DNA from: an uncultured Burkholderiaceae bacterium | GTDB lineage: Bacteria; Pseudomonadota; Gammaproteobacteria; Burkholderiales; Burkholderiaceae_C | DNA length: 64,000 nucleotides | NCBI GenBank assembly: GCA_964389235.1 | Contig: CAYMDM010000003.1 | Coordinates: 24,252-88,251, forward strand | Direction: 5' to 3' | Shown: piece after piece, positions 1-64,000 of the stretch | Position numbering within the stretch: position 1 is the stretch's first letter | Layout of the letters: each line of letters starts with the position of its first letter | The notes under the pieces: generated by a model | Databases searched by the model: none | What the model saw: only the letters and a program-made list of their open reading frames with translations | Told to the model about the DNA's origin: nothing | Program-made: the position numbers and the translations under genes

Positions 1-369
1 CAGTGGACGCAGGGCTGGCTCCTGGACGTGGCGCTGGTGTTTCTCGCCGTGGTGCTGTGGGCGCCGCAGGGCGCGCCACCCGTACTGGCGGCGCTGCTGG
101 CGCGACGAAACGGGCCGATGGCGCTGCGCGCCGCGCTGCTGCTGGGCGGGCTGACGGCAGCGGTGTCGCTGGCGGGCCTGGTGCAACTGGGCTACACCCT
201 GCGCCAGCAGCTCAGCAGCGATGGCGCCATGCAATGGCTGGGAATGCGGCTGCATGCTGAGGCGCTGGCAAGCTGGGCGTTGCTGGCTGCGGTCGCCGCC
301 GCGGGAGCGCTGCTGGCCGCCTGGGCCGGCCGCAGGCTGCGCCGCGCGTGCGCTGAGGCGCCGCCATGA
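1..369 (+). CDS. ABC-transporter permease, C-terminal fragment (Liv/branched-chain amino-acid type by context); N-terminus lies outside the window
   Basis: Frame 1 is open from base 1 (QWTQGWLLDVALVFLAVVLW...). It has hydrophobic helix-like stretches. TGA 367-369 overlaps ATG 366 of the following ABC ATPase (ATGA). Confidence 0.5.
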   Translation, partial: QWTQGWLLDVALVFLAVVLWAPQGAPPVLAALLARRNGPMALRAALLLGGLTAAVSLAGLVQLGYTLRQQLSSDGAMQWLGMRLHAEALASWALLAAVAAAGALLAAWAGRRLRRACAEAPP

Positions 370-1064
370 GCACGCCAGCGCTGGAATGGCGCGGGGTGCG
401 TTGCGTGCGAGACGGCACGGTCATCATCCCCGGGCTCGACCTCCGCATTGCCGCCGGCGCGCGGGTCGCGCTGGTCGGCGCCAATGGCGCCGGCAAGACC
501 ACGCTGTTCGATCTCGCTTGCGGACTGCTGCGCCCCAGCGCGGGCAGCATATGGCTGCACGGGCGGCGCATCGACCGCCTGCAGCCGCATCGCATCGCCG
601 CGCTGGGGCTGGCGCGAAGCTTTCAAGCGCCGCAGGTGTTCGGCCATCTCACGGTGGCCGAGCATCTGCAGGCCGCGGACATTGCGGAGATGCATGCGGC
701 CGACTGGCTCGCCGCCTTCGATCTGGCCGCCTGCACCCGCCAGCCCGCCGCGGCGCTGGACGGCACGCGGCTGCGGCTTCTCGATCTGCTGCTGGCCGTC
801 GCCCGCAACGCCGATGTGCTGCTGCTCGACGAGCCCACCGCCGGGCTGCGACGGCACCAGGCCGAGACGCTGCTGGGGCGTCTGCAGTCCCACCTCGCCG
901 GCCGCACCCTGCTGCTGATCGAGCACGACCTCGACGCGGCGCTGCGACTGGCGCAGCGGGTGGTGGTGCTGCACCAGGGCCGCATCCTGGCCGACGGCGC
1001 GCCGGCCGTGGTGCGGGCGCTGCCGCAGGTGCAAGCGGTCTATCCGTTGGGAGGTGCAGCATGA
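366..1064 (+). CDS. ABC transporter ATP-binding protein (LivG-like)
   Basis: Walker A GANGAGKTT, Q-loop SFQ, Walker B LLLDEP, H-loop IEHD. The signature motif is degenerate (LDGTR). Confidence 0.8.
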   Translation: MSTPALEWRGVRCVRDGTVIIPGLDLRIAAGARVALVGANGAGKTTLFDLACGLLRPSAGSIWLHGRRIDRLQPHRIAALGLARSFQAPQVFGHLTVAEHLQAADIAEMHAADWLAAFDLAACTRQPAAALDGTRLRLLDLLLAVARNADVLLLDEPTAGLRRHQAETLLGRLQSHLAGRTLLLIEHDLDAALRLAQRVVVLHQGRILADGAPAVVRALPQVQAVYPLGGAA

Positions 1065-1765
1065 GCGCGCCGCTGCTGGCGGTGCGCAGCCTGGACGCCG
1101 GCTACGGTGCGGTTGAGGTGCTGCATGGCGTCGATCTGGACGTGGACGCCGGGCAAATCGTCGCGGTGCTCGGGCGTAACGGCGCCGGGCGCAGCACCTT
1201 GCTGCGCGCGCTGATCGGGCTGCTGCCGGCGCGCGGGTTGGTGCGCATCGGCGGGGTCGAGGCGATTGATTTGCCGCCGCAGCAGCGCGCCCGCCTGGGG
1301 CTGGGCTATGTGCCCGAGACCCGCGATGTGTTCCCGCTGCTGTCGGTGCGCGACAACCTGCTGCTCGGCGCCAAACCCGGCGAACGCGACGTGAAGGCGC
1401 TGCTGCAGCAGGTGCTGGCCGCCTTTCCCGCGCTGCAGCCGCGGCTGCGCGCCAGAGCCAGCGCGCTGTCCGGTGGCGAGCGGGCGATGCTGGCGCTGGC
1501 CCGCTGCCTGATGGGGAGGCCCAAACTGCTGCTGCTGGACGAACCGGCTGAAGGTCTGGCCCCGCAGCGGGTGGACGAACTGGCGGCGCTGCTGCGCGAC
1601 TGGCGCGAGCAAGGCCTGGGGGTGCTGCTGGTCGAGCAGACGCCGCGGCTGAGCCTGGCGGCAGCGGCCGACCGCGCCGTGCTGCTGGGCGCGGGCTGCG
1701 TGCAGTTCAGCGGGACGCTGACCGAGTTGCAGCAGCGCGCCGATCTGCGTCAGGCCTGGCTTTGA
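1061..1765 (+). CDS. ABC transporter ATP-binding protein (LivF-like)
   Basis: Internal ATG 1061 (4-nt overlap with the upstream stop) gives MSAPLLAVRSLDAGYG... Walker A GRNGAGRST, signature LSGGE, Walker B LLLDEP. The 221-1060 part of the track ORF is a shadow frame. Confidence 0.8.
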   Translation: MSAPLLAVRSLDAGYGAVEVLHGVDLDVDAGQIVAVLGRNGAGRSTLLRALIGLLPARGLVRIGGVEAIDLPPQQRARLGLGYVPETRDVFPLLSVRDNLLLGAKPGERDVKALLQQVLAAFPALQPRLRARASALSGGERAMLALARCLMGRPKLLLLDEPAEGLAPQRVDELAALLRDWREQGLGVLLVEQTPRLSLAAAADRAVLLGAGCVQFSGTLTELQQRADLRQAWL

Positions 1766-2060
1766 CGCGGCGCCGCGCCGACGCAGCGGCGCGTGCGCGG
1801 CGGGCCTGCATCGGGTCGACCCGCAGCCCGGCGCACACGTCGACGCGGTCGCCGTCGCGCAGCACGGTCTGCGGTTCGATCAGTCGCCCGTCGATGGCCC
1901 AGCGCGCCTGCGCCGCTGGCGGTTCTCCCGCTACGAGCAGACCGCTGGCGGCGACGGCCTGCGCCGCGGTGGCGCCCGGCGGCAGATGTAGTTCGGCCAA
2001 GCGCGGCGCGCCATCGGCGCCGACCACGCACACCCACACTCGCAGTTCAGCGCGGTCCAT
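1707..2060 (-). CDS. rnfH: RnfH family ubiquitin-like protein (UPF0125)
   Basis: ATG 2060 gives MDRAELRVWVCVV...LPPGATAAQAVAASGLL...LRDGDRVDV...DPMQARRARA, the RnfH/YfjF pattern. It sits directly downstream of ratA, as in the conserved smpB/ratA-rnfH arrangement. Confidence 0.75.
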   Translation of the reverse strand: MDRAELRVWVCVVGADGAPRLAELHLPPGATAAQAVAASGLLVAGEPPAAQARWAIDGRLIEPQTVLRDGDRVDVCAGLRVDPMQARRARAAASARRRVKARPDADRRAAATRSASR

Positions 2061-2487
2061 ACACGACCTTGGCCCGCTGCACAAACGCGTCGATGAAGCT
2101 GCTGGCGATGTGGTTGAACACCGGGCCGATGACCTTCTCGACCAGAAAGCTGGAAAAGCGATAGTTCAGCTCGAACTCGACCTTGCACGCCTTGCCCTCG
2201 GCCAGCGGATGAAACCGCCAGCGCCCGCGCAGATTGGAAAACGGCCCTTCGACCAGTTCCATGTCCACCTGCTGTGGCGGCTGCTGGGTGTTGCGGGTGG
2301 TGAAGCTCTGGCGGATGCCCTTGAAGTCGATCACCACCGTGGCGCGCACGGTCTGCTCGTCAATCGGCTCGACCGATGCCCCGCCACACCAGGGCAGAAA
2401 CTGCGGATACGCCGCCACGTCGGTGACCAGGTCATACATTTCCTGCGGGCTGTACCAGAGGAGGACGGACTTGTGCACCTGCGGCAT
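2047..2487 (-). CDS. ratA: SRPBCC/START-fold protein, RatA (YfjG, Coq10-like) family
   Basis: 146-aa product MPQVHKSVLLWYSPQEMYDLVTDVAAYPQFLPWC...EGPFSNLRGRWRF. It is divergent from smpB, the classic arrangement. Confidence 0.8.
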   Translation of the reverse strand: MPQVHKSVLLWYSPQEMYDLVTDVAAYPQFLPWCGGASVEPIDEQTVRATVVIDFKGIRQSFTTRNTQQPPQQVDMELVEGPFSNLRGRWRFHPLAEGKACKVEFELNYRFSSFLVEKVIGPVFNHIASSFIDAFVQRAKVVYGPR

Positions 2488-2641
2488 GGGGCGTGCAACG
2501 GGGCGAAGGCGGGGTTCTTAGAATGGTTGTCCGCATTGTAGGGATGCCCTCCGCGCGCCGCTGCGCGGTACACAGAGGCGAAACGCCTCGCCGCAACCCG
2601 GCCCCGCTTGTGCGGCCCGCTGCCGTCCCCAGATTCCCCTC

Positions 2642-3085
2642 ATGAGCATCGTCGACAACCGCAAGGCGCATTTCAACTACTTCATCGAAGACCGTTTCGA
2701 GGCCGGCATCGTGCTCGAAGGCTGGGAGGTGAAGGCGGTGCGCGCCGGGCAGGTGCAGCTCACCGACGGCTATGTGGTGATCCGCGACGGCGAGCTGTTT
2801 CTGATCGGCATGCATGTCTCGCCGCTGCGCAGCGCCTCGACCCACGTGCGCCCGGACGCCGCGCGCACCCGCAAGCTGCTGCTGCACAAGGACGAAATCC
2901 GCAAGCTCATCGGCAAGGTCGAGCAGCGCGGCTACACCCTAGTGCCGCTGAACCTGCATTACAAAAACGGCCGCATCAAGGCCGACATCGCGCTGGGCAA
3001 AGGCAAAAAAGAACACGACAAGCGCGACACCGAAGCCAAGCGCGACTGGCAGCGCGAAAAAGCGCGGCTGATGAAAACGCGCTGA
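2642..3085 (+). CDS. smpB: SsrA-binding protein SmpB
   Basis: [36 protein letters not shown]... with a basic C-terminal tail; full length, 147 aa. Confidence 0.95.
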
Positions 3086-3116
3086 ATTGCGGCGCGGGGC
3101 TCGACCGCAGCAGCGC

Positions 3117-4145
3117 TCAGACCGTTGCGGTCAGGCTGGCCAGATCAGTGCGCTGCCAGAATCGCCAGCCCGCGCGGCGCCGCACTTGCACGCTCGCCCA
3201 GCCGCGAGTGCCGGCCAGCACCAGCGTGGCCTCGCCTGCGGAGTCCAGCGCGGTCTGCAGGGCCTCGTCGATGCGGGCATCGAGCGCGGCGAGCGGGTCC
3301 TGGTTCTGCGTCTCTGCCTTCTGCAATATCGCGGGCGCGTCGAGGATCTGCAGGGTGTCGGTCGCCTGCGCGCAGGCGCGGGCACGCAGGCCGTGCAGCA
3401 GCGTCGCGAAGTCTCCCGCTGCCGCATCGTCGACCACCGCGGGCGGCACCAGCGGCGAACACCATTCGCGCTCCAGCACGCCGCAGCCATGCAGCCACAA
3501 GGTGTTGACCGGGGGCAACCCGCGCGACTCGCGCGCGTCGTTGACCGGATGCTGCTGCCACACCATCTGCACCTCGGTCAGCAGTTGCCGCCAAGGCCGC
3601 GCGGGCGCACCGGCGGGCATCCACGCCGCAACGCTCTGGCCGCGCGCGCGAGCCGGCGCGGCGGTGACGACTTCGGCCAGGCTTGGGTGCGCGGCATACC
3701 AGCGCTGCGGCGCGGCGCGACGCAGTTGCCAGCCCTGCGCGGCGAACACCTCGGCGACGGCCTGGCCCAGCGCCTCGGATTCTTCGGGGGTGAGTGGCAG
3801 TTGCTGCGGGTCGTCGAGGCTCAGGCTGTCTCGGCCCAGGCGCAGATGCGCGGGAGTCAACAGCCCGAGCCCGGGCTGCGCCGCGGCCCAGTCGGCCAAG
3901 CCGTCGGCGGCGGCGCAGATGCGCGCCCACGGCGCCTGCTCGGGCTCGAACTCCGACACTGCATCGGGCGCGGCCAGGCGCAGCGCTTGCAGCAGCCAGC
4001 GCTCGGCCGGGGTCAGCCACGCGGCAATCGCGTCTTCGCGCGGCGCCTCCCGCGCCTGTACCCGCGCCGTGCACCCCAGCGCGAGCAAGCGCGGCAGTTG
4101 CGGCATCAGCCCGGGCGGCAGGTCGGAAATCAGCAGCGTGGGCAT
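3117..4145 (-). CDS. conserved hypothetical protein (342 aa), function unknown
   Basis: Internal ATG 4145 (MPTLLISDLPPGLMPQLPRLL...) lies 5 nt after the lolC-like stop. The upstream 4146-4637 part of the track ORF overlaps lolC in another frame. The codon usage looks coding, and I recognise no motif. Confidence 0.55.
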   Translation of the reverse strand: MPTLLISDLPPGLMPQLPRLLALGCTARVQAREAPREDAIAAWLTPAERWLLQALRLAAPDAVSEFEPEQAPWARICAAADGLADWAAAQPGLGLLTPAHLRLGRDSLSLDDPQQLPLTPEESEALGQAVAEVFAAQGWQLRRAAPQRWYAAHPSLAEVVTAAPARARGQSVAAWMPAGAPARPWRQLLTEVQMVWQQHPVNDARESRGLPPVNTLWLHGCGVLEREWCSPLVPPAVVDDAAAGDFATLLHGLRARACAQATDTLQILDAPAILQKAETQNQDPLAALDARIDEALQTALDSAGEATLVLAGTRGWASVQVRRRAGWRFWQRTDLASLTATV

Positions 4146-4150
4146 CGACC

Positions 4151-5419
4151 TCACTCGTAGCGCAAGGCGGCTGCCGGCTGCACCCGCGCGGCGCGCCAGC
4201 TCGGATAGAGCGTGGCCAGCAGGGACAGGATCAGCGCAACCACCGTGATGGTGGCGATGTCGGAAAAGCGCGGGTCGCTGGGCATGCGGTGAATCAGGTA
4301 GACGCTGCGCGGCAGGAACTCGGTGTGCAGCAGGCGTTCGAGAAACGACACGATGGGGTCGAGGTTGAACGCGATCAGGCAGCCCAGCGCCACCCCGGCA
4401 AAGGTGCCGAGAAAGCCAGTGACCGCGCCCTGCACCAGAAAAATCGCCATGATCGAGCGCGGGCTGGCACCCTGGGTGCGCAGGATGGCGATGTCGGCCA
4501 GCTTGTCGGTGACGGTCATCACCAGCGTGGAGACGAGGTTGAACGCGGCGACCGCGACGATCATGGTCAGGATGATGAACATCATGCGTTTTTCGATTAC
4601 CACCGCCTCGAACCAGGTGCGGTTCTGCTCGGTCCACGGCTGCGCCAGCAGCGCCGCCGGCAGGCTCGGCTGCAACTGCGCGGCCACGCGCGGGGCGTCG
4701 TCCATGTTGCGGGTCTGCACCCGCAGCCCGGTCGGCCCGCCGGTACGGAACAGCGCCGCGGCGTCCTGCAGATTGACCAGCACCAGCGAGCTGTCATACT
4801 CGTAGTGGCCGACGTTGAAAATGCCCGCCACCCGCAGGGTGCGCAGTCGCGGAATCATCCCCGCCGGGGTCAGCGACCCGCTGGGCACGACCAGCGTGAC
4901 CTGATCGCCCAGGCTCACCCCGAGGTTGCGCGCGAGCTCGTTGCCCAGCACCACGCCGAACCCGCCCGGGGTCAGCGCCGACACGCTGCCGGCGACCATG
5001 TGCTGCGGAATCTGCGACACCTGCGACTCCTCGGCCGGGTCAACTCCCCACACCAGCACGCCCTGCAACTGGCTGCCCTGCGCGACCAGCGCCTGCCCCT
5101 GCACGAACGGTGCGACACCGGTGACCGCCGGGTTGGCGCGCACCTGCGCGGCCAGCGCCCGCCAGTCGGTGATGGCCGTGCCGTTGAGGTTGAGGATTTC
5201 GATGTGCGGGATGACGCTGAGCATGCGGTCACGCACGTCTTTCTGAAAGCCGTTCATCACCGAAATGACGACGATCAGCGCCGCCACGCCTAGCGCAATG
5301 CCCCCGACCGATACCGCGGAAATGAAGGAGATGAAGCCGTTGCGCCGGTTGCGCCGGCCGCTGCGGGTGTAGCGCCAGCCGATGAGCAGCTCGAACGGCC
5401 AGGAGTTGGAGTTCAGCAT
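4151..5419 (-). CDS. lolC: lipoprotein-releasing ABC transporter permease, LolC/LolE family
   Basis: ATG 5419 gives MLNSNSWPFELLIGWRYTRSGRRNRRNGFISFISAVSVGGIALGVAALIVVISVMNGF, the typical MacB/FtsX-type LolC/E N-terminus, plus C-terminal FtsX-like helices. Confidence 0.85.
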   Translation of the reverse strand: MLNSNSWPFELLIGWRYTRSGRRNRRNGFISFISAVSVGGIALGVAALIVVISVMNGFQKDVRDRMLSVIPHIEILNLNGTAITDWRALAAQVRANPAVTGVAPFVQGQALVAQGSQLQGVLVWGVDPAEESQVSQIPQHMVAGSVSALTPGGFGVVLGNELARNLGVSLGDQVTLVVPSGSLTPAGMIPRLRTLRVAGIFNVGHYEYDSSLVLVNLQDAAALFRTGGPTGLRVQTRNMDDAPRVAAQLQPSLPAALLAQPWTEQNRTWFEAVVIEKRMMFIILTMIVAVAAFNLVSTLVMTVTDKLADIAILRTQGASPRSIMAIFLVQGAVTGFLGTFAGVALGCLIAFNLDPIVSFLERLLHTEFLPRSVYLIHRMPSDPRFSDIATITVVALILSLLATLYPSWRAARVQPAAALRYE

Positions 5420-5513
5420 GGGGCGCAGAGTGTAGGGCGTGCGCGGCGGCGCGCCCGTTCGGCCCGTCATCGGCCCCTCGCCGGCAGGCACAATACCGGC
5501 CCTGAGTTCTGCC

Positions 5514-6581
5514 ATGCTGCACGCCACCGCCCTCGCCGCCCTCGTCTGCTGGCTGCTCTGCGCCGCGCTGATCGTGCTCGGGCGCAAGCGGCATTTCGGG
5601 CTGGACGAAACCGAGGGCCGGCAGAAATCGCACCGCCGGCCGGTGCCGCGCACCGGCGGCATCGCGCTGGCCATCGGCACCGCGGTCGGCGTGGCCTGGG
5701 TGGGGCAGCTGGGCTATCTGGAATGGCTGACCGAGGGCTCGCTGCTGCTGGTGCTGGCGCCGCTGCTGGTGGCCGGCGCGCTGGAGGACATCCGCCGACA
5801 CATCGCTCCGCGCTGGCGCGCATTCGCCTCGCTCGCCTCGGCAGGGCTTGCGGTGTGGCTGCTGGGGGCAAGCATCGGCCGGCTGGGCATCGACCCGCTG
5901 GACGCGCTGCTGCACGCCGCGCCGTGGGCGGGCTGGCTGCTAGCGGTGATCGCACTGGGCGCGCTGCCGCATGCGCTGAACATGATCGACGGCTACAACG
6001 GGCTGGCCGGGATGGTCAGCCTGATGGTGCTGGGGGCGATCGGTTACGTCGCGTTCAAGGTCGGCGACGCGATGCTGATGGCGCTGAGCCTCGCCGCGAT
6101 CGGTGCGATTCTGGGCTTTCTGTTCTGGAACTGGCCGCGCGGGGACATTTTTCTCGGCGACACCGGCGCCTATGTGCTGGGGTTCTGGATGGCGCTGCTG
6201 GCGGTGCTGCTGGTCGCGCGCAATCCGGCGGTGTCGCCGTGGTTCGCGCTGCTGGTGCTGATCTACCCGGTGTGGGAATTGCTGTATTCGCTGTGGCGGC
6301 GCAAGGTGGTGCGCCGCCGCGCCGGCACCGCGCCCGACGCGCTGCATCTGCACCACCTGATCTACTGGCGGCTGACCCGTCTGGTCGAAGCCGACGAGCA
6401 CCCCGATCCGCGCCGCCGCCGCAACGCCACCACCTCGCCTTATCTGTGGGCCGTCGCTGCGCTCAGCGTCGGCCCGGCGATGCTGTGGTGGAACCGCACC
6501 GGGCTGCTGATGCTGTGGTGTGCGGTGTTCGTCGCCGGGTATGTTGCCGTCTACAGCTTGCTGCTGCGGCGGAAAATCTGA
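5514..6581 (+). CDS. polyprenyl-phosphate sugar-1-phosphate transferase, glycosyltransferase family 4 (MraY/WecA superfamily)
   Basis: Polytopic membrane protein with NMIDGYNGLAG and GDTGAYVLG motifs. Start chosen at ATG 5514 (MLHATALAAL...); the track start 5439 is also possible. Confidence 0.8.
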   Translation: MLHATALAALVCWLLCAALIVLGRKRHFGLDETEGRQKSHRRPVPRTGGIALAIGTAVGVAWVGQLGYLEWLTEGSLLLVLAPLLVAGALEDIRRHIAPRWRAFASLASAGLAVWLLGASIGRLGIDPLDALLHAAPWAGWLLAVIALGALPHALNMIDGYNGLAGMVSLMVLGAIGYVAFKVGDAMLMALSLAAIGAILGFLFWNWPRGDIFLGDTGAYVLGFWMALLAVLLVARNPAVSPWFALLVLIYPVWELLYSLWRRKVVRRRAGTAPDALHLHHLIYWRLTRLVEADEHPDPRRRRNATTSPYLWAVAALSVGPAMLWWNRTGLLMLWCAVFVAGYVAVYSLLLRRKI

Positions 6582-6616
6582 AGCGGGATCGCGCGATCGC
6601 CTTTCGCTCGGGTGAC

Positions 6617-7237
6617 TCAGCCCGCACCCGGGCGCCACTCGACTGACCATTGCCCGGCCAGAAGCTTTTCCAGCCAGAACGCGCCGATCACGGTCTTGAC
6701 ATCGGTGATGAATCCTCGGCGCACCCATTCCAGCACCGCGGCCGGCTCGGCTTCGAACACCTGCAGGAATTCGTGATCGTCGAGCTGCTGGCCTGCGCCG
6801 CCGCGCAGCCCGCGGGCCACAGCGAGGTGGATGATTTCGTCGGAATACGAAATCGCGTTGTTGATCGGGCCTAGGTAGGCCCACTCCTGCGCGGTAAAGC
6901 CGGTTTCCTCGCGCAACTCTCGCTCGGCGCAGGCAAACCAGCCTTCACCGGCGTCGAGTTTGCCCGCGGGAAACTCCACCATCACCCGCTGCATCGGTGT
7001 GCGCCATTGCCGCTCCATCAGCACCCGGCCATTGTCCAGCAGCGGAATGACCATCACCGCGCCGGAGTGGCGGATGTATTCGCGCGTGGCCTGCCCGCCA
7101 TTGGGCAGCCGAGCCAGATCGCGCGCCACCCGCAGGAAGTTGCCCTGGAACACCATTTCGCTGTCCAGGGTGTGCTCGCGCAGCTGCGCCGCCTCGGGCA
7201 CGCGCGCCGGATCGGCGCTGTAGTCATCTTCGGCCAT
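6617..7237 (-). CDS. NUDIX hydrolase (ADP-ribose pyrophosphatase-like)
   Basis: Nudix box GKLDAGEGWFACAERELREETGF; 206 aa. Confidence 0.85.
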   Translation of the reverse strand: MAEDDYSADPARVPEAAQLREHTLDSEMVFQGNFLRVARDLARLPNGGQATREYIRHSGAVMVIPLLDNGRVLMERQWRTPMQRVMVEFPAGKLDAGEGWFACAERELREETGFTAQEWAYLGPINNAISYSDEIIHLAVARGLRGGAGQQLDDHEFLQVFEAEPAAVLEWVRRGFITDVKTVIGAFWLEKLLAGQWSVEWRPGAG

Positions 7238-7275
7238 CGCGGGCAGTAGCGGGTCGGAACGGTGAGCGTGCCGGG

Positions 7276-7581
7276 TCAGATGCTGCGGTAGCGCACCATG
7301 TAGCGCAGCACGTAGCCCGGAAACGCCAGCACCAGAAACATCGACGCGCTGACGGCGTAGAACTCCCAGTGCTGCGGGTAGATCTGACCGATGCGGTTTT
7401 CCAGCGCCAGACCGATGAACCCGACGACAAAGTAAAGAATGACCAGCTCAGCGAGCCGCAGCCACAGCGACTTGGGCGGACGCTTGAGCGGGATGAGCAG
7501 GAAAAACCGATTCGACACGAACGGCAGATTGGCGGCGACCAGCGCCAGCACGATCACCAGCCAGACAGCGGAAGATTGCAT
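7276..7581 (-). CDS. small integral membrane protein (DUF2818-like), downstream of nuoN
   Basis: 101 aa with three hydrophobic helices (MQSSAVWLVIVLALVAANLPF...). This position after nuoN recurs in betaproteobacteria. Confidence 0.65.
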   Translation of the reverse strand: MQSSAVWLVIVLALVAANLPFVSNRFFLLIPLKRPPKSLWLRLAELVILYFVVGFIGLALENRIGQIYPQHWEFYAVSASMFLVLAFPGYVLRYMVRYRSI

Positions 7582-7591
7582 GGGCAGCTCT

Positions 7592-7617
7592 GAAAAACGG
7601 TGCGGCAGCGGTGCCGC
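7592..7617 (-). terminator. terminator-like hairpin after nuoN (probably leaky)
   Basis: On the minus strand, GCGGCA-ccgc-TGCCGC is followed by ACCGTTTTTC. Confidence 0.4.
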
Positions 7618-7620
7618 GGA

Positions 7621-9084
7621 TCAATGCAGGGTGTTGGCCATCGCCTGCAGACACAGGGTCATCAGCGAGCCAGGAACGATGCCCAGTACGAGGATGGCCA
7701 CGCCATTGAGCGACAGCAAGGCCCGCGCACTGCCACCGCTGGCCCGCAAGGCCATGCCGCTGGGGGGCGCGTCGAAATACATCAGCTTGACCACCCGCAA
7801 GTAGTAGAACGCACCGACCAGCGATAGCAGCACAGCGTACACCACCAGCCAGACCCTTCCGCTGTAGGCCAGAATGGTCAGCACCTCGAATTTGGCGTAG
7901 AAACCTGCCAGCGGCGGCACGCCAGCGAGCGAGAACATCAAGAGGCTCATCACCCCGGCCATCCACGGATCGCTGCGCGCCAGCCCGGCGAAATCACGCA
8001 GTTCCTCGGCCTCGAAACCCTCGCGCGCCAGCACCAGGATGACACCGAAGGTGCCCAGGGTCGCCAGCACATAGATCACCAGATAGAACATCGCCGAGCC
8101 ATACGCAGCGGCGGCTGACTGGCCGTTGCCGTTGACCATGCCCGAGAGCAGACCGAGCAGTACGAAGCCGAGCTGGGCGATGGTGGAATACGCCAGCATG
8201 CGCTTGAGGTTGGTCTGCGCGATCGCTGCCAGATTGCCCAGACCGATGGACAGCACGGCCAGCACGACCAGCATCGGCTGCCAGTCCATCGCCAGCGGAA
8301 ACAGCCCCTCGACCAGCAGGCGGATGGCCATGCCGAACACTGCGAGCTTGGGCGCCGCGGCGAGGATCAGGGTGACCGCGGTGGGTGCGCCCTGGTAGAC
8401 GTCGGGCACCCACATGTGGAACGGCACCGCGCCGAACTTGAACGCCAGCCCGGCGACGATGAACACCACACCGAGCACCAGCACCGCGCGGTTGATCGGC
8501 TCGAACGCGATCATCTTGAAAATGGTCAGCAGGTCGAGGGTGCCGGTGGCCCCATACAGCATGGACATGCCGTAGAGCAGAAAGCCCGAGGCCAGCGCGC
8601 CGAGAACGAAATACTTCATCGCCGCCTCGGTGGAAAGCGCATGGTCGCGGCGCAGCGCCACCAGCGCATACAGCGACAGCGCGAGCAGTTCCAGTCCGAG
8701 GTAGAGGACCAGCAGGTTGTTGCCGGAGATCATGATGAACTGGCCGAGCAGCGACAGCAGGGTGAGGCTGAACAGCTCACCGCCCCAGATGCCGCGGTCG
8801 AGCGCGTACCGCCGCGAATAGACCAGGGTGATCATGGTCGCGAGTATGGCGAACAGCTTGAGCAACATCGCCATCGGGTCGACGATGATCGCGCGGTTCA
8901 TTGCGATGGTCTGCAGGTTCGCGGCGAAATACAGCCCGCAAAGCACGGCCAGACCGGCCAGACCGATCAGGGTCAGCGCATAGCCCGCGCGATGCCGCTC
9001 GTCCTTGAAAAACAGATCCACCAGCATGACCACGCAGGCCAGCACCAGCAGGAGGATTTCCGGATAGATCGCGATCCAGTTCAT
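7621..9084 (-). CDS. nuoN: NADH-quinone oxidoreductase subunit N
   Basis: ATG 9084 gives MNWIAIYPEILLLVLACVVMLVDLFF. Polytopic antiporter-like subunit, last in nuo order. Confidence 0.95.
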   Translation of the reverse strand: MNWIAIYPEILLLVLACVVMLVDLFFKDERHRAGYALTLIGLAGLAVLCGLYFAANLQTIAMNRAIIVDPMAMLLKLFAILATMITLVYSRRYALDRGIWGGELFSLTLLSLLGQFIMISGNNLLVLYLGLELLALSLYALVALRRDHALSTEAAMKYFVLGALASGFLLYGMSMLYGATGTLDLLTIFKMIAFEPINRAVLVLGVVFIVAGLAFKFGAVPFHMWVPDVYQGAPTAVTLILAAAPKLAVFGMAIRLLVEGLFPLAMDWQPMLVVLAVLSIGLGNLAAIAQTNLKRMLAYSTIAQLGFVLLGLLSGMVNGNGQSAAAAYGSAMFYLVIYVLATLGTFGVILVLAREGFEAEELRDFAGLARSDPWMAGVMSLLMFSLAGVPPLAGFYAKFEVLTILAYSGRVWLVVYAVLLSLVGAFYYLRVVKLMYFDAPPSGMALRASGGSARALLSLNGVAILVLGIVPGSLMTLCLQAMANTLH

Positions 9085-9095
9085 GGCGTGTTCGA

Positions 9096-10580
9096 TCACT
9101 GCAATTTGGAAGTCGCCGCAAACTGCAGCAGATGTTGAACCGAGGCCTGCATCGGGTCGGTGAAGAACCGGGGATAGACCCCCATCCACAGCACCAGCCC
9201 CACCAGCACGGCCAGCATGAAGAACTCGCGCGCCGAAATGTCCTTGAGCGCGGCGACGTGTTCATTGGCGACCGGGCCGAAGAACACCCGCTTGACCATC
9301 CACAGGGTGTAGCTGGCGGCGAGGATCAGGGTGGTGGCGGCCAGCAGCCCGATCCAGAAATCGAAGTGCACCGCAGCGAGGATCACCATCCACTCGCCGA
9401 CGAAGCCGCTGGTGCCGGGCAGCCCGGCATTGGCCATGCCGAACAGCACGGCAAACGCGGCAAAGCGCGGCATGGTCTTGGTCACCCCGCCGTAGTCGCC
9501 GATCAGGCGGGTGTGCATGCGGTCATACAGCACGCCGATCGACAGGAACATCGCCCCGGACACGAAGCCGTGCGAAATCATCTGGATCAGCGCGCCCTGC
9601 ACGCCGAGGTCGGAGAAAATGAAAAAGCCCAGGGTGACGAAGCCCATGTGCGCGATCGACGAGTACGCGACCAGCTTTTTCATGTCCTTCTGCACCAGCG
9701 CGACAAAGCCGATGTAGATCACTGCGATCAGCGACAGGGCGATCATCACCGGCGCCAGCAGATGGCTGGCATCGGGCAGGATCGGCAGGGTGAAACGAAT
9801 GAAACCGTAGGCGCCGAGCTTGAGCATGATCGCCGCCAGCACCACCGAGCCGCCGGTGGGGGCCTCGACGTGGGCGTCGGGCAGCCAGGTGTGCACTGGC
9901 CACATCGGAATCTTCACCGCGAACGCCAGGAAGAAGGCGATGAAAATCAGCACCTGCGCGGCCATCGGCAGCGGCAGGTCGTACCAGTGGGCGATGTCGA
10001 AGCTGCCGCCCGAATGGAGGAACAGGTAGATCAGCGCGACCAGGAACAGCAGTGAGCCCAGCAGGGTGTAGAGGAAGAACTTGAATGCCGCATACACCCG
10101 TCGCGGCCCGCCCCAGACGCCGATGATCAGATACATCGGGATCAGCGTTGCCTCAAAGAACACGTAGAACAGCAGCGCGTCGGTCGCCGCGAACACCCCG
10201 ATCATCAACCCGGAGAGGATGAGGAACGACCCCATGTAGAGGTTGACGCGGTCGGTAACCACCTCCCAGCCGGCGATGACCACGATCACGGTCATCAGCG
10301 CGGTCAGCGGCACGAACCACAGCGACACCCCGTCGATGCCCAGCGCGTAGTTGATGTTGAATGGGCGAATCCACGGCACGCTTTCGACGAACTGCATGCC
10401 CGCCTGCGCGTTGTCGAAACCGGTGATCAGCGGAATCGTCACCGCAAACGCCACCAGCGAGCCGATCAGCGCCAGCCAGCGCACTGCGCTCGCCCGCGAG
10501 TCTCCGGCGAGAAACAGCAGCACCACGCCAACGGCGATGGGAATCCAGATGGACAGACTGAGCAAAGGTAGGGATTGCAT
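9096..10580 (-). CDS. nuoM: NADH-quinone oxidoreductase subunit M
   Basis: ATG 10580 gives MQSLPLLSLSIWIPIAVGVVLL. Antiporter-like subunit between nuoL and nuoN. Confidence 0.95.
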   Translation of the reverse strand: MQSLPLLSLSIWIPIAVGVVLLFLAGDSRASAVRWLALIGSLVAFAVTIPLITGFDNAQAGMQFVESVPWIRPFNINYALGIDGVSLWFVPLTALMTVIVVIAGWEVVTDRVNLYMGSFLILSGLMIGVFAATDALLFYVFFEATLIPMYLIIGVWGGPRRVYAAFKFFLYTLLGSLLFLVALIYLFLHSGGSFDIAHWYDLPLPMAAQVLIFIAFFLAFAVKIPMWPVHTWLPDAHVEAPTGGSVVLAAIMLKLGAYGFIRFTLPILPDASHLLAPVMIALSLIAVIYIGFVALVQKDMKKLVAYSSIAHMGFVTLGFFIFSDLGVQGALIQMISHGFVSGAMFLSIGVLYDRMHTRLIGDYGGVTKTMPRFAAFAVLFGMANAGLPGTSGFVGEWMVILAAVHFDFWIGLLAATTLILAASYTLWMVKRVFFGPVANEHVAALKDISAREFFMLAVLVGLVLWMGVYPRFFTDPMQASVQHLLQFAATSKLQ

Positions 10581-10600
10581 TCTTGTCGTGCGCTTTGCCG

Positions 10601-12622
10601 TTAGCGGATGAACCATCCGGACAGCAGCTTGCCCGGCACAAAATAGCCCATGAACACCACCACCCCGGCGATCATCGCCAGTGCGTAGTAATAGACGTAG
10701 CCGGTCTGCAGCAGCCGCACCAGCCGCGCGGTCCAGCCGACGACGCGAGCCGAGCCGTTGACCATCAGCCCGTCGATCACGCCCTGGTCACCCCCCTTCC
10801 ACAGCCCCACGCCGATCAGCCGCGCCAGCCGGGCGATGACGTTTTCGTTGAACCAGTCCATGTAGTACTTGTGGTCGAGGATCACGTAGATCGGCACGAT
10901 GGCCTTGCGCACCGCGGCAGGGAACGCCGGGTTGACCATGTAGGCGTAGTAGGCGACGGCCACGCCGGCGGCAGCCAGCCACAGCGGCAGGGTCATCACG
11001 CTGTGCAGTGCCATCTGCAACGGGCCGTGGAAGTGCTCGGCCAGATCGGTCATCGCCGGGTGCGCGGCGGCGTTGACGAATATCGCGCCCTGGAAGAAGT
11101 GGCCGTAAAGCAGCGGCTGAATGACCAAGTAGCCGATGACCACCGAAGGAATCGCCAGCATGATCAGCGGCAGGGTCACGACCCAGGGCGATTCATGCGG
11201 CTCGCCGCCGTGGCCGTGATCGTGCCCCGAGCCTTCCTCGTGGTGATGGTGAACGTGGCGGAAGCGCTCTTCGCCGTGGAACACCAGGAAGTACAGACGG
11301 AACGAATACAGCGCGGTGACGAACACGCTGGCTACCACCGAGAAATAGGCAAAGCCCGAGCCGAAAAGGTCGCTGGCATGCACCGCCTCGATGATGCTGT
11401 CCTTGGAATAGAAGCCCGAGAAGAACGGCGTGCCGATCAGCGCCAGCGAGCCGATCAGGAAGGTGATCCAGGTGATCGGCATGTATTTGCGCAGACCGCC
11501 CATGTGCCGGATGTCCTGATCATGGTGCATGCCGATGATCACCGAACCGGCAGCGAGGAACAGCAGCGCCTTGAAAAAGGCGTGGGTCATCAGGTGGAAG
11601 ATCGCCACCGAGTAGGCCGACGCGCCCAGCGCCACGGTCATGTAACCGAGCTGCGACAGCGTGGAATAAGCGATGACCCGCTTGATGTCGTTCTGAATGA
11701 TGCCGAGGAAGCCCATGAACAGCGCGGTGATCGCGCCGACGATCATCACCAGCGACAGCGCGGTGTTGGACAACTCGAACAGCGGCGACATGCGCGCGAC
11801 CATGAAAATTCCCGCGGTCACCATGGTCGCCGCGTGGATCAGCGCGGAAATCGGGGTCGGGCCTTCCATCGAGTCGGGCAGCCAGACATGCAGCGGGAAC
11901 TGCGCGCTCTTGCCCATCGCACCGACGAACAGCGCAATACAGATCACGGTGATCAGCATCCAGTCGGTACCCGGCAGGTGCTGTTGCGCCAGGGTGGGCG
12001 CCTGCGCAAACACCTCGGTGTAGTTGAGGCTGCCGGTGTAGGCGACGACCAGCGCAATGCCGAGGATGAAGCCGAAGTCGCCGACGCGGTTGACGATGAA
12101 CGCCTTCATGCCGGCGAACGCCGCGGTAGGACGCTTGTACCAGAAGCCGATCAGCAGATACGACACCAGACCGACCGCTTCCCAGCCGAAGAACAGCTGC
12201 AGGAAGTTGTTGCTCATCACCAGCATCAGCATGCTGAAGGTGAACAGCGAGATGTAGCTGAAAAAGCGCTGGTAGCCATCGTCATCGGCCATGTAGCCGA
12301 TGGTGTAGATGTGCACCGCCAGCGACACGAAGCTGACGACCGTCATCATCAGCGCGGTCAGGCCATCGACCATGAAGCCGATTTCCATGTGCAGCCGCCC
12401 GACCACCATCCAGTCATAGATCGTGGCGTTGAACCGCGCGCCGTTGATCACCTGCCACAGCACGATGAACGACAGCACCGTGGAGATCGCCACCCCAAGG
12501 ATGGTGATGGAGTGCGCACCGGCGCGACCGATGGTGCGGCCGAACAGCCCGGCGATGATTGACGCCACCAGCGGCGCCAGCGGAATGACCAGCAGCAGAA
12601 CGGGATTGAGCGTGGGGGTCAT
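10601..12622 (-). CDS. nuoL: NADH-quinone oxidoreductase subunit L
   Basis: 673-aa antiporter-like protein (MTPTLNPVLLLVIPLAPLVASIIAGLFGR...), in nuo order. Confidence 0.95.
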   Translation of the reverse strand: MTPTLNPVLLLVIPLAPLVASIIAGLFGRTIGRAGAHSITILGVAISTVLSFIVLWQVINGARFNATIYDWMVVGRLHMEIGFMVDGLTALMMTVVSFVSLAVHIYTIGYMADDDGYQRFFSYISLFTFSMLMLVMSNNFLQLFFGWEAVGLVSYLLIGFWYKRPTAAFAGMKAFIVNRVGDFGFILGIALVVAYTGSLNYTEVFAQAPTLAQQHLPGTDWMLITVICIALFVGAMGKSAQFPLHVWLPDSMEGPTPISALIHAATMVTAGIFMVARMSPLFELSNTALSLVMIVGAITALFMGFLGIIQNDIKRVIAYSTLSQLGYMTVALGASAYSVAIFHLMTHAFFKALLFLAAGSVIIGMHHDQDIRHMGGLRKYMPITWITFLIGSLALIGTPFFSGFYSKDSIIEAVHASDLFGSGFAYFSVVASVFVTALYSFRLYFLVFHGEERFRHVHHHHEEGSGHDHGHGGEPHESPWVVTLPLIMLAIPSVVIGYLVIQPLLYGHFFQGAIFVNAAAHPAMTDLAEHFHGPLQMALHSVMTLPLWLAAAGVAVAYYAYMVNPAFPAAVRKAIVPIYVILDHKYYMDWFNENVIARLARLIGVGLWKGGDQGVIDGLMVNGSARVVGWTARLVRLLQTGYVYYYALAMIAGVVVFMGYFVPGKLLSGWFIR

Positions 12623-12625
12623 CGT

Positions 12626-12940
12626 TCAACCCTTCAGATGATCGAGTTCCTCGACGTCTATGGTCGAGAGGTTGCGGAACAGCACGACCAGTATGGCCAG
12701 GCCGATGGCCGACTCCGCAGCGGCTACCGTCAGGATGAAGAACACGAACACCTGGCCCGCGAGATCCTGCAGGTAATGGGAGAAGGCGATGAAGTTGAGG
12801 TTGACCGCCAGCAGCATCAGCTCGATGGCCATCAGGATGACAATGAGGTTGCGGCGGTTGAGAAAAATCCCGACGACGCCGATGGCAAACAGAATGGCGG
12901 CAAGCACCAGGTAATGCGCCAGCGAAAGCGAACCGAACAT
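12626..12940 (-). CDS. nuoK: NADH-quinone oxidoreductase subunit K
   Basis: 104 aa, three helices: [48 protein letters not shown]. Confidence 0.95.
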
Positions 12941-12943
12941 GGC

Positions 12944-13567
12944 TTATTCCTTCGGTTGAGCGGGCAGGGACACCAGCCGCACGCGGTCTTCGCGCCGCGC
13001 CTTGAGCTGCTCGGACACCGGCACGTGTCGCACGTCCTTGCGCCGGCGCAGGGTCAGCGCAATTGCCGCGACGATGGCCACGAGCAGGATCACCGCGGCG
13101 ACCTCGACCTCGAACAGATAGCGGCTGTAGAGCAGCATGCCCAGCGCCTGGGTGTTGGGAATCGCCGCAGCGCCGGCCGGCTCGGCGCCGCCGACCTGCG
13201 CCGCGCGGGTCATGCCGCCGATCTGGAAGCCCTGCATCAGCACCGCGGCCATTTCCAGCACGATGATCACGCCGACGATCAGCGCGATGGGAAAGTATTT
13301 CCAGAAGCCGCGGCGCAGGACGTCGAGGTTGATATCGAGCATCATCACCACGAACAGGAACAACACCATCACCGCGCCGACATACACCAGCACCAGCACG
13401 ATGGCGAGGAACTCGGCCTTGAGCAGCAGCCAGATTGCCGCCGCCTGAAAAAACGCCAGCACCAGATACAGCGCCGAGTGCACCGGGTTGCGCGCGGTGA
13501 TCACCCGCAGTGCGGCAAACAGCAGCACCGCGGAGAACACGTAGAACAGCAGGGTTTGAGGTTCCAT
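12944..13567 (-). CDS. nuoJ: NADH-quinone oxidoreductase subunit J
   Basis: ATG 13567 gives MEPQTLLFYVFSAVLLFAALRVITARNPVHSALYLVLAFF. The track start 13573 is a GTG two codons upstream. Confidence 0.9.
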   Translation of the reverse strand: MEPQTLLFYVFSAVLLFAALRVITARNPVHSALYLVLAFFQAAAIWLLLKAEFLAIVLVLVYVGAVMVLFLFVVMMLDINLDVLRRGFWKYFPIALIVGVIIVLEMAAVLMQGFQIGGMTRAAQVGGAEPAGAAAIPNTQALGMLLYSRYLFEVEVAAVILLVAIVAAIALTLRRRKDVRHVPVSEQLKARREDRVRLVSLPAQPKE

Positions 13568-13668
13568 GGTCACACGACTGGGGTTCCGTCGGCACCGCAG
13601 TGCCGGCAGCTTCTGGTGTTGTTCGAACGGGCGAAAGCGCTGCGCTGCGACGCAGCGCGGCCGGCGCG

Positions 13669-14157
13669 TCAGCGGTACGGGGCGTCGGCCTCCTTGGTGG
13701 CGGCAATCATCGCCTCGTAACGGTCACCCACGGCCAGCAGCATGTCCTTGGTGAAGTACAGATCGCCGCGCTTTTCGCCGTGGTATTCGAAGATCGGGGT
13801 TTCGACAATCGAATCCACCGGGCAGCTCTCTTCGCACAGCCCGCAGAAAATGCATTTGGTCAGATCGATGTCGTAGCGGCTGGTGCGGCGAGTGCCGTCT
13901 TCGCGCTGCTCGCTCTCGATGGTGATGGCCAGCGCCGGGCACACCGCTTCGCACAGCTTGCAAGCGATGCAGCGCTCCTCGCCGTTGGGGTAGCGGCGCA
14001 GCGCGTGCAGGCCGCGAAAGCGCGGCGACAACGGGGTTTTCTCTTCCGGGTACTGCACGGTGATCTTGCGCTTGAAGGCGTATTTGCCGGTCAGCGCCAG
14101 ACCCTTGAAAAGTTCGACGAGAAAAAAGCTGTTGAAGGTGTCACGCAAGGCGGCCAT
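13669..14157 (-). CDS. nuoI: NADH-quinone oxidoreductase subunit I
   Basis: Two 4Fe-4S ferredoxin motifs, [12 protein letters not shown] and [12 protein letters not shown]. Confidence 0.97.
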
Positions 14158-14166
14158 GGCGCGTCC

Positions 14167-15228
14167 TCACTTCCAGATGTTCCAGGGCGTCTGCATCCAG
14201 ACGGCGATCAGCACCAGCCAGACCAGCGTGACCGGGATGAAAATCTTCCAGCCCAGACGCATGATCTGGTCGTAGCGGTAGCGCGGGAAGGTCGCGCGCA
14301 CCCACAGAAAGAGACTGACGACGAAAAAGGTCTTGATGCCCAGCCAGATCCAGCCGGGGATGAAAGCGAGGAAGGCAAACGGCGCATCCCAGCCGCCGAG
14401 GAACATCACGGTGGCGAGGATGGACACCAGAATCATGTTCGCGTATTCGGCGAGGAAGAACATCGCGAACGACATGCCCGAATACTCGATCATGTGGCCG
14501 GCGACGATTTCGGACTCGCCCTCGACCACGTCGAAGGGGTGGCGGTTGGTTTCGGCGATGCCTGCGATCAGGTAGACGAAAAAGATCGGCAGCAGTGGCA
14601 GCCAGTTCCACGACAGGATGTTGATGCCCATCGAGGCGAACAGCCCTTTCTGCTGCCCGAGCACGATCTGCGTGAGATTGAGACTGCCCGAGACCATCAG
14701 CACGATGACCAGCGCAAAGCCCATTGCGATTTCGTAGCTGACCATCTGCGCCGAGGCGCGCATCGCACCGAGGAAGGCGTATTTGGAGTTGGACGCCCAG
14801 CCGGCGATGATGATGCCGTACACCTCCAGCGAGGTGATGGCCAGCAGCAGCAGCAGACCGGCGTTGATGTTGGAGGCTGCGACATCCGGCCCGAACGGAA
14901 TGACCGCCCAGGCGGCCAGCGCCGGCATGATGGTCATCACCGGGCCGAGGATGAACAGCTTTTTGTTCGCCTGGAACGGGACGACGATTTCCTTGAGCAG
15001 CAGCTTGACCCCGTCGGCGATCGGCTGCAGCAGGCCGTAAGGCCCGACGCGGTTGGGGCCGATGCGGATCTGAATCCAGCCGATGAGCTTTCGCTCCCAC
15101 AGAGTCAGGTAAGCCACCGCGCCCATCAGCGGGGCGACGATGATGATGATTTTGATCAGGCTCCAGATGATGGGCCAGGCAATCGGCCCCAGCGCCGACA
15201 GTCCGCTCTGGTAGAAAGATTCGATCAT
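14167..15228 (-). CDS. nuoH: NADH-quinone oxidoreductase subunit H
   Basis: 353-aa polytopic protein with ...[33 protein letters not shown]..., the ND1/NuoH hallmark. Confidence 0.97.
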
Positions 15229-15231
15229 CGT

Positions 15232-17637
15232 TTAGACCTTTTCCACGGCGGCAGCCGTCGCGGTTGAGGCAGAGGGATGAGCAGAGGCCGGTGCCTTGGC
15301 CACCGTCACGCTGCCGAACAGCGCGCCCAGCGGCGCCGTAACGTCCAGCCCGGTGGCAATGCGCACGACGCCCGCTGGCAGCGCGGCATCCAGCCGCGCC
15401 GGCAGCACCACCTCGCCCTGCGCGCTGCGCACGATCACCGCATCGCCGGTCTGCAGCCCGAGCTGAGACCACAGCGCAGCGGGCAGCCCGGCCTGCAAGG
15501 CCTCGCGCGCATCGCGGGTGCGCTGCAGGCTGGCGGCGCGACGAACGATGGCGTCGCTGGCGTAGATCGGCACCGGGGCGATGCGCTCCAGCGCCGCTGC
15601 GGCAACAGGCTGCAAAGCAGGCAAAGGCAGGGCGGTCTGCCGCGACAGCGCAGCGGCGATCCCCGCTTCGCCACCGATGGCGGCGAAAGCCTCGGTGCGC
15701 ACCGCGTCGATGGCGTCGAAATCGAAACCCGGCAGGTCGAGCACATTGCCCAGCACCCGCAGCACCTTCCACGCCGGTCGCGCTTCACCCAGCGGCTGCA
15801 CCACGGCGTTGAACCGCTGCAGCCGGCCCTCGGCGTTGACCAGGCTGCCTTGGGTTTCGGTGAAGGGGGCAATGGGCAGCAGCACATCGGCCTGCGCCAG
15901 CACGCCCTTGCCTTGCGGGTCGTACATCGACAGCGCAACGACGAACTGCGCTTGCCGCAATTTGGCCGCCTGCGCCGGGTCGGCCAGATCGCGCTCGGGC
16001 TCGACGCCCAGCAGAACCATCGCCCGCGCCGGCTCGGCCACCAACCGCGCGGCAGAGCGGCCACCGGCCTTGGGCTGTGCCCCCACCAGTGCGGCGCCGA
16101 CGCCGTTGCCGGCCTCGACCAGCTCGCCAAAGGTCGCACCGGTCTGTGCGGCAATCCACTGAGCCAGCGCACGCAGCTGCTGCGCCTGCGGATGGTCGAT
16201 TGCGGCGTTGCCGAGGAACACCGCCTTGCGCTCGCCGGCGAGCAGGCTTTGCGCAATGGCCTGCGCCGTGGCATCCGGCGCGGCGACATGCAGCTCGGCG
16301 GGCAGCGCCTCGCCCTTGGCCTGCGCAACCGCCGCAGCGATCGCCGCGAGCTGCATGACCCACTGGCTGGGCGCCGCGACCACACGCGCGTGCATCGGCA
16401 TGTACCAGTCGTCATCGACCGCGTGCAGGCTGCTGATCTTGGCACCATGCTTGGCCGCATTGCGCACGCGGGCCGAGAGCAGCGGCTGATCTTTGCGCAG
16501 AAAGCTGCCGATGAACAACGCCGCCTGCAACTGCGAGACGGCCGCAATCGGCATGCCCAGCCAGCCGATGGACGCACCGGGCGCGGCCGGGTCGGTCTGA
16601 CGCAGCCGGGTGTCGATGTGATCGCTGCCCAGCGCGCGCACCAGCTTCTGCAGCAGATACAGCTCTTCGCAAGTGTGGATCGGCGCGGCCAGCGCGCCGA
16701 TCGCATCCGCCCCAGCGCCCTGCATCGCTTTGCGCAGACCGGCCGCGGTGAATTCGAGCGCGGTCGGCCAGTCCACGGTTTTCCACTGGCCGTTTTCGCG
16801 GATCTGAGGCGCCTTCAGACGATCAGCCGCGTTGAGCCCTTCATAGGCGAAACGGTCGCGGTCGGACAGCCAGCATTCGTTGACGGCTTCGTTTTCCTGC
16901 GGCACCACGCGCATCACCCGGTCGCCCTTGACCTGCACGATCAGGTTGGCGCCGACGCTGTCGTGCGGGCTGATCGAGGCGCGGCGCGACAGCTCCCAGG
17001 TGCGGGCGGTGTAGCGGAAGGGCTTGCTGGTCAGCGCGCCGACCGGGCAGATGTCGATCATGTTGCCCGACAGTTCGGAATCGACCGTGCTGTCGACAAA
17101 CGCCATGATCTCGGAATGCTCGCCGCGGTTGGCCATGCCGAGTTCCATGATGCCGGCGACTTCCTGCCCGAAGCGCACGCAGCGGGTGCACTGGATGCAG
17201 CGGCTCATTTCCTCCATCGCGATCAGCGGGCCGACATCCTTGTGAAAGATGACCCGCTTTTCCTCGGTGTAGCGCGAGGCCGAGCCGCCGTAGCCCACGG
17301 CCAGATCCTGCAACTGGCACTCGCCGCCCTGGTCGCAGATCGGGCAGTCCAGCGGATGGTTGATCAGCAGAAACTCCATCACCCCTTTCTGTGCCTGAAT
17401 GGCCTTTTCGGAGCGAGTGCGGACGATCATGCCCTGGGTGACCGGGGTGGCGCAGGCCGGCAGCGGCTTGGGCGCCTTCTCGACGTCCACCAGACACATG
17501 CGGCAGTTGGCAGCGATGGACAGCTTTTTGTGATAGCAGAAATGCGGGACGTAGATGCCGAGCTTGTGGGTCGCATCCATGACCATGGCACCCTCGGGCA
17601 CCTGGACCTTCTGACCGTCGATTTCGAGTTCAACCAT
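15232..17637 (-). CDS. nuoG: NADH-quinone oxidoreductase subunit G
   Basis: Internal ATG 17637 gives MVELEIDGQKVQVPEGAMVMDATHKLGIYVPHFCYHKKLSIAANCRMCLV, plus the downstream Fe-S Cys clusters. The 17638-18741 part of the track ORF is read-through across nuoF in another frame. Confidence 0.95.
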   Translation of the reverse strand: MVELEIDGQKVQVPEGAMVMDATHKLGIYVPHFCYHKKLSIAANCRMCLVDVEKAPKPLPACATPVTQGMIVRTRSEKAIQAQKGVMEFLLINHPLDCPICDQGGECQLQDLAVGYGGSASRYTEEKRVIFHKDVGPLIAMEEMSRCIQCTRCVRFGQEVAGIMELGMANRGEHSEIMAFVDSTVDSELSGNMIDICPVGALTSKPFRYTARTWELSRRASISPHDSVGANLIVQVKGDRVMRVVPQENEAVNECWLSDRDRFAYEGLNAADRLKAPQIRENGQWKTVDWPTALEFTAAGLRKAMQGAGADAIGALAAPIHTCEELYLLQKLVRALGSDHIDTRLRQTDPAAPGASIGWLGMPIAAVSQLQAALFIGSFLRKDQPLLSARVRNAAKHGAKISSLHAVDDDWYMPMHARVVAAPSQWVMQLAAIAAAVAQAKGEALPAELHVAAPDATAQAIAQSLLAGERKAVFLGNAAIDHPQAQQLRALAQWIAAQTGATFGELVEAGNGVGAALVGAQPKAGGRSAARLVAEPARAMVLLGVEPERDLADPAQAAKLRQAQFVVALSMYDPQGKGVLAQADVLLPIAPFTETQGSLVNAEGRLQRFNAVVQPLGEARPAWKVLRVLGNVLDLPGFDFDAIDAVRTEAFAAIGGEAGIAAALSRQTALPLPALQPVAAAALERIAPVPIYASDAIVRRAASLQRTRDAREALQAGLPAALWSQLGLQTGDAVIVRSAQGEVVLPARLDAALPAGVVRIATGLDVTAPLGALFGSVTVAKAPASAHPSASTATAAAVEKV

Positions 17638-17657
17638 GATGCGGTGTCCTGTGCGGT

Positions 17658-18998
17658 TCAGACGTAGGCCGGCACGAGGCAGGTCTTGTGGGTGATGTGG
17701 TGCTCGAACTCGCTGCGGAAGTGCTTGATGAACGATTTCACCGGCATCGCCGCGGCGTCGCCCAGCGCACAGATGGTGCGCCCGGAGATGTTGTCGGACA
17801 CCGAGTTGAGCACGTCGAGGTCTTCCATGCGCCCCTGCCCGTTTTCGATCCGGTGCACCATGCGGTACAGCCATCCGGTGCCTTCGCGGCACGGGGTGCA
17901 CTGCCCGCACGATTCGTGCTGATAGAAGTACGACAGCCGCATCAGCGACTTGACCATGCAGCGCGTATCGTCGAGCACGATCACCGCGCCGGAGCCGAGC
18001 ATCGACCCCGCCTTGGAGATCGAGTCGTAGTCCATGGTGCAGTCCATCATGATGCTTGCGGGCAGCACCGGCGCCGACGAGCCGCCGGGAATCACCGCCT
18101 TGAGCTGCCGGCCCTCGCGCACGCCGCCGGCCAGCTCGAGCAGCTTGGCAAACGGCGTACCCATCGGCACTTCGTAATTGCCGGGGCGCTGCACATCGCC
18201 CGACACCGAGTAGATCTTGGTGCCACCGTTGTTCGGCTTGCCGACCTCGAGATACGCCTGTCCGCCGTTGCGGATGATCCAGGGCACCGCGGCAAAGGTT
18301 TCGGTGTTGTTGATGGTCGTGGGCTTGCCGTAAAGGCCGAAGCTCGCGGGGAACGGCGGCTTGAACCGCGGCTGGCCCTTCTTGCCTTCGAGCGATTCGA
18401 GCAGCGCTGTTTCCTCGCCGCAGATATACGCGCCAAAACCGTGTGAGGCGTGAAGCTGGAAGCTGAAATTGCTGCCCAGGATGTTGTCGCCGAGAAAGCC
18501 GGCTGCCCGCGCCTGCCGCAGTGCCTCCTCGAAGCGCTCGTAGTCCTCGAAGATTTCGCCGTGGATGTAGTTGTAGCCCACCGAGATGCCCATCGCGAAC
18601 GCGGCGATGGTCATGCCCTCGATCACCGCATGCGGGTTGAAGCGCAGGATGTCGCGATCCTTGAACGTGCCGGGCTCGCCCTCGTCGGAGTTGCACACCA
18701 GATACTTCTGCCCCGGGAACTGCCGCGGCATGAAGCTCCACTTCAGGCCGGTCGGAAAGCCCGCGCCACCACGGCCGCGCAGCGCCGAAGCCTTGACCTC
18801 GGCAATGACCTGATCGGGAGTCCAGCCTTCGGTGAGGATTTTGCGCAGCGCCTTGTAGCCGTCGCGCGCGAGGTAGCCGTCGATCCCCCAGTTGCTGCCG
18901 TCCAGCCCGGCGAGGATCTGCGGCCGGATGTGGCGACCGTGAAAACAGGTTTCCTGCCCGCTGCTGCGAAAGCGCGGCATGGCGACGTTGGCGTTCAT
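17658..18998 (-). CDS. nuoF: NADH-quinone oxidoreductase subunit F
   Basis: ATG 18998 (ATGA overlap with the nuoE stop). FMN/NADH site [13 protein letters not shown] and 4Fe-4S motif [12 protein letters not shown]. Confidence 0.97.
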
Positions 18999-19495
18999 TG
19001 CGCGCCTCCTTGCGCGGCCTGCGCGCGCAGTTCGTCGATGAGCTGATCGAGCCGCTCCGGTTTCATGAAGCTGCACAGCCGCCGGTCGTTGACCAGCATC
19101 GCCGGCGCGTCGCCGCAGGCGCCCAGACACTCGGACTCCTGCAGGGTGAACAGCCCGTCGGCCGTGGTGTCGCCGATTGCCACGCCGAGCTTTTCGCTCA
19201 GATACTGCGCCGCCTGCTGCCCGCCGCCCAGCAGGCATGGCAGATTGGTGCAGACGTTGAGCTTGAAGCGGCCAACGGGCTTCTGGTTGAACATGTTGTA
19301 GAAGGTCACCACCTCGTACACCGCGATCGGCGGCATGCCCAGATGCGCGGCGACGGCGCGCTGCGCGTCCTCGGACACCCAGCCCTGCTCCTGCTGCACG
19401 ATGGACAGCGCGGCGATCACCGCCGACTGCTTCTGGTCGGCCGGGTATTTGGCCACTTCCTGGTCGATGCGCTGACGGGTGGATTCGGACAACAT
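18995..19495 (-). CDS. nuoE: NADH-quinone oxidoreductase subunit E
   Basis: Thioredoxin-like 2Fe-2S subunit with CTNLPC ... CLGACGDAP. Confidence 0.95.
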
Positions 19496-19537
19496 CTCGG
19501 GCGTTGCGGTTCGGGGGTTGGGAGTGGTGGCAAGCTT

Positions 19538-20791
19538 TCAGCGGTCGATTTCGCCGAACACGATGTCCAGCGTGCCGATGATGGCGACGACGTCGGCGAT
19601 CATGTGACCGCGGGTCATTTCGTCGAGCGCGGCCAAGTGCGGGAAGCCAGGGGCGCGGATTTTCAGTCGGTAGGGCTTGTTGGCGCCGTCAGAAACGAGA
19701 TAGATGCCGAACTCACCCTTGGGGTGTTCGACTGCCGCATAGGCCTGCCCCTCGGGCACGTGCATGCCTTCGCTGAACAGCTTGAAGTGGTGGATCAGCG
19801 CCTCCATGCTGGTCTTCATCTCGACCCGCGACGGCGGCGCGATTTTGTGGTCATCGGTGATCACCGGGCCCGGGTTGGCGCGCAACCAGTCCACGCACTG
19901 CTTGATGATGCGGTTGGACTGGCGCATTTCTTCGATGCGAACCAGATAGCGGTCGTAGCAGTCGCCGTTTTTGCCGACCGGGACGTCGAACTCGACCCGG
20001 TCGTAGACGTCGTACGGCTGCATTTTGCGCAGATCCCAGGCCACGCCCGAACCACGCAACATCGGGCCGGTCAGCCCGAGGTTCTTGGCCCGCTCCGGCG
20101 ACACCACACCGATGCCCACGGTGCGCTGTTTCCAGATGCGGTTGTCGGTCAGCAGGGTCTCGTATTCGTCGACGTAAGCGGGGAAACGCTGTGTGAAGTC
20201 TTCGATGAAATCCAGCAGCGAGCCTTGGCGGTTTCTGTTCAGCTCTTTGACCGCCTGCGGGCCGCGGATGCGCGATTCGCGGTACTGCGCCATGCTCTCG
20301 GGCAGGTCACGATAGACCCCGCCCGGGCGGAAGTAGGCCGCGTGCATCCGCGCGCCCGACACCGCTTCGTACATGTCGAACAGGTCTTCCCGCTCGCGGA
20401 AGGCGTAGAGAAAAATGGTCATCGCCCCGCAGTCCAGACCATGCGCGCCCAGCCACATCAGGTGGTTGAGCAGGCGAGTGATCTCGGCAAACATCACGCG
20501 GATGTACTGCGCGCGGATCGGCACCTCCACACCGAGAAGCTTTTCCACCGCCAGGCAATACGCGTGCTCGTTGCACATCATCGACACGTAGTCGAGACGG
20601 TCCATGTACGGCAGCGCCTGCAGATAGGTTTTGTGCTCGGCCAGCTTTTCGGTGGCGCGATGCAGCAGCCCGATGTGCGGGTCGGCGCGCTCGACGACTT
20701 CGCCGTCGAGTTCGAGCACCAGCCGCAGCACGCCATGAGCCGCCGGGTGCTGCGGGCCGAAGTTCAGGGTGTAGTTCTTGATGTCGGCCAT
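19538..20791 (-). CDS. nuoD: NADH-quinone oxidoreductase subunit D
   Basis: [33 protein letters not shown]...; 417 aa. Confidence 0.97.
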
Positions 20792-20792
20792 T

Positions 20793-21392
20793 TCAGTGCC
20801 CCCCGTATCCCGTTTCGCGGATCACGCGCGGGGTGATTTCGCGCGGCTCGATGGTCACCGGCTGATAGATCACTCGCTTGGTCTCGGGGTCGTAGCGCAT
20901 CTCCACCGTCCCCGACAGCGGAAAGTCCTTGCGGAACGGGTGGCCGATGAAACCGTAGTCGGTGAGAATGCGACGCAGGTCGGGATGCCCCTCGAACACG
21001 ATGCCATACAGATCGAAGGCCTCGCGCTCGAACCAGTTGGCCGCGTTCCAGACGTCGACGACGCTGTCCACGCGTGGCAGATCGTCGTCGGCGCAGCGCA
21101 CCCGAACGCGCAGCCGCCAGTTGTTCGCCAGCGAGAGCAGATGCAGCACGACAACAAAGCGCCCGCTTTCGGCCTGGGTGCCATCGCCATACCCGCGGTA
21201 ATCGACACCACACAGGTCGATCAGCTGCTCGAACCCCAGCGCCACCTCGTCTCGCAACTGGCGGCAGACCTGCAGGTAATGCGCCGGCGCGACGTCCAGC
21301 GTCAACTCGCCCCGGGCCGACTGCAAGGCCACGATGCGGTCGCCCAGCGACTGACGCAGTAGCTGGTCGAGTTGTTCGAGCTTGGTGGACAT
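20793..21392 (-). CDS. nuoC: NADH-quinone oxidoreductase subunit C
   Basis: 199 aa with ...[24 protein letters not shown]...; separate from nuoD. Confidence 0.95.
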
Positions 21393-21497
21393 GGGATGGA
21401 GGATTCGAGAGTCAGGGTTTGCCGGGTGGACGGGAGTGACACTTCCGCGCGCGACGATGCCCGTCGTTGGCCGAGAACGCCGACGCGGCCACGTGTG

Positions 21498-21974
21498 TCA
21501 TCGCGCGATGGTCTCGGTGCGGCGGATCTTGTTCTGCAACTGGATCAGCCCGTAGAGCAACGCCTCGGCCGTCGGCGGGCATCCGGGCACGTAGACATCG
21601 ACCGGAACGATGCGGTCGCAACCGCGCACCACCGAATAGCTGTAGTGGTAGTAGCCGCCGCCGTTGGCGCACGAGCCCATCGACACCACCCAGCGCGGCT
21701 CAGCCATCTGGTCGTACACCTTGCGCAGCGCCGGGGCCATTTTGTTGCATAGCGTGCCGGCGACGATCATCAGATCGGACTGCCGCGGGCTCGGCCGGAA
21801 GACGATGCCAAAGCGGTCGAGGTCGTAGCGCGCAGCACCGGCGTGCATCATTTCCACGGCGCAGCAGGCCAGGCCGAAGGTCATCGGCCAGAGCGAACCG
21901 GTGCGGGTCCAGTTGATCAGTTTGTCTGCCGAAGTGGTGATGAACCCCTCGCGCAGAACCCCTTCGATGCTCAT
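21498..21974 (-). CDS. nuoB: NADH-quinone oxidoreductase subunit B
   Basis: N2-cluster ligand motifs [21 protein letters not shown] and VPGCPP. Confidence 0.97.
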
Positions 21975-22014
21975 GTGGAACTCCCAGGCCGGGCGGCAAG
22001 GACGAGGCGGCGCC

Positions 22015-22374
22015 TCACTCCCAGTCGAGCGCGCCTTTTTTCCATTCGTAAATGAACCCCACCACCAGGATGCCCAGGAAGATCATCATCGTCCAGAAAC
22101 CGACGAGACCGATCTCCTTGAGCGCGACGGCCCAGGGAAAGAGGAAGGCGATTTCGAGGTCGAACAGGATGAACAGAATGGCGACGAGGTAGTACCGAAC
22201 GTCGAACTTCATCCGCGCGTCTTCGAAGGCCTCGAAGCCGCATTCGTATGGGGAGTTTTTTTCCGCATCCGGGCGATGCGGGGCCAGCAGACGGCCGAGC
22301 AGCTGCGGGGCCACACCCACGCCGATGCCCACGAGAATGAACAACAACACCGGCAGATACTGCTCAAGGCTCAT
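22015..22374 (-). CDS. nuoA: NADH-quinone oxidoreductase subunit A
   Basis: 119 aa, three helices, ...[34 protein letters not shown]... Confidence 0.95.
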
Positions 22375-22434
22375 CGCGCTTCATCTCCTGCTGTTGTGTA
22401 GGCGGGGTTCTTGCGCCCCACTTGCCTTTTTGTC

Positions 22435-22519
22435 TGGTGCCGACGGCGAGACTCGAACTCGCACAGCTTTCGCCACTACCCCCTCAAGATAGCGTGTCTA
22501 CCAATTCCACCACGTCGGC
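22435..22519 (-). tRNA. tRNA-Leu, anticodon GAG (class II, long variable arm), CCA encoded
   Basis: The minus strand reads GCCGACGTGGTGGAATTGGTAGACACGCTATCTTGAGGGGGTAGTGGCGAAAGCTGTGCGAGTTCGAGTCTCGCCGTCGGCACCA. Folded by hand it gives a 7-bp acceptor stem, anticodon stem CTATC/GGTAG, loop TTGAGGG and a GTTCGAGTC T-loop. Confidence 0.95.
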
Positions 22520-22874
22520 GCTTGCTTCGAAGCGAATGGTTCAGTCGCGCCGCCTTCGGCCCTTATTGCTGCTTTGCAGCAATGCAACCTCCGGCGACTC
22601 AAACCCGACTGACCTGACCCTTGCACTTGGCACACGTTTTCGAAACTGAAAACGATGCGGCGAATGTGCCTGGCGACTTCGAATTGCAAAACAAAGAGAT
22701 GCTACACGGAACAGCGGCAATGAAGCAACGCCGCACCCGCCAATCTTGCGTCAGCGCAAGTTCCTCCCAGAGGCGTTATTGACAAGCCGCAGCGATCATG
22801 CTTGCTGCGGCGCACAACAAAATGTTACCCGTGCGCAGGCGCGTGCCACGAAGCTGCTGGCAATGCACGTCCCG

Positions 22875-23300
22875 TCACTTCGCCGCCGATGCGGGCGGCG
22901 CGCTGGGCACGGTGGTCTGACCCGCGCCTGCGGAGTTCGCCCCGGGAACGGTCGGGATCTGGCTGACCGGGCCGCTGGCCGGAACGGCCGCCTTGGCCGC
23001 AGCGGAAGCGGCGGGAGGCGGGGTGACGAGCTTTTCCATCAGCCCGCCCTCGCCGCCGCCGCGCAGATTCCCGAAGTAAGCCATCATCAGCGTGGCGGCA
23101 AAGAAAATGGTCGCGGCCACCGCGGTGCTGCGGCTGAGAAAGTTGGCCGAGCCAGTGGCGCCGAACAGACTGCCGGAGGCGCCCGAACCGAACGAGGCGC
23201 CCATGTCGGCGCCCTTGCCGTGCTGCAGCAGCACCAGCACGATCATCGCCAGCGCGGCGAGGATCTGCACCACCAGAATCAAGGTCATCAGAATTTGCAT
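22875..23300 (-). CDS. secG: preprotein translocase subunit SecG
   Basis: MQILMTLILVVQILAALAMIVLVLLQHGKGADMGASFGSGASGSLFGATGSANFLSR..., followed by a low-complexity Ala/Pro tail. Confidence 0.9.
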   Translation of the reverse strand: MQILMTLILVVQILAALAMIVLVLLQHGKGADMGASFGSGASGSLFGATGSANFLSRSTAVAATIFFAATLMMAYFGNLRGGGEGGLMEKLVTPPPAASAAAKAAVPASGPVSQIPTVPGANSAGAGQTTVPSAPPASAAK

Positions 23301-23360
23301 GGCGTTTCAACGTGCGGCGGCCGCACGGCGGAAAAATGCGAATGAACGACGGCGCGCAGG

Positions 23361-24107
<747 letters not shown>

Positions 24108-24128
24108 GCAGTGTTCTCCCTGTTCAGC

Positions 24129-25112
24129 TCAAGTCCAGCGCAGCACGATCTTGCCGATGTGCTGGCCCGATTCCATCCGCGCGTGCGCCTGCGCCGCGTC
24201 GGCGGCCGGCAGCACGGTGTCCATCACCGGGCGCACCGCGCCCTGCTCGATCAGCGGCCACAGATGCGCGCGCACCGCCCGCGCCAGCTGCGCCTTGAAC
24301 TCGGCGCTGCGCGCGCGCAGCGTCGAGCCGGTGAGGGTCTGGCGCTTGCGCATCAGCAGCATCGCATCCAGCGTCGCCTGCGCACCGCCCTGCACCGCGA
24401 TGACCACGATGCGCCCGTCCTCGGCCAGGCATTGCTGGTCACGGGCCAGGTAGTCGCCGGCAACCATGTCCAGCACCACGTCTACGCCGCGCTGATCGGT
24501 CGCTTTCAGCACCTCGGCGACAAAATCGGCCTCGCGATAGTTGATCGCCTGCTGCGCGCCCAGCGCCTCGCACACCCGCGCCTTGTCGGCCGAGCCAACC
24601 GTGGCGAACACCCGCGCGCCGCGCGCCTTGGCCACCTGGATCGCCATGGTGCCGATGCCGCTGGCGCCGCCGTGGATCAGCACCGATTCACCCGCCTGCA
24701 GCCCGCCGCGGTCGATCAGGTTGTGCCAGACGGTGAACGCGGTCTCCGGCAGCGCCGCGCCCTGCTCGGGGCTGAGCCCGTCCGGCAGCGGCAGGCATTG
24801 CGCCACCGGCGCTGCGCAATACTGCGCATAGCCGCCGCCGGCGACTAGCGCGCACACGCGGTCGCCCACCGCAAAGCCGCTGCCCTGCAGATCGCCGCCG
24901 ACGATTTCCCCACACACCTCCAGCCCCGGGATGTCCGAGGCACCAGGCGGCGGCGGGTAAAGGCCGCGACGCTGCAGCACGTCCGGGCGATTGACGCCGG
25001 AAGCCAGCACCCGCAGCAGCACCTCGCCCGGCCCATGCTGCGGCATCGGCCGCTCGACCCGCTGCAGCACTTCAGGGCCGCCGGGTTGGGCGATTTCGAT
25101 GGCGTACATCAT
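24129..25112 (-). CDS. NAD(P)H:quinone oxidoreductase, zinc-independent MDR/PIG3 family
   Basis: ...GVNRPDVLQRRGLYPPPPGASDIPGLEVCGEIV... and the nucleotide motif HGGASGIGT. The start is ambiguous (GTG 25118, ATG 25112 or ATG 25109). Confidence 0.85.
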   Translation of the reverse strand: MMYAIEIAQPGGPEVLQRVERPMPQHGPGEVLLRVLASGVNRPDVLQRRGLYPPPPGASDIPGLEVCGEIVGGDLQGSGFAVGDRVCALVAGGGYAQYCAAPVAQCLPLPDGLSPEQGAALPETAFTVWHNLIDRGGLQAGESVLIHGGASGIGTMAIQVAKARGARVFATVGSADKARVCEALGAQQAINYREADFVAEVLKATDQRGVDVVLDMVAGDYLARDQQCLAEDGRIVVIAVQGGAQATLDAMLLMRKRQTLTGSTLRARSAEFKAQLARAVRAHLWPLIEQGAVRPVMDTVLPAADAAQAHARMESGQHIGKIVLRWT

Positions 25113-25181
25113 GCTCACGGTCGGGCCTCTGCGCGGGGGATGGCGGGGATTCGAGATGTCGCTGGACGCACCCGGGCGCGA

Positions 25182-27308
25182 TCAGACCGGCTCGCCGCTT
25201 TCCAGCGGAGCCGCCTCGGCACCCTCGCCCAGCAGCGCCTTGATCGACAGGCGGAAACGGCCTTTGTCGTCGGTCTCGATCACCTTGACTCGCACCTTCT
25301 GACCTTCCTGCAGATGGTCGGTGACCTTGTTGATGCGCTCGTTGGCGATCTGCGAAATGTGCAGCAACCCGTCCTTGCCCGGCAGCACGTTGACCAGCGC
25401 ACCGAAGTCCAGGATCTTGACCACGGTGCCGTCGTACACCTGACCCACTTCGACTTCGGCGGTGAGGTCGCGGATGCGCTGCTTGGCGATCTCGGCCTTT
25501 TCCGCGTCGGTGGAGGCGATGGTGATAGTGCCGTCTTCGGCGATGTCGATCTGCGTGCCGGTTTCCTCGGTCAGCGCGCGGATCGTGGCCCCGCCCTTGC
25601 CGATCACATCACGGATGCGCTCGGGATTGATCTTGAGCGTGTACAGCCGCGGCGCGAACTGCGAAACCTCGGCGCGCGCGCCGCTGACCTCCTGCTGCAT
25701 GATGCCCAAGATGTGCAGCCGCGCCTCGCGCGCCTGCGCCAGCGCCACCTGCATGATCTCGCGGGTGATGCCCTGGATCTTGATGTCCATCTGCAGCGCG
25801 GTGACGCCGGTGGCCGAACCGGCGACCTTGAAGTCCATGTCGCCCAGGTGATCTTCGTCACCGAGGATGTCGGTGAGCACGGCAAAGCGGTTGCCTTCCT
25901 TGATCAGCCCCATCGCGATTCCGGCCACATGCGCCTTCAGCGGCACGCCGGCGTCAAGCAGCGCCAAGCAGCCGCCGCACACCGAAGCCATCGACGAAGA
26001 ACCGTTGGACTCGGTGATTTCCGACACCACGCGCATGGTGTAGGCAAACTCGTCCTTGCTCGGCAGCACCGCCAGCAGCGCGCGCTTGGCCAGACGACCG
26101 TGACCGATTTCGCGCCGCTTGGGGCTGCCCACGCGCCCCGTTTCGCCGGTGGCGAACGGCGGCATGTTGTAGTGAAGCATGAAGCGGTCGCGATACTCAC
26201 CGGCCAGCGCGTCGATGACCTGCGCGTCCTGGTCGGTGCCCAGCGTGGCCACCGCCAGCGCCTGGGTTTCGCCGCGGGTGAACAGCGCGCTGCCATGGGT
26301 GCGCGGCAGCACCGAGGTGCGCACGCTGATCGGCCGCACCGTGCGGGTGTCGCGGCCGTCGATGCGCGGTTCGCCGGCCAGGATCTGGTCGCGCACGATG
26401 CGCGCTTCCATTTCGAACAGCAGCCCGTCGACCTTGGCTGCGTCCACTTCCGCGCCACCCTCGGCCAGCGCCGCGTGGGTGTGCGCATACACCTCACGCA
26501 GCGCCTGGGTGCGCGCCTGCTTCTGGGTGATCTTGTACGCCCCGCGCAGACCCTCGCCAGCCAGCGCCTGTACCCGGTCGATCAGCGCCTGATCCTTTTC
26601 CGGTGGCGTCCATTCCCACGCGGGCTTGCCGCCGTCGCGCACCAGCTCGTGGATCGCGTCGATCGCCGCCTGGAACTGGCGATGGCCGAACATCACCGCT
26701 TCGAGCATCACATCCTCGGGCAGCTGGTCGGCCTCGCTCTCGACCATCAGCACTGCCGCCTCGGTGCCAGCCACCACCAAATCCAGCCGGCTGTTGGCCA
26801 TTTCGCTCTTGTTCGGGTTGAGCACGAACTCGCCGTTGACGTAGCCCACGCGCGCCGCGCCGACCGGGCCGTTGAACGGAATGCCCGAAACCGACAGCGC
26901 CGCACTGGAGGCGATCAGCGCAGGGATGTCCGGATCGACTTCCGGATTGATCGACAGCACGTGCACGACCACCTGCACTTCGTTGAAAAAGCCGTCGGGA
27001 AACAGCGGGCGGATCGGGCGGTCGATCAGCCGCGACACCAGGGTCTCGTTTTCGCTCGGCCGGCCCTCGCGCTTGAAAAAGCTGCCGGGGATTTTGCCGG
27101 CGGCGTAGGTCTTCTCGATGTAGTCGACGGTCAGCGGAAAGAAGTCCTGCCCCGGCTTGGCCGAACGCGCACCGACCACGGTGGCCAGCACCACGGTGTC
27201 GTCCATGTTGAGCAGCACCGCACCGGTGGCCTGGCGGGCGATTTCACCCGTTTCCAGCGTGACCTGATGCCGGCCCCACTGAAACGTCTTGACGATTTTG
27301 TTGAACAT
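25182..27308 (-). CDS. pnp: polyribonucleotide nucleotidyltransferase (PNPase)
   Basis: Internal ATG 27308 gives [33 protein letters not shown]. Two RNase PH domains plus KH and S1 regions; 708 aa. Confidence 0.97.
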
Positions 27309-27393
27309 CCTGAACTCTCCTGTTCTGGCTGCGCCCCGCCCCACACCGATGCGGCACCGGGCAGCGCAACCCGTTTCAGGGGCAGCGTGATGC

Positions 27394-27432
27394 CATTCCA
27401 GCGCAGCGCTGCTGCAGCACTGCGCTGGAATG
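27394..27432 (-). promoter_or_regulatory. long near-perfect hairpin in the rpsO-pnp intergenic leader (candidate RNase III processing / pnp autoregulation stem)
   Basis: CATTCCAGCGCAG ... CTGCGCTGGAATG form perfect 13-nt arms, with an inner GCTGC/GCAGC extension. Confidence 0.5.
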
Positions 27433-27500
27433 ACACCGGCCACACCACCCCGTTTTCTGCCCCGCGCAGCCGCACGGGGCCCAGATGCCGACGACCATGC

Positions 27501-27534
27501 AAAAAACGCCTGTGCAAACCGATTCACACAGGCG
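27501..27534 (-). terminator. rho-independent terminator/attenuator after rpsO
   Basis: The minus strand reads CGCCTGTG-(12 nt)-CACAGGCG followed by TTTTTTGCA, about 20 nt after the rpsO stop. Confidence 0.7.
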
Positions 27535-27554
27535 CGGGGTCATCGGCGACAACC

Positions 27555-27824
27555 TTACTTGCGCAGCGACAGCTTTTCGATCAGCGCGCGGTAACGCTCG
27601 ACGTCCTTGTCCTTGAGGTAGTCGAGCAGCTTGCGTCGGCGGCTGACCATCTTGAGCAGACCGCGGCGGCCGTGGTGATCCTTGACGTGGGTCTTGAAAT
27701 GCCCGGTCAGTTCGTTGATGCGGGCGGTCAGCAGCGCCACCTGCACTTCGGGCGAACCGGTGTCCCCGGTTCCGCGGGCGTTTTCGGCGACGATTTTCGC
27801 CTTGTCGATATCGGCAACAGACAT
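27555..27824 (-). CDS. rpsO: 30S ribosomal protein S15
   Basis: Internal ATG 27824 gives [71 protein letters not shown]; 89 aa. Confidence 0.97.
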
Positions 27825-27949
27825 GGTTAGTTTCCTGAGAAGAACTCGCGCTCGCAGAAGAAACCGTTCCGCGGCGTGGGGGTTGAAAAACAACGCATTG
27901 TACCCCGAAGCGCTGTGCACGATCCTTGACCTGGCTCGCCGCGGCCACG

Positions 27950-27978
27950 GTTGAAACCGCCGGCACCCGCCTCATATC
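27950..27978 (+). promoter_or_regulatory. sigma-32 (RpoH)-like heat-shock promoter candidate for the hsp20 gene
   Basis: GTTGAAA-N13-CCTCATAT compared with the remembered consensus CTTGAAA-N13/14-CCCCATNT. It lies about 110 nt upstream of the hsp20 ATG. Confidence 0.35.
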
Positions 27979-28087
27979 CTCGTTGCGGCCGGCAGTCCCG
28001 GGGCGTGGCCGACACGCCAGCGGGGTAAACGGCGTGGATTGTGGCTGCCGCTTCGCTTGGAGCGGCGCATTTTGCAGGAGTGTCACG

Positions 28088-28549
28088 ATGAGCTATTCCC
28101 TCACCCGCCCCGACAACCGGGGCAATGAGTTCGGTGGCGCGCTCGACCCGGTGTTCGACCGCTTTTTCGATCGTGCCTTTCGCAACTTTTTTGCGGTCGG
28201 CGAACCCAGCGACGATTCGCTGCGCCGGCTGGCGATGGACGTGACCGAGACCGACAAGGGCTATGTGGTTCACGCCGACCTGCCGGGCGTCGACAAGGAC
28301 GCGGTCAAGATCAGCGTCGACGGCTCGCGGGTGACCATATCCGCCGAAACCAAGGCCGACACCGAGAAAAAGGACGACGGCGGCAAGGTCATCTACCGCG
28401 AACGTTCGTCCAGCCAGTACTACCGCGCCTTCGAACTGCCGGCCGAGCTCGACGCCGCCGGCGCCGAAGCCAAGCTGGAAAACGGCGTGCTCACCCTGAC
28501 CCTGCCGCGCAAGGCGGCCTCCGAGGTCAAGCAGATCGCGGTGCGCTGA
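28088..28549 (+). CDS. Hsp20/alpha-crystallin family small heat-shock protein
   Basis: ATG 28088 is preceded by AGGAG. The alpha-crystallin core is ...AMDVTETDKGYVVHADLPGVDKDAVKISVDGSRVTISAE...FELPAELDAAGAEAKLENGVLTLTLPRK. Confidence 0.9.
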   Translation: MSYSLTRPDNRGNEFGGALDPVFDRFFDRAFRNFFAVGEPSDDSLRRLAMDVTETDKGYVVHADLPGVDKDAVKISVDGSRVTISAETKADTEKKDDGGKVIYRERSSSQYYRAFELPAELDAAGAEAKLENGVLTLTLPRKAASEVKQIAVR

Positions 28550-28576
28550 GCTCGCGCCTGCCCGCGGGTGGGCGGC

Positions 28577-28614
28577 AACCGGAAGTGCGCACTATTGCGC
28601 ACTTCCGGTTTTTC
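28577..28614 (+). terminator. rho-independent terminator of hsp20
   Basis: Perfect 15-bp stem AACCGGAAGTGCGCA-ctat-TGCGCACTTCCGGTT followed by TTTC. Confidence 0.85.
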
Positions 28615-28695
28615 GTTGCCGCGCAGCGGGTGGGCGAGCGTTGCGATGGCTTTACAGTGCTGAGTCATCGCACGCCCCTTTCCGGCCCCGCCGCC

Positions 28696-29463
28696 ATGCG
28701 CTTTCAACTTCTGTCCGATCTGCACCTGGAGACGGAAACCTTCGACCCCGAACCCGCCCCCGATGCCGATCTGCTGGTGCTGGCCGGGGACATCGACGCC
28801 CGCCATGTCGGGCTCGACCGTTTTGCCGGCTGGACGGTGCCGGTGATCTACGTCGCCGGCAATCACGAATACGACCACCGCGATTTCGACACCTGCACCG
28901 CCGAGCTGCGCGAACGCTGCGACCGCCTGGGCATCACCATGCTGCACCGCGAGCAGACCCTGGTGACCCGCCACGGCCGCACCGTGCGGGTGCTGGGCAC
29001 CACGCTGTGGAACGACTTCGAGCTGTTCGGCCCCGGCCAGGTCGATCGCTGCATGCGCGCAGCGCGCTACTTTGCCGAAAAGGTGCAGTGCTCCACCCGC
29101 CACGGCGAACCGATGGGAGTGGAGGCGCTACGCGAGGAAGGCATTGCCTGCCGCGAATGGCTGCGCGGGGCACTGGCGGCGCCGCGCGCGCAGCCGGGGG
29201 AATACGACGCGACGCTGGTCATCACCCATTTCGCCCCCAGCCTGCGCAGCAACGACCCGCGCTACCCGGTCAACGCCGCGACCGCGAGTTTCTGCAACGC
29301 GTATGACGATCTTGTGCCGCGCGCCGATCTGTGGGTGCACGGCCATCTGCACTGCCGTCACGACTACCTGCTGGACGGCGGCCATGTGGTGTGCAACGCC
29401 CGCGGCATGGCCAGCAAGGGCGAGGACGCCGACTTCCGCCCGCTGGGGGTGTGGGAAGTCTGA
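28696..29463 (+). CDS. metallophosphoesterase (calcineurin-like)
   Basis: ATG 28696 gives MRFQLLSDLHLE...LVLAGDI...VAGNHEY...ITHFAP...VHGHLH. The track start 28585 would lie inside the hsp20 terminator. Confidence 0.8.
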   Translation: MRFQLLSDLHLETETFDPEPAPDADLLVLAGDIDARHVGLDRFAGWTVPVIYVAGNHEYDHRDFDTCTAELRERCDRLGITMLHREQTLVTRHGRTVRVLGTTLWNDFELFGPGQVDRCMRAARYFAEKVQCSTRHGEPMGVEALREEGIACREWLRGALAAPRAQPGEYDATLVITHFAPSLRSNDPRYPVNAATASFCNAYDDLVPRADLWVHGHLHCRHDYLLDGGHVVCNARGMASKGEDADFRPLGVWEV

Positions 29464-29469
29464 GAGGTC

Positions 29470-30507
29470 TCACCCGCGCGCGGGCGGCGAGTCGATCTGC
29501 TCCAGATCCCACCGCGGCAGCACGTCGAAGCGCCCGGCGCGCTGCGCCGCTTCGGGCCGGGCCTGCAGCCGCATCGCCCCGGCCAGCGCAATCATCGCGC
29601 CGTTATCGGTGCACCATTGCAGCTCGGGGAAGTGCAGCCGCACCCCACGCGGCAGCAGCAGGTCCCGCAGCTTCTGCCGCAGCCGCGCGTTCGCCCCCAC
29701 CCCGCCGGCCACCACCACGGTCTGCCGCCCGCCGAGCTGCTGCGCCCGCGCCGTCTTGGCGGCGAGGACATCGGTGATCGCCTCCTGCGCCGCCGCGGCC
29801 AGATCGGCACGCGGCTGCTCGCAGGTCTCGCCGAGCTTGCGCACCTGGGTCAGCACCGCGGTCTTGAGCCCGGCAAAGGAAAAGTCGAGGTCGGGGCTGT
29901 GCAGCATCGGCCGTGGCAAATCAAAGCGCGTCGCGTCACCAAACTCGGCCAGCCGCGCCAGCGCCGGCCCGCCGGGGTAGCCCACACCCAGCAGCTTGGC
30001 CGATTTGTCGAACGCTTCGCCAGCGGCGTCGTCCACCGTCTCGCCCAGCAGCCGGTACTGCCCGAAGCGTTCCACGTCGAGCAGCATGGTGTGCCCGCCC
30101 GACACCAGCAGCGCGAGAAACGGAAAGTCCGGCCGGTCGCGCGACAGCAGCGGCGACAGCAGATGGCCTTCGAGGTGGTGCACCCCGATCACCGGCTTGC
30201 CCAGCGCGAAAGCCAGCGCATGCGCCACTCCCGCGCCGACCAGCAGCGCCCCGGCCAGGCCGGGGCCGCGGGTGTAGGCGATCGCGTCGACCGCGCGCAG
30301 CTCCGCCCCGGCCTGCGCCAGCGCGGCGCGAGTGAGCGGCAGCAGGCGGCGGATGTGGTCGCGCGAGGCCAGTTCGGGCACAACCCCGCCGTAGGCCTGA
30401 TGCATGTCCACCTGCGAGTGCAGCGCGTGGCCGAGCAGCCCGCGCTCGCTGTCGTAGAGTGCGGCGGCGGTTTCGTCGCACGACGTTTCAATCCCAAGAA
30501 TCAACAT
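29470..30507 (-). CDS. tsaD: tRNA N6-adenosine threonylcarbamoyltransferase TsaD
   Basis: ATG 30507 gives [19 protein letters not shown]...[12 protein letters not shown]..., the canonical Kae1/TsaD N-terminus. Confidence 0.95.
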
Positions 30508-31756
30508 GCCCGGCAGTCTAGCCCCCTCCCCTTCCGCGACGCGCGCCGAGGCGAAAGCGCCGCGCTTCGACGCAGCCATCGTCGGCGCCGGCGCCGCGGG
30601 GCTGCTGTGCGCGGCGCTGGCCGGACAGCGTGGGCTGCGGGTGCTGTTGCTCGATCACTGGCCGAAGGTTGCCGAAAAAATCCGCATCAGCGGCGGCGGG
30701 CGGTGCAACTTCACCAATCTGCACACCCGACCCGAAAACTTTCTGTCCGACAACCCGCATTTCTGCCGATCGGCGCTGGCGCGCTACGGCCCGGCCGACA
30801 TCATCGCTCTGCTGCGCAGGCACCGCATCGGCTTTCACGAAAAGCACAAGGGGCAGCTGTTCTGCGACGACTCGGCGCAACAGTTGATCGACGCGCTGCT
30901 GGCCGAATGCCGCGCCGGCGCGGTGACGCACTGGCAGCCCTGCGCGCTCGAAGCCGTACAGGCGCAGTCGCCCGGATTCGCGCTGCGCACCGCGCGCGGG
31001 CCGGTGTGGGCGCGGCAACTGGTCATCGCCACCGGCGGGCTGTCGGTGCCGGCGATCGGCGCGACCCCGCTGGGCTACCGCCTGGCGGAGCAGTTCGGCC
31101 TGCCGGTGGTGCCGCCGCGGCCGGCGCTGGTGCCGCTGGCGTTCGACCCGGCAGTGTGGCAGCCGTTTTCCGAGCTGTCCGGGGTGTCACTGCCGGTGCG
31201 CATTACCACCGGCAGCGGGCGGCGCAGCGCTTGCTTCGACGAAGACCTGCTGTTCACCCACCGCGGGTTGAGCGGCCCGGCGATTCTGCAGGCGTCGAGC
31301 TACTGGCAGCCAGGGCAGCCGCTGCACATCGACCTGCTGCCCGCTGTGAGCGCCGAGGACTGGCTGGCGCGCAAGCCCGGCAACCGCCGCAGCGTCGCCC
31401 ACGCCCTGGCCGAGTGGCTGCCGCAGCGGCTGGCCGATGTGCTCGCGCAGCAGGCGGGGCTGTCCGGGCGAAAAATGAGCGAATGCAGTGACCGCGAGTT
31501 GCGCGCACTTTGGCAGCGCTGCAAGGAATGGGCCATCGTGCCCAGCGGCACCCTGGGCTGGAAAAAAGCCGAGGTCACCGCCGGCGGCGTGGACACCCAC
31601 GCGCTGTCCTCGACCTCATTGATGGCCACTGCGGTGCCGGGGCTGCATTTCATCGGCGAGGTGGTGGACGTCACCGGTTGGCTGGGCGGCTACAACTTTC
31701 AGTGGGCGTGGAGCTCGGCGGCGGCATGCGCCGCTGCGCTGGTCAAGGCCGATTGA
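30506..31756 (+). CDS. NAD(P)/FAD-dependent flavoprotein, HI0933/YhiN (BaiN-like) family
   Basis: FAD fold [13 protein letters not shown], then [14 protein letters not shown], and C-terminal ...[21 protein letters not shown]. Confidence 0.85.
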
Positions 31757-31926
31757 GCCTCGCCGCAGGCACGCGCCGGGCAACATGAAACCAGGCTTAA
31801 ACGGCGTGTGCGGAAATGAACGCGAAGGTTTTCCGCGCTGTCTATCGTCTATATCTCAGCACATAAGCCGCGTGCTGGCGGCAGCCGGCTTTTCCGCGGC
31901 CCGGTTTCGATCACAAGGAGTTCATC

Positions 31927-32322
31927 ATGCGTGCTGTTGCTTTGTCCCGTGCGGCGCTGAGCCTGCTGGCCACGCCGGTGTTTGCGTTGTCGATGGTCGC
32001 AGCGATGCCTGCGGCGCAGGCCGCCGAAATCACCCATGTGTGCGGCGGCGTGGGCGAAGGTGAACTCAAGGCGCTGGAAAAGCGTGGCCCTGAATTCAAC
32101 ATCGGCTTCTGGATGGTCAAGGGCCCGCGCGGTGAATACCTGGCCGATGTGCCAGTGCGCATCACCCAGAACGGCAAGACGGTCGCCGAGTTCACCGCCG
32201 GCGGGCCCCTTTGCTGGGTGAAGGCGCCGGCCGGCACCTACCAGATCCACGCCACCCATGACGGCGTGGCGCGCAGCGTGACCGTCAAGACCGGCGACAA
32301 GAACGTGTATCTGCGCTGGTGA
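31927..32322 (+). CDS. small secreted hypothetical protein (signal peptide plus beta-rich domain)
   Basis: AAGGAG lies 7 nt upstream of the ATG. Signal peptide ...AMPAAQA-AE. No recognisable catalytic motif. Confidence 0.55.
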   Translation: MRAVALSRAALSLLATPVFALSMVAAMPAAQAAEITHVCGGVGEGELKALEKRGPEFNIGFWMVKGPRGEYLADVPVRITQNGKTVAEFTAGGPLCWVKAPAGTYQIHATHDGVARSVTVKTGDKNVYLRW

Positions 32323-32341
32323 GTCGGCGCCCTTGCAAAGG

Positions 32342-32369
32342 AAAAGAGCAGCCCACAGGCTGCTCTTTT
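32342..32369. terminator. bidirectional rho-independent terminator between convergent genes
   Basis: AAAAGAGCAGCC-caca-GGCTGCTCTTTT: a perfect 12-bp stem with A/T runs on both sides. Confidence 0.8.
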
Positions 32370-32392
32370 CGCGCATCAGAAAAGCGACCCGA

Positions 32393-32980
32393 TCACAGCG
32401 GTCGGCTGATGACCACCGCGCCGCGCAGTTCGCCCGGCTTGTAGCCCACGGCCTTGTCGTGCGGGTACAGCTTGCTGAGCTGCTCGGCCACCGGCGCCGG
32501 GATGGTTTCGGCGCTGCCGTGGCAGGTCATGCACTGCGGTTGCAGCACGATGGCCTTGGCGTAGTGCAGCATCGGCTTGCCGTTTTCCTGCACGACCTCG
32601 GTCCATTCCAGGGTCTCCGGCTTGGCGCCGCTCTTGAGATCGGCGTTCAGATGGCCCAGCGCCTTGTGCTGCCAGACATTGGGCGTTCCAAGGTCGATGT
32701 TGCGCACCCGGGTACCGACACGGGTGATTTTCCAGCCGGTCTTGTCGGCCAGGTTCATCGCGATTTCGGGCGCGATCTTGTGGCACACGCCGATCGACCC
32801 GGCCGGGCCGTTTTCCTTCATGCTTTCCTGCAGCTTGCCCGACAGGGTCTTGAGCAGCTCCCCGGCGACGGCGCGGGTTTTCTGCAGTTCTTCGGCGGTG
32901 GGCGCGGTCTGCGCGCTGGCCGTAACCGGCAGGGCAAGCGCCGCGGCGACGGCGGCGAGGTGCAGCAGGGATGGCTTCAT
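32393..32980 (-). CDS. periplasmic c-type haem protein, DUF3365 (Tll0287-like) family
   Basis: ATG 32980 gives MKPSLLHLAAVAAALALPVTASA (signal peptide). Single CxxCH site (CMTCH) near the C-terminus. Confidence 0.65.
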   Translation of the reverse strand: MKPSLLHLAAVAAALALPVTASAQTAPTAEELQKTRAVAGELLKTLSGKLQESMKENGPAGSIGVCHKIAPEIAMNLADKTGWKITRVGTRVRNIDLGTPNVWQHKALGHLNADLKSGAKPETLEWTEVVQENGKPMLHYAKAIVLQPQCMTCHGSAETIPAPVAEQLSKLYPHDKAVGYKPGELRGAVVISRPL

Positions 32981-33130
32981 GGCTGGCTTTCTCCGGGGGT
33001 GGAAACAGGCCGCTGGGGCCCGGAAGGCCGGCATTATGAAACATTCGGTTACGTTCACGCCACCGCTTAGCGCGTTGCGGGGTTTTGGGCGTTGATGCCG
33101 CGCAAAAGTCCGCGCCGCATCCGCGCGGCA

Positions 33131-33916
33131 TCAGGTCGCAGCGGCGTTGCCCGGCGGGTCGAGGAAGCCGGCTGCACGCCAGGTCAGCACCAGGGTGTCG
33201 CGCCAGCCGGGTTCGCCCTCGCGCGCGGGCAGCACCGGGGTCGACTCGTGGATCACCCGGGCGTCGTCCATCAGCAGCGCGCTCCACGGCTGCTGCAGTG
33301 TGAACCGCACCCCGCGCTGGCCGTCGATTTCGAACACCCGGGTTTCACCGCCGCGAATGCCGTGGCGAGCGACAAGAATCACCGCGACGAAGTCCACCCC
33401 GTCGCGGTGCGCGCCCTCCGGGGTCGGCCGGCCGACGCCCTGCGCCGTGTCGATGCGGAACTGGTGCGCCTCGACAAACCAGCGCGGCACCGGGCGCAGC
33501 TGCGCAAACAGCCGGCCCAGTGCCTGCACCAGCGCCGCCCAGCAGGGTGCCTGCATCAGCGCCGGCGACAGCTCGGCGAAATGCCGCAGCATGCCGCCGT
33601 GCAGCGCGTTGTAGGCGGTAGGCTGCCAGTGCGGACGGTAGGGCACGGCGCGCAGGGTGTCACCGCCCGCGGCGAATTCGTGGATCAAGCTGCCGTGGCG
33701 GCGGAAGCGGTAGCGGCCGCCGTCTTTCAGGTAGTCATCCGGCGGCAGGTCATTCCACAGCGCCGCCAGCGCCGCGCAATCGCCGGCCAGTGGTCCGACG
33801 AGGGCTGACATCTCGGCTGCGTCGAGCACGGCAAAGCCTTCGCTGCGCAGCCGCGCAACGGCACTGCTGCCGGCGGGCAGCGGGGCGCCGAAGCTCAGGG
33901 TGGCGAAATCGTTCAT
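33131..33916 (-). CDS. 2OG-Fe(II) dioxygenase family protein (2OG-Fe_Oxy_2-like)
   Basis: ATG 33916 gives MNDFATLSF... Core ...EGAHRDGVDFVAVILVARHGIRGGETRVF... ...VIHESTPV (an HxD...H-type facial triad pattern). Confidence 0.6.
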   Translation of the reverse strand: MNDFATLSFGAPLPAGSSAVARLRSEGFAVLDAAEMSALVGPLAGDCAALAALWNDLPPDDYLKDGGRYRFRRHGSLIHEFAAGGDTLRAVPYRPHWQPTAYNALHGGMLRHFAELSPALMQAPCWAALVQALGRLFAQLRPVPRWFVEAHQFRIDTAQGVGRPTPEGAHRDGVDFVAVILVARHGIRGGETRVFEIDGQRGVRFTLQQPWSALLMDDARVIHESTPVLPAREGEPGWRDTLVLTWRAAGFLDPPGNAAAT

Positions 33917-33964
33917 ATTCGGGTGGCGGTGCCGCAGGGCCGCGGTGTCGCGGCACACAGCGGT

Positions 33965-35734
33965 TCACTTGCCCCAGCTGTCCTTGAGGGTGACGGCGCG
34001 GTTGAACACCGCGTGACTGGCAGCATGGTCAACGGCGTCGGCAACGAAGTAGCCATGCCGCTCGAACTGGAACACCGTGCCGGCCGGCGCGGTGGCGGCT
34101 GCCGGCTCGACCCAGGCCGTGATTCTGCGCAGGCTGTGTGGGTTGAGCACCGACAGAAAGTCGCGCGCGCCCGCGTCGGGCTGCGGCTCGGTGAACAGCC
34201 GGTCGTACAGCCGCACTTCGGCGGCGATGCCCTCGCTGGCACTGACCCAGGTGATCACGCCCTTGACCTTGACCGCGTCGGCCCCCGGCGTGCCACTTTT
34301 GGTGTCGGGGACGATATCGGCATGGACTTCGACCACCTCGCCGGCTGCATTTCTGCTGCACCCGGTGCAGCGCACCACATAGCCGTATTTCAGCCGCGCC
34401 ATGCCGCCCGGGGTGAGACGGTGGTAGCCCTTGGGCGGGTTTTCGGCGAAGTCTTCGGCTTCGATCCACACCTCGCGGGTGAGATGAAATCGCCGCTTGC
34501 CGCGCTCGGCATGCGCCGGATGCACCGGCGCTTCGCACGGCTCGGCGTGGGCTTCGCTGCCAAAAACCTCGGCCCAGTTGCGCAGCACCAGCTTGACGGG
34601 GTCGAGTACGGCCATTGCCCGCGGCGCGGTGGGCTCCAGGTCGTCGCGCAGCGCGCCTTCGAGCACGCCGTAGTCGATCCATGAATCGGCCTTGCTCACG
34701 CCGATGCGCTCGGCAAACAGCCGAAGGCTCGATGGCGTGTAGCCACGGCGGCGCAGCCCGGCGATGGTCGGCAGCCGCGGATCGTCCCAGCCCGCGACAT
34801 GCCCTTCGCCGACCAGCTGCGCCAGCTTGCGCTTGCTCGTCACCACGTAGCTGAGGTTCAGCCGCGCGAATTCATGCTGATGGGGCAGCGGCCGCGCCAG
34901 CAGACCGAGGTTGGCCAGGTGGTCGAGCAGCCAGTCGTAAAACGGCCGCTGATCCTCGAACTCCAGGGTGCAGATGCTGTGGGTGATGCGCTCGAGCGCA
35001 TCCTCGATCGGGTGCGCGAAGGTGTACATCGGGTAGATGCACCACGCATCCCCGGTGCGGTGATGGTGCGCGAACCGGATGCGGTAAATCACCGGGTCGC
35101 GCAGGTTGATGTTGGGCGAGGCCATGTCGATCTTGGCCCGCAGCACCAAGCTGCCCTCGGCGTGCAACCCGGCACGCATCTCCTCGAACAACCGCCGGTT
35201 TTCCGCCACAGGCCGGTTGCGCCACGGGCTGTCGACCCCGGGTTCGGTCAGGGTGCCGCGGTTGCGACGCATGTCCTCGGGCGACTGTGCGTCGACATAC
35301 GCCAGCCCGGCATCGATCAGCGCCAGCGCGCAGCGGTACATGGTGTCGAAGTAGTCGCTGGCGAAGTATTCATGCGACCCGCCGCCGGCCACCCAGTCGA
35401 AGCCGAGCCAGTGCACCGCATCGCGGATGGCGCGCACGTATTCGTCGTTTTCCTTCTCCGGGTTGGTGTCGTCAAAGCGCAGATGGCAGACGCCACCGTA
35501 GTCCTGCGCCAGCCCGAAGTTCAGGCAGATGCTCTTGGCGTGGCCGATGTGCAGATAGCCGTTGGGCTCGGGCGGGAAACGAGTGCGGATGCGCGCGGCG
35601 TCGAGCGGCGCGTCGGCCAGCTGCGCCGCATCGCCCGGCACACCGGCGAAACGCCGCCCCGCATCGCGCCCGCTGGCCAGATCGGCCTCGATGATCTGGC
35701 GCAGGAAGTTGGAGGGTTTTTCAGTGGAGGTCAT
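33965..35734 (-). CDS. glnS: glutamine--tRNA ligase
   Basis: ATG 35734 gives MTSTEKPSNFLRQIIEADLASG...RTRFPPEPNGYLHIGHAKSI (HIGH), with VTSKRKL (KMSKS-type) further on. Confidence 0.95.
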   Translation of the reverse strand: MTSTEKPSNFLRQIIEADLASGRDAGRRFAGVPGDAAQLADAPLDAARIRTRFPPEPNGYLHIGHAKSICLNFGLAQDYGGVCHLRFDDTNPEKENDEYVRAIRDAVHWLGFDWVAGGGSHEYFASDYFDTMYRCALALIDAGLAYVDAQSPEDMRRNRGTLTEPGVDSPWRNRPVAENRRLFEEMRAGLHAEGSLVLRAKIDMASPNINLRDPVIYRIRFAHHHRTGDAWCIYPMYTFAHPIEDALERITHSICTLEFEDQRPFYDWLLDHLANLGLLARPLPHQHEFARLNLSYVVTSKRKLAQLVGEGHVAGWDDPRLPTIAGLRRRGYTPSSLRLFAERIGVSKADSWIDYGVLEGALRDDLEPTAPRAMAVLDPVKLVLRNWAEVFGSEAHAEPCEAPVHPAHAERGKRRFHLTREVWIEAEDFAENPPKGYHRLTPGGMARLKYGYVVRCTGCSRNAAGEVVEVHADIVPDTKSGTPGADAVKVKGVITWVSASEGIAAEVRLYDRLFTEPQPDAGARDFLSVLNPHSLRRITAWVEPAAATAPAGTVFQFERHGYFVADAVDHAASHAVFNRAVTLKDSWGK

Positions 35735-35834
35735 GATCGGAGGAAAAGCTCGCATCGCGGCGCACGGCCGGGCGAAAGCCGCATTTTCGGTCATGACGGT
35801 CGCCGCCGCCTTGGGCGTCGGCGGGACACGGTAT

Positions 35835-36350
35835 TCAGTCCGCGCCGTTCGCAGGCGGTTGCGCTTGCAGCAACTGGCCGCGCGGCGCCTTCACGATAAG
35901 CACCTCCATCTGTGCGAGCTCACCTTGTGCATCGGAAACCGTCGCGGACACGGCGGCAGCCTGCGGCGACATCTGCCGGGAGCGGGTGTCGATGCGAACC
36001 GGGACATCCACTGCAACGGCCCGCCGAAAGGTGCACTTGCGCACCCCGGCCAGGACGCCGACGTGGTCGGCATCGAGTTCGGCCCTGTCGTCGCCGACCA
36101 GCATGCCGGCGCCTGCGACCTGCGCGACGGCCTCGATCAGGAACACGCCGGGCACCAGCGGCATGCCCGGGAAATGTCCCTGCAGAATCTGCATCTGAGC
36201 CGGCCAACAGGCCTCGCCGATGAAATGCGCGTTGCTCAGCACCTTGACACGGCGCACGAACAGAATGTCCCCGCGATGCGGAATCAGGGACTGGAGGTCG
36301 CGCAGACCGAGTTCGATGGGGAACTGTCGCGGACGGCGGGCAGGCGTCAT
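35835..36350 (-). CDS. FabZ/FabA-like hotdog 3-hydroxyacyl-ACP dehydratase
   Basis: Internal ATG 36350 gives MTPARRPRQF... Motif LIPHRGDILFV ... GHFPGMPLVPGVFLIEAVAQ. Confidence 0.75.
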   Translation of the reverse strand: MTPARRPRQFPIELGLRDLQSLIPHRGDILFVRRVKVLSNAHFIGEACWPAQMQILQGHFPGMPLVPGVFLIEAVAQVAGAGMLVGDDRAELDADHVGVLAGVRKCTFRRAVAVDVPVRIDTRSRQMSPQAAAVSATVSDAQGELAQMEVLIVKAPRGQLLQAQPPANGAD

Positions 36351-36429
36351 GCAGAAGCTCTCGCTGAGGCGGCTGGCAATCGCACAGCCGGCGTCGACGG
36401 CACCCTCACCACACCGCGCTGCGTGCGGC

Positions 36430-37152
36430 TCACGGGCATTGCCCTCCGGCCCGCACCCGCCGCCCCCACGCGGCCGGCACCAACAGTCGGCTCTGCGACA
36501 ACACCGCCCCGACCGCACCGAGCGGCGCGCCGCCCAGCACGTCGAGCAGCACATGCTGCTTGACTGCCATGGTCGAGTAGACGATGAGCCCACACCAGAT
36601 CACGCTGAAAGCGCGTGAGAGCGTGCCAAAACCCAGCCGCGGCAGCACGCGATCTAGCCAGATCGCGGCGAACACTGCCGTGGCGACGTGCAGCGAGGGG
36701 CAGGCGTTGCCCGAGGCGTCGATTCCGCGCAGCATCTCGAACCCGGGGGCGGAGGAGTAATCCAGCGCCATCGACGGCACGGCCGTGGGCCAGAAATAAA
36801 AAATGGTGAGACCGGCCAAGCACACCCCGCTGATGCCGACGCCGAAGCGCACGAGTTCGCTGCGGGAGGTCATCAGCGTGGGCGGCAGGCAGACGTAGAA
36901 CCAGAGCGACAGGTAAAGCGGCAACGCCCAGGGCTGAAATCCGATCCAGCGATCGATGGCCGTCAGCGGCATCAGGGTGACGGGGAATGCCGGATGGCGA
37001 AGCAAATGAAAGTAGGCGACGAAAAAACTCGTCATGATCGCGGTGGTGCCGATGGCCTTGAGCCAGAAATGCGTCCCGGCGATGCGCAGCAGATCACGCA
37101 TGCCGGGACGGCCGACCGGCGATTGGCGACGTGGGTTCTGGCTGCCGGTCAT
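36430..37152 (-). CDS. PAP2-superfamily integral membrane protein (lipid phosphate phosphatase/phosphotransferase type)
   Basis: Polytopic. C2-like PSLH and C3-like STMAVKQHVLLDVLGG motifs. No KxxxxxxRP (C1) motif seen. ATGA overlap with the upstream KS stop. Confidence 0.7.
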   Translation of the reverse strand: MTGSQNPRRQSPVGRPGMRDLLRIAGTHFWLKAIGTTAIMTSFFVAYFHLLRHPAFPVTLMPLTAIDRWIGFQPWALPLYLSLWFYVCLPPTLMTSRSELVRFGVGISGVCLAGLTIFYFWPTAVPSMALDYSSAPGFEMLRGIDASGNACPSLHVATAVFAAIWLDRVLPRLGFGTLSRAFSVIWCGLIVYSTMAVKQHVLLDVLGGAPLGAVGAVLSQSRLLVPAAWGRRVRAGGQCP

Positions 37153-38471
37153 GTCGGCTGAGCCGGCGGCGACTGCGCGTCAGTCACCCGCCGCGCGATC
37201 AGACACGCATTGCTGCCGCCGAACGCAAAGGAGTTGGACAGCACCGCGTCGACCCGGCGATCACGCCACGCCTCACGCCCGATCAGATTGATCTCGCAGC
37301 GGGGATCGGGCTGCTCCAGGGTTGCGTTGGGCGGCAGGGTCGAGTGGCGCATGGCCTCGATCGCGAGGATGAGTTCGACCACGCCCCCGGCGCCGATCAA
37401 GTGGCCATGCACCGCCTTGGTCGAGCTGACCGCCGGGCCGCTGCCGCCGCGGCCGAAAACCGCCGCGAGCGACTCGGCCTCGACGAGGTCGCCCGCATCG
37501 GTCGCGGTGCCGTGGGCGTTGACATAGCCGATGTCCTGCGGCTGCAGCCCCGCACTGTCCAGCGCCTGCCGCAGCGCGGCCACTTGCCCGGACACCGAAG
37601 GCGCGGTGAGGTGATGCGCGTCGCTGCTGGCGCCGTAGCCGGCAATCTCGGCCAGGGCATCCACGCCCCGCTCGCGGGCATGCGCCTCGCTCTCGATCAT
37701 CATCGCCCCTGCGCCCTCCCCCAGCACGAAGCCGTTGCGCCGCACATCGAACGGTCGGCAACTGGCCGCCGGGTCCGCCGCATCGGGCCGGGCCATGACC
37801 CGCAGCGCGTTCCACGCCACCATCGCCCCTGGCGTGAGCATGGCCTCGGAGCCGATCACCACCGCTGCATCCAGGTAGCCGTGGCGAACAGCGCGAAACG
37901 CCTCGCCCACGGCGATCGCCGAGGAAGCGCAGGCCACAGAGTAGGTGTTGCCCATGCCGCGCAGGCCGTAGCGCATCGACACCAGCGCCTGCGCCGAATT
38001 GGCCATCAACCGCGGCACCGTCAAGGGGTGGATGACGGTGGCCCGACGCCGCCCGGCTTCATCGCCGAACAGCAGGGTGAAGTAGCGCGTGAACATCGCG
38101 TCCAGGGTCTGCGCGCCACCAAACCCGATGCCGGCGAACACGCCGACGCGCTCCGGGCGCGGCAGACCGTCTGCGGCGCGCGCCTGCTCCGCGGCCTGCG
38201 CGGCGGCCACCAGGGCAAACTGGGTCGCGCGATCGAGGCCGGCATCGGTCGCGCCGAGCAGAGCCTGCGGATCGGCGCTGGCCGGCGCCCACAACAGATG
38301 AGGGATGCCTGCGCACTGTTCGGCTGGCGCCGGGCACACCCCGCTTCTCCCGGCAACCGCCGCGGCAAAACTCGGGGCAACGCCAACGCCGAGTGGGCCG
38401 ATCAGCCCCATGCCGGTGACCACGATCTTTGATGCGCGACCGTGCGGCGCTGCGGAATAGTGCGGCTCCAC
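37149..38471 (-). CDS. beta-ketoacyl-ACP synthase (FabF/KS II-like), catalytic triad intact
   Basis: Cys in SVACASS, His in AHHLTAP, His in NAHGTAT, then NSFAFGGSN. GTG start at 38471. Confidence 0.9.
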   Translation of the reverse strand: MEPHYSAAPHGRASKIVVTGMGLIGPLGVGVAPSFAAAVAGRSGVCPAPAEQCAGIPHLLWAPASADPQALLGATDAGLDRATQFALVAAAQAAEQARAADGLPRPERVGVFAGIGFGGAQTLDAMFTRYFTLLFGDEAGRRRATVIHPLTVPRLMANSAQALVSMRYGLRGMGNTYSVACASSAIAVGEAFRAVRHGYLDAAVVIGSEAMLTPGAMVAWNALRVMARPDAADPAASCRPFDVRRNGFVLGEGAGAMMIESEAHARERGVDALAEIAGYGASSDAHHLTAPSVSGQVAALRQALDSAGLQPQDIGYVNAHGTATDAGDLVEAESLAAVFGRGGSGPAVSSTKAVHGHLIGAGGVVELILAIEAMRHSTLPPNATLEQPDPRCEINLIGREAWRDRRVDAVLSNSFAFGGSNACLIARRVTDAQSPPAQPT

Positions 38472-38482
38472 GCCTCGCCCGC

Positions 38483-38770
38483 TCAGGAGTGAGTGGGCGC
38501 AGTCAGCGACTGCAGATCGGGCAATTCCCCGCCGTTGTGCGCGCGGATTTCGGCTTCGATCGCCGCGACCATTTCGCGAAAACGCATGCTCTGAAAGCGC
38601 ATCGGATCAGCGAGCTGAAAGCCGAAACGGTCTTCGATTTCGAACAGCATTTCCACCAGCCCCAGCGAGTCCAGGCCGAGATCGGCGACCGCCAGTTCGG
38701 GGTTGTCGAATTTCGCGGGGTCGACCTTGGCGTGGCTGATCAGATAGTTCTGGATGACCGGCTCCAGCAT
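38483..38770 (-). CDS. acyl carrier protein
   Basis: Internal ATG 38770 gives MLEPVIQNYL... Phosphopantetheine site DLGLDSLGLVEM. 95 aa. Confidence 0.8.
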   Translation of the reverse strand: MLEPVIQNYLISHAKVDPAKFDNPELAVADLGLDSLGLVEMLFEIEDRFGFQLADPMRFQSMRFREMVAAIEAEIRAHNGGELPDLQSLTAPTHS

Positions 38771-39076
38771 GCTGCTTCCTTCGAAACTCAGACTGAGGGG
38801 TTTGACCGGCCCCGAGGCCGATGAGGCCTGCAGCGGTGTTCGAGGACTAAACAACCTCAAGGAGGCCGGATGGCCCGCCGATGCTAACAGCGGGCATCGA
38901 ATTTCCAGAATTTACCGCCATGACGTTGCCCGCTCGCTACAGCGCGCCTGCCAACAATTCACGCTTCCTCACAATCAGCGCCGATGCGGCCGCAGAAAGG
39001 CCCGTGCAACCCGGCCTGACGCTTATCATTACCGGTTGATTTCGTTGGTTTTTCTGCCGCAGCGCACTCCCCAGAC

Positions 39077-39367
39077 ATGGCTTCTCAGACTTTGCCGCCG
39101 CCGACCGCCGATTCGTCCTTCGTGCAGGAACTCGGCCAGCTCATCATCGACACCCTGGGATTGGACGCATCAGCGGCCGAAATCGACCCCACCGCCCCGC
39201 TTTATGGCGACGGACTGGGGCTGGATTCCATCGACATCCTGGAGATCGCGATGGTCATCTCCAAAACCTACGGCGTGCAGTTGCGTGCCGATGACGCCGA
39301 CAACCACCGCATTTTCAGTTCGCTGCAGCACCTCGCCGACCACGTCGCGGCGCTGAGGGCGCGCTGA
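39077..39367 (+). CDS. acyl carrier protein (aryl-polyene ACP type)
   Basis: 96 aa, GLGLDSIDILEI Ser motif, first gene of the plus-strand operon. Confidence 0.85.
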   Translation: MASQTLPPPTADSSFVQELGQLIIDTLGLDASAAEIDPTAPLYGDGLGLDSIDILEIAMVISKTYGVQLRADDADNHRIFSSLQHLADHVAALRAR

Positions 39368-40089
39368 TGTCCTGGCGCTGGCCCGTTGCGCTTCGCGGCG
39401 CGGTGGCGCTCGGCATCGTCGCCTATCCCGCGATCGCGATCTGGAGCAGCAGCAAGCCCGAATGGCGTCTGCTCGCCTCGGCGCTGGCCTGGTCACCCCT
39501 CGCCCTCGCCGGCCTGTGGATGCTCTGGCGCAGTCGCGCCCGGCGCTGGCTGGCACCGTTGCTCCTTGCGGGTGTGCTGCTGCTCTGGGCCTTGCGCGCC
39601 GAATTGCTGGCGCATTACGCCTGGGCCTACCTAGTCGAGCACGCCGGCAGTCTGATTGTCTTCGGGCTGGTGTTCGGCAGCACCCTGCGCTCGGGGCAGA
39701 CGCCCCTGATCACGCGCTTTGCCGCGATGGTGCGCAAGAGCGTCTCGCCGGCGGTGGCGCGCTACACCCGCGGCGTCACCTGGGCTTGGACGCTGTTCTT
39801 CGGCGTGATGGCGCTGGCTTCCATTTTCCTGTTTCTCACCGTATCGCTGGCGGACTGGGCGCTGTTCGCCAGCGTGTGGACACCCGCTCTGGTCGTTGCC
39901 ATGTTCATCGCCGAGTATGCGATGCGCTGCCGCATACTCGACCGCGGCGACCATTCCGGGCCTTATGAAGCCGTGCGCGCCTATCTGCTCTACCGCAATG
40001 AGGCGGCATCGGCCCCATCGACGACAACGCAGAGCCGCGGCACGACCGCGCCGTCGATCGGGGCCACGCCCTCGGAGGTCGGCCGGTGA
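39367..40089 (+). CDS. integral membrane protein of aryl-polyene clusters (ApeG/COG4648-like)
   Basis: About 6 predicted helices. The position between ACP and AMP ligase matches ape/xan clusters. The start overlaps the ACP stop (TGATG). Confidence 0.6.
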   Translation: MSWRWPVALRGAVALGIVAYPAIAIWSSSKPEWRLLASALAWSPLALAGLWMLWRSRARRWLAPLLLAGVLLLWALRAELLAHYAWAYLVEHAGSLIVFGLVFGSTLRSGQTPLITRFAAMVRKSVSPAVARYTRGVTWAWTLFFGVMALASIFLFLTVSLADWALFASVWTPALVVAMFIAEYAMRCRILDRGDHSGPYEAVRAYLLYRNEAASAPSTTTQSRGTTAPSIGATPSEVGR

Positions 40090-41447
40090 CCGCGACGCTG
40101 CCTTTGCTGTCGCATCGCGACGAGCAGGCCGTGTTTGCCTGGCGCGAGGGAGCGCCCGTCACCGTAGCGGAGTTTCTGGCCGACGTTGCCGCGCTTGCCG
40201 AGCGTCTGCCGACCGGTCAGCATGTGCTCAATGTCTGTCGCGATCGCTACCTCACTGCCGTGGGCTTTGCCGCGGCGGTGGTCAGCGGCAAAGTCAGTCT
40301 GTTGCCGTCGACCCGCACGCCCGACACCATCGAGCAGTTGCGCCGCAGCGCCCCCGACCTGTTCTGTCTGGTCGACGGGCCGTGTGAAATCGACCTGCCG
40401 CAAGTTGCCTGTCTGCCGCGCGGCGAGCGCAGAAAGGGCGCAGAGTTCCATGTACCGGAAGTCGACGCCGACCGCGTGGTTGCCCGCGTCTACACCTCGG
40501 GCTCGACCGGGGTGCCCGTGCCACATGCCAAGACCTGGCGATCGCTGGTCGAGTGCACCCAAGCGGGGCGCGATCGGCTCGCCCTCCCCGCGGGTACGGC
40601 GCTGCTCGGCACGGTACCGGCGCAGCATATGTACGGCTTCGAGTCGACCCTGCTCATCGCCTTTCACGGCGGGCTGGCGCTCAGCGCAGCCCACCCCTTC
40701 TATCCGGGAGATGTGGCGGCCGAGCTCGCTCGACTGCCAGCACCCAGGCTGCTCGTGTCGACCCCGGTGCATCTGCGCGCCCTGCTTGCCTCCGGCGTCG
40801 CGCTGCCGGCGTTGCAGATGGTGCTGTGTGCCACCGCGCCGCTGTCCACCGAACTGGCCGCAGAGGTGGAGAGGGAATTCGGTGCACCGCTGCTGGAAAT
40901 CTACGGCTCGACCGAAACCGGGCAGATCGCCACGCGCCGTACCGCCCGCACGGACGTGTTCGAGCTGTTCCCCGGTGTGCAGCTCACCCCGATCGCCCCC
41001 GATGTCGCGCTGGCCTCGGGCGGACACCTGACCGAACCGACCCCCTTGCACGACGTGATTGAGCCGCTCGCGGGCGAGGGCCGTTTCCGCCTGCTCGGGC
41101 GTGGCGCGGACATGGTCAACATCGCGGGCAAACGCAGCTCGCTCGCGCATCTGAATCATCAGCTGTGCAGCATCCCCGGAGTGCTCGACGGCGCATTCCA
41201 CGCCCCAGCGTCCGATGCCCAGCAGGCCTCAGCCCGGCTGATGGCGTTCGTCGTCGCGCCCGGACTGACGCCGACCGCGGTCCGACGGGCACTGCGCCCG
41301 CGCATCGACCCGGCCTTCATGCCGCGTCCGTTGGTCTTGGTCGACGCATTGCCGCGCAACGCCACGGGCAAGCTGCCGCGCAGCGCCCTGGCCGCGCTGG
41401 CGCAGCAGCACGCGACGATGCCGGAGCCGCAAGCCCATGACGCTTGA
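40086..41447 (+). CDS. AMP-dependent aryl-acid:ACP ligase (adenylate-forming enzyme, XanA2/ApeH-like)
   Basis: GTG start (GTGA overlap). Motifs VYTSGSTGVPV, YGSTETG, GRGADMVNIAGKRSS and PRNATGKL. Confidence 0.88.
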   Translation: MTATLPLLSHRDEQAVFAWREGAPVTVAEFLADVAALAERLPTGQHVLNVCRDRYLTAVGFAAAVVSGKVSLLPSTRTPDTIEQLRRSAPDLFCLVDGPCEIDLPQVACLPRGERRKGAEFHVPEVDADRVVARVYTSGSTGVPVPHAKTWRSLVECTQAGRDRLALPAGTALLGTVPAQHMYGFESTLLIAFHGGLALSAAHPFYPGDVAAELARLPAPRLLVSTPVHLRALLASGVALPALQMVLCATAPLSTELAAEVEREFGAPLLEIYGSTETGQIATRRTARTDVFELFPGVQLTPIAPDVALASGGHLTEPTPLHDVIEPLAGEGRFRLLGRGADMVNIAGKRSSLAHLNHQLCSIPGVLDGAFHAPASDAQQASARLMAFVVAPGLTPTAVRRALRPRIDPAFMPRPLVLVDALPRNATGKLPRSALAALAQQHATMPEPQAHDA

Positions 41448-41757
41448 GCTGCCCCTGCCGGCTTTCGCTGCGGATCATCCGGCCTTCGCCGGCCACTTTC
41501 CCGGCAATCCCATCGTCCCGGGCGTGTTGCTGCTCGATGCCGCGCTGCAAGCGGTGTCCGGGCACCTGCCCACCGCCGCGGCGGAGCTGAAGGTGGACAG
41601 CGCCAAGTTTCTCGACGTCGTGCGGCCCGGTGAGCCGTTGTTGCTGCGGGTGGCGGCGGCGGCGAATGAGCGCCTGCAATTCGAACTGCAGCGCGCCGGT
41701 CAGGTCGTCGCCAGCGGCGTGCTCTCGATTCCGTTGTTATCGCCGGCGCAGCCATGA
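41437..41757 (+). CDS. small hotdog-fold dehydratase (FabZ-like, 106 aa)
   Basis: HPAFAGHFPGNPIVPGVLLLDAALQ motif. 11-nt overlap with the ligase gene. Confidence 0.7.
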   Translation: MTLELPLPAFAADHPAFAGHFPGNPIVPGVLLLDAALQAVSGHLPTAAAELKVDSAKFLDVVRPGEPLLLRVAAAANERLQFELQRAGQVVASGVLSIPLLSPAQP

Positions 41758-42752
41758 ATTCGCATCCCGGCTCCCTTCCCGATGTCGCATCGCCGCGGGC
41801 TGAACCTCGCGCCCCAGCAGCGTCGCCCCCGCCGGCCGAATGGCGGGGCCGGCGCGAACGCAGCAACGCACTGATGCTGCGCATCATGACCTGGATCTCG
41901 CTGACGCTGGGCCGGCGCGTCGCGCGGGTAGTGCTGCAGGGCATCAGCCTCTACTTCTTTGCCTTTTCGCCCAAAGCCCGCCGCGCTTCGCGCCACTACC
42001 TCACTCGCGCGCTCGGACGCCGGCCGCGCTGGAGCGAACGTCTCGGCCATATCCACGCCTTCGCGTCGACCATCCACGACCGCGTCTATCTGCTCAACGA
42101 CCGCAGCGATCTGTTCGACCTGTCGTTCGACGGGGTGGAACACCTCGAGCACGCGCTTGCAGCGGGTCGGGGCGTGATTCTGCTCGGCGCGCATTACGGC
42201 AGCTTCGAAGTGCTGCGCGCCGTCGGGCGGGCCCGGGGCGGAATGCACATCGCCCTGCTGATGTACCCGGACAATGCGCGCAAGATCAACGCCGCGCTGC
42301 ATGCGATCAACCCGGCGGCCGAGCACGACATCATTGCCCTCGGCCGCACCGACTCGATGCTGCGGGTGAGTGCGGCGCTGGATCGCGGCCACATCGTCGG
42401 CATCCTGGCCGATCGCTCGCTGCACCACGACACCGTGGCCACCCGCCGCTTTCTCGGCGCCGATGCAGCCTGGCCGCTGGGGCCGCTGCGCATCGCCGCG
42501 CTGCTGCGCCGACCGGTGCTTTTCATGGCCGGCACCTATCTGGGCGGCAACCGATACGAAGTCAGCTTCCGCCCGCTGGCCGATTTTTCCGACGTCGAGC
42601 GCCCGCAGCGTGCCCAAGCCGTTGCCTCCGCGCTCGACACTTACGTCGCCGAATTGGAGGCATGTTGCCGCCGCGTGCCGAACAACTGGTTCAACTTCTT
42701 CGACTTCTGGGCCGGGCCAGGCCCCCAGCCCACCAGGGTACCTTCGGCATGA
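41754..42752 (+). CDS. LpxL/HtrB-family (lipid A biosynthesis-type) acyltransferase
   Basis: N-terminal membrane anchor, HX4E motif in LLGAHYGSFE, ...GILADRS... ATGA overlap upstream. Confidence 0.8.
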   Translation: MNSHPGSLPDVASPRAEPRAPAASPPPAEWRGRRERSNALMLRIMTWISLTLGRRVARVVLQGISLYFFAFSPKARRASRHYLTRALGRRPRWSERLGHIHAFASTIHDRVYLLNDRSDLFDLSFDGVEHLEHALAAGRGVILLGAHYGSFEVLRAVGRARGGMHIALLMYPDNARKINAALHAINPAAEHDIIALGRTDSMLRVSAALDRGHIVGILADRSLHHDTVATRRFLGADAAWPLGPLRIAALLRRPVLFMAGTYLGGNRYEVSFRPLADFSDVERPQRAQAVASALDTYVAELEACCRRVPNNWFNFFDFWAGPGPQPTRVPSA

Positions 42753-43357
42753 CTGAGAGAATCCTCGCTGACCGGCGTCAGACCCTGCGTGCGCTGCTGT
42801 TCGCTGCATCGGCGGTGCTCGTTCCCTGGCCGGCGGCACGCGCGGCGACCTGGGATCTGCAGGCGCTGATGAAGGCGCTGGCCGCACGCAAGTCCGGCCG
42901 GGCGCAGTTCACCGAGGTCAAGACGCTGGCGCTGCTCAACGCGCCGATTGAGTCTTCGGGGCTGCTGCGCTTTGTCGCGCCGGATTTTCTGGAAATGCGC
43001 ACCCTCAAGCCCAAGCCGCAGACCATCGTCGTGCAGGGCGGGCAGGTCACGCTCGATTTCGACGGCCAACCGCGCCAGTTCAGCCTGGCCGACCACCCGG
43101 AAGTCGCCGCCCTGATCGACGGTATCCGCGCCACCCTCAATGGCGACCTCGCGGGGCTGCAGCGCGTCTACGCGACCTCGCTCAGCGGCAACGAGCAGCT
43201 GTGGACGCTCAAGCTGGTGCCGCGGCTGGCCGCAGCCCGCGCCAAGGTCAGCGAAATCGACATCAGCGGCTCCGGCGCAACGGTGCTGAACATCGCCATC
43301 GATCAGACCGATGGCGACCGCTCGCTGATGACCCTGCGCGAGATCCGGCAACCGTGA
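42749..43357 (+). CDS. LolA-like outer-membrane lipoprotein carrier family protein
   Basis: ATG 42749 (ATGA overlap) gives MTERILADRRQTLRALLFAASAVLVPWPAARA-A... Then ...FTEVKTLALLNAPIESSGLLRF..., as in the LolA-like proteins of ape/xan clusters. Confidence 0.7.
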   Translation: MTERILADRRQTLRALLFAASAVLVPWPAARAATWDLQALMKALAARKSGRAQFTEVKTLALLNAPIESSGLLRFVAPDFLEMRTLKPKPQTIVVQGGQVTLDFDGQPRQFSLADHPEVAALIDGIRATLNGDLAGLQRVYATSLSGNEQLWTLKLVPRLAAARAKVSEIDISGSGATVLNIAIDQTDGDRSLMTLREIRQP

Positions 43358-45726
43358 AAAGGCCATGGTTCGCTCCGGTGCTGATCTGGCTCGCCGTGGT
43401 TGTCGCAGCAGCCGGCGTGGTACTGCATGCGAAATTTTCTGCCGACATGTCGGCTTTCCTGCCGCGCTCGCCCGATGCGCAGCAGCGGGTGCTGGTCGAC
43501 CAGCTGCGCGACGGTCTGGTGTCGCGCATTCTGATGATCGGCATCGATGGCGGCTCGCAGCCGTCGCGTGCCGAGCTGTCGCGCCAACTGGCCGCCGCGC
43601 TGCGTGCCATGCCGGCCTTCGCTTCGGTCAACAATGGGCAGACGGTCGATCTTGCGCGCGACTTCGAGGTGGTGTTCGCCCACCGCTACCTCCTCAGCCC
43701 GCAGACCGATGCACAGAGCTTCAGCGCCCATAGCCTGCACCAAACCATCGCCGACAGCATCGCCCAGCTGGCCTCGCCGATGGGCGGCAGCCTCAAGCGT
43801 CTGCTGCCCAGCGACCCGACTGGCGCCACGCTGCGCTTTCTCAGCGCAGCAGCCCCCGGAGCGCAGCCGCGGCTGATCGACGGGGTGTGGTTCACCCCTG
43901 ACGGCCAGCGCGCGCTGCTGCTGGTGATCCTGCGCGCCCCAGGCACCGACACCGATGCGCAACAGAGTGCACTCAAGGCGCTGCAAAACCGCTTCGACGC
44001 CCTGCGCCGAGCCGCCGGCCCGGCCGCCGATGGCGCCACCCTCGTGGTCAGCGGCCCGGCGGTGTTCGCGGTCACCTCGCGCGCAACCATCAAGGACGCG
44101 GTGGGCCGAGTCACGGTGATCGGCGCGGTGCTGATCATCGCCCTGCTGCTCATGGTCTACCGCTCGCTGCCCGTGCTCGCGCTGGGGCTGCTGCCGGTGC
44201 TCACCGGGGTGCTGGTCGCCACCGCCGCGGTCAGCCTCGGCTTTGGGGTGGTGCAGGGCATCACCCTGGGTTTCGGCACGACGCTGATGGGCGAGGCGGT
44301 CGACTACTCGATCTACCTGTTCGTCCAGTCTGGCGCGCGCCATGCGGCCGGGCACGCCGACTGGCTGTCCGGTTTCTGGCCGACGGTGCGGCTGGGAATG
44401 CTCACCTCGGTGGTCGGCTTCGCCACCTTGCTCGCCTCGGACTTTCCAGGGCTGGCGCAGATCGGCGCCTATTCCATCGCCGGTCTGGTGACCGCGGCGC
44501 TGGTCACGCGCTTTGTGCTGCCGCATCTGCTGCCGCCGCGGTTCGCGGTGCGCGATCTGTCGCCGGTCGGGGTGCGGCTGCTGCACGCCGTCGCCGTGCT
44601 GCGGCGCCTGCGGGTTCCGCTGCTGCTGCTGTTGCTGGCAGCGATCGGCGTGGTCGTCGCCCAGCGGCAGCATATCTGGAATGACCGCCTGGCCGCACTC
44701 AGCCCGATTCCGCAACACCTGCTCGATACCGACGCCGAACTGCGTCGCCAGATCGGCGCGCCCGACTCCGGCGATCTGGTGGCCGTCTCCGGCGCAACGC
44801 AGGACGCGGTGCTGCAGGCCGCCGAGCGTCTGGCGCCACGCCTCGAGCAGTTGCAGCGCGAGGGGGTAATCGGCGGTTTCGACTCCCCGGCCCGCTATCT
44901 GCCCAGCGCCCAGACCCAGCGGGCGCGCGAGCGCAGTCTGCCCGACGCCGCAACGCTGCAAACCAACCTCGAGCAGGCGGTCAAGGGCTTGCCGATCGAC
45001 GCAAAGGTGTTCGCGCCGTTCGTCCAAGCCGTGCAGGCCGCGCGCAATGCGCCGTTGCTGACCCGCGCGGACTACGACGGCACGTCGTTTGCGCTCGCTC
45101 TCGACGGCATGCTGCTGCGCGGCGCCGACGGCGTGTGGACCGCCTTGCTGCCCCTGCGCTCTCCCGCAACGGGTGCGATCGACTCGGCTGCCGTGCAGCG
45201 CGCGCTGCACGGCAGCGGGGCGAATTTCGTCGATCTCGGCGCCACCAGCAACCAGCTCTACCGCGGCTATCTGCACACCGCGGCCTGGGCGTCGCTGGCC
45301 GGGGTGGTGGGCATGGTGTTGCTGCTGCTGATTGCGCTGCGTTCGCCGCTGCGCGTCGCGCGGGTGATGGCCCCGCTGCTGACCGCGGTGATCGTGGTCG
45401 TCGCCGGGCTGACGCTGCTCGGCGTGAAGCTGACCCTGCTGCACCTGGTCGGGCTGATGCTGGTGATCGCCGTCGGCTCCAACTATGCGCTGTTTTTCGA
45501 CGCCGGCAGCCGCCACGGCGGCATCGCGCCACGCACCCTGGCCTCGCTGGTGTTCGCCAACCTGACCACCGTCGCCGGCTTCGGGCCGCTGTTGATTTCG
45601 GGCGTGCCGGTGCTCACCTCGCTCGGAGCCACGGTCGGCCCCGGCGCACTGCTGGCCCTGCTGTTCTCGGCCATCCTGTCCGCGCCCCAGCCGGCGCCGT
45701 CGGCGGTCGGCGCCGCCGCAAGCTGA
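43354..45726 (+). CDS. MMPL/RND-superfamily exporter
   Basis: GTG 43354 (GTGA overlap) gives VKRPWFAPVLIWLAVVVAAAGVVL... About 790 aa with two 6-helix bundles separated by large periplasmic loops. Confidence 0.8.
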   Translation: MKRPWFAPVLIWLAVVVAAAGVVLHAKFSADMSAFLPRSPDAQQRVLVDQLRDGLVSRILMIGIDGGSQPSRAELSRQLAAALRAMPAFASVNNGQTVDLARDFEVVFAHRYLLSPQTDAQSFSAHSLHQTIADSIAQLASPMGGSLKRLLPSDPTGATLRFLSAAAPGAQPRLIDGVWFTPDGQRALLLVILRAPGTDTDAQQSALKALQNRFDALRRAAGPAADGATLVVSGPAVFAVTSRATIKDAVGRVTVIGAVLIIALLLMVYRSLPVLALGLLPVLTGVLVATAAVSLGFGVVQGITLGFGTTLMGEAVDYSIYLFVQSGARHAAGHADWLSGFWPTVRLGMLTSVVGFATLLASDFPGLAQIGAYSIAGLVTAALVTRFVLPHLLPPRFAVRDLSPVGVRLLHAVAVLRRLRVPLLLLLLAAIGVVVAQRQHIWNDRLAALSPIPQHLLDTDAELRRQIGAPDSGDLVAVSGATQDAVLQAAERLAPRLEQLQREGVIGGFDSPARYLPSAQTQRARERSLPDAATLQTNLEQAVKGLPIDAKVFAPFVQAVQAARNAPLLTRADYDGTSFALALDGMLLRGADGVWTALLPLRSPATGAIDSAAVQRALHGSGANFVDLGATSNQLYRGYLHTAAWASLAGVVGMVLLLLIALRSPLRVARVMAPLLTAVIVVVAGLTLLGVKLTLLHLVGLMLVIAVGSNYALFFDAGSRHGGIAPRTLASLVFANLTTVAGFGPLLISGVPVLTSLGATVGPGALLALLFSAILSAPQPAPSAVGAAAS

Positions 45727-45733
45727 ATCCGCC

Positions 45734-46588
45734 ATGTCCGCGTCCGCCTCGCCGCCCCCTTTGCCCACCCTCGTCGCGTCCCGCAGGCGCGGCGTGGAGC
45801 CGGTTTGGTGGCTCGTCGGCGCGGTGCACGCCGGCGCGCTGGCCGCGGTGCTCGTCTGGCCGTCGATGTGGCTCTGGGCCATCGCCGCGGTGGTGCTCAG
45901 CCACGGGGGGATCACGGCGCTCACCCTCACGCCGCGCACCCAATGGCTGGGGCCGAATCTCGTGCGCCTGCCCGAAACTCGGGCTCGCCGCGGTGAGGTC
46001 GCGCTGACCCTCGACGACGGCCCCGACCCCCAGCTCACCCCTGCCGTGCTCGATCTGCTCGATCGCTACGGCGCCAAGGCGAGCTTTTTCTGCATCGGCC
46101 AGCGCGTGGCGCAGCACCCGGAGCTGGCGCGCGAAATCGTTCGCCGCGGCCATCGCGTGGAAAACCACTCGGCCCATCATCGTCACAACTTCGCTCTGCT
46201 CGGCCCGCGCGGCTACCGCCGCGAACTCGAAGCGGCGCAATCCATCATCCTCAGCGCAGTCGGCCGCGCGCCGCGTTTTTTCCGGGCTCCCGCCGGCTTC
46301 CGCAACCCCTTTCTCTGGCCGGCGCTGCGCCAGACCGGGCTGCAGCTCGCATCGTGGACGCGGCGGGGTTTCGACACCCGCGACGCCGATGCGCAGCGCG
46401 TGCTGCGCCGGCTGCTGCGCAACCTCAGCGCGGGCGACATCCTGCTGCTGCACGACGGCCACGCCGCACGCGACGCGAGCGGCCGCCCGATTGTTCTCGA
46501 CGTGCTCCCCGCCTTGCTCGAAGCCCTGCAACGGCAGGGACTGCGCGCCGTCGCCCTCGACCCGGAGGATGAACATGCCGCCGGCTGA
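45734..46588 (+). CDS. polysaccharide deacetylase (NodB homology domain) with N-terminal membrane helices
   Basis: Motifs LTLDDGP, ENHSAHH and FRAPAG. Confidence 0.85.
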   Translation: MSASASPPPLPTLVASRRRGVEPVWWLVGAVHAGALAAVLVWPSMWLWAIAAVVLSHGGITALTLTPRTQWLGPNLVRLPETRARRGEVALTLDDGPDPQLTPAVLDLLDRYGAKASFFCIGQRVAQHPELAREIVRRGHRVENHSAHHRHNFALLGPRGYRRELEAAQSIILSAVGRAPRFFRAPAGFRNPFLWPALRQTGLQLASWTRRGFDTRDADAQRVLRRLLRNLSAGDILLLHDGHAARDASGRPIVLDVLPALLEALQRQGLRAVALDPEDEHAAG

Positions 46589-47333
46589 AGCCCTCGCCAT
46601 CCGCCAACCCAGGGACTGGCTGTCCACCCTGGCCGGCGCCGCCGCGCAGCCCTACCGGCGTGCGGGCCGCTTTGCCTGGCATTTCGCCCGCGGCAAGCTG
46701 CTGCACGACCCCGCTTTCGGTGGGCTGCTGCAGATCGGCGGCATCCCGGATGGTGGGCGGGTTCTCGACCTCGGCTGCGGCCAGGCGCTGCTGGCCCCGT
46801 GGCTGCAGCAGGCGGCCGAGCGCCACCGTGCAGGTGACTGGCCGACTGGTTGGCCGGCGCCACCGCGCGGCATCCGCTACCGCGGCATCGAACTCATGCC
46901 GCGGGACGTCGCGCGGGCGCGGCGGGCGCTGGGCGACACGGCGCAGATCGAGGTCGGCGACATTCGCGACGCCGACCTCGGCGCCTGCGATGCAGTGGTG
47001 ATCCTCGACGTGCTGCATTATTTCGACCAGCCGGCGCAGGAGCGGCTGCTGCAGCGCATCCACGCCAGCCTCGCCAGTGATGGCGTGCTGTTCCTTCGCG
47101 TCGGCGATGCCGCCGCGGGCTGGCGCTTCCATTTCAGCAACTGGGTCGATCGGGTCGTCACCCGCGTGCGCGGGCACCGTGTCCCCCCGGTGTACTGCCG
47201 GCCGCTGAACGAATGGCAAGCGCTGCTGCAACGGCTGGGTTTTGACGTCAGCGCCATTCCGATGAGCGCCGGCACACCGTTTGCGAACGTGCTGCTGGTC
47301 GCGCGCAAGCTCGGGTCAGCGCCCGGCTGTTGA
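46569..47333 (+). CDS. class I SAM-dependent methyltransferase
   Basis: Internal ATG 46569 or 46575 (MNMPPAEAL...). SAM motif RVLDLGCGQA and ...AVVILDVLHY... Confidence 0.75.
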   Translation: MNMPPAEALAIRQPRDWLSTLAGAAAQPYRRAGRFAWHFARGKLLHDPAFGGLLQIGGIPDGGRVLDLGCGQALLAPWLQQAAERHRAGDWPTGWPAPPRGIRYRGIELMPRDVARARRALGDTAQIEVGDIRDADLGACDAVVILDVLHYFDQPAQERLLQRIHASLASDGVLFLRVGDAAAGWRFHFSNWVDRVVTRVRGHRVPPVYCRPLNEWQALLQRLGFDVSAIPMSAGTPFANVLLVARKLGSAPGC

Positions 47334-47381
47334 TCGTTTATCGCTTTCGTTTCTGTTCCCCTCCTTTTCTTCGCTTCACAC

Positions 47382-48614
47382 GTGCCTGTTTCCTCCGTTC
47401 CCCCGCTGCTGCTGCGACACGTCACGGCCACGAGCTGTCTGGGCCGCGGCCTCGCCGCCCATCTGCAGGCGATGCAGTCCAACCGTTCCGGGCTGGCGCC
47501 CTGCCGGTTCGAGACCGTCGATCTGCCCACCTGGGTCGGCGAGGTCGAAGGCGTCGACCAGACCCGACTGCCGCCGGCGCTCGCCGAGTTCGACTGTCGC
47601 AACAACCGCCTCGCGGAACTCGCCCTGCAGCAGGACGCCTTTGCGGAACACGTCGCCGCGGCCGTTGCTCGATACGGTGCGCAACGCGTGGGCCTGTTCG
47701 TCGGCACCAGCACCTCGGGCATCCTGCAGACCGAACTGGCCTACCGACGTCGCGGCGAGGGCGGTGCCCTGCCAGGCGATTTCCACTACGCCGGAACGCA
47801 CAGCACCGCCTCGCTCGCCGCCTATCTGCGCGCTCGCCTGGGCCTGCAGGGGCCGGCAAGCGTCGTGTCTTCGGCCTGTTCATCAAGCGCCAAGGTGTTC
47901 GCCACCGCGCAGCGCATGATTGCCGCGGGGCTGGTGGACTGTGCCGTGGTCGGCGGGGTCGACACTCTGTGCCTGACCACGATGTACGGATTCAATTCAC
48001 TCGAACTGCTGTCGCCCGACCCGGCCCGGCCGTTCGACGCCGCCCGCAGCGGGCTGTCGCTGGGCGAGGCCGCGGCATTCGCTCTGGTCGAGCGTGTGCC
48101 GGTCGAGCCGCAGGCCGATGTGGTGCTGCTGCTGGGCAGCGGCGAGTCCAGTGACGCCTATCACATGTCCTCACCCCACCCGGATGGGCTGGGCGCCCGG
48201 CTGGCCATGCAGGCCGCGCTGCAACAGGCGGGACTCACGGCGCAGCAGATCGACTACATCAATTTGCACGGCACGGCGACCCCGAGCAACGACGCCGCCG
48301 AAGGCCGCGCCGTCGCCGCACTGTTCGGCGCGGGCGTCCCTTGCAGTTCGACCAAGGGCGCGACCGGCCACACCCTGGGCGCCGCCGGCGGGCTGGAAGC
48401 GGTTCTGTCGTGGCTGGCGCTGCGCGAAGGCCTGCTGCCGGGCAGTCCCGGCACCAGCGCGCTCGATGCGCAGATCGCCGGCAACAGCGCGCTGGACTAT
48501 CGGCTCGCCCCCAGCGCCCAGCCGCTGCGGCGCGTGCTGAGCAACTCCTTCGGTTTTGGCGGCACCAACTGCAGCCTGATCTTCGCGCGGGGCGATGCGG
48601 AGGCGCTCGCATGA
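47382..48614 (+). CDS. beta-ketoacyl synthase (aryl-polyene KS, ApeO-like), catalytic triad intact
   Basis: GTG start. Cys in VSSACSSS, His in AYHMSSP, His in NLHGTAT, then NSFGFGGTN. Confidence 0.9.
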   Translation: MPVSSVPPLLLRHVTATSCLGRGLAAHLQAMQSNRSGLAPCRFETVDLPTWVGEVEGVDQTRLPPALAEFDCRNNRLAELALQQDAFAEHVAAAVARYGAQRVGLFVGTSTSGILQTELAYRRRGEGGALPGDFHYAGTHSTASLAAYLRARLGLQGPASVVSSACSSSAKVFATAQRMIAAGLVDCAVVGGVDTLCLTTMYGFNSLELLSPDPARPFDAARSGLSLGEAAAFALVERVPVEPQADVVLLLGSGESSDAYHMSSPHPDGLGARLAMQAALQQAGLTAQQIDYINLHGTATPSNDAAEGRAVAALFGAGVPCSSTKGATGHTLGAAGGLEAVLSWLALREGLLPGSPGTSALDAQIAGNSALDYRLAPSAQPLRRVLSNSFGFGGTNCSLIFARGDAEALA

Positions 48615-49447
48615 ACGATCGCGCACAACCGCAGCCTCTGACCGCCCACATCGCCAGCATCGGCGTGCTCGGGCCGGGGATTGCCGACTGGCCGGCCGCC
48701 GCGGCGCTGCTGCGTGCTGAGCAGGCGTATCAACCCGAACCCACCGTCCTGCCGGCGCCCGAACTGCTGCCGCCCGCCGAACGCCGCCGCGCGACTCCGG
48801 CCATCAAGCTCACCCTGGCCGCGGGCCTTGAGGCGATCGAGCGGGCGGGGCGAAGCGGCGGCGCCGCGGACTTGCCCACCGTTTTCGCCGCCTCGGGCGG
48901 CGACGGCTTCAACTGTCACGCCATCTGCGAGGCACTGGCCGGTGCCGATCGCTTCATCTCCCCGACCCGTTTCCACAACTCGGTGCACAACGCCGCCTCA
49001 GGGTACTGGGGCATTGCCACCCGCTCGATGGCACCGTCGGCCGTGCTCAGCGCGCCGCACGACGGCAGCTTCGCCGCGGGACTGCTCGAGGCCATGAGCC
49101 AGGTGGCGACCGGCCAGACCGAGGTGCTGCTGCTGGTCTATGACACCGATTACCCCGAGCCGCTGCGCCGCGTCCGGCCGATTCCCGACAATTTCGCCGT
49201 GGCGCTGCTGCTCTCGCCGACGGCCGGCCCCAACGCACTCGCCCGCCTGCTTCTGTCACCTCAGGCGGCCTTCACCGACCGCGCAGCCGATGCGCTCGCG
49301 CACAGCGCACTGGAAGATCTGCGGCAATCCATTCCGGCCGCGCGCGCCCTGCCGCTGCTGCAACGTCTGGCGCAAGCGCGGTGGGGAGCGGTCTGCCTCG
49401 ACCACGCGCCGGGCCAGCGCCTGCAAGTCCACGTCGAATCATGCTGA
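48611..49447 (+). CDS. KS-like chain-length-factor type protein (N-terminal KS-like domain only, no active-site Cys)
   Basis: ATG 48611 (ATGA overlap) gives MNDRAQPQPLTAHIASIGVLGPG... 278 aa, ...FHNSVHNAASGYWGIA..., with no C-S-S nucleophile elbow or HGT motif. Confidence 0.7.
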   Translation: MNDRAQPQPLTAHIASIGVLGPGIADWPAAAALLRAEQAYQPEPTVLPAPELLPPAERRRATPAIKLTLAAGLEAIERAGRSGGAADLPTVFAASGGDGFNCHAICEALAGADRFISPTRFHNSVHNAASGYWGIATRSMAPSAVLSAPHDGSFAAGLLEAMSQVATGQTEVLLLVYDTDYPEPLRRVRPIPDNFAVALLLSPTAGPNALARLLLSPQAAFTDRAADALAHSALEDLRQSIPAARALPLLQRLAQARWGAVCLDHAPGQRLQVHVESC

Positions 49448-49932
49448 ACCCCGTTACGAACCAGACCCGCGATCACGCCTGGATCGCGGCGCACATTCCC
49501 CACGCCGGGGCCATGTGTCTGCTCGACCGGGTGGTGGCGTGGGACGCGGAGCGGGTGGTGTGCTGTGCGACCAGCCACCGCAGCGCGTCCAACCCCCTGC
49601 GCCAACATGGGCGACTGGGCGCCGCCTGCGGCATCGAGTACGCGGCGCAGGCCATGGCGGTGCATGGCGCGCTCGCGGCCACCTGCGCGGCTGAAGCCGG
49701 GCGGATTGCCCGCCCTGGCATGCTGGTGAGCGTGCGCCATGTGGAACTGGCCGTCGGTCGGCTCGACGACCTTGCCGAAGACCTGGCCATCGAAGTCCGA
49801 CGCCTGAGCGGCAGCGAGCACAGCCTGCTCTACGCCTTCACCGTGACCGCCGCCGATCGCCTGCTGCTCAGCGGCCGGGCAACGGTGCTGCTGGCGCAGA
49901 CGCCGATGCCCACTGCCTCTGCCCAATCATGA
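49441..49932 (+). CDS. hotdog-fold dehydratase (ApeP-like)
   Basis: ATG 49441 overlaps the upstream stop. AHIPHAGAMCLLDRVVAWD ... GIEYAAQAMAVHG. Confidence 0.65.
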   Translation: MLNPVTNQTRDHAWIAAHIPHAGAMCLLDRVVAWDAERVVCCATSHRSASNPLRQHGRLGAACGIEYAAQAMAVHGALAATCAAEAGRIARPGMLVSVRHVELAVGRLDDLAEDLAIEVRRLSGSEHSLLYAFTVTAADRLLLSGRATVLLAQTPMPTASAQS

Positions 49933-50687
49933 CCGACCGCCAGAGCCCTCCCCCAATATCCGCAGCGCCGCGGCGTGCCCTGGTCACCGGCGGCAGCGGC
50001 GGCATCGGCTCGGCCATCTGCACGGCGCTGGCCGCCAGCGGACTGCAAGTGATCGTGCACGCGCAACGGCAGATCGAACGCGCCGAGGCCGTCGCGCAGC
50101 GGCTGCGCGATGCCGGTCACAGCGCCAGCGCAGTCGCCTTCGACCTGCGTGACGCCGCGGCGACCGCTACCGCAGTGGCCACGCTGCTGGAGCCAGGCCC
50201 GGTGCAGGTGCTGGTCAACAACGCCGGCATCCACGACGACGCCGTGTTTCCGGGCATGCGCGAGGAGCAGTGGGACGCGGTGATCGACGTCTCGCTCAAC
50301 GGCTTCTACCGCGTCACCCAGCCGCTGCTGCTGCCGATGATCCGCACCCGCTGGGGGCGCATCATCAACATCACCTCGGTCGCTGCCATCGCCGGCAACC
50401 GCGGCCAGGTGAATTACGCCGCGGCCAAGGGCGCGCTGCATGCGGCGACCCGATCGCTGGCGCTGGAAGTCGCCAGCCGCGGCATCACCGTCAACGCCGT
50501 CGCGCCGGGCATCATCGCCACGGCGATGAGCGAGGGCGCGTTCGATGCCGAAGCCATCAAGCGCCTGGTGCCGATGCAACGCGCCGGCCGACCCGACGAA
50601 GTGGCCGACCTCGTCGCCTACCTCGCATCCGACCGTGCGTCCTACATCACCGGTCAGATCCTCTCGGTCAACGGCGGGATGATCTGA
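49929..50687 (+). CDS. 3-oxoacyl-ACP reductase (SDR, FabG-like)
   Basis: TGGSGGIGSAI, NNAG and YAAAKGAL (YxxxK). ATGA overlap upstream. Confidence 0.9.
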   Translation: MTDRQSPPPISAAPRRALVTGGSGGIGSAICTALAASGLQVIVHAQRQIERAEAVAQRLRDAGHSASAVAFDLRDAAATATAVATLLEPGPVQVLVNNAGIHDDAVFPGMREEQWDAVIDVSLNGFYRVTQPLLLPMIRTRWGRIINITSVAAIAGNRGQVNYAAAKGALHAATRSLALEVASRGITVNAVAPGIIATAMSEGAFDAEAIKRLVPMQRAGRPDEVADLVAYLASDRASYITGQILSVNGGMI

Positions 50688-50747
50688 CCGCGCCGCTGCC
50701 ACTGCGCAACACGCTCCCCATCCCTCGACGCTGCACCGCACCCGATC

Positions 50748-52073
50748 ATGAGCACTCACGGTTCCTCGGTTCACGCCACCGAAGCCTTGCTGTTCTTCAC
50801 CCTGCTTCAACTCTCGATCATCGTGCTGGCCGGGCGCATCGGCGGCGCGCTTGCCCTGCGGCTCGGACAGACGGCCGCGGTGGGCGAGATCATCGTCGGC
50901 ATCATGCTCGGCCCTTCGCTGCTCGGCCTGCTCGCGCCGGGCGTGTTCGGCTACGTGTTTCACTCGGCCTCGGGCACGCCGCTGCAGATCCTCTCGCAGA
51001 TCGGTCTGGTGCTGCTGATGTTCCAGATCGGGCTGGAGTTCGACTTCGGCCATCTGCGCGAAAAGCAGCATCGCCGCAGCGTGCTGTGGATCGGCGTGGC
51101 GAGCATGGTGTTTCCGTTCGCGCTCGGGCTGGGCTTCGGCTGGTCGTCTGCCCAGGTGCTGTCGCCACAGGCGTCGCACGAAGCATCGGCGCTGTTCGTC
51201 GCAACGGCGTTTTCCATCACCGCACTGCCGATTCTCGGTCGCATCCTGATGGATTTCGGACTAAACCGTCTGCCGATGGGCGTGGTCGCGATCAGCGCGG
51301 CGGCAATCAACGACGTGGTCGGCTGGCTGCTGCTGGCGCTGATCACCCTGCTCAGCGTCAGCCAGTTCGCCCCGGGCGCCTTTGCCCTGCAGGTGCTGGC
51401 GGTGCTGGGCTTTGCCCTGCTGTGGCTGCTCGCGCTGCGCCCGCTGGCGCGGCGGGTGGTGCAGCACTTTCAGAAGTCCGGTGACGATCTGCCACCGCAT
51501 CTGCTGGGCGTGGTGCTGGTGGCGATTTTCATTTCGGCGATGGTCACCTACCAACTGGGCATTTTCGCGATCTTCGGCGGTTTCGCGATGGGGGTGGTGC
51601 TGCATCAGGAAACCCGTTTCGTGCAGGCCTGGAAGCGCCAGGTGGGGCCGTTCGTGCTGGTGTTCTTCCTGCCGATCTTTTTCACTTACACCGGGCTGCG
51701 CACTGACATCGGCGGACTGTCCTCGGCCGCGTTGTGGGGTTGGTGCGCGTTGCTCGTGCTGCTGGCGACTCTGGGCAAATTCGGCGGCGCCTACCTCGCC
51801 GCGCGTCTCACCGGCTCGTCCCACGCCGAAGCCGGGGTGATGGGTGCGCTGATGAACACCCGCGCGCTGATGGAACTCATCGTCATCAACGTCGGCTACG
51901 ACCTCGGCGCCATTTCCCGCAATTTGTTCACCATGCTGGTGATCATGGCGATCTTCAGCACGGTGATCACCGCGCCGTTGCTGCGGCTGTGGTTGCCGCG
52001 GGCCGGCTACGTCGTGCCGACGCGGCTGGGCGAGAACGGCGCCGCCGGCGCCCGCATCGCTCAGGAACTCTGA
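50748..52073 (+). CDS. cation:proton antiporter (CPA2 / Na+/H+ exchanger family)
   Basis: 441 aa with about 12 helices. ...LLQLSIIVLAGRIGGALALRLGQTAAVGEIIVGIMLGPSLLG..., the typical Kef/NapA-type N-terminus. Confidence 0.85.
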   Translation: MSTHGSSVHATEALLFFTLLQLSIIVLAGRIGGALALRLGQTAAVGEIIVGIMLGPSLLGLLAPGVFGYVFHSASGTPLQILSQIGLVLLMFQIGLEFDFGHLREKQHRRSVLWIGVASMVFPFALGLGFGWSSAQVLSPQASHEASALFVATAFSITALPILGRILMDFGLNRLPMGVVAISAAAINDVVGWLLLALITLLSVSQFAPGAFALQVLAVLGFALLWLLALRPLARRVVQHFQKSGDDLPPHLLGVVLVAIFISAMVTYQLGIFAIFGGFAMGVVLHQETRFVQAWKRQVGPFVLVFFLPIFFTYTGLRTDIGGLSSAALWGWCALLVLLATLGKFGGAYLAARLTGSSHAEAGVMGALMNTRALMELIVINVGYDLGAISRNLFTMLVIMAIFSTVITAPLLRLWLPRAGYVVPTRLGENGAAGARIAQEL

Positions 52074-52885
52074 ACGCCACCCCGCGCGTCAGCCCGATTC
52101 CGTTTTCTCCACAGCAGCAGCGGCAGCCGCAGCACAAAGCCAAGAAACAGCCGGGTGTGCATCCAGGTGAGCAACAGGTTGTCGCGCGCGTAGTTGAAGT
52201 GCGAAACGCCGCCTTCCTCGGCGCGCAGATAGCGCACTGGAGCGGGCAGGTTGATCGCCGGCACACCGGCCCAGCTCAGCCGCACGGCGGCCTCGGGGTC
52301 GAAATCGAAGCGCCGCATCAAACGCTGCCGCCGCATCACCGCGCGCAGCGGATCGATCGGGTAGACGCGAAAGCCGTAAAGCGAATCACCGATGCCCGCG
52401 CCCAGGGTCTCCAGGTTGGCCCAGGCATTGGAAATCTTGCGCCCCTGCACCCGCAGTTGCGGGGCGTCGGCGGCGAACACGGGTTTGCCCAGAATCATCG
52501 CCCGCGGATGCTGCTGCGAGGTGCGCATGAACTCGGCGATGCGATCGGCCGGATGCTGGCCGTCCGAGTCCATGGTCAGCGCGTGCGTGAATCCCGCCGC
52601 TCGCGCCGCCTCCAGCCCGGCGAGAACGGCGGCGCCCTTGCCACGGTTGCAGTCGAGCTGCAGCACGCGCAAGCCGCAATCGCGCTGCGCCATGTCCCGC
52701 AAGCCCTGCGCCGTGCCGTCGGTGCTGCCGTCGACCACCACCCACACCGGCGCCCACGCGCGGCGCGCCGCCCGCACCGTTTCGTATACCGCCGCGCCCG
52801 GGTTGTAGCTGGGAATCAGAACGAGGTGGCTGCTGCTGGGCAACGGCCCCTCGCCCTGCACGGCCTCAGCACTCGTTTGCGGCAT
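52061..52885 (-). CDS. family 2 glycosyltransferase
   Basis: Internal ATG 52885 gives MPQTSAEAV... Motifs LIPSYNPG, VVVDGSTDGT and TMDSDGQH, plus a C-terminal membrane helix. Confidence 0.8.
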   Translation of the reverse strand: MPQTSAEAVQGEGPLPSSSHLVLIPSYNPGAAVYETVRAARRAWAPVWVVVDGSTDGTAQGLRDMAQRDCGLRVLQLDCNRGKGAAVLAGLEAARAAGFTHALTMDSDGQHPADRIAEFMRTSQQHPRAMILGKPVFAADAPQLRVQGRKISNAWANLETLGAGIGDSLYGFRVYPIDPLRAVMRRQRLMRRFDFDPEAAVRLSWAGVPAINLPAPVRYLRAEEGGVSHFNYARDNLLLTWMHTRLFLGFVLRLPLLLWRKRNRADARGGVQSS

Positions 52886-53687
52886 CGTGCGAGCCCTGCG
52901 CCGAAAAGTCCGGCAGGGTGGCGTGGCGCAACACGTCACGGAAGTAGACGTCGATCTCACCCACCAGCTCGTGCACGTTCTGCGGCGGATCGAAGCGCCG
53001 GCCCAGGGTCACGCGGTAGGTGATCGGCAGACGCGGGATGCGATGCAACGCCCAACCCTTGGTGAGAAAGGGCGAGTCGCATTCGATCAACACCGTCTGG
53101 ATCGGCACCCCGGCCTGCTTGGCAATCAACCCGACGCTGCCCTTGATCGGCCCCACCGGATGGGCACTGCTGCGGGTGCCCTCGGGAAACATCAGCAGCT
53201 GATGGCCCTCGCGCAGGTCGGCAACGGCAAGGTGGATCATGCTGCGCAGGTCGTCGTTGCGGATGTACCGTGCCAGCCTTGCACCGGCACCGAGCGAGGG
53301 GTTGTCGACGATGCTCGACTTCATGATGCAGGCCAGCCCAGGCAGTCGCGAAATGACGAGCACTGCGTCGATCAGCGAGGGGTGATTCGGCGCGATGATC
53401 ATCGGCCCCTGCCCGCGCAGCGCATCGAGCGCCGTCAGGTCGAAGCGGCAGGCGCCTGTCGCGCTCAGCACCCGCAGATACCAGCGAAACGCGGTGTGGA
53501 TCAGCCAGCGTCCGACCCGGAGCCCCTGACGTCGCGGCAGCACGTAATACAGCGGCACCGCGAAAAGCGTCCACAGCAGTCCCAGCACCCCGAGCAGGGC
53601 CAGTCCGAAGTAGGTGCGCGCCGCGTCCCACAGCAGTCGCATCGGCGCTGCGACCTGACGCGGCAGCTTGAGTACGCCATCAGTCAT
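52866..53687 (-). CDS. PlsC-type lysophospholipid/1-acylglycerol-3-phosphate acyltransferase
   Basis: NHPSLID (HX4D) and FPEGTRS motifs. Start taken at ATG 53687 (MTDGVLKL...), 4 nt after the MipA stop; the track start 53750 is an alternative. Confidence 0.8.
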   Translation of the reverse strand: MTDGVLKLPRQVAAPMRLLWDAARTYFGLALLGVLGLLWTLFAVPLYYVLPRRQGLRVGRWLIHTAFRWYLRVLSATGACRFDLTALDALRGQGPMIIAPNHPSLIDAVLVISRLPGLACIMKSSIVDNPSLGAGARLARYIRNDDLRSMIHLAVADLREGHQLLMFPEGTRSSAHPVGPIKGSVGLIAKQAGVPIQTVLIECDSPFLTKGWALHRIPRLPITYRVTLGRRFDPPQNVHELVGEIDVYFRDVLRHATLPDFSAQGSHDAANEC

Positions 53688-54540
53688 GGCTGTCCACCAT
53701 CTGCGAAGACTGGCCGAGAATCCAGGCGATGCCAAATCCGGCCGAGACATTGCGCCGCTGCTGAACCAGCGGGCTGGCCGCGAACACCGCGCCGTGCAGA
53801 TCGTCCACGCGGACGAACGCGCCGACCCACACTCGCTCGAAGCGTCGGCTCAGCGCCGCAGTGAACTGGCTGCCGGCATAACCTCCCGGTGCCGAATAGG
53901 CCGGTCGCCACGGCTCGGCGTACTGGGGTTGCACGCCGTAGAAGGTCTCGTTGTAGCGCCGGCTGGCAAAAATCGGCCCGGTCTGCAAGCCCAGGTTCCA
54001 GCCGGCAAGCCCCAGCGGGCCGTCGATGTCCAAGTTGATGACGGGCGTGAACAACCAGCCGACCAGCCGCGGCTGGCGCGTGACGCTGAACACCGCGCGC
54101 ACCGGCGCGCGCAAGTCGAGCTGCATGCGCTGCGCGGGCGATCGCCAGAGGTGCACTTCCACCGCCGGCCCGAATTCCAGCGTCGGGTCGAGGTTGGGCA
54201 TGCCCTGACGGATGGGGTCGTCGTCGCTTCGCACCGGTGGCGAGGCGCCGAGGCTGAGGTAGGAATCCACCCGATCCTCGTCGAGCAGCTGCGCCTGCAG
54301 CCCACGCCGGTCGGCGCGAAGAATCTTGCCTCGGTAGACGAAATACGGAACCGGCACGAGGTAATTGGTGCGTCGGCTCGATCCGATGTAGTCGGGGAAA
54401 CTGATCGCGCCCACGCCCAGACCTGCCTCCCACAGCGGCTTCTGCTCGGCCGAGACCACGGGGGACAGCAGGGCCAGCGCCGCACCGATCAGACCGGCCC
54501 GCGACACCCGGCGGATCAAGACTGCACTCAGACCGCGCAT
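53680..54540 (-). CDS. MipA/OmpV-family outer-membrane protein
   Basis: Signal peptide ...SPVVSA-EQ, then GLGVGAISFPDYIGSSRRTNYLVPVPYFVYRG and beta-strand periodicity. The predicted C-terminus (...GQSSQMVDSHD) does not end in an aromatic residue. Confidence 0.72.
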   Translation of the reverse strand: MRGLSAVLIRRVSRAGLIGAALALLSPVVSAEQKPLWEAGLGVGAISFPDYIGSSRRTNYLVPVPYFVYRGKILRADRRGLQAQLLDEDRVDSYLSLGASPPVRSDDDPIRQGMPNLDPTLEFGPAVEVHLWRSPAQRMQLDLRAPVRAVFSVTRQPRLVGWLFTPVINLDIDGPLGLAGWNLGLQTGPIFASRRYNETFYGVQPQYAEPWRPAYSAPGGYAGSQFTAALSRRFERVWVGAFVRVDDLHGAVFAASPLVQQRRNVSAGFGIAWILGQSSQMVDSHD

Positions 54541-55550
54541 GCCACGGGACTCGTCTGGCGGGCAACGGCCTCGATCTCGACCAGCAGTTCACTGCGGCAG
54601 ACATCGGCCTGCACGAACCGGCACGGCACTTCACTTCCGGCCATCTCCCGGATCACCTGCTGCACCACCGGGCGATCGCCGGCACGACGCAGATAGACCT
54701 TGAGCTGCAGATCCGCCAGCTGCCAGTCGACACCCCGCCTGGCCCGCGCCTCGACGAGAACGGCGGCGATGTTGCGCAGGGTCTCCCGCGTCTGCTCGCG
54801 CACGTCGCCGAGGTGCCGCGATTCGTGCCCGACGATGCTGGCCGTGCCGGAAACGAACAGAAAGGGTGAGTCGAACTCGGCCAGACTGGCGCGCGAAAAC
54901 GTGGGCGCACGTGGCCCGTAGGCCTCGGGATAGTGATAGGCGCTGACCTGCCGCGGATTCTCGATCGCCAGCGCCGGCTTGCGTGCGGCGAGGGCGTAGA
55001 CCAGCAGGGGCGCCTCCGCGCTGGCACCCAGGGCGCTCGCCGCGGGCACGCTGCTGCCGGCCACCTGGCGACCGCTGGCCAGAAACGCCTGCTGGCGGCC
55101 GATGTTGAATTGCCGGTAGCGCTCCAGACCGTCGACCTGCGCGTTGATGTCGCCAACGTGGTTCCACACGCGCAGCAGGTGCCCATAGCCCTGCGCCGCA
55201 ACCGTGGCGAACAGCTCGCAGTAGACCTGTTCCGCCGCCGCCTGCAAGGACTGCCGGCCGTCATCCGTTGCGGCGATGAACATCACCTCGCCGTCGTCGC
55301 GCCAGCGCACCGGCCCGGCCCGGCCGGAACGTGCCGGACGCGGGCTCCACCAGACTTCGCAGCCCCAGGCGGGTTCACCCAGCAGCGGTGCGCGCACGAT
55401 GGCCAGCGGCACGTCCAGCGACCGCAACGCCGCAGGCACTTCGCCCACACCGAATGCCGCCACGCCCAGCAGCCCGGCCCGCCATGCTTCGGAGCGAGCG
55501 AGCAGTTCGTCGAGCCGCAGCTGCTGCACGTGCAGCGATCTGGCCTTCAC
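54528..55550 (-). CDS. FkbO/Hyg5/XanB2-type chorismatase (hydroxybenzoate-forming)
   Basis: GTG 55550 overlaps the halogenase stop (GTGA). HLLRVWNHVGDIN...ERYRQFNIGR...IENPRQVSAYHYPEAYGPRAPTFSRA...VSGTASIVGHES...ELLVEIEAV matches my memory of XanB2/FkbO. Confidence 0.75.
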   Translation of the reverse strand: MKARSLHVQQLRLDELLARSEAWRAGLLGVAAFGVGEVPAALRSLDVPLAIVRAPLLGEPAWGCEVWWSPRPARSGRAGPVRWRDDGEVMFIAATDDGRQSLQAAAEQVYCELFATVAAQGYGHLLRVWNHVGDINAQVDGLERYRQFNIGRQQAFLASGRQVAGSSVPAASALGASAEAPLLVYALAARKPALAIENPRQVSAYHYPEAYGPRAPTFSRASLAEFDSPFLFVSGTASIVGHESRHLGDVREQTRETLRNIAAVLVEARARRGVDWQLADLQLKVYLRRAGDRPVVQQVIREMAGSEVPCRFVQADVCRSELLVEIEAVARQTSPVACAV

Positions 55551-56902
55551 CCGCTCGCCCCTTCCGGCAGAGAAGCCGGCTGAATCTGCTTTTTGCGCAG
55601 CGCCCGAGCGCGCAGCGAGCGCCCGAGGTGTCGCAGCGACGCGAGGTAGAAAATGCCCTTGAGGATGGCCACCGAAGTCCAGATCGGCGTGCGGCCGAAA
55701 ATGTCCCCGGCCAGTACCGACAGCAGCGCCTCCTTGACGCGAAACACATTGCGCGGCCCCATGAACAGGTCGCGCATGGTCGGGTGATTGACGCGGTAGA
55801 TGAACCACGAGAACTCGCGCGGCCCGTGCCGCATCAGCCGGTCGAATCGCGCCATTGCCGCAGCCTCGGCCTGTGGGTCGCGCAGGCTGGTGACGATGGC
55901 GTCGGCCGCGGCGAAACCGCCCTGCATCGCCAGCATCACTCCAGAAGAGAACACCGGGTCGATGAAGGCATAGGCATCGCCCACCAGCAGCCAACCCGGG
56001 CCGTGGGTACGCTCACAGCTGTAGGAAAAATTCCCGGTGGCCTGGACATCCGACACGCGGGTGGCTCCCTTGAGGCGCGCGGCGAGTTCGGGCGCCATCG
56101 CGATGGTGTCGTCGAAAAATTCGGCCAGCGGCTTGTCTCGGGTTTTCAGGTAATACGGCCAGACCACGGCGCCGACACTGGTCGTGCCATCGGCCAGCGG
56201 GATGAACCAGAACCAGCCGTGGTCGAACCAGAAGATCGTGATGTTGCCTTCGGCTCGGCCCGGCAAGCGCTGGGCGCCGCTGAAATGGGCAAACAGCGCG
56301 GCGCTGTTGTGCTTGGGGTTGCGGTGTTTCATCTGCAGCCGGCCACCGAGGAAGGTGTCGCGCCCCGAGGCGTCGACCACGTAGCGTGCCGACCACTGCG
56401 AGCGGGTGCCGTCGTCGTGCTGGGCGACGATACGCGACTCCTTGGCCTGCGCATCGACCTCCACTTCCTCGACCTTGCAGGCCTCGACCACCCGCGCGCC
56501 GCAGCGGTGGGCGTTGCGCAGCAGCAGGTGATCGAACTCGGAGCGGCGCACCTGAAAGGCCATCGGCATCGACTTGTCCCAGGCGTCGGCAAACTCGAAC
56601 GTCTGGGTTTTCTGCGCATGCCAGGGCGACACGAATTCGGCGCCCCACTTCTCCATGCCGATCGCCCTCACCTCGTCGGCAACACCCAATTGTTCGAGCA
56701 AGGCGAGATTGGCCGGCAGCAGCGATTCTCCGATGTGAAAGCGCGGATGCCGGTCCTTCTCCAGCAACGCCACGCGCACGCCCTGTTGCGCCAGCCGTGT
56801 GGCCACCGTGGTGCCCCCAGGGCCGCCGCCGATGACCAGCACGTCGTAGCGTCCTCCGGCCGTATCGGCGCTGCTCGCGCCGGGCTTCGCATCGGTGGGC
56901 AT
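55547..56902 (-). CDS. FAD-dependent halogenase (tryptophan-halogenase family)
   Basis: Internal ATG 56902 gives MPTDAKPG...YDVLVIGGGPGGTT (GxGxxG), RFHIGESLLP, and the halogenase signature WxWxIP as GWFWFIP. Confidence 0.85.
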   Translation of the reverse strand: MPTDAKPGASSADTAGGRYDVLVIGGGPGGTTVATRLAQQGVRVALLEKDRHPRFHIGESLLPANLALLEQLGVADEVRAIGMEKWGAEFVSPWHAQKTQTFEFADAWDKSMPMAFQVRRSEFDHLLLRNAHRCGARVVEACKVEEVEVDAQAKESRIVAQHDDGTRSQWSARYVVDASGRDTFLGGRLQMKHRNPKHNSAALFAHFSGAQRLPGRAEGNITIFWFDHGWFWFIPLADGTTSVGAVVWPYYLKTRDKPLAEFFDDTIAMAPELAARLKGATRVSDVQATGNFSYSCERTHGPGWLLVGDAYAFIDPVFSSGVMLAMQGGFAAADAIVTSLRDPQAEAAAMARFDRLMRHGPREFSWFIYRVNHPTMRDLFMGPRNVFRVKEALLSVLAGDIFGRTPIWTSVAILKGIFYLASLRHLGRSLRARALRKKQIQPASLPEGASG

Positions 56903-57228
56903 GAATTCTCCGTCGGGGTTCTCGGTTGGCGGGATGGCCCGTCGATCGCCGAGCCCGGATGCAACGCGGCGCTCATGTGGCGCCGCGTCCATGTGTTTCA
57001 AACGGGTCGAGATTTTACCGAGCCAGACCGGGAAATCGGAGAGTTCGTCAGCCGCTTGCGGCCAAATACTTCGCGCTTTCGCAACATTTGCACATTGGCC
57101 AGATTTTTCGGCCAAGTTAATCGCATGCCGCCGCGCGAATCGCCACTGCCCGATCGAGATGCACTGTCGGCAAACGCGTATCGCACCCGTTGTCAGGTCA
57201 TTCGCATCGGCTTTCAGAGGAGTGTGAA

Positions 57229-57618
57229 ATGTTCGCCCGAATGGTGATTGCGCTTTCGAGTCTGGCCGCGGTGGCCGCACTCTCGGCTCCGTCTGCGCAG
57301 GCCGGCGGGGTTTCCTGGTCGGTCAGCGTGGCGACACCGGGAATCGTCACCCAGGTCGGCTCAGGGGGCTATCCGTACCCATACGCCTACGGGCCCGCGC
57401 CTATCGTGGTGGCGCCGGCCTATGTCCCACCCCCGCCTCCACCGCGCCCTGTGGTCTACGGCTACGCGCCCGCTTACGTGGCTCCGGGCTACGCGCCGTT
57501 CTACCGGCCGGTGCCGCCCTGGGTTGCCGAGCGTCGCTGGCGGCACTGGCATCGCATGCACGAGCGCCGCGAATGGCGGGAATGGCACGGCGATCGCGAC
57601 GACTGGGATCGCCACTGA
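57229..57618 (+). CDS. small secreted Pro/Tyr-rich protein with a Trp/His/Arg-rich C-terminal tail
   Basis: GAGGAG lies 8 nt upstream of ATG 57229. Signal peptide MFARMVIALSSLAAVAALSAPSAQA-GG, a P/Y/A/V-rich middle and the tail RRWRHWHRMHERREWREWHGDRDDWDRH. Confidence 0.55.
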   Translation: MFARMVIALSSLAAVAALSAPSAQAGGVSWSVSVATPGIVTQVGSGGYPYPYAYGPAPIVVAPAYVPPPPPPRPVVYGYAPAYVAPGYAPFYRPVPPWVAERRWRHWHRMHERREWREWHGDRDDWDRH

Positions 57619-57635
57619 TCCCCGCAGTCGGCCAC

Positions 57636-59153
57636 TCAGCGCCGCCGCCCGCCCAGCAGGCCGCCGAGCACGCCGCGGATGATTTCTCGGCCGACGGTGC
57701 TGCCGATGGAGCGGGCGGCCGACTTGGCCAGCGTTTCGAGCACCGAGTCCTTGCGGCCTGAGCCGCGCGCCAGGCCGCCGAGGGAGTCGCCAAGCCAGCC
57801 GCCGCTGCTGCCGGGCGGCGCGGACTTGGGCGATTCGCCCGTAGTTGCGGGCGTTGCGTCGCCTCCAGCGGCGGGGTTTTCCACCCGGCCTTTGAGCCGC
57901 TCGTAGGCCGACTCGCGGTCGACCGTTTTGTCGTAGACCCCGGCGACCAGGGACCTCGCCAGCAGCGCCTGCCGCTCTTCGGCGCTGATCGGGCCGATGC
58001 GCCCGCCGGGCGCGAGCATCCACACCCGCTCGGTCGGCAGCGGCCGGCCCTTTTCGTCGAGCAGCGACACCAGCGCCTCGCCAGTGGCCAGCTCGGTGAT
58101 GGCTTGCGCGATGTCCAGCGGCGGGTTCGGGCGCATGGTGTCGGCCGCCGTTTTCACCGCTTTCTGGTCGCGCGGGGTATAGGCGCGCAGCGCGTGCTGG
58201 ATGCGGTTGCCCAGTTGCCCGAGCACGCTGTCGGGCACATCGAGCGGGTTCTGCGTGATGAAGTACACGCCCACGCCCTTGGAGCGGATCAGCCGCACCA
58301 CCTGCTCGACTTTTTCCAACAGCGGCTTGGGCGCGTCGTTGAACAGCAGATGCGCCTCGTCGAAAAAAAACACCAGCTTGGGTTGCTCGGGGTCGCCGAC
58401 TTCGGGCAGACGGTCGAACAGCTCGGACAGCAGCCACAGCAGAAAGGTCGCGTACAGCCGCGGCGACTGGTAGAGCTTGTCGGCGGCGAGGATGTTGACC
58501 ACGCCGCGGCCGTCCACCGTCTGCATCAGGTCGGCGATGTCGAGCATCGGCTCGCCGAAGAATTTGTCGGCACCCTGTGCCTCCAGCGCCAGCAGGCCGC
58601 GCTGGATGGCGCCGACGCTGGCCGCGCTGATGTTGCCGTATTCGGTGGTGAAGCTCGCCGCGTTGTCTCCCACCTCCTGCAGCATCGCGCGCAGGTCTTT
58701 GAGGTCGATCAGCAACAGGCCGTAGTCGTCGGCGATCTTGAACACCAGGTTGAGCACCCCGGTCTGCGTCTCGTTGAGCTGCAGCAACCGGGCGAGCAGC
58801 AGCGGCCCCATGTCGGAAATGGTCGCGCGCACCGGATGGCCCTGCTCGCCGAACATGTCCCACAGCGTCACCGGGCAGGCGGCGAACTGCGGCTCGGGCA
58901 GCCCCAGGGTCTTGAGCCGCTCGGCCAGCTTGGGGCTGAGGCTGCCCGGCTGCGAGATGCCGGTCAGGTCGCCCTTGACGTCGGCCATGAATACCGGGGT
59001 GCCGATGCGCGAAAAGCCTTCGGCCAGCAGTTGCAGGCTGACGGTCTTGCCGGTGCCGGTGGCGCCGGTGATCAGGCCGTGGCGGTTGGCCAGACGCGGC
59101 AGCAGCTGGCAGGTGACGTCGCCGTGGCGGGCAATGACGATGGGTTCGGGCAT
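57636..59153 (-). CDS. DUF853 / HerA-like P-loop ATPase (YjgR family)
   Basis: Internal ATG 59153 gives [12 protein letters not shown]...[13 protein letters not shown] (Walker A) and ...[12 protein letters not shown] (Walker B). Confidence 0.85.
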
Positions 59154-59280
59154 CGGTGTAGTCCTCGTTCTCGGGGGCTGCGGAGCGCGCAACGCCTGGG
59201 GGACGCACCCCTAGAATCCAGTCTATCAACCGCCTGCGGCAAGGCCGCAGCGCAACGACATCGCAGGAGCTCCACACATC

Positions 59281-60003
59281 ATGGCCGGACATTCCAAATG
59301 GGCCAATATCCAGCATCGCAAAGGCCGCCAGGACGAAAAGCGCGGCAAGATCTGGACCAAGATCATTCGTGAAATTTCCGCCGCTGCGCGCCTGGGCGGC
59401 GGCGACCCCGGCGCCAACCCGCGGCTGCGGCTGGCAATCGACAAGGCCAAGGCGGCCAATATGCCCGCCGATACCATCAAGAAAAACATCGACAAGGCCA
59501 CGGGCGCGCTCGAAGGCGTGAACTACGAGGAAATCCGCTATGAAGGTTACGGCGTCGGCGGGGCGGCGCTGATCATCGACTGCCTGACCGACAACCGGGT
59601 GCGCACCGTTGCCGAAGTGCGGCACGCGCTGTCCAAGCACGGCGGCAACCTCGGCACCGAAGGCTCGGTGGCATTCCAGTTCAGGCATGTCGGGCAACTG
59701 GTGTTCGCACCGGGCACCTCCGAAGACAAGGTGATGGACGTCGCGCTCGAAGCCGGCGCCGATGACGTGATCAGCGACGACGACGGCGCGATCGAAGTGC
59801 TCACCGCGCCGGCGCAGTTCGAGGCGGTGCGCGACGCGCTGGCCAAGGCGGGGCTGACGCCCGAAGTCGCGCAGGTCACGATGCGCCCCGAAAACAGCGT
59901 CGAACTCAGCGGCGAGGACGCGGTGCGCATGCAGAAAATCATTGACCTGCTCGAAGACCTCGACGACGTGCAGGAGGTCTACCACAACGCCGTGTTCGCG
60001 TAA
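59281..60003 (+). CDS. YebC/PmpR-family DNA-binding transcriptional regulator
   Basis: [32 protein letters not shown]...; 240 aa. Confidence 0.95.
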
Positions 60004-60014
60004 GGCGCTGCAAC

Positions 60015-61298
<1,284 letters not shown>

Positions 61299-61310
61299 GC
61301 ACACCCTGCG

Positions 61311-61339
61311 AGCGGCGAAAGTCAGCCGCTTTTCGGCTG
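61311..61339. terminator. weak overlapping hairpins between convergent purD and the oxoprolinase gene
   Basis: AGCGGC-gaaagtca-GCCGCT followed by TTTC. The alternative is CAGCCG-ctttt-CGGCTG. Confidence 0.35.
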
Positions 61340-61399
61340 CACTCGTTGCGGCGGCTCGGCCAGCGCCGAGGGGGCAAACGCAGTGACCGCCTGCGTTTA

Positions 61400-64000
61400 T
61401 CAGTCTTCCCGCGCCCCGTAACCTCCCCCTCCCGGCGTTTCGATCACGAACACATCGCCTCGCTGCACGTCCACACTGGCGCAACCGGACAGCGGCTCGA
61501 CCGTGCCGTCTACTCGCTCGACGCGGTTGATCCCCAGCGCCCCGGGGGCGCCGCCGTGCAGCCCGAAAGCGGGCACGCGGCGGTTGTTGGACAGGATGCT
61601 CGCGGTCATCGGCTGCAGAAAGCGGATGCGGCGGATGCCGCCGTCGCCGCCGCGCCAGCGGCCGGCGCCACCCGAGCCGGGGCGAAAGCCGAACGATTCC
61701 AGCCGCACCGGGTAGCGCCACTCCAGCACCTCGGGGTCGGTGAGCCTCGAGTTGGTCATGTGCGCCTGCACCATCGACGCGCCGTCGAACCCTCCGACCC
61801 TGCGCCCTTGCGCGTCGAACAACGCGCCAGCGCCCGAGCCGCCGGCGATGGTTTCGTAGTACTGCCGCTCTTCGTCGCCGAAGGTGAAGTTGTTCATCGT
61901 GCACTGGCTGGCCGCCTGCACGCCCAGAGCGCCGAACAAGGCGTTGACCACGCACATGCTGGTTTCGACGTTGCCGGCGACCACCGCCGCCGGCGGCTGC
62001 GGGTCGAGCAGCGACCCCGGCGGCACGATCACCCGCAGGGGCTTCAAGCAGCCGGCGTTGAGCGGAATGTCGGCATCGACCAGGCAGCGGAACACATACA
62101 GCACCGCCGCCGTCGTGATGGCGCGCGGGGCGTTGAAATTGTCCGGGCGCTGCGGCGAGGTGCCGGTGAAGTCGATCTCGGCCTGTCGCTTCTCCCGATC
62201 GACGCGGATGGCCACGCAGATCGCCGCGCCGCTGTCGAGTTCGAGCCGGAACTGGCCATCGTGCAGCGCGCCGATCACCTGCCGCACCGCGGCTTCGGCG
62301 TTGTCCTGGACGTGCTGCATGTAGGCGCGCACCACGTCCAGCCCGAACTCGTCGACCAGCCGCCGCAGCTCCCGCACCCCGCGCGCGTTGGCGGCGATCT
62401 GCGCCTGCAAATCGGCCAGGTTCTGCTGCGGGTTGCGCGCCGGGTGCGGACCACTTTGCAGCTTCTGCAGGATCTCGGCTTCGCGCAGCACCCCGCCGCG
62501 CACCAGCAGCAGGTTGTCCAGCACCACGCCCTCGTCGTCGATATGGCGGGAAAACGGCGGCATCGACCCGGGGGTGAGCCCGCCGATGTCGGCATGGTGG
62601 CCGCGCGAGGCGACGAAAAACAGCAGCTCGCGCCCGGCCGCGTCAAACACCGGGGTGACCACGGTCACGTCCGGCAGATGGGTGCCGCCGTGATACGGGT
62701 CGTTGAGCACGTAGACGTCGCCCGGTTGCATCTGCCCGGCGTTGCGCTGCGCGACGGTACGGATGCTCTCGCCCATCGACCCCAGATGCACCGGCATGTG
62801 CGGAGCGTTGGCGATGAGCTGGCCCTGCGCGTCGAACAGCGCGCAGGAAAAATCCAGCCGCTCCTTGATGTTGACCGACACCGCGGTGTGCTGCAGTTGC
62901 GCGCCCATCTGCTCGGCGATGTGCATGAAGCGGTGGTTGAACATCTCCAGCCGCACCGGGTCGAGGTCGGTCGGTAGTTGCGCGCGCTGCCGCGGCACAC
63001 AGCGGAGCAGTTCCAGATGGCCGCCGTCGCGCGCGACTGCGCGCCAGCCCGGCGCGACCCACACCGTCGTGCCGGGCGCGGCGATCAGCGCCGGCCCGTC
63101 AATCGCCTGCCCCGGCTGCGCCTGCGCGCGGTCGACCCATGGCGCCTCGACCCACCCCTGCCCATCGAACACCGCCAGCCGCTGCGCCACCGGCATCTCG
63201 CCCGCAGCAGCGCCCGCCGCCGGCACCTGCGGCTCGCTGCCGGCGCCACCGCTGGCCTGCACCGCCACCGCTTCGATCACCAGATCGCGCCCCGGCAAGG
63301 TGTGGCCGAATCGCTGCGCATACTCGCGCTCGAATGCCGTGTGCAGCAAGTCACTGGCATCGAGCGCAAACGCCAGCGCGGTGTCGCTGCCGGCGTAGCG
63401 CAGATGCACCTGTTGCTGCACACGTACGGCCTCGCCTCTCACCCCAAGGGTTTCGATTTCGGCCACCGCCTGCGCCTGCAACTGCGCCAGCAGCGGTTGC
63501 AGCGACTGCAGCGCGGCGTCGCGCAGCGGCTGCTCGACACTCTGCAGCTTCAGCGCCGACTGCTCGGCCAGCCCCATGCCGTACGCCGACAGCACCCCGG
63601 CATGGCGGTGGATGAACACCCGTTCCATGCCCAGCGCATCGGCCACCGCGCAGGCGTGCTGTGCCCCGGCACCGCCAAAGCACTGCAGGGTGTAGCGGGC
63701 AACGTCGCGGCCGCGGGCGATGGAAATGCGGGCAATCGCCCCGGCCATCGCCGCCACCGCGATGTCGATGCAGCCCTGCGCCAGCGTCTCGGCGCTGTGC
63801 GTGCTGCCCGTGGCGGCGTTGACCTGCTGCGCCAGCGCAGCAAAGCGCTCGCGCACCACGGCCTCGTCCAGAGGCGCGTCGCCCCCCGGGCCGAACACCG
63901 CCGGGAAGTGCGCGGCGCGCACCCGGCCGAGCAGCACATTGGCATCGGTCAGGGTCAGCGGCCCGCCGCGCCGGTAGCAGGCCGGGCCGGGGTTGGCACC
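61400..64000 (-). CDS. fused hydantoinase A/B - 5-oxoprolinase family protein, C-terminal ~865 aa (N-terminus outside window)
   Basis: The frame stays open to base 64000 (...[27 protein letters not shown] upstream of the first Met in the track). The HyuB-type C-terminal half carries ...[11 protein letters not shown]... Confidence 0.85.

Follow-up and report, generated by a model that had tools for sequence, protein, structure and literature searches.

A predicted 21-kb aryl-polyene pigment locus of the xanthomonadin/arcuflavin subtype in a Burkholderiaceae genome

Aryl-polyene (APE) clusters rank among the commonest biosynthetic gene cluster (BGC) families of bacteria, and chemical work has already been done on clusters from Azoarcus, Xanthomonas, Lysobacter and E. 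coli that closely match the one described here. In Azoarcus sp. BH72, arcA-L (azo3910-3921) and arcM-X (azo0253-0264) lead to arcuflavin, which is O-methylated and non-brominated/non-halogenated despite the ArcA halogenase (PMC3949708, Schoner et al. 2014). ArcB produced 3-hydroxybenzoate (3-HBA), ArcT adenylated 3-HBA, arcK and arcT knock-out mutants had no colour and label from d3-methionine entered the aryl part of arcuflavin (PMC3949708). The apeA-R cluster of E. coli CFT073 and Xenorhabdus doucetiae makes APE lipids, and PDB entries 7F28 and 6QSP are confirmed as ApeO:ApeC heterodimers (PMC8358021). The yellow pigment of Lysobacter shields against UV and H2O2 (Wang et al. 2013, PMC3691225).

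In the window, a 64-kb stretch of DNA, 23 genes occupy the interval from 35835 to about 56902. They are bordered by glnS (33965-35794) and by a small ORF with a signal peptide at about 57229-57618. The gene set consisted of ORF calls filtered by third-codon-position GC (GC3) and cross-checked with Pfam and NCBIfam. The genes are predicted, at a probability of roughly 85%, to encode the type II (FAS-like) polyketide synthesis of an aryl-polyene pigment that is membrane-bound and of the xanthomonadin/arcuflavin subtype. The first-pass annotation had proposed a xanthomonadin-type locus of about 23 genes with a chorismatase and a halogenase in a core-genome setting, and this was borne out by family scores, matches to solved structures, reciprocal best hits and synteny. 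Its inventory described the families correctly but left a PAP2 phosphatase (36430-37152) and a Na+/H+ exchanger (50748-52073) unnamed. The genes and their supporting evidence are as follows.

35835 to 36350, minus strand: DH0, FabZ/FabA-like hotdog dehydratase (HFPGMPLVPGV; Pfam FabA, 35.7 bits)
36430 to 37152, minus strand: PAP2-family membrane phosphatase (PF14378, 39.4 bits; PF01569, 35.9 bits)
37149 to 38471, minus strand: KS1, full-length ketosynthase, ApeR counterpart (PF00109 and PF02801; Cys-His-His)
38483 to 38770, minus strand: ACP1, second carrier protein, weak ApeF counterpart (DSLG; PF00550, 30.5 bits)
39077 to 39367, plus strand: ACP2, ApeE-type carrier protein (DSID; NF006617, 116.8 bits, cut-off 70)
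39367 to 40089, plus strand: ApeG-like integral membrane protein (28% identity over 92 aa to E. coli ApeG, E = 4e-7)
40086 to 41447, plus strand: aryl-acid AMP ligase, ApeH/ArcT/XanA2 type (PF00501 and PF13193)
41437 to 41757, plus strand: DH1, ApeI-like hotdog dehydratase (HFPGNPIVPGV; PF07977)
41754 to 42752, plus strand: LpxL-type acyltransferase, C-terminal half of ApeJ (PF03279, 50.1 bits)
42749 to 43357, plus strand: LolA-like periplasmic carrier, ApeL type (PF19574, 74.5 bits)
43354 to 45726, plus strand: MMPL/RND exporter, ApeM type (PF03176)
45734 to 46588, plus strand: NodB-family polysaccharide deacetylase, arcN type (PF01522, 104 bits)
46575 to 47333, plus strand: SAM-dependent methyltransferase, arcM type (PF13489 and related families)
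47382 to 48614, plus strand: KS2, ApeO-type elongating ketosynthase (NF006618, 536.6 bits, cut-off 407)
48611 to 49447, plus strand: half-length chain-length factor (CLF), ApeC/arcJ/Lysobacter ORF16 type (PF13723, 94 bits)
49441 to 49932, plus strand: DH2, ApeP-like hotdog protein (PF22817, precomputed on an identical protein)
49929 to 50687, plus strand: KR, FabG-type ketoreductase, ApeQ/FabG3 type (NF004200, 357 bits, cut-off 273)
50748 to 52073, plus strand: Na+/H+ exchanger inside the cluster, arcG type (PF00999, 164 bits)
52061 to 52885, minus strand: GT2 glycosyltransferase, N-terminal half of ApeJ (PF00535, 70.9 bits)
52866 to 53750, minus strand: PlsC-type lysophospholipid acyltransferase, ApeD/arcD type (PF01553, 57.6 bits)
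53680 to 54540, minus strand: MipA/OmpV outer-membrane protein, arcC type (PF06629, 135.9 bits)
54528 to 55520 (start approximate), minus strand: chorismatase, FkbO/Hyg5/XanB2 family, arcB type (PF21168, 123.6 bits)
55547 to 56902, minus strand: flavin-dependent halogenase, arcA type (PF04820, 104.9 bits)

The genes are arranged in three transcription units. One runs leftward (ACP1-KS1-PAP2-DH0), the next rightward from ACP2 as far as the Na+/H+ exchanger, and the last leftward from the halogenase as far as GT2. All six ATGA/GTGA overlaps reported earlier (40086, 41754, 42749, 43354, 48611 and 49929) were present, and a seventh 4-nt overlap was found on the minus strand (37149-37152), where the PAP2 start overlaps the KS1 stop. 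Core genes flank the locus on the left (nuo genes, tpiA, pnp, rpsO, tsaD, glnS) and on the right (a HerA-like gene, yebC, purD), and its GC content shows no anomaly against these flanks. No repeats were found at the borders. As annotated at first pass, Pfam and NCBIfam gave no match in the locus to integrase, regulator or TAL/HAL families, nor to thioesterase families, for which the E. coli ape comparison was also used; no tRNA was found at the borders on searching the 64-kb window, whose single tRNA is a tRNA-Leu at 22435-22519. In three other loci (L023, L046 and L027) the cluster is likewise adjoined by glnS or the HerA-like gene. The cluster appears to have been inherited vertically within a conserved chromosomal slot.

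In the polyene-building core, ACP2, KS2 and KR passed the curated NCBIfam cut-offs of APE-cluster-type models. ACP2 (47% identity to E. coli ApeE) is the probable carrier of both the aryl starter and the polyene. KS2 was 45% identical to E. coli ApeO, and its best PDB matches were the ApeO chains 7F28_B (269 bits) and 6QSP_A (253 bits), compared with at most 174 bits for FabF. The CLF (278 aa; 30% identity to E. coli ApeC) lacks the KS active-site motif and the active-site Cys, and matched only the ApeC chains 7F28_A and 6QSP_B in the PDB. The translations agreed with the earlier description of two ACPs, with DSLG in ACP1 and DSID in ACP2, and of two KS with Cys-His-His beside a half-length Cys-less KS-like protein; the KS2 motifs read ACSSS...HGTAT...GHTLGAAG. 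KR was 43% identical to ApeQ. Three HFPGxPxxPGV/hotdog dehydratases had also been described, and the motif was found in DH0 and DH1 but not in DH2. DH1 had a precomputed PF22818 (ApeI-like) match on an identical protein and weak matches to XdApeI 6QSR and E. coli ApeI. DH2 matched PF22817 weakly in our own scan, matched E. coli ApeP weakly and had no match among PDB structures. The ApeG-like protein matched no Pfam or NCBIfam family, and its position is conserved in 39 of 50 loci; homology support for both this protein and DH2 is weak, and the two assignments are tentative.

Roles in anchoring and export were taken from the published APE-lipid structure and deletion studies. GT2 was 41% identical to ApeJ residues 6-242, the LpxL-type acyltransferase aligned with ApeJ residues 248-555 and the PlsC-type acyltransferase was 27-28% identical to ApeD. 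The LolA-like carrier scored 54.8 bits with the flexirubin LolA2 model, under its cut-off, and matched ApeL weakly, while the MMPL exporter was 24-25% identical to ApeM over 672-802 aa. The NodB deacetylase was found in 49 of 50 loci and the MipA/OmpV gene takes the position of arcC. No ApeN/LolB-like gene was found in the locus by comparison with E. coli ape. The embedded Na+/H+ exchanger corresponds in position to arcG of Azoarcus BH72; a homolog (59-67% identity) comes after KR in L046, L029, L007, L049 and L015, the mapped loci that have one, and 13 of the 80 GTDB loci encode such a homolog. The polyene could instead be esterified to a dialkylresorcinol (DAR) that unlinked darA/darB genes produce, giving an arcuflavin- or flexirubin-like ester and no glycolipid. 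Arcuflavin, the closest chemically defined relative, is such an ester with dar genes unlinked to the arc loci, and Dechloromonas, Variovorax and Sideroxydans also carry both cluster types (PMC3949708). However, the window, when compared with BH72, showed no dar genes, no FabH-like DarB or DarA candidate occurred among the genes scanned in it, and dar genes were present in only 16 of 39 genomes of the 2014 survey (PMC3949708). The locus also retains the full ApeD/ApeJ-type anchoring set plus NodB and PAP2, for which a simple DAR ester would have no need; such an ester is an unlikely product.

For the aryl head group, the chorismatase scored 233 bits with TIGR04444 (under the cut-off of 325), had Hyg5 5AG3 (165 bits) and FkbO 4BPS (154 bits) as best PDB matches and keeps a Cys aligned with a residue that is Ser in 5A3K. 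The product of such an enzyme is not predictable from sequence (PMC3949708). The AMP ligase was 26% identical to ApeH across 445 aa and takes the position of arcT in Azoarcus BH72. A starter of 4-hydroxybenzoate (4-HBA), giving a 4-hydroxyphenyl polyene of the E. coli/Vibrio type, would fit the low in vitro specificity of ArcT and the XanB2-type enzymes that yield both 3-HBA and 4-HBA (PMC3949708), and ApeH-type ligases load 4-HBA. This starter is improbable: Azoarcus incorporated only 4F-3HBA and not 3F-4HBA (PMC3949708), the Lysobacter ORF5 mutant was rescued by 3-HBA (PMC3691225) and, among solved structures, the chorismatase comes closest to Hyg5, which forms 3-HBA. The methyltransferase, called at 252 aa, was 58% identical to an Azoarcus sp. 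L1K30 homolog and showed no similarity to E. coli ApeB in forward and reverse searches. The halogenase, for which a start further upstream is possible, contains GGGPGG, the expected WxWxIP motif as GWFWFIP, and FIDPVFSSG, with 8ZOP, 3E1T, 5BUK, ChlB4, PltA and CmlS as best PDB matches. A halogenated and O-methylated product had been predicted; O-methylation agrees with arcuflavin (PMC3949708), but halogenation is uncertain because arcuflavin carries no halogen, even with the same halogenase encoded in its locus.

In the left arm, the start of DH0 is likely the Met at 36350, within a frame open to 36593. DH0 scored 60 bits with the NCBIfam FabZ model, under its cut-off, and was 66% identical to a homolog in another locus (L004) and 40% identical to a Rhodoferax ApeI-like DH located after a KS1 homolog. 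KS1 kept Cys-His-His in ACASS...HGTAT...GHLIGAGG and is the probable initiating KS. It is tied to the pathway solely by its context and by E. coli ApeR being its reciprocal best match (33-35% identity). Of the two KS, KS2 matched ApeO best, whereas KS1 scored higher with FabF (301 bits) than with AbApeR 7F27 (200 bits) in the PDB. That the arm is an unrelated lipid module merely neighbouring the pigment cluster is doubtful, since against the FabF-like KS1, the ACP1 called as generic ACP by NCBIfam and the divergent transcription stand KS1 at 363 bits under the fabF equivalog cut-off of 493.75, the reciprocal best hits of KS1 and ACP1 with ApeR and ApeF among E. coli ape proteins, a Rhodoferax ACP-KS1-DH adjoining another APE-type cluster, intra-cluster PAP2 homologs (47-70% identity) in Thiomonas FB-6 and in 17 of the 50 full loci, and, in Thiomonas FB-6, ACP-KS1-PAP2 on the same strand immediately upstream of ACP2 at 66-74% identity (KS1 69%, adjoining the cluster; ACP1 74%).

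With the left arm read as part of the aryl-polyene cluster, a pathway can be proposed in which every step is modelled on homology to characterised enzymes. The chorismatase would convert chorismate to 3-HBA, possibly 4-HBA, which the AMP ligase would adenylate and load onto the ApeE-like ACP2. KS1 would perform the first extension with malonyl-ACP and the KS2:CLF heterodimer (ApeO:ApeC type) would iterate, with each round processed by KR and the ApeI/ApeP-like dehydratases; with no enoyl reductase present, the product would be a conjugated hepta- or octaene. The methyltransferase would O-methylate the ring hydroxyl, and the halogenase may brominate or chlorinate the aryl group on its carrier, given halide. 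The PlsC-type acyltransferase, GT2 and the LpxL-type acyltransferase would anchor the polyene to a glycolipid or glycerolipid, a step in which the NodB deacetylase and PAP2 phosphatase may also take part. Roles for NodB and PAP2, like any for DH0 and the Na+/H+ exchanger, are speculative. Transfer to the outer membrane would involve the ApeG-like protein, LolA-like carrier, MMPL/RND pump and MipA, and the pigment there would serve as photoprotectant and antioxidant.

Overall, the locus is a complete, ordinary copy of a very widespread aryl-polyene cluster family. Conservation was counted across 50 loci, all fully flanked and taken from other species; the GTDB set comprised 80 loci. The core genes and their order recurred in 46-50 of the 50, mostly in Betaproteobacteria. 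The collinearity with ape/xan-type clusters proposed in the first-pass annotation was found in the arc loci of Azoarcus and in about 50 further genomes. That annotation had also supposed a Rhodocyclales-like affiliation and no chemically defined product from such betaproteobacteria; its nearest named relatives belong to the Burkholderiales, Thiomonas among them, and arcuflavin from Azoarcus sp. BH72, a betaproteobacterium of the Rhodocyclales, was chemically defined in 2014 (PMC3949708).

The Xanthomonas pig/xan cluster (xanthomonadin; XanB2, XanA2, FabG3) was compared with the locus by its descriptions in the literature. Both have a type II PKS with a KS and half-CLF pair, a FabG-type KR, a halogenase, a chorismatase-derived 3-HBA starter and a 3-HBA:ACP ligase, whereas the Xanthomonas cluster has another gene order, seven transcription units and reportedly no second ACP; the locus here has two ACPs. 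The yellow-pigment cluster of Lysobacter enzymogenes OH11 shares a KS (CSSS motif) with half-length CLF, ACP, KR, two FabA/Z-like DHs, LolA, exporters and a homolog of XanB2, but has a regulator and no halogenase or methyltransferase (PMC3691225).

The ape cluster of E. coli CFT073 has counterparts of 15 window products, 13 of which gave a match in the reverse search as well. The functions of ApeC, D, E, F, G, H, I, J, L, M, O, P, Q and R are represented and the order E-G-H-I-J-L-M...O-P-Q is collinear. ApeJ is fused in E. coli and two separate genes here, the CLF lies beside KS2, and the ApeR/ApeF and ApeD equivalents are relocated. The ApeK thioesterase, ApeN (DUF3261), ApeA and the ApeB-type methyltransferase are missing, while the chorismatase, halogenase, NodB, PAP2, MipA, third DH and Na+/H+ exchanger are extra.

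The closest named genome found was Thiomonas sp. FB-6 (GCA_000377645.1, KB898471.1, about 291-303 kb), which shares ACP-KS1-PAP2-ACP2-hyp-ligase-ApeI-LpxL-LolA-MMPL-NodB-KS2-CLF at 50-74% identity. Its ACP-KS1-PAP2 lies on the main-operon strand, compared with the divergent arm here, and that stretch has no DH0 or methyltransferase. An Azoarcus genome in the scan (L012) had 45-75% identity to the locus products. Compared with BH72, the locus lacks the argC-like gene, the peptidoglycan-binding gene and the two-component system and has the extra divergent ACP1-KS1-PAP2-DH0 arm. One BH72 block shared with the locus comprises KS, KS-N-terminal/CLF, DH, KR, Na+/H+ antiporter, GT, acyltransferase, MipA, chorismatase and halogenase, and the other ACP, hypothetical protein, AMP ligase, DH, acyltransferase, LolA, exporter, deacetylase and methyltransferase. 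By the published gene list, arcK-A plus arcM-V of BH72 equal the gene content and order found here, with the two arc loci of BH72 represented by one fused 21-kb locus.

The locus at 35835-56902 can be annotated with confidence as an aryl-polyene (APE) cluster. Its type is xanthomonadin/arcuflavin, and its host is a betaproteobacterium resembling Thiomonas. The raw ORF lists were crowded because of the high GC content of the window (64-74%); ORFs were filtered on third-codon-position GC and the survivors were scanned against Pfam and NCBIfam. A first-pass annotation had placed about 23 consecutive genes between glnS (33965-35794, minus) and a small secreted-protein gene (~57229-57618), and the filtered ORFs with their family matches confirmed 23 genes from glnS to the intergenic region before the latter, arranged as follows.

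Left arm, minus strand: in window order, FabZ-like dehydratase DH0, PAP2 phosphatase (36430-37152), KS1 and ACP1; transcribed in the order ACP1-KS1-PAP2-DH0
Main operon, first half, plus strand: ACP2, membrane protein, AMP ligase, dehydratase DH1, LpxL-type acyltransferase (41754-42752), LolA-like protein, MMPL pump
Main operon, second half, plus strand: NodB deacetylase, SAM methyltransferase, KS2, half-length chain-length factor (CLF), dehydratase DH2, FabG-type ketoreductase (KR), Na+/H+ exchanger (50748-52073)
Right arm, minus strand: in window order, GT2 (52061-52885), PlsC-type acyltransferase, MipA, chorismatase, flavin halogenase; transcribed from halogenase to GT2

The PAP2 gene and the Na+/H+ exchanger were the two locus genes left unnamed in the first-pass annotation. 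The motifs that it quoted (DSLG in ACP1, DSID in ACP2, the Cys-His-His of both KSs and GWFWFIP in the halogenase) were all found in the translations, and its six 4-nt start-stop overlaps were all present in the sequence. Its three HFPGxPxxPGV/hotdog dehydratases were borne out in part, with the motif present in two while the third was ApeP-like and without HFPG. A regulator, thioesterase, ammonia-lyase, integrase or bordering tRNA was likewise found nowhere in the locus by Pfam, NCBIfam and tRNA/Rfam scans and by comparison with E. coli. Both flanks consisted of core genes. There was no GC break at the locus, and the repeat search of 35-58 kb gave nothing beyond short matches attributable to chance, with no borders of an island. 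The promoter and terminator scans of 35.7-39.2 kb and 50.6-57.7 kb produced sites no more numerous than in shuffled sequence. A mobile island was rejected: the GC content did not shift, no integrase, tRNA or repeat marked the locus, and other genomes conserve its glnS and HerA-like neighbours.

Several features were recorded in the flanks. The small ORF at ~57229-57618 (plus) encoded a signal peptide (cleavage site AQA|GG), a middle part rich in Pro and Tyr, and a C-terminus rich in His, Arg and Trp; it matched no Pfam family. Directly right of the cluster was an ATPase with a HerA-like C-terminal domain (57636-59192, minus; PF05872, 749 bits), a homologue of which, at 76% identity, follows the halogenase in one relative locus (L027). 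Just left of glnS, 32393-33958 (minus) encoded a PF10014 2OG-Fe dioxygenase and a Tll0287-like protein, and no link of these genes to the pigment cluster was seen. An SRPBCC/polyketide-cyclase-like protein was encoded at 2047-3085, divergently to smpB; the ARAGORN scan of the whole window gave no tmRNA gene. The stretch 7276-22519 held complex I (nuo) genes on the minus strand, with matches to NuoN/M/L-type and 49-kDa subunits. They were preceded by tRNA-Leu GAG (22435-22519), the sole tRNA in the window and the only hit of the Rfam scan.

Curated NCBIfam cut-offs were passed by three products, ACP2 (NF006617), KS2 (NF006618, 536.6 bits; cut-off 407) and KR (NF004200). The top PDB matches of KS2 were the ApeO chains of 7F28 (269 bits) and 6QSP (253 bits), while FabF reached at most 174 bits, about 95 bits lower. 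The half-length, Cys-less CLF, the start of which shares 4 nt with the end of KS2, matched PF13723 (94 bits), and its PDB matches were limited to the ApeC chains of the same two structures. 7F28 and 6QSP are ApeO-ApeC heterodimers and 7F27 is ApeR (PMC8358021). Housekeeping type II FAS was rejected on equivalog scores below the FabF and AcpP cut-offs (KS1 363 and KS2 219 against 493.75 for FabF; ACP1 31.8 against 70.45 for AcpP) and on the APE cluster context.

Comparison of the E. coli CFT073 ape cluster with the window proteins in both directions paired KS2 with ApeO (reciprocal best match, 45% identity), ACP2 with ApeE (47%), KR with ApeQ (43%) and the ligase, which carries AMP-binding domains, with ApeH over its full length (26%). 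CLF was paired with ApeC, and ACP1 matched ApeF weakly. DH1 corresponded to ApeI and DH2 to ApeP; these matches were weak, PF22818 and PF22817 were precomputed on identical proteins, and the PDB search with DH2 gave no match. All five members of the anchoring and export set had counterparts, namely the PlsC-type acyltransferase (ApeD), the membrane protein (ApeG), the LolA-like protein (ApeL), the MMPL pump (ApeM) and two genes for ApeJ. E. coli ApeJ is a 558-aa fusion (locus L087, 8212-9888); GT2 aligned to its residues 6-242 and the LpxL-type acyltransferase to 248-555, so that the single gene of E. coli corresponds to two in the window, which lie on opposite strands with about 9 kb between them. 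The proposed collinearity with E. coli ape held, with the order E-G-H-I-J-L-M...O-P-Q kept. No counterpart of ApeK (thioesterase), ApeN (DUF3261), ApeA or the ApeB methyltransferase was found among the window proteins, and no enoyl reductase family was matched in the locus by Pfam or NCBIfam. Compared with E. coli ape, the window has in addition the chorismatase, halogenase, NodB, PAP2, MipA, DH0, methyltransferase and Na+/H+ exchanger.

When the species representatives of GTDB were searched with an alignment of KS2, at least 536 loci emerged, of which 80 were kept for tblastn of the window proteins; the best KS2 match among the loci listed was 73% identical. Of the 50 loci whose flanks were complete, 46-50 had the core from ACP2 through KR (39 for the weakly conserved membrane protein). 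In the same 50 loci the GT2 and PlsC-type genes were found in 32-38, the methyltransferase in 22 and PAP2 in 17. The halogenase was present in no fewer than 20 and the chorismatase in no fewer than 15, these counts being lower bounds set by the 10-kb flank. Hosts included Sulfuriferula, Gallionella, Hydrogenophaga, Polaromonas, Cupriavidus, Paraburkholderia, Azoarcus, Methylophilaceae and Steroidobacteraceae. The locus is an ordinary, complete member of a BGC family that is among the most widespread in bacteria. The recurrence of glnS next to the cluster (L023 and L046) and of the HerA-like gene (L027) speaks for vertical inheritance at a conserved position in the chromosome. Among named organisms, Thiomonas gave the best relatives of KS2 and KS1, and the cluster of Thiomonas sp. 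FB-6 was 50-74% identical; the host had been called Rhodocyclales-like, which is probably off because Thiomonas belongs to Burkholderiales. The CPA-type Na+/H+ exchanger is the last plus-strand gene, and its 3' end overlaps the convergent GT2 by 13 nt (52061-52073). Exchanger homologues (59-67% identity) occurred in 13 of the 80 GTDB loci, after KR in the mapped loci that had one.

Arcuflavin, the pigment of Azoarcus sp. BH72, consists of a non-brominated, O-methylated aryl heptaene in ester linkage with a dialkylresorcinol (PMC3949708), and this structure supersedes the earlier statement, flagged as a knowledge limit, that such products in Rhodocyclales-like betaproteobacteria were undefined. 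A dialkylresorcinol ester is a possible product here too: darA and darB were absent from the genes scanned across the 64-kb window, which counts against it, but the dar genes are unlinked to the arcuflavin (arc) loci in Azoarcus, so the window alone cannot show genome-wide absence. The least-understood parts of the cluster are PAP2, NodB, DH0, the split ApeJ, the embedded Na+/H+ exchanger and MipA, which replaces ApeN. The subtype as a whole conserves them, so they are no peculiarity of the window. Together they leave some room for an end product that is no simple ester but an aryl-polyene glycolipid not described so far, although as a joint reading this is rather unlikely. The ring of such a glycolipid would be methoxylated and perhaps halogenated, and the split ApeJ pair would join the polyene to an amino sugar that NodB de-N-acetylated and PAP2 dephosphorylated. 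By analogy with the proposal for ApeF in Xenorhabdus, ACP1-KS1-DH0 would build a second, possibly conjugated acyl chain, and MipA would deliver the product to the outer membrane in place of the LolB-like ApeN. If true, this reading would identify the membrane anchor that has long been missing for xanthomonadin-type pigments.

The assignment of a cluster-borne FkbO/XanB2-type chorismatase was corroborated by PF21168 (123.6 bits) and by top PDB matches to Hyg5, the best, and FkbO. The protein keeps a Cys aligned with a residue that is Ser in 5A3K. The chorismatase subtype was left unassigned because the product is not predictable from sequence alone (PMC3949708). No aromatic ammonia-lyase family was detected among the genes scanned across the window, in line with the reported lack of a TAL/HAL gene. 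A starter of 4-hydroxybenzoate (4-HBA) is less likely than 3-hydroxybenzoate (3-HBA) given the feeding data from Azoarcus (PMC3949708) and Lysobacter (PMC3691225). The flavin halogenase was verified by PF04820, intact motifs and PDB matches to halogenases, with 8ZOP at the top (no mention of it was found in the literature searched) and others including CmlS, PltA and ChlB4. Several of the top matches (e.g. CndH = 3E1T, PltA) act on carrier-tethered substrates. The halogenase may act on the aryl polyene here, although the Azoarcus pigment is non-halogenated despite a halogenase in the arc locus (PMC3949708). In the proposed pathway, the chorismatase, with Hyg5 as its best structural relative, would supply 3-HBA, which the ligase would load on ACP2 after the example of ArcT, XanA2 and ApeH. 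KS1 would then initiate and KS2:CLF elongate, with KR and DH1/DH2 giving the polyene; the methyltransferase would O-methylate the ring and the halogenase, its motifs intact, may halogenate. Anchoring and export would follow the APE-lipid model drawn from Xenorhabdus and from E. coli deletion data.

KS1 scored higher with Thermus thermophilus FabF (301 bits) than with AbApeR (200 bits), yet it was the reciprocal best match of E. coli ApeR (33-35%), it fell below the fabF equivalog cut-off and its homologues sit in APE clusters. In Thiomonas sp. FB-6, ACP-KS1-PAP2 lies directly upstream of ACP2 on the same strand, and in Rhodoferax saidenbachensis ACP-KS1-DH adjoins another APE-type cluster, its DH being 40% identical to DH0. 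Because of this synteny the left arm is a conserved cluster module, inverted here, and an arm unrelated to the pigment cluster is unlikely. ACP1-KS1-PAP2 (35835-38770) is inverted relative to Thiomonas FB-6 (L084, 9657-11931), where it is co-directional with the main operon. PAP2 is a recurrent cluster gene, found between NodB and KS2 in L007, L010, L015, L023 and L029. This slot holds PAP2 in many genomes and the methyltransferase in the window, which has both, with PAP2 in the left arm. In Azoarcus, darC-darJ-darK (ACP-KS-hypothetical) was assigned to dialkylresorcinol synthesis by proximity (PMC3949708); the trio might instead be the counterpart of the polyene-associated ACP1-KS1-PAP2-type module.

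The value of the locus is mainly annotation. For the subtype, genetic and enzymological work and the structure of a product are already in print. As a compact example the locus has modest value, since one 21-kb stretch unites the complete core known from E. coli (two ACPs, and two KS plus CLF) with starter and tailoring genes of the kind found in Xanthomonas and Azoarcus. The 21 kb are a handy size for heterologous expression, which could address the activity of the conserved halogenase and the lipid anchor of the subtype. An APE from Variovorax paradoxus was reportedly also characterised by Schoner et al. in 2016.

The closest described system was that of Azoarcus BH72, for which Table 1 of PMC3949708 was compared with the Pfam map of the window, together with the Azoarcus locus L012 and 50 other loci. 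The yellow pigment was lost when arcK or arcT was disrupted by insertion, ArcB made 3-HBA, ArcT adenylated 3-HBA, and d3-methionine and 4-fluoro-3-HBA were incorporated into the pigment (PMC3949708). The arcK-A locus encodes KS, a KS-N-terminal protein, DH, KR, a Na+/H+ antiporter, (argC-like), GT, acyltransferase, MipA, chorismatase and halogenase (PMC3949708), which is the order of 47382-56902 in the same direction, with arcG being the same gene in the same place as the exchanger. The arcM-V locus encodes methyltransferase, deacetylase, hypothetical, exporter, LolA, acyltransferase, DH, AMP ligase, hypothetical and ACP (PMC3949708), which is 39077-47333 read backwards. The match of order included MipA, NodB, the methyltransferase and the Na+/H+ antiporter. 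Since both blocks match in content and order, the window carries the arc system, whose loci are unlinked in Azoarcus, fused into a single locus, and since the genes extra to E. coli ape are those of the two arc loci, the cluster belongs to the xanthomonadin/arcuflavin subtype. Likeness to the Xanthomonas pig/xan locus was drawn from published descriptions (PMC3949708, PMC3691225). Compared with the Xanthomonas clusters as described, which are without a second ACP (Johnston et al.), the window combines the E. coli-type core, with its two ACPs and a putative ApeR-like KS, with starter and tailoring genes of the Xanthomonas/Azoarcus type.
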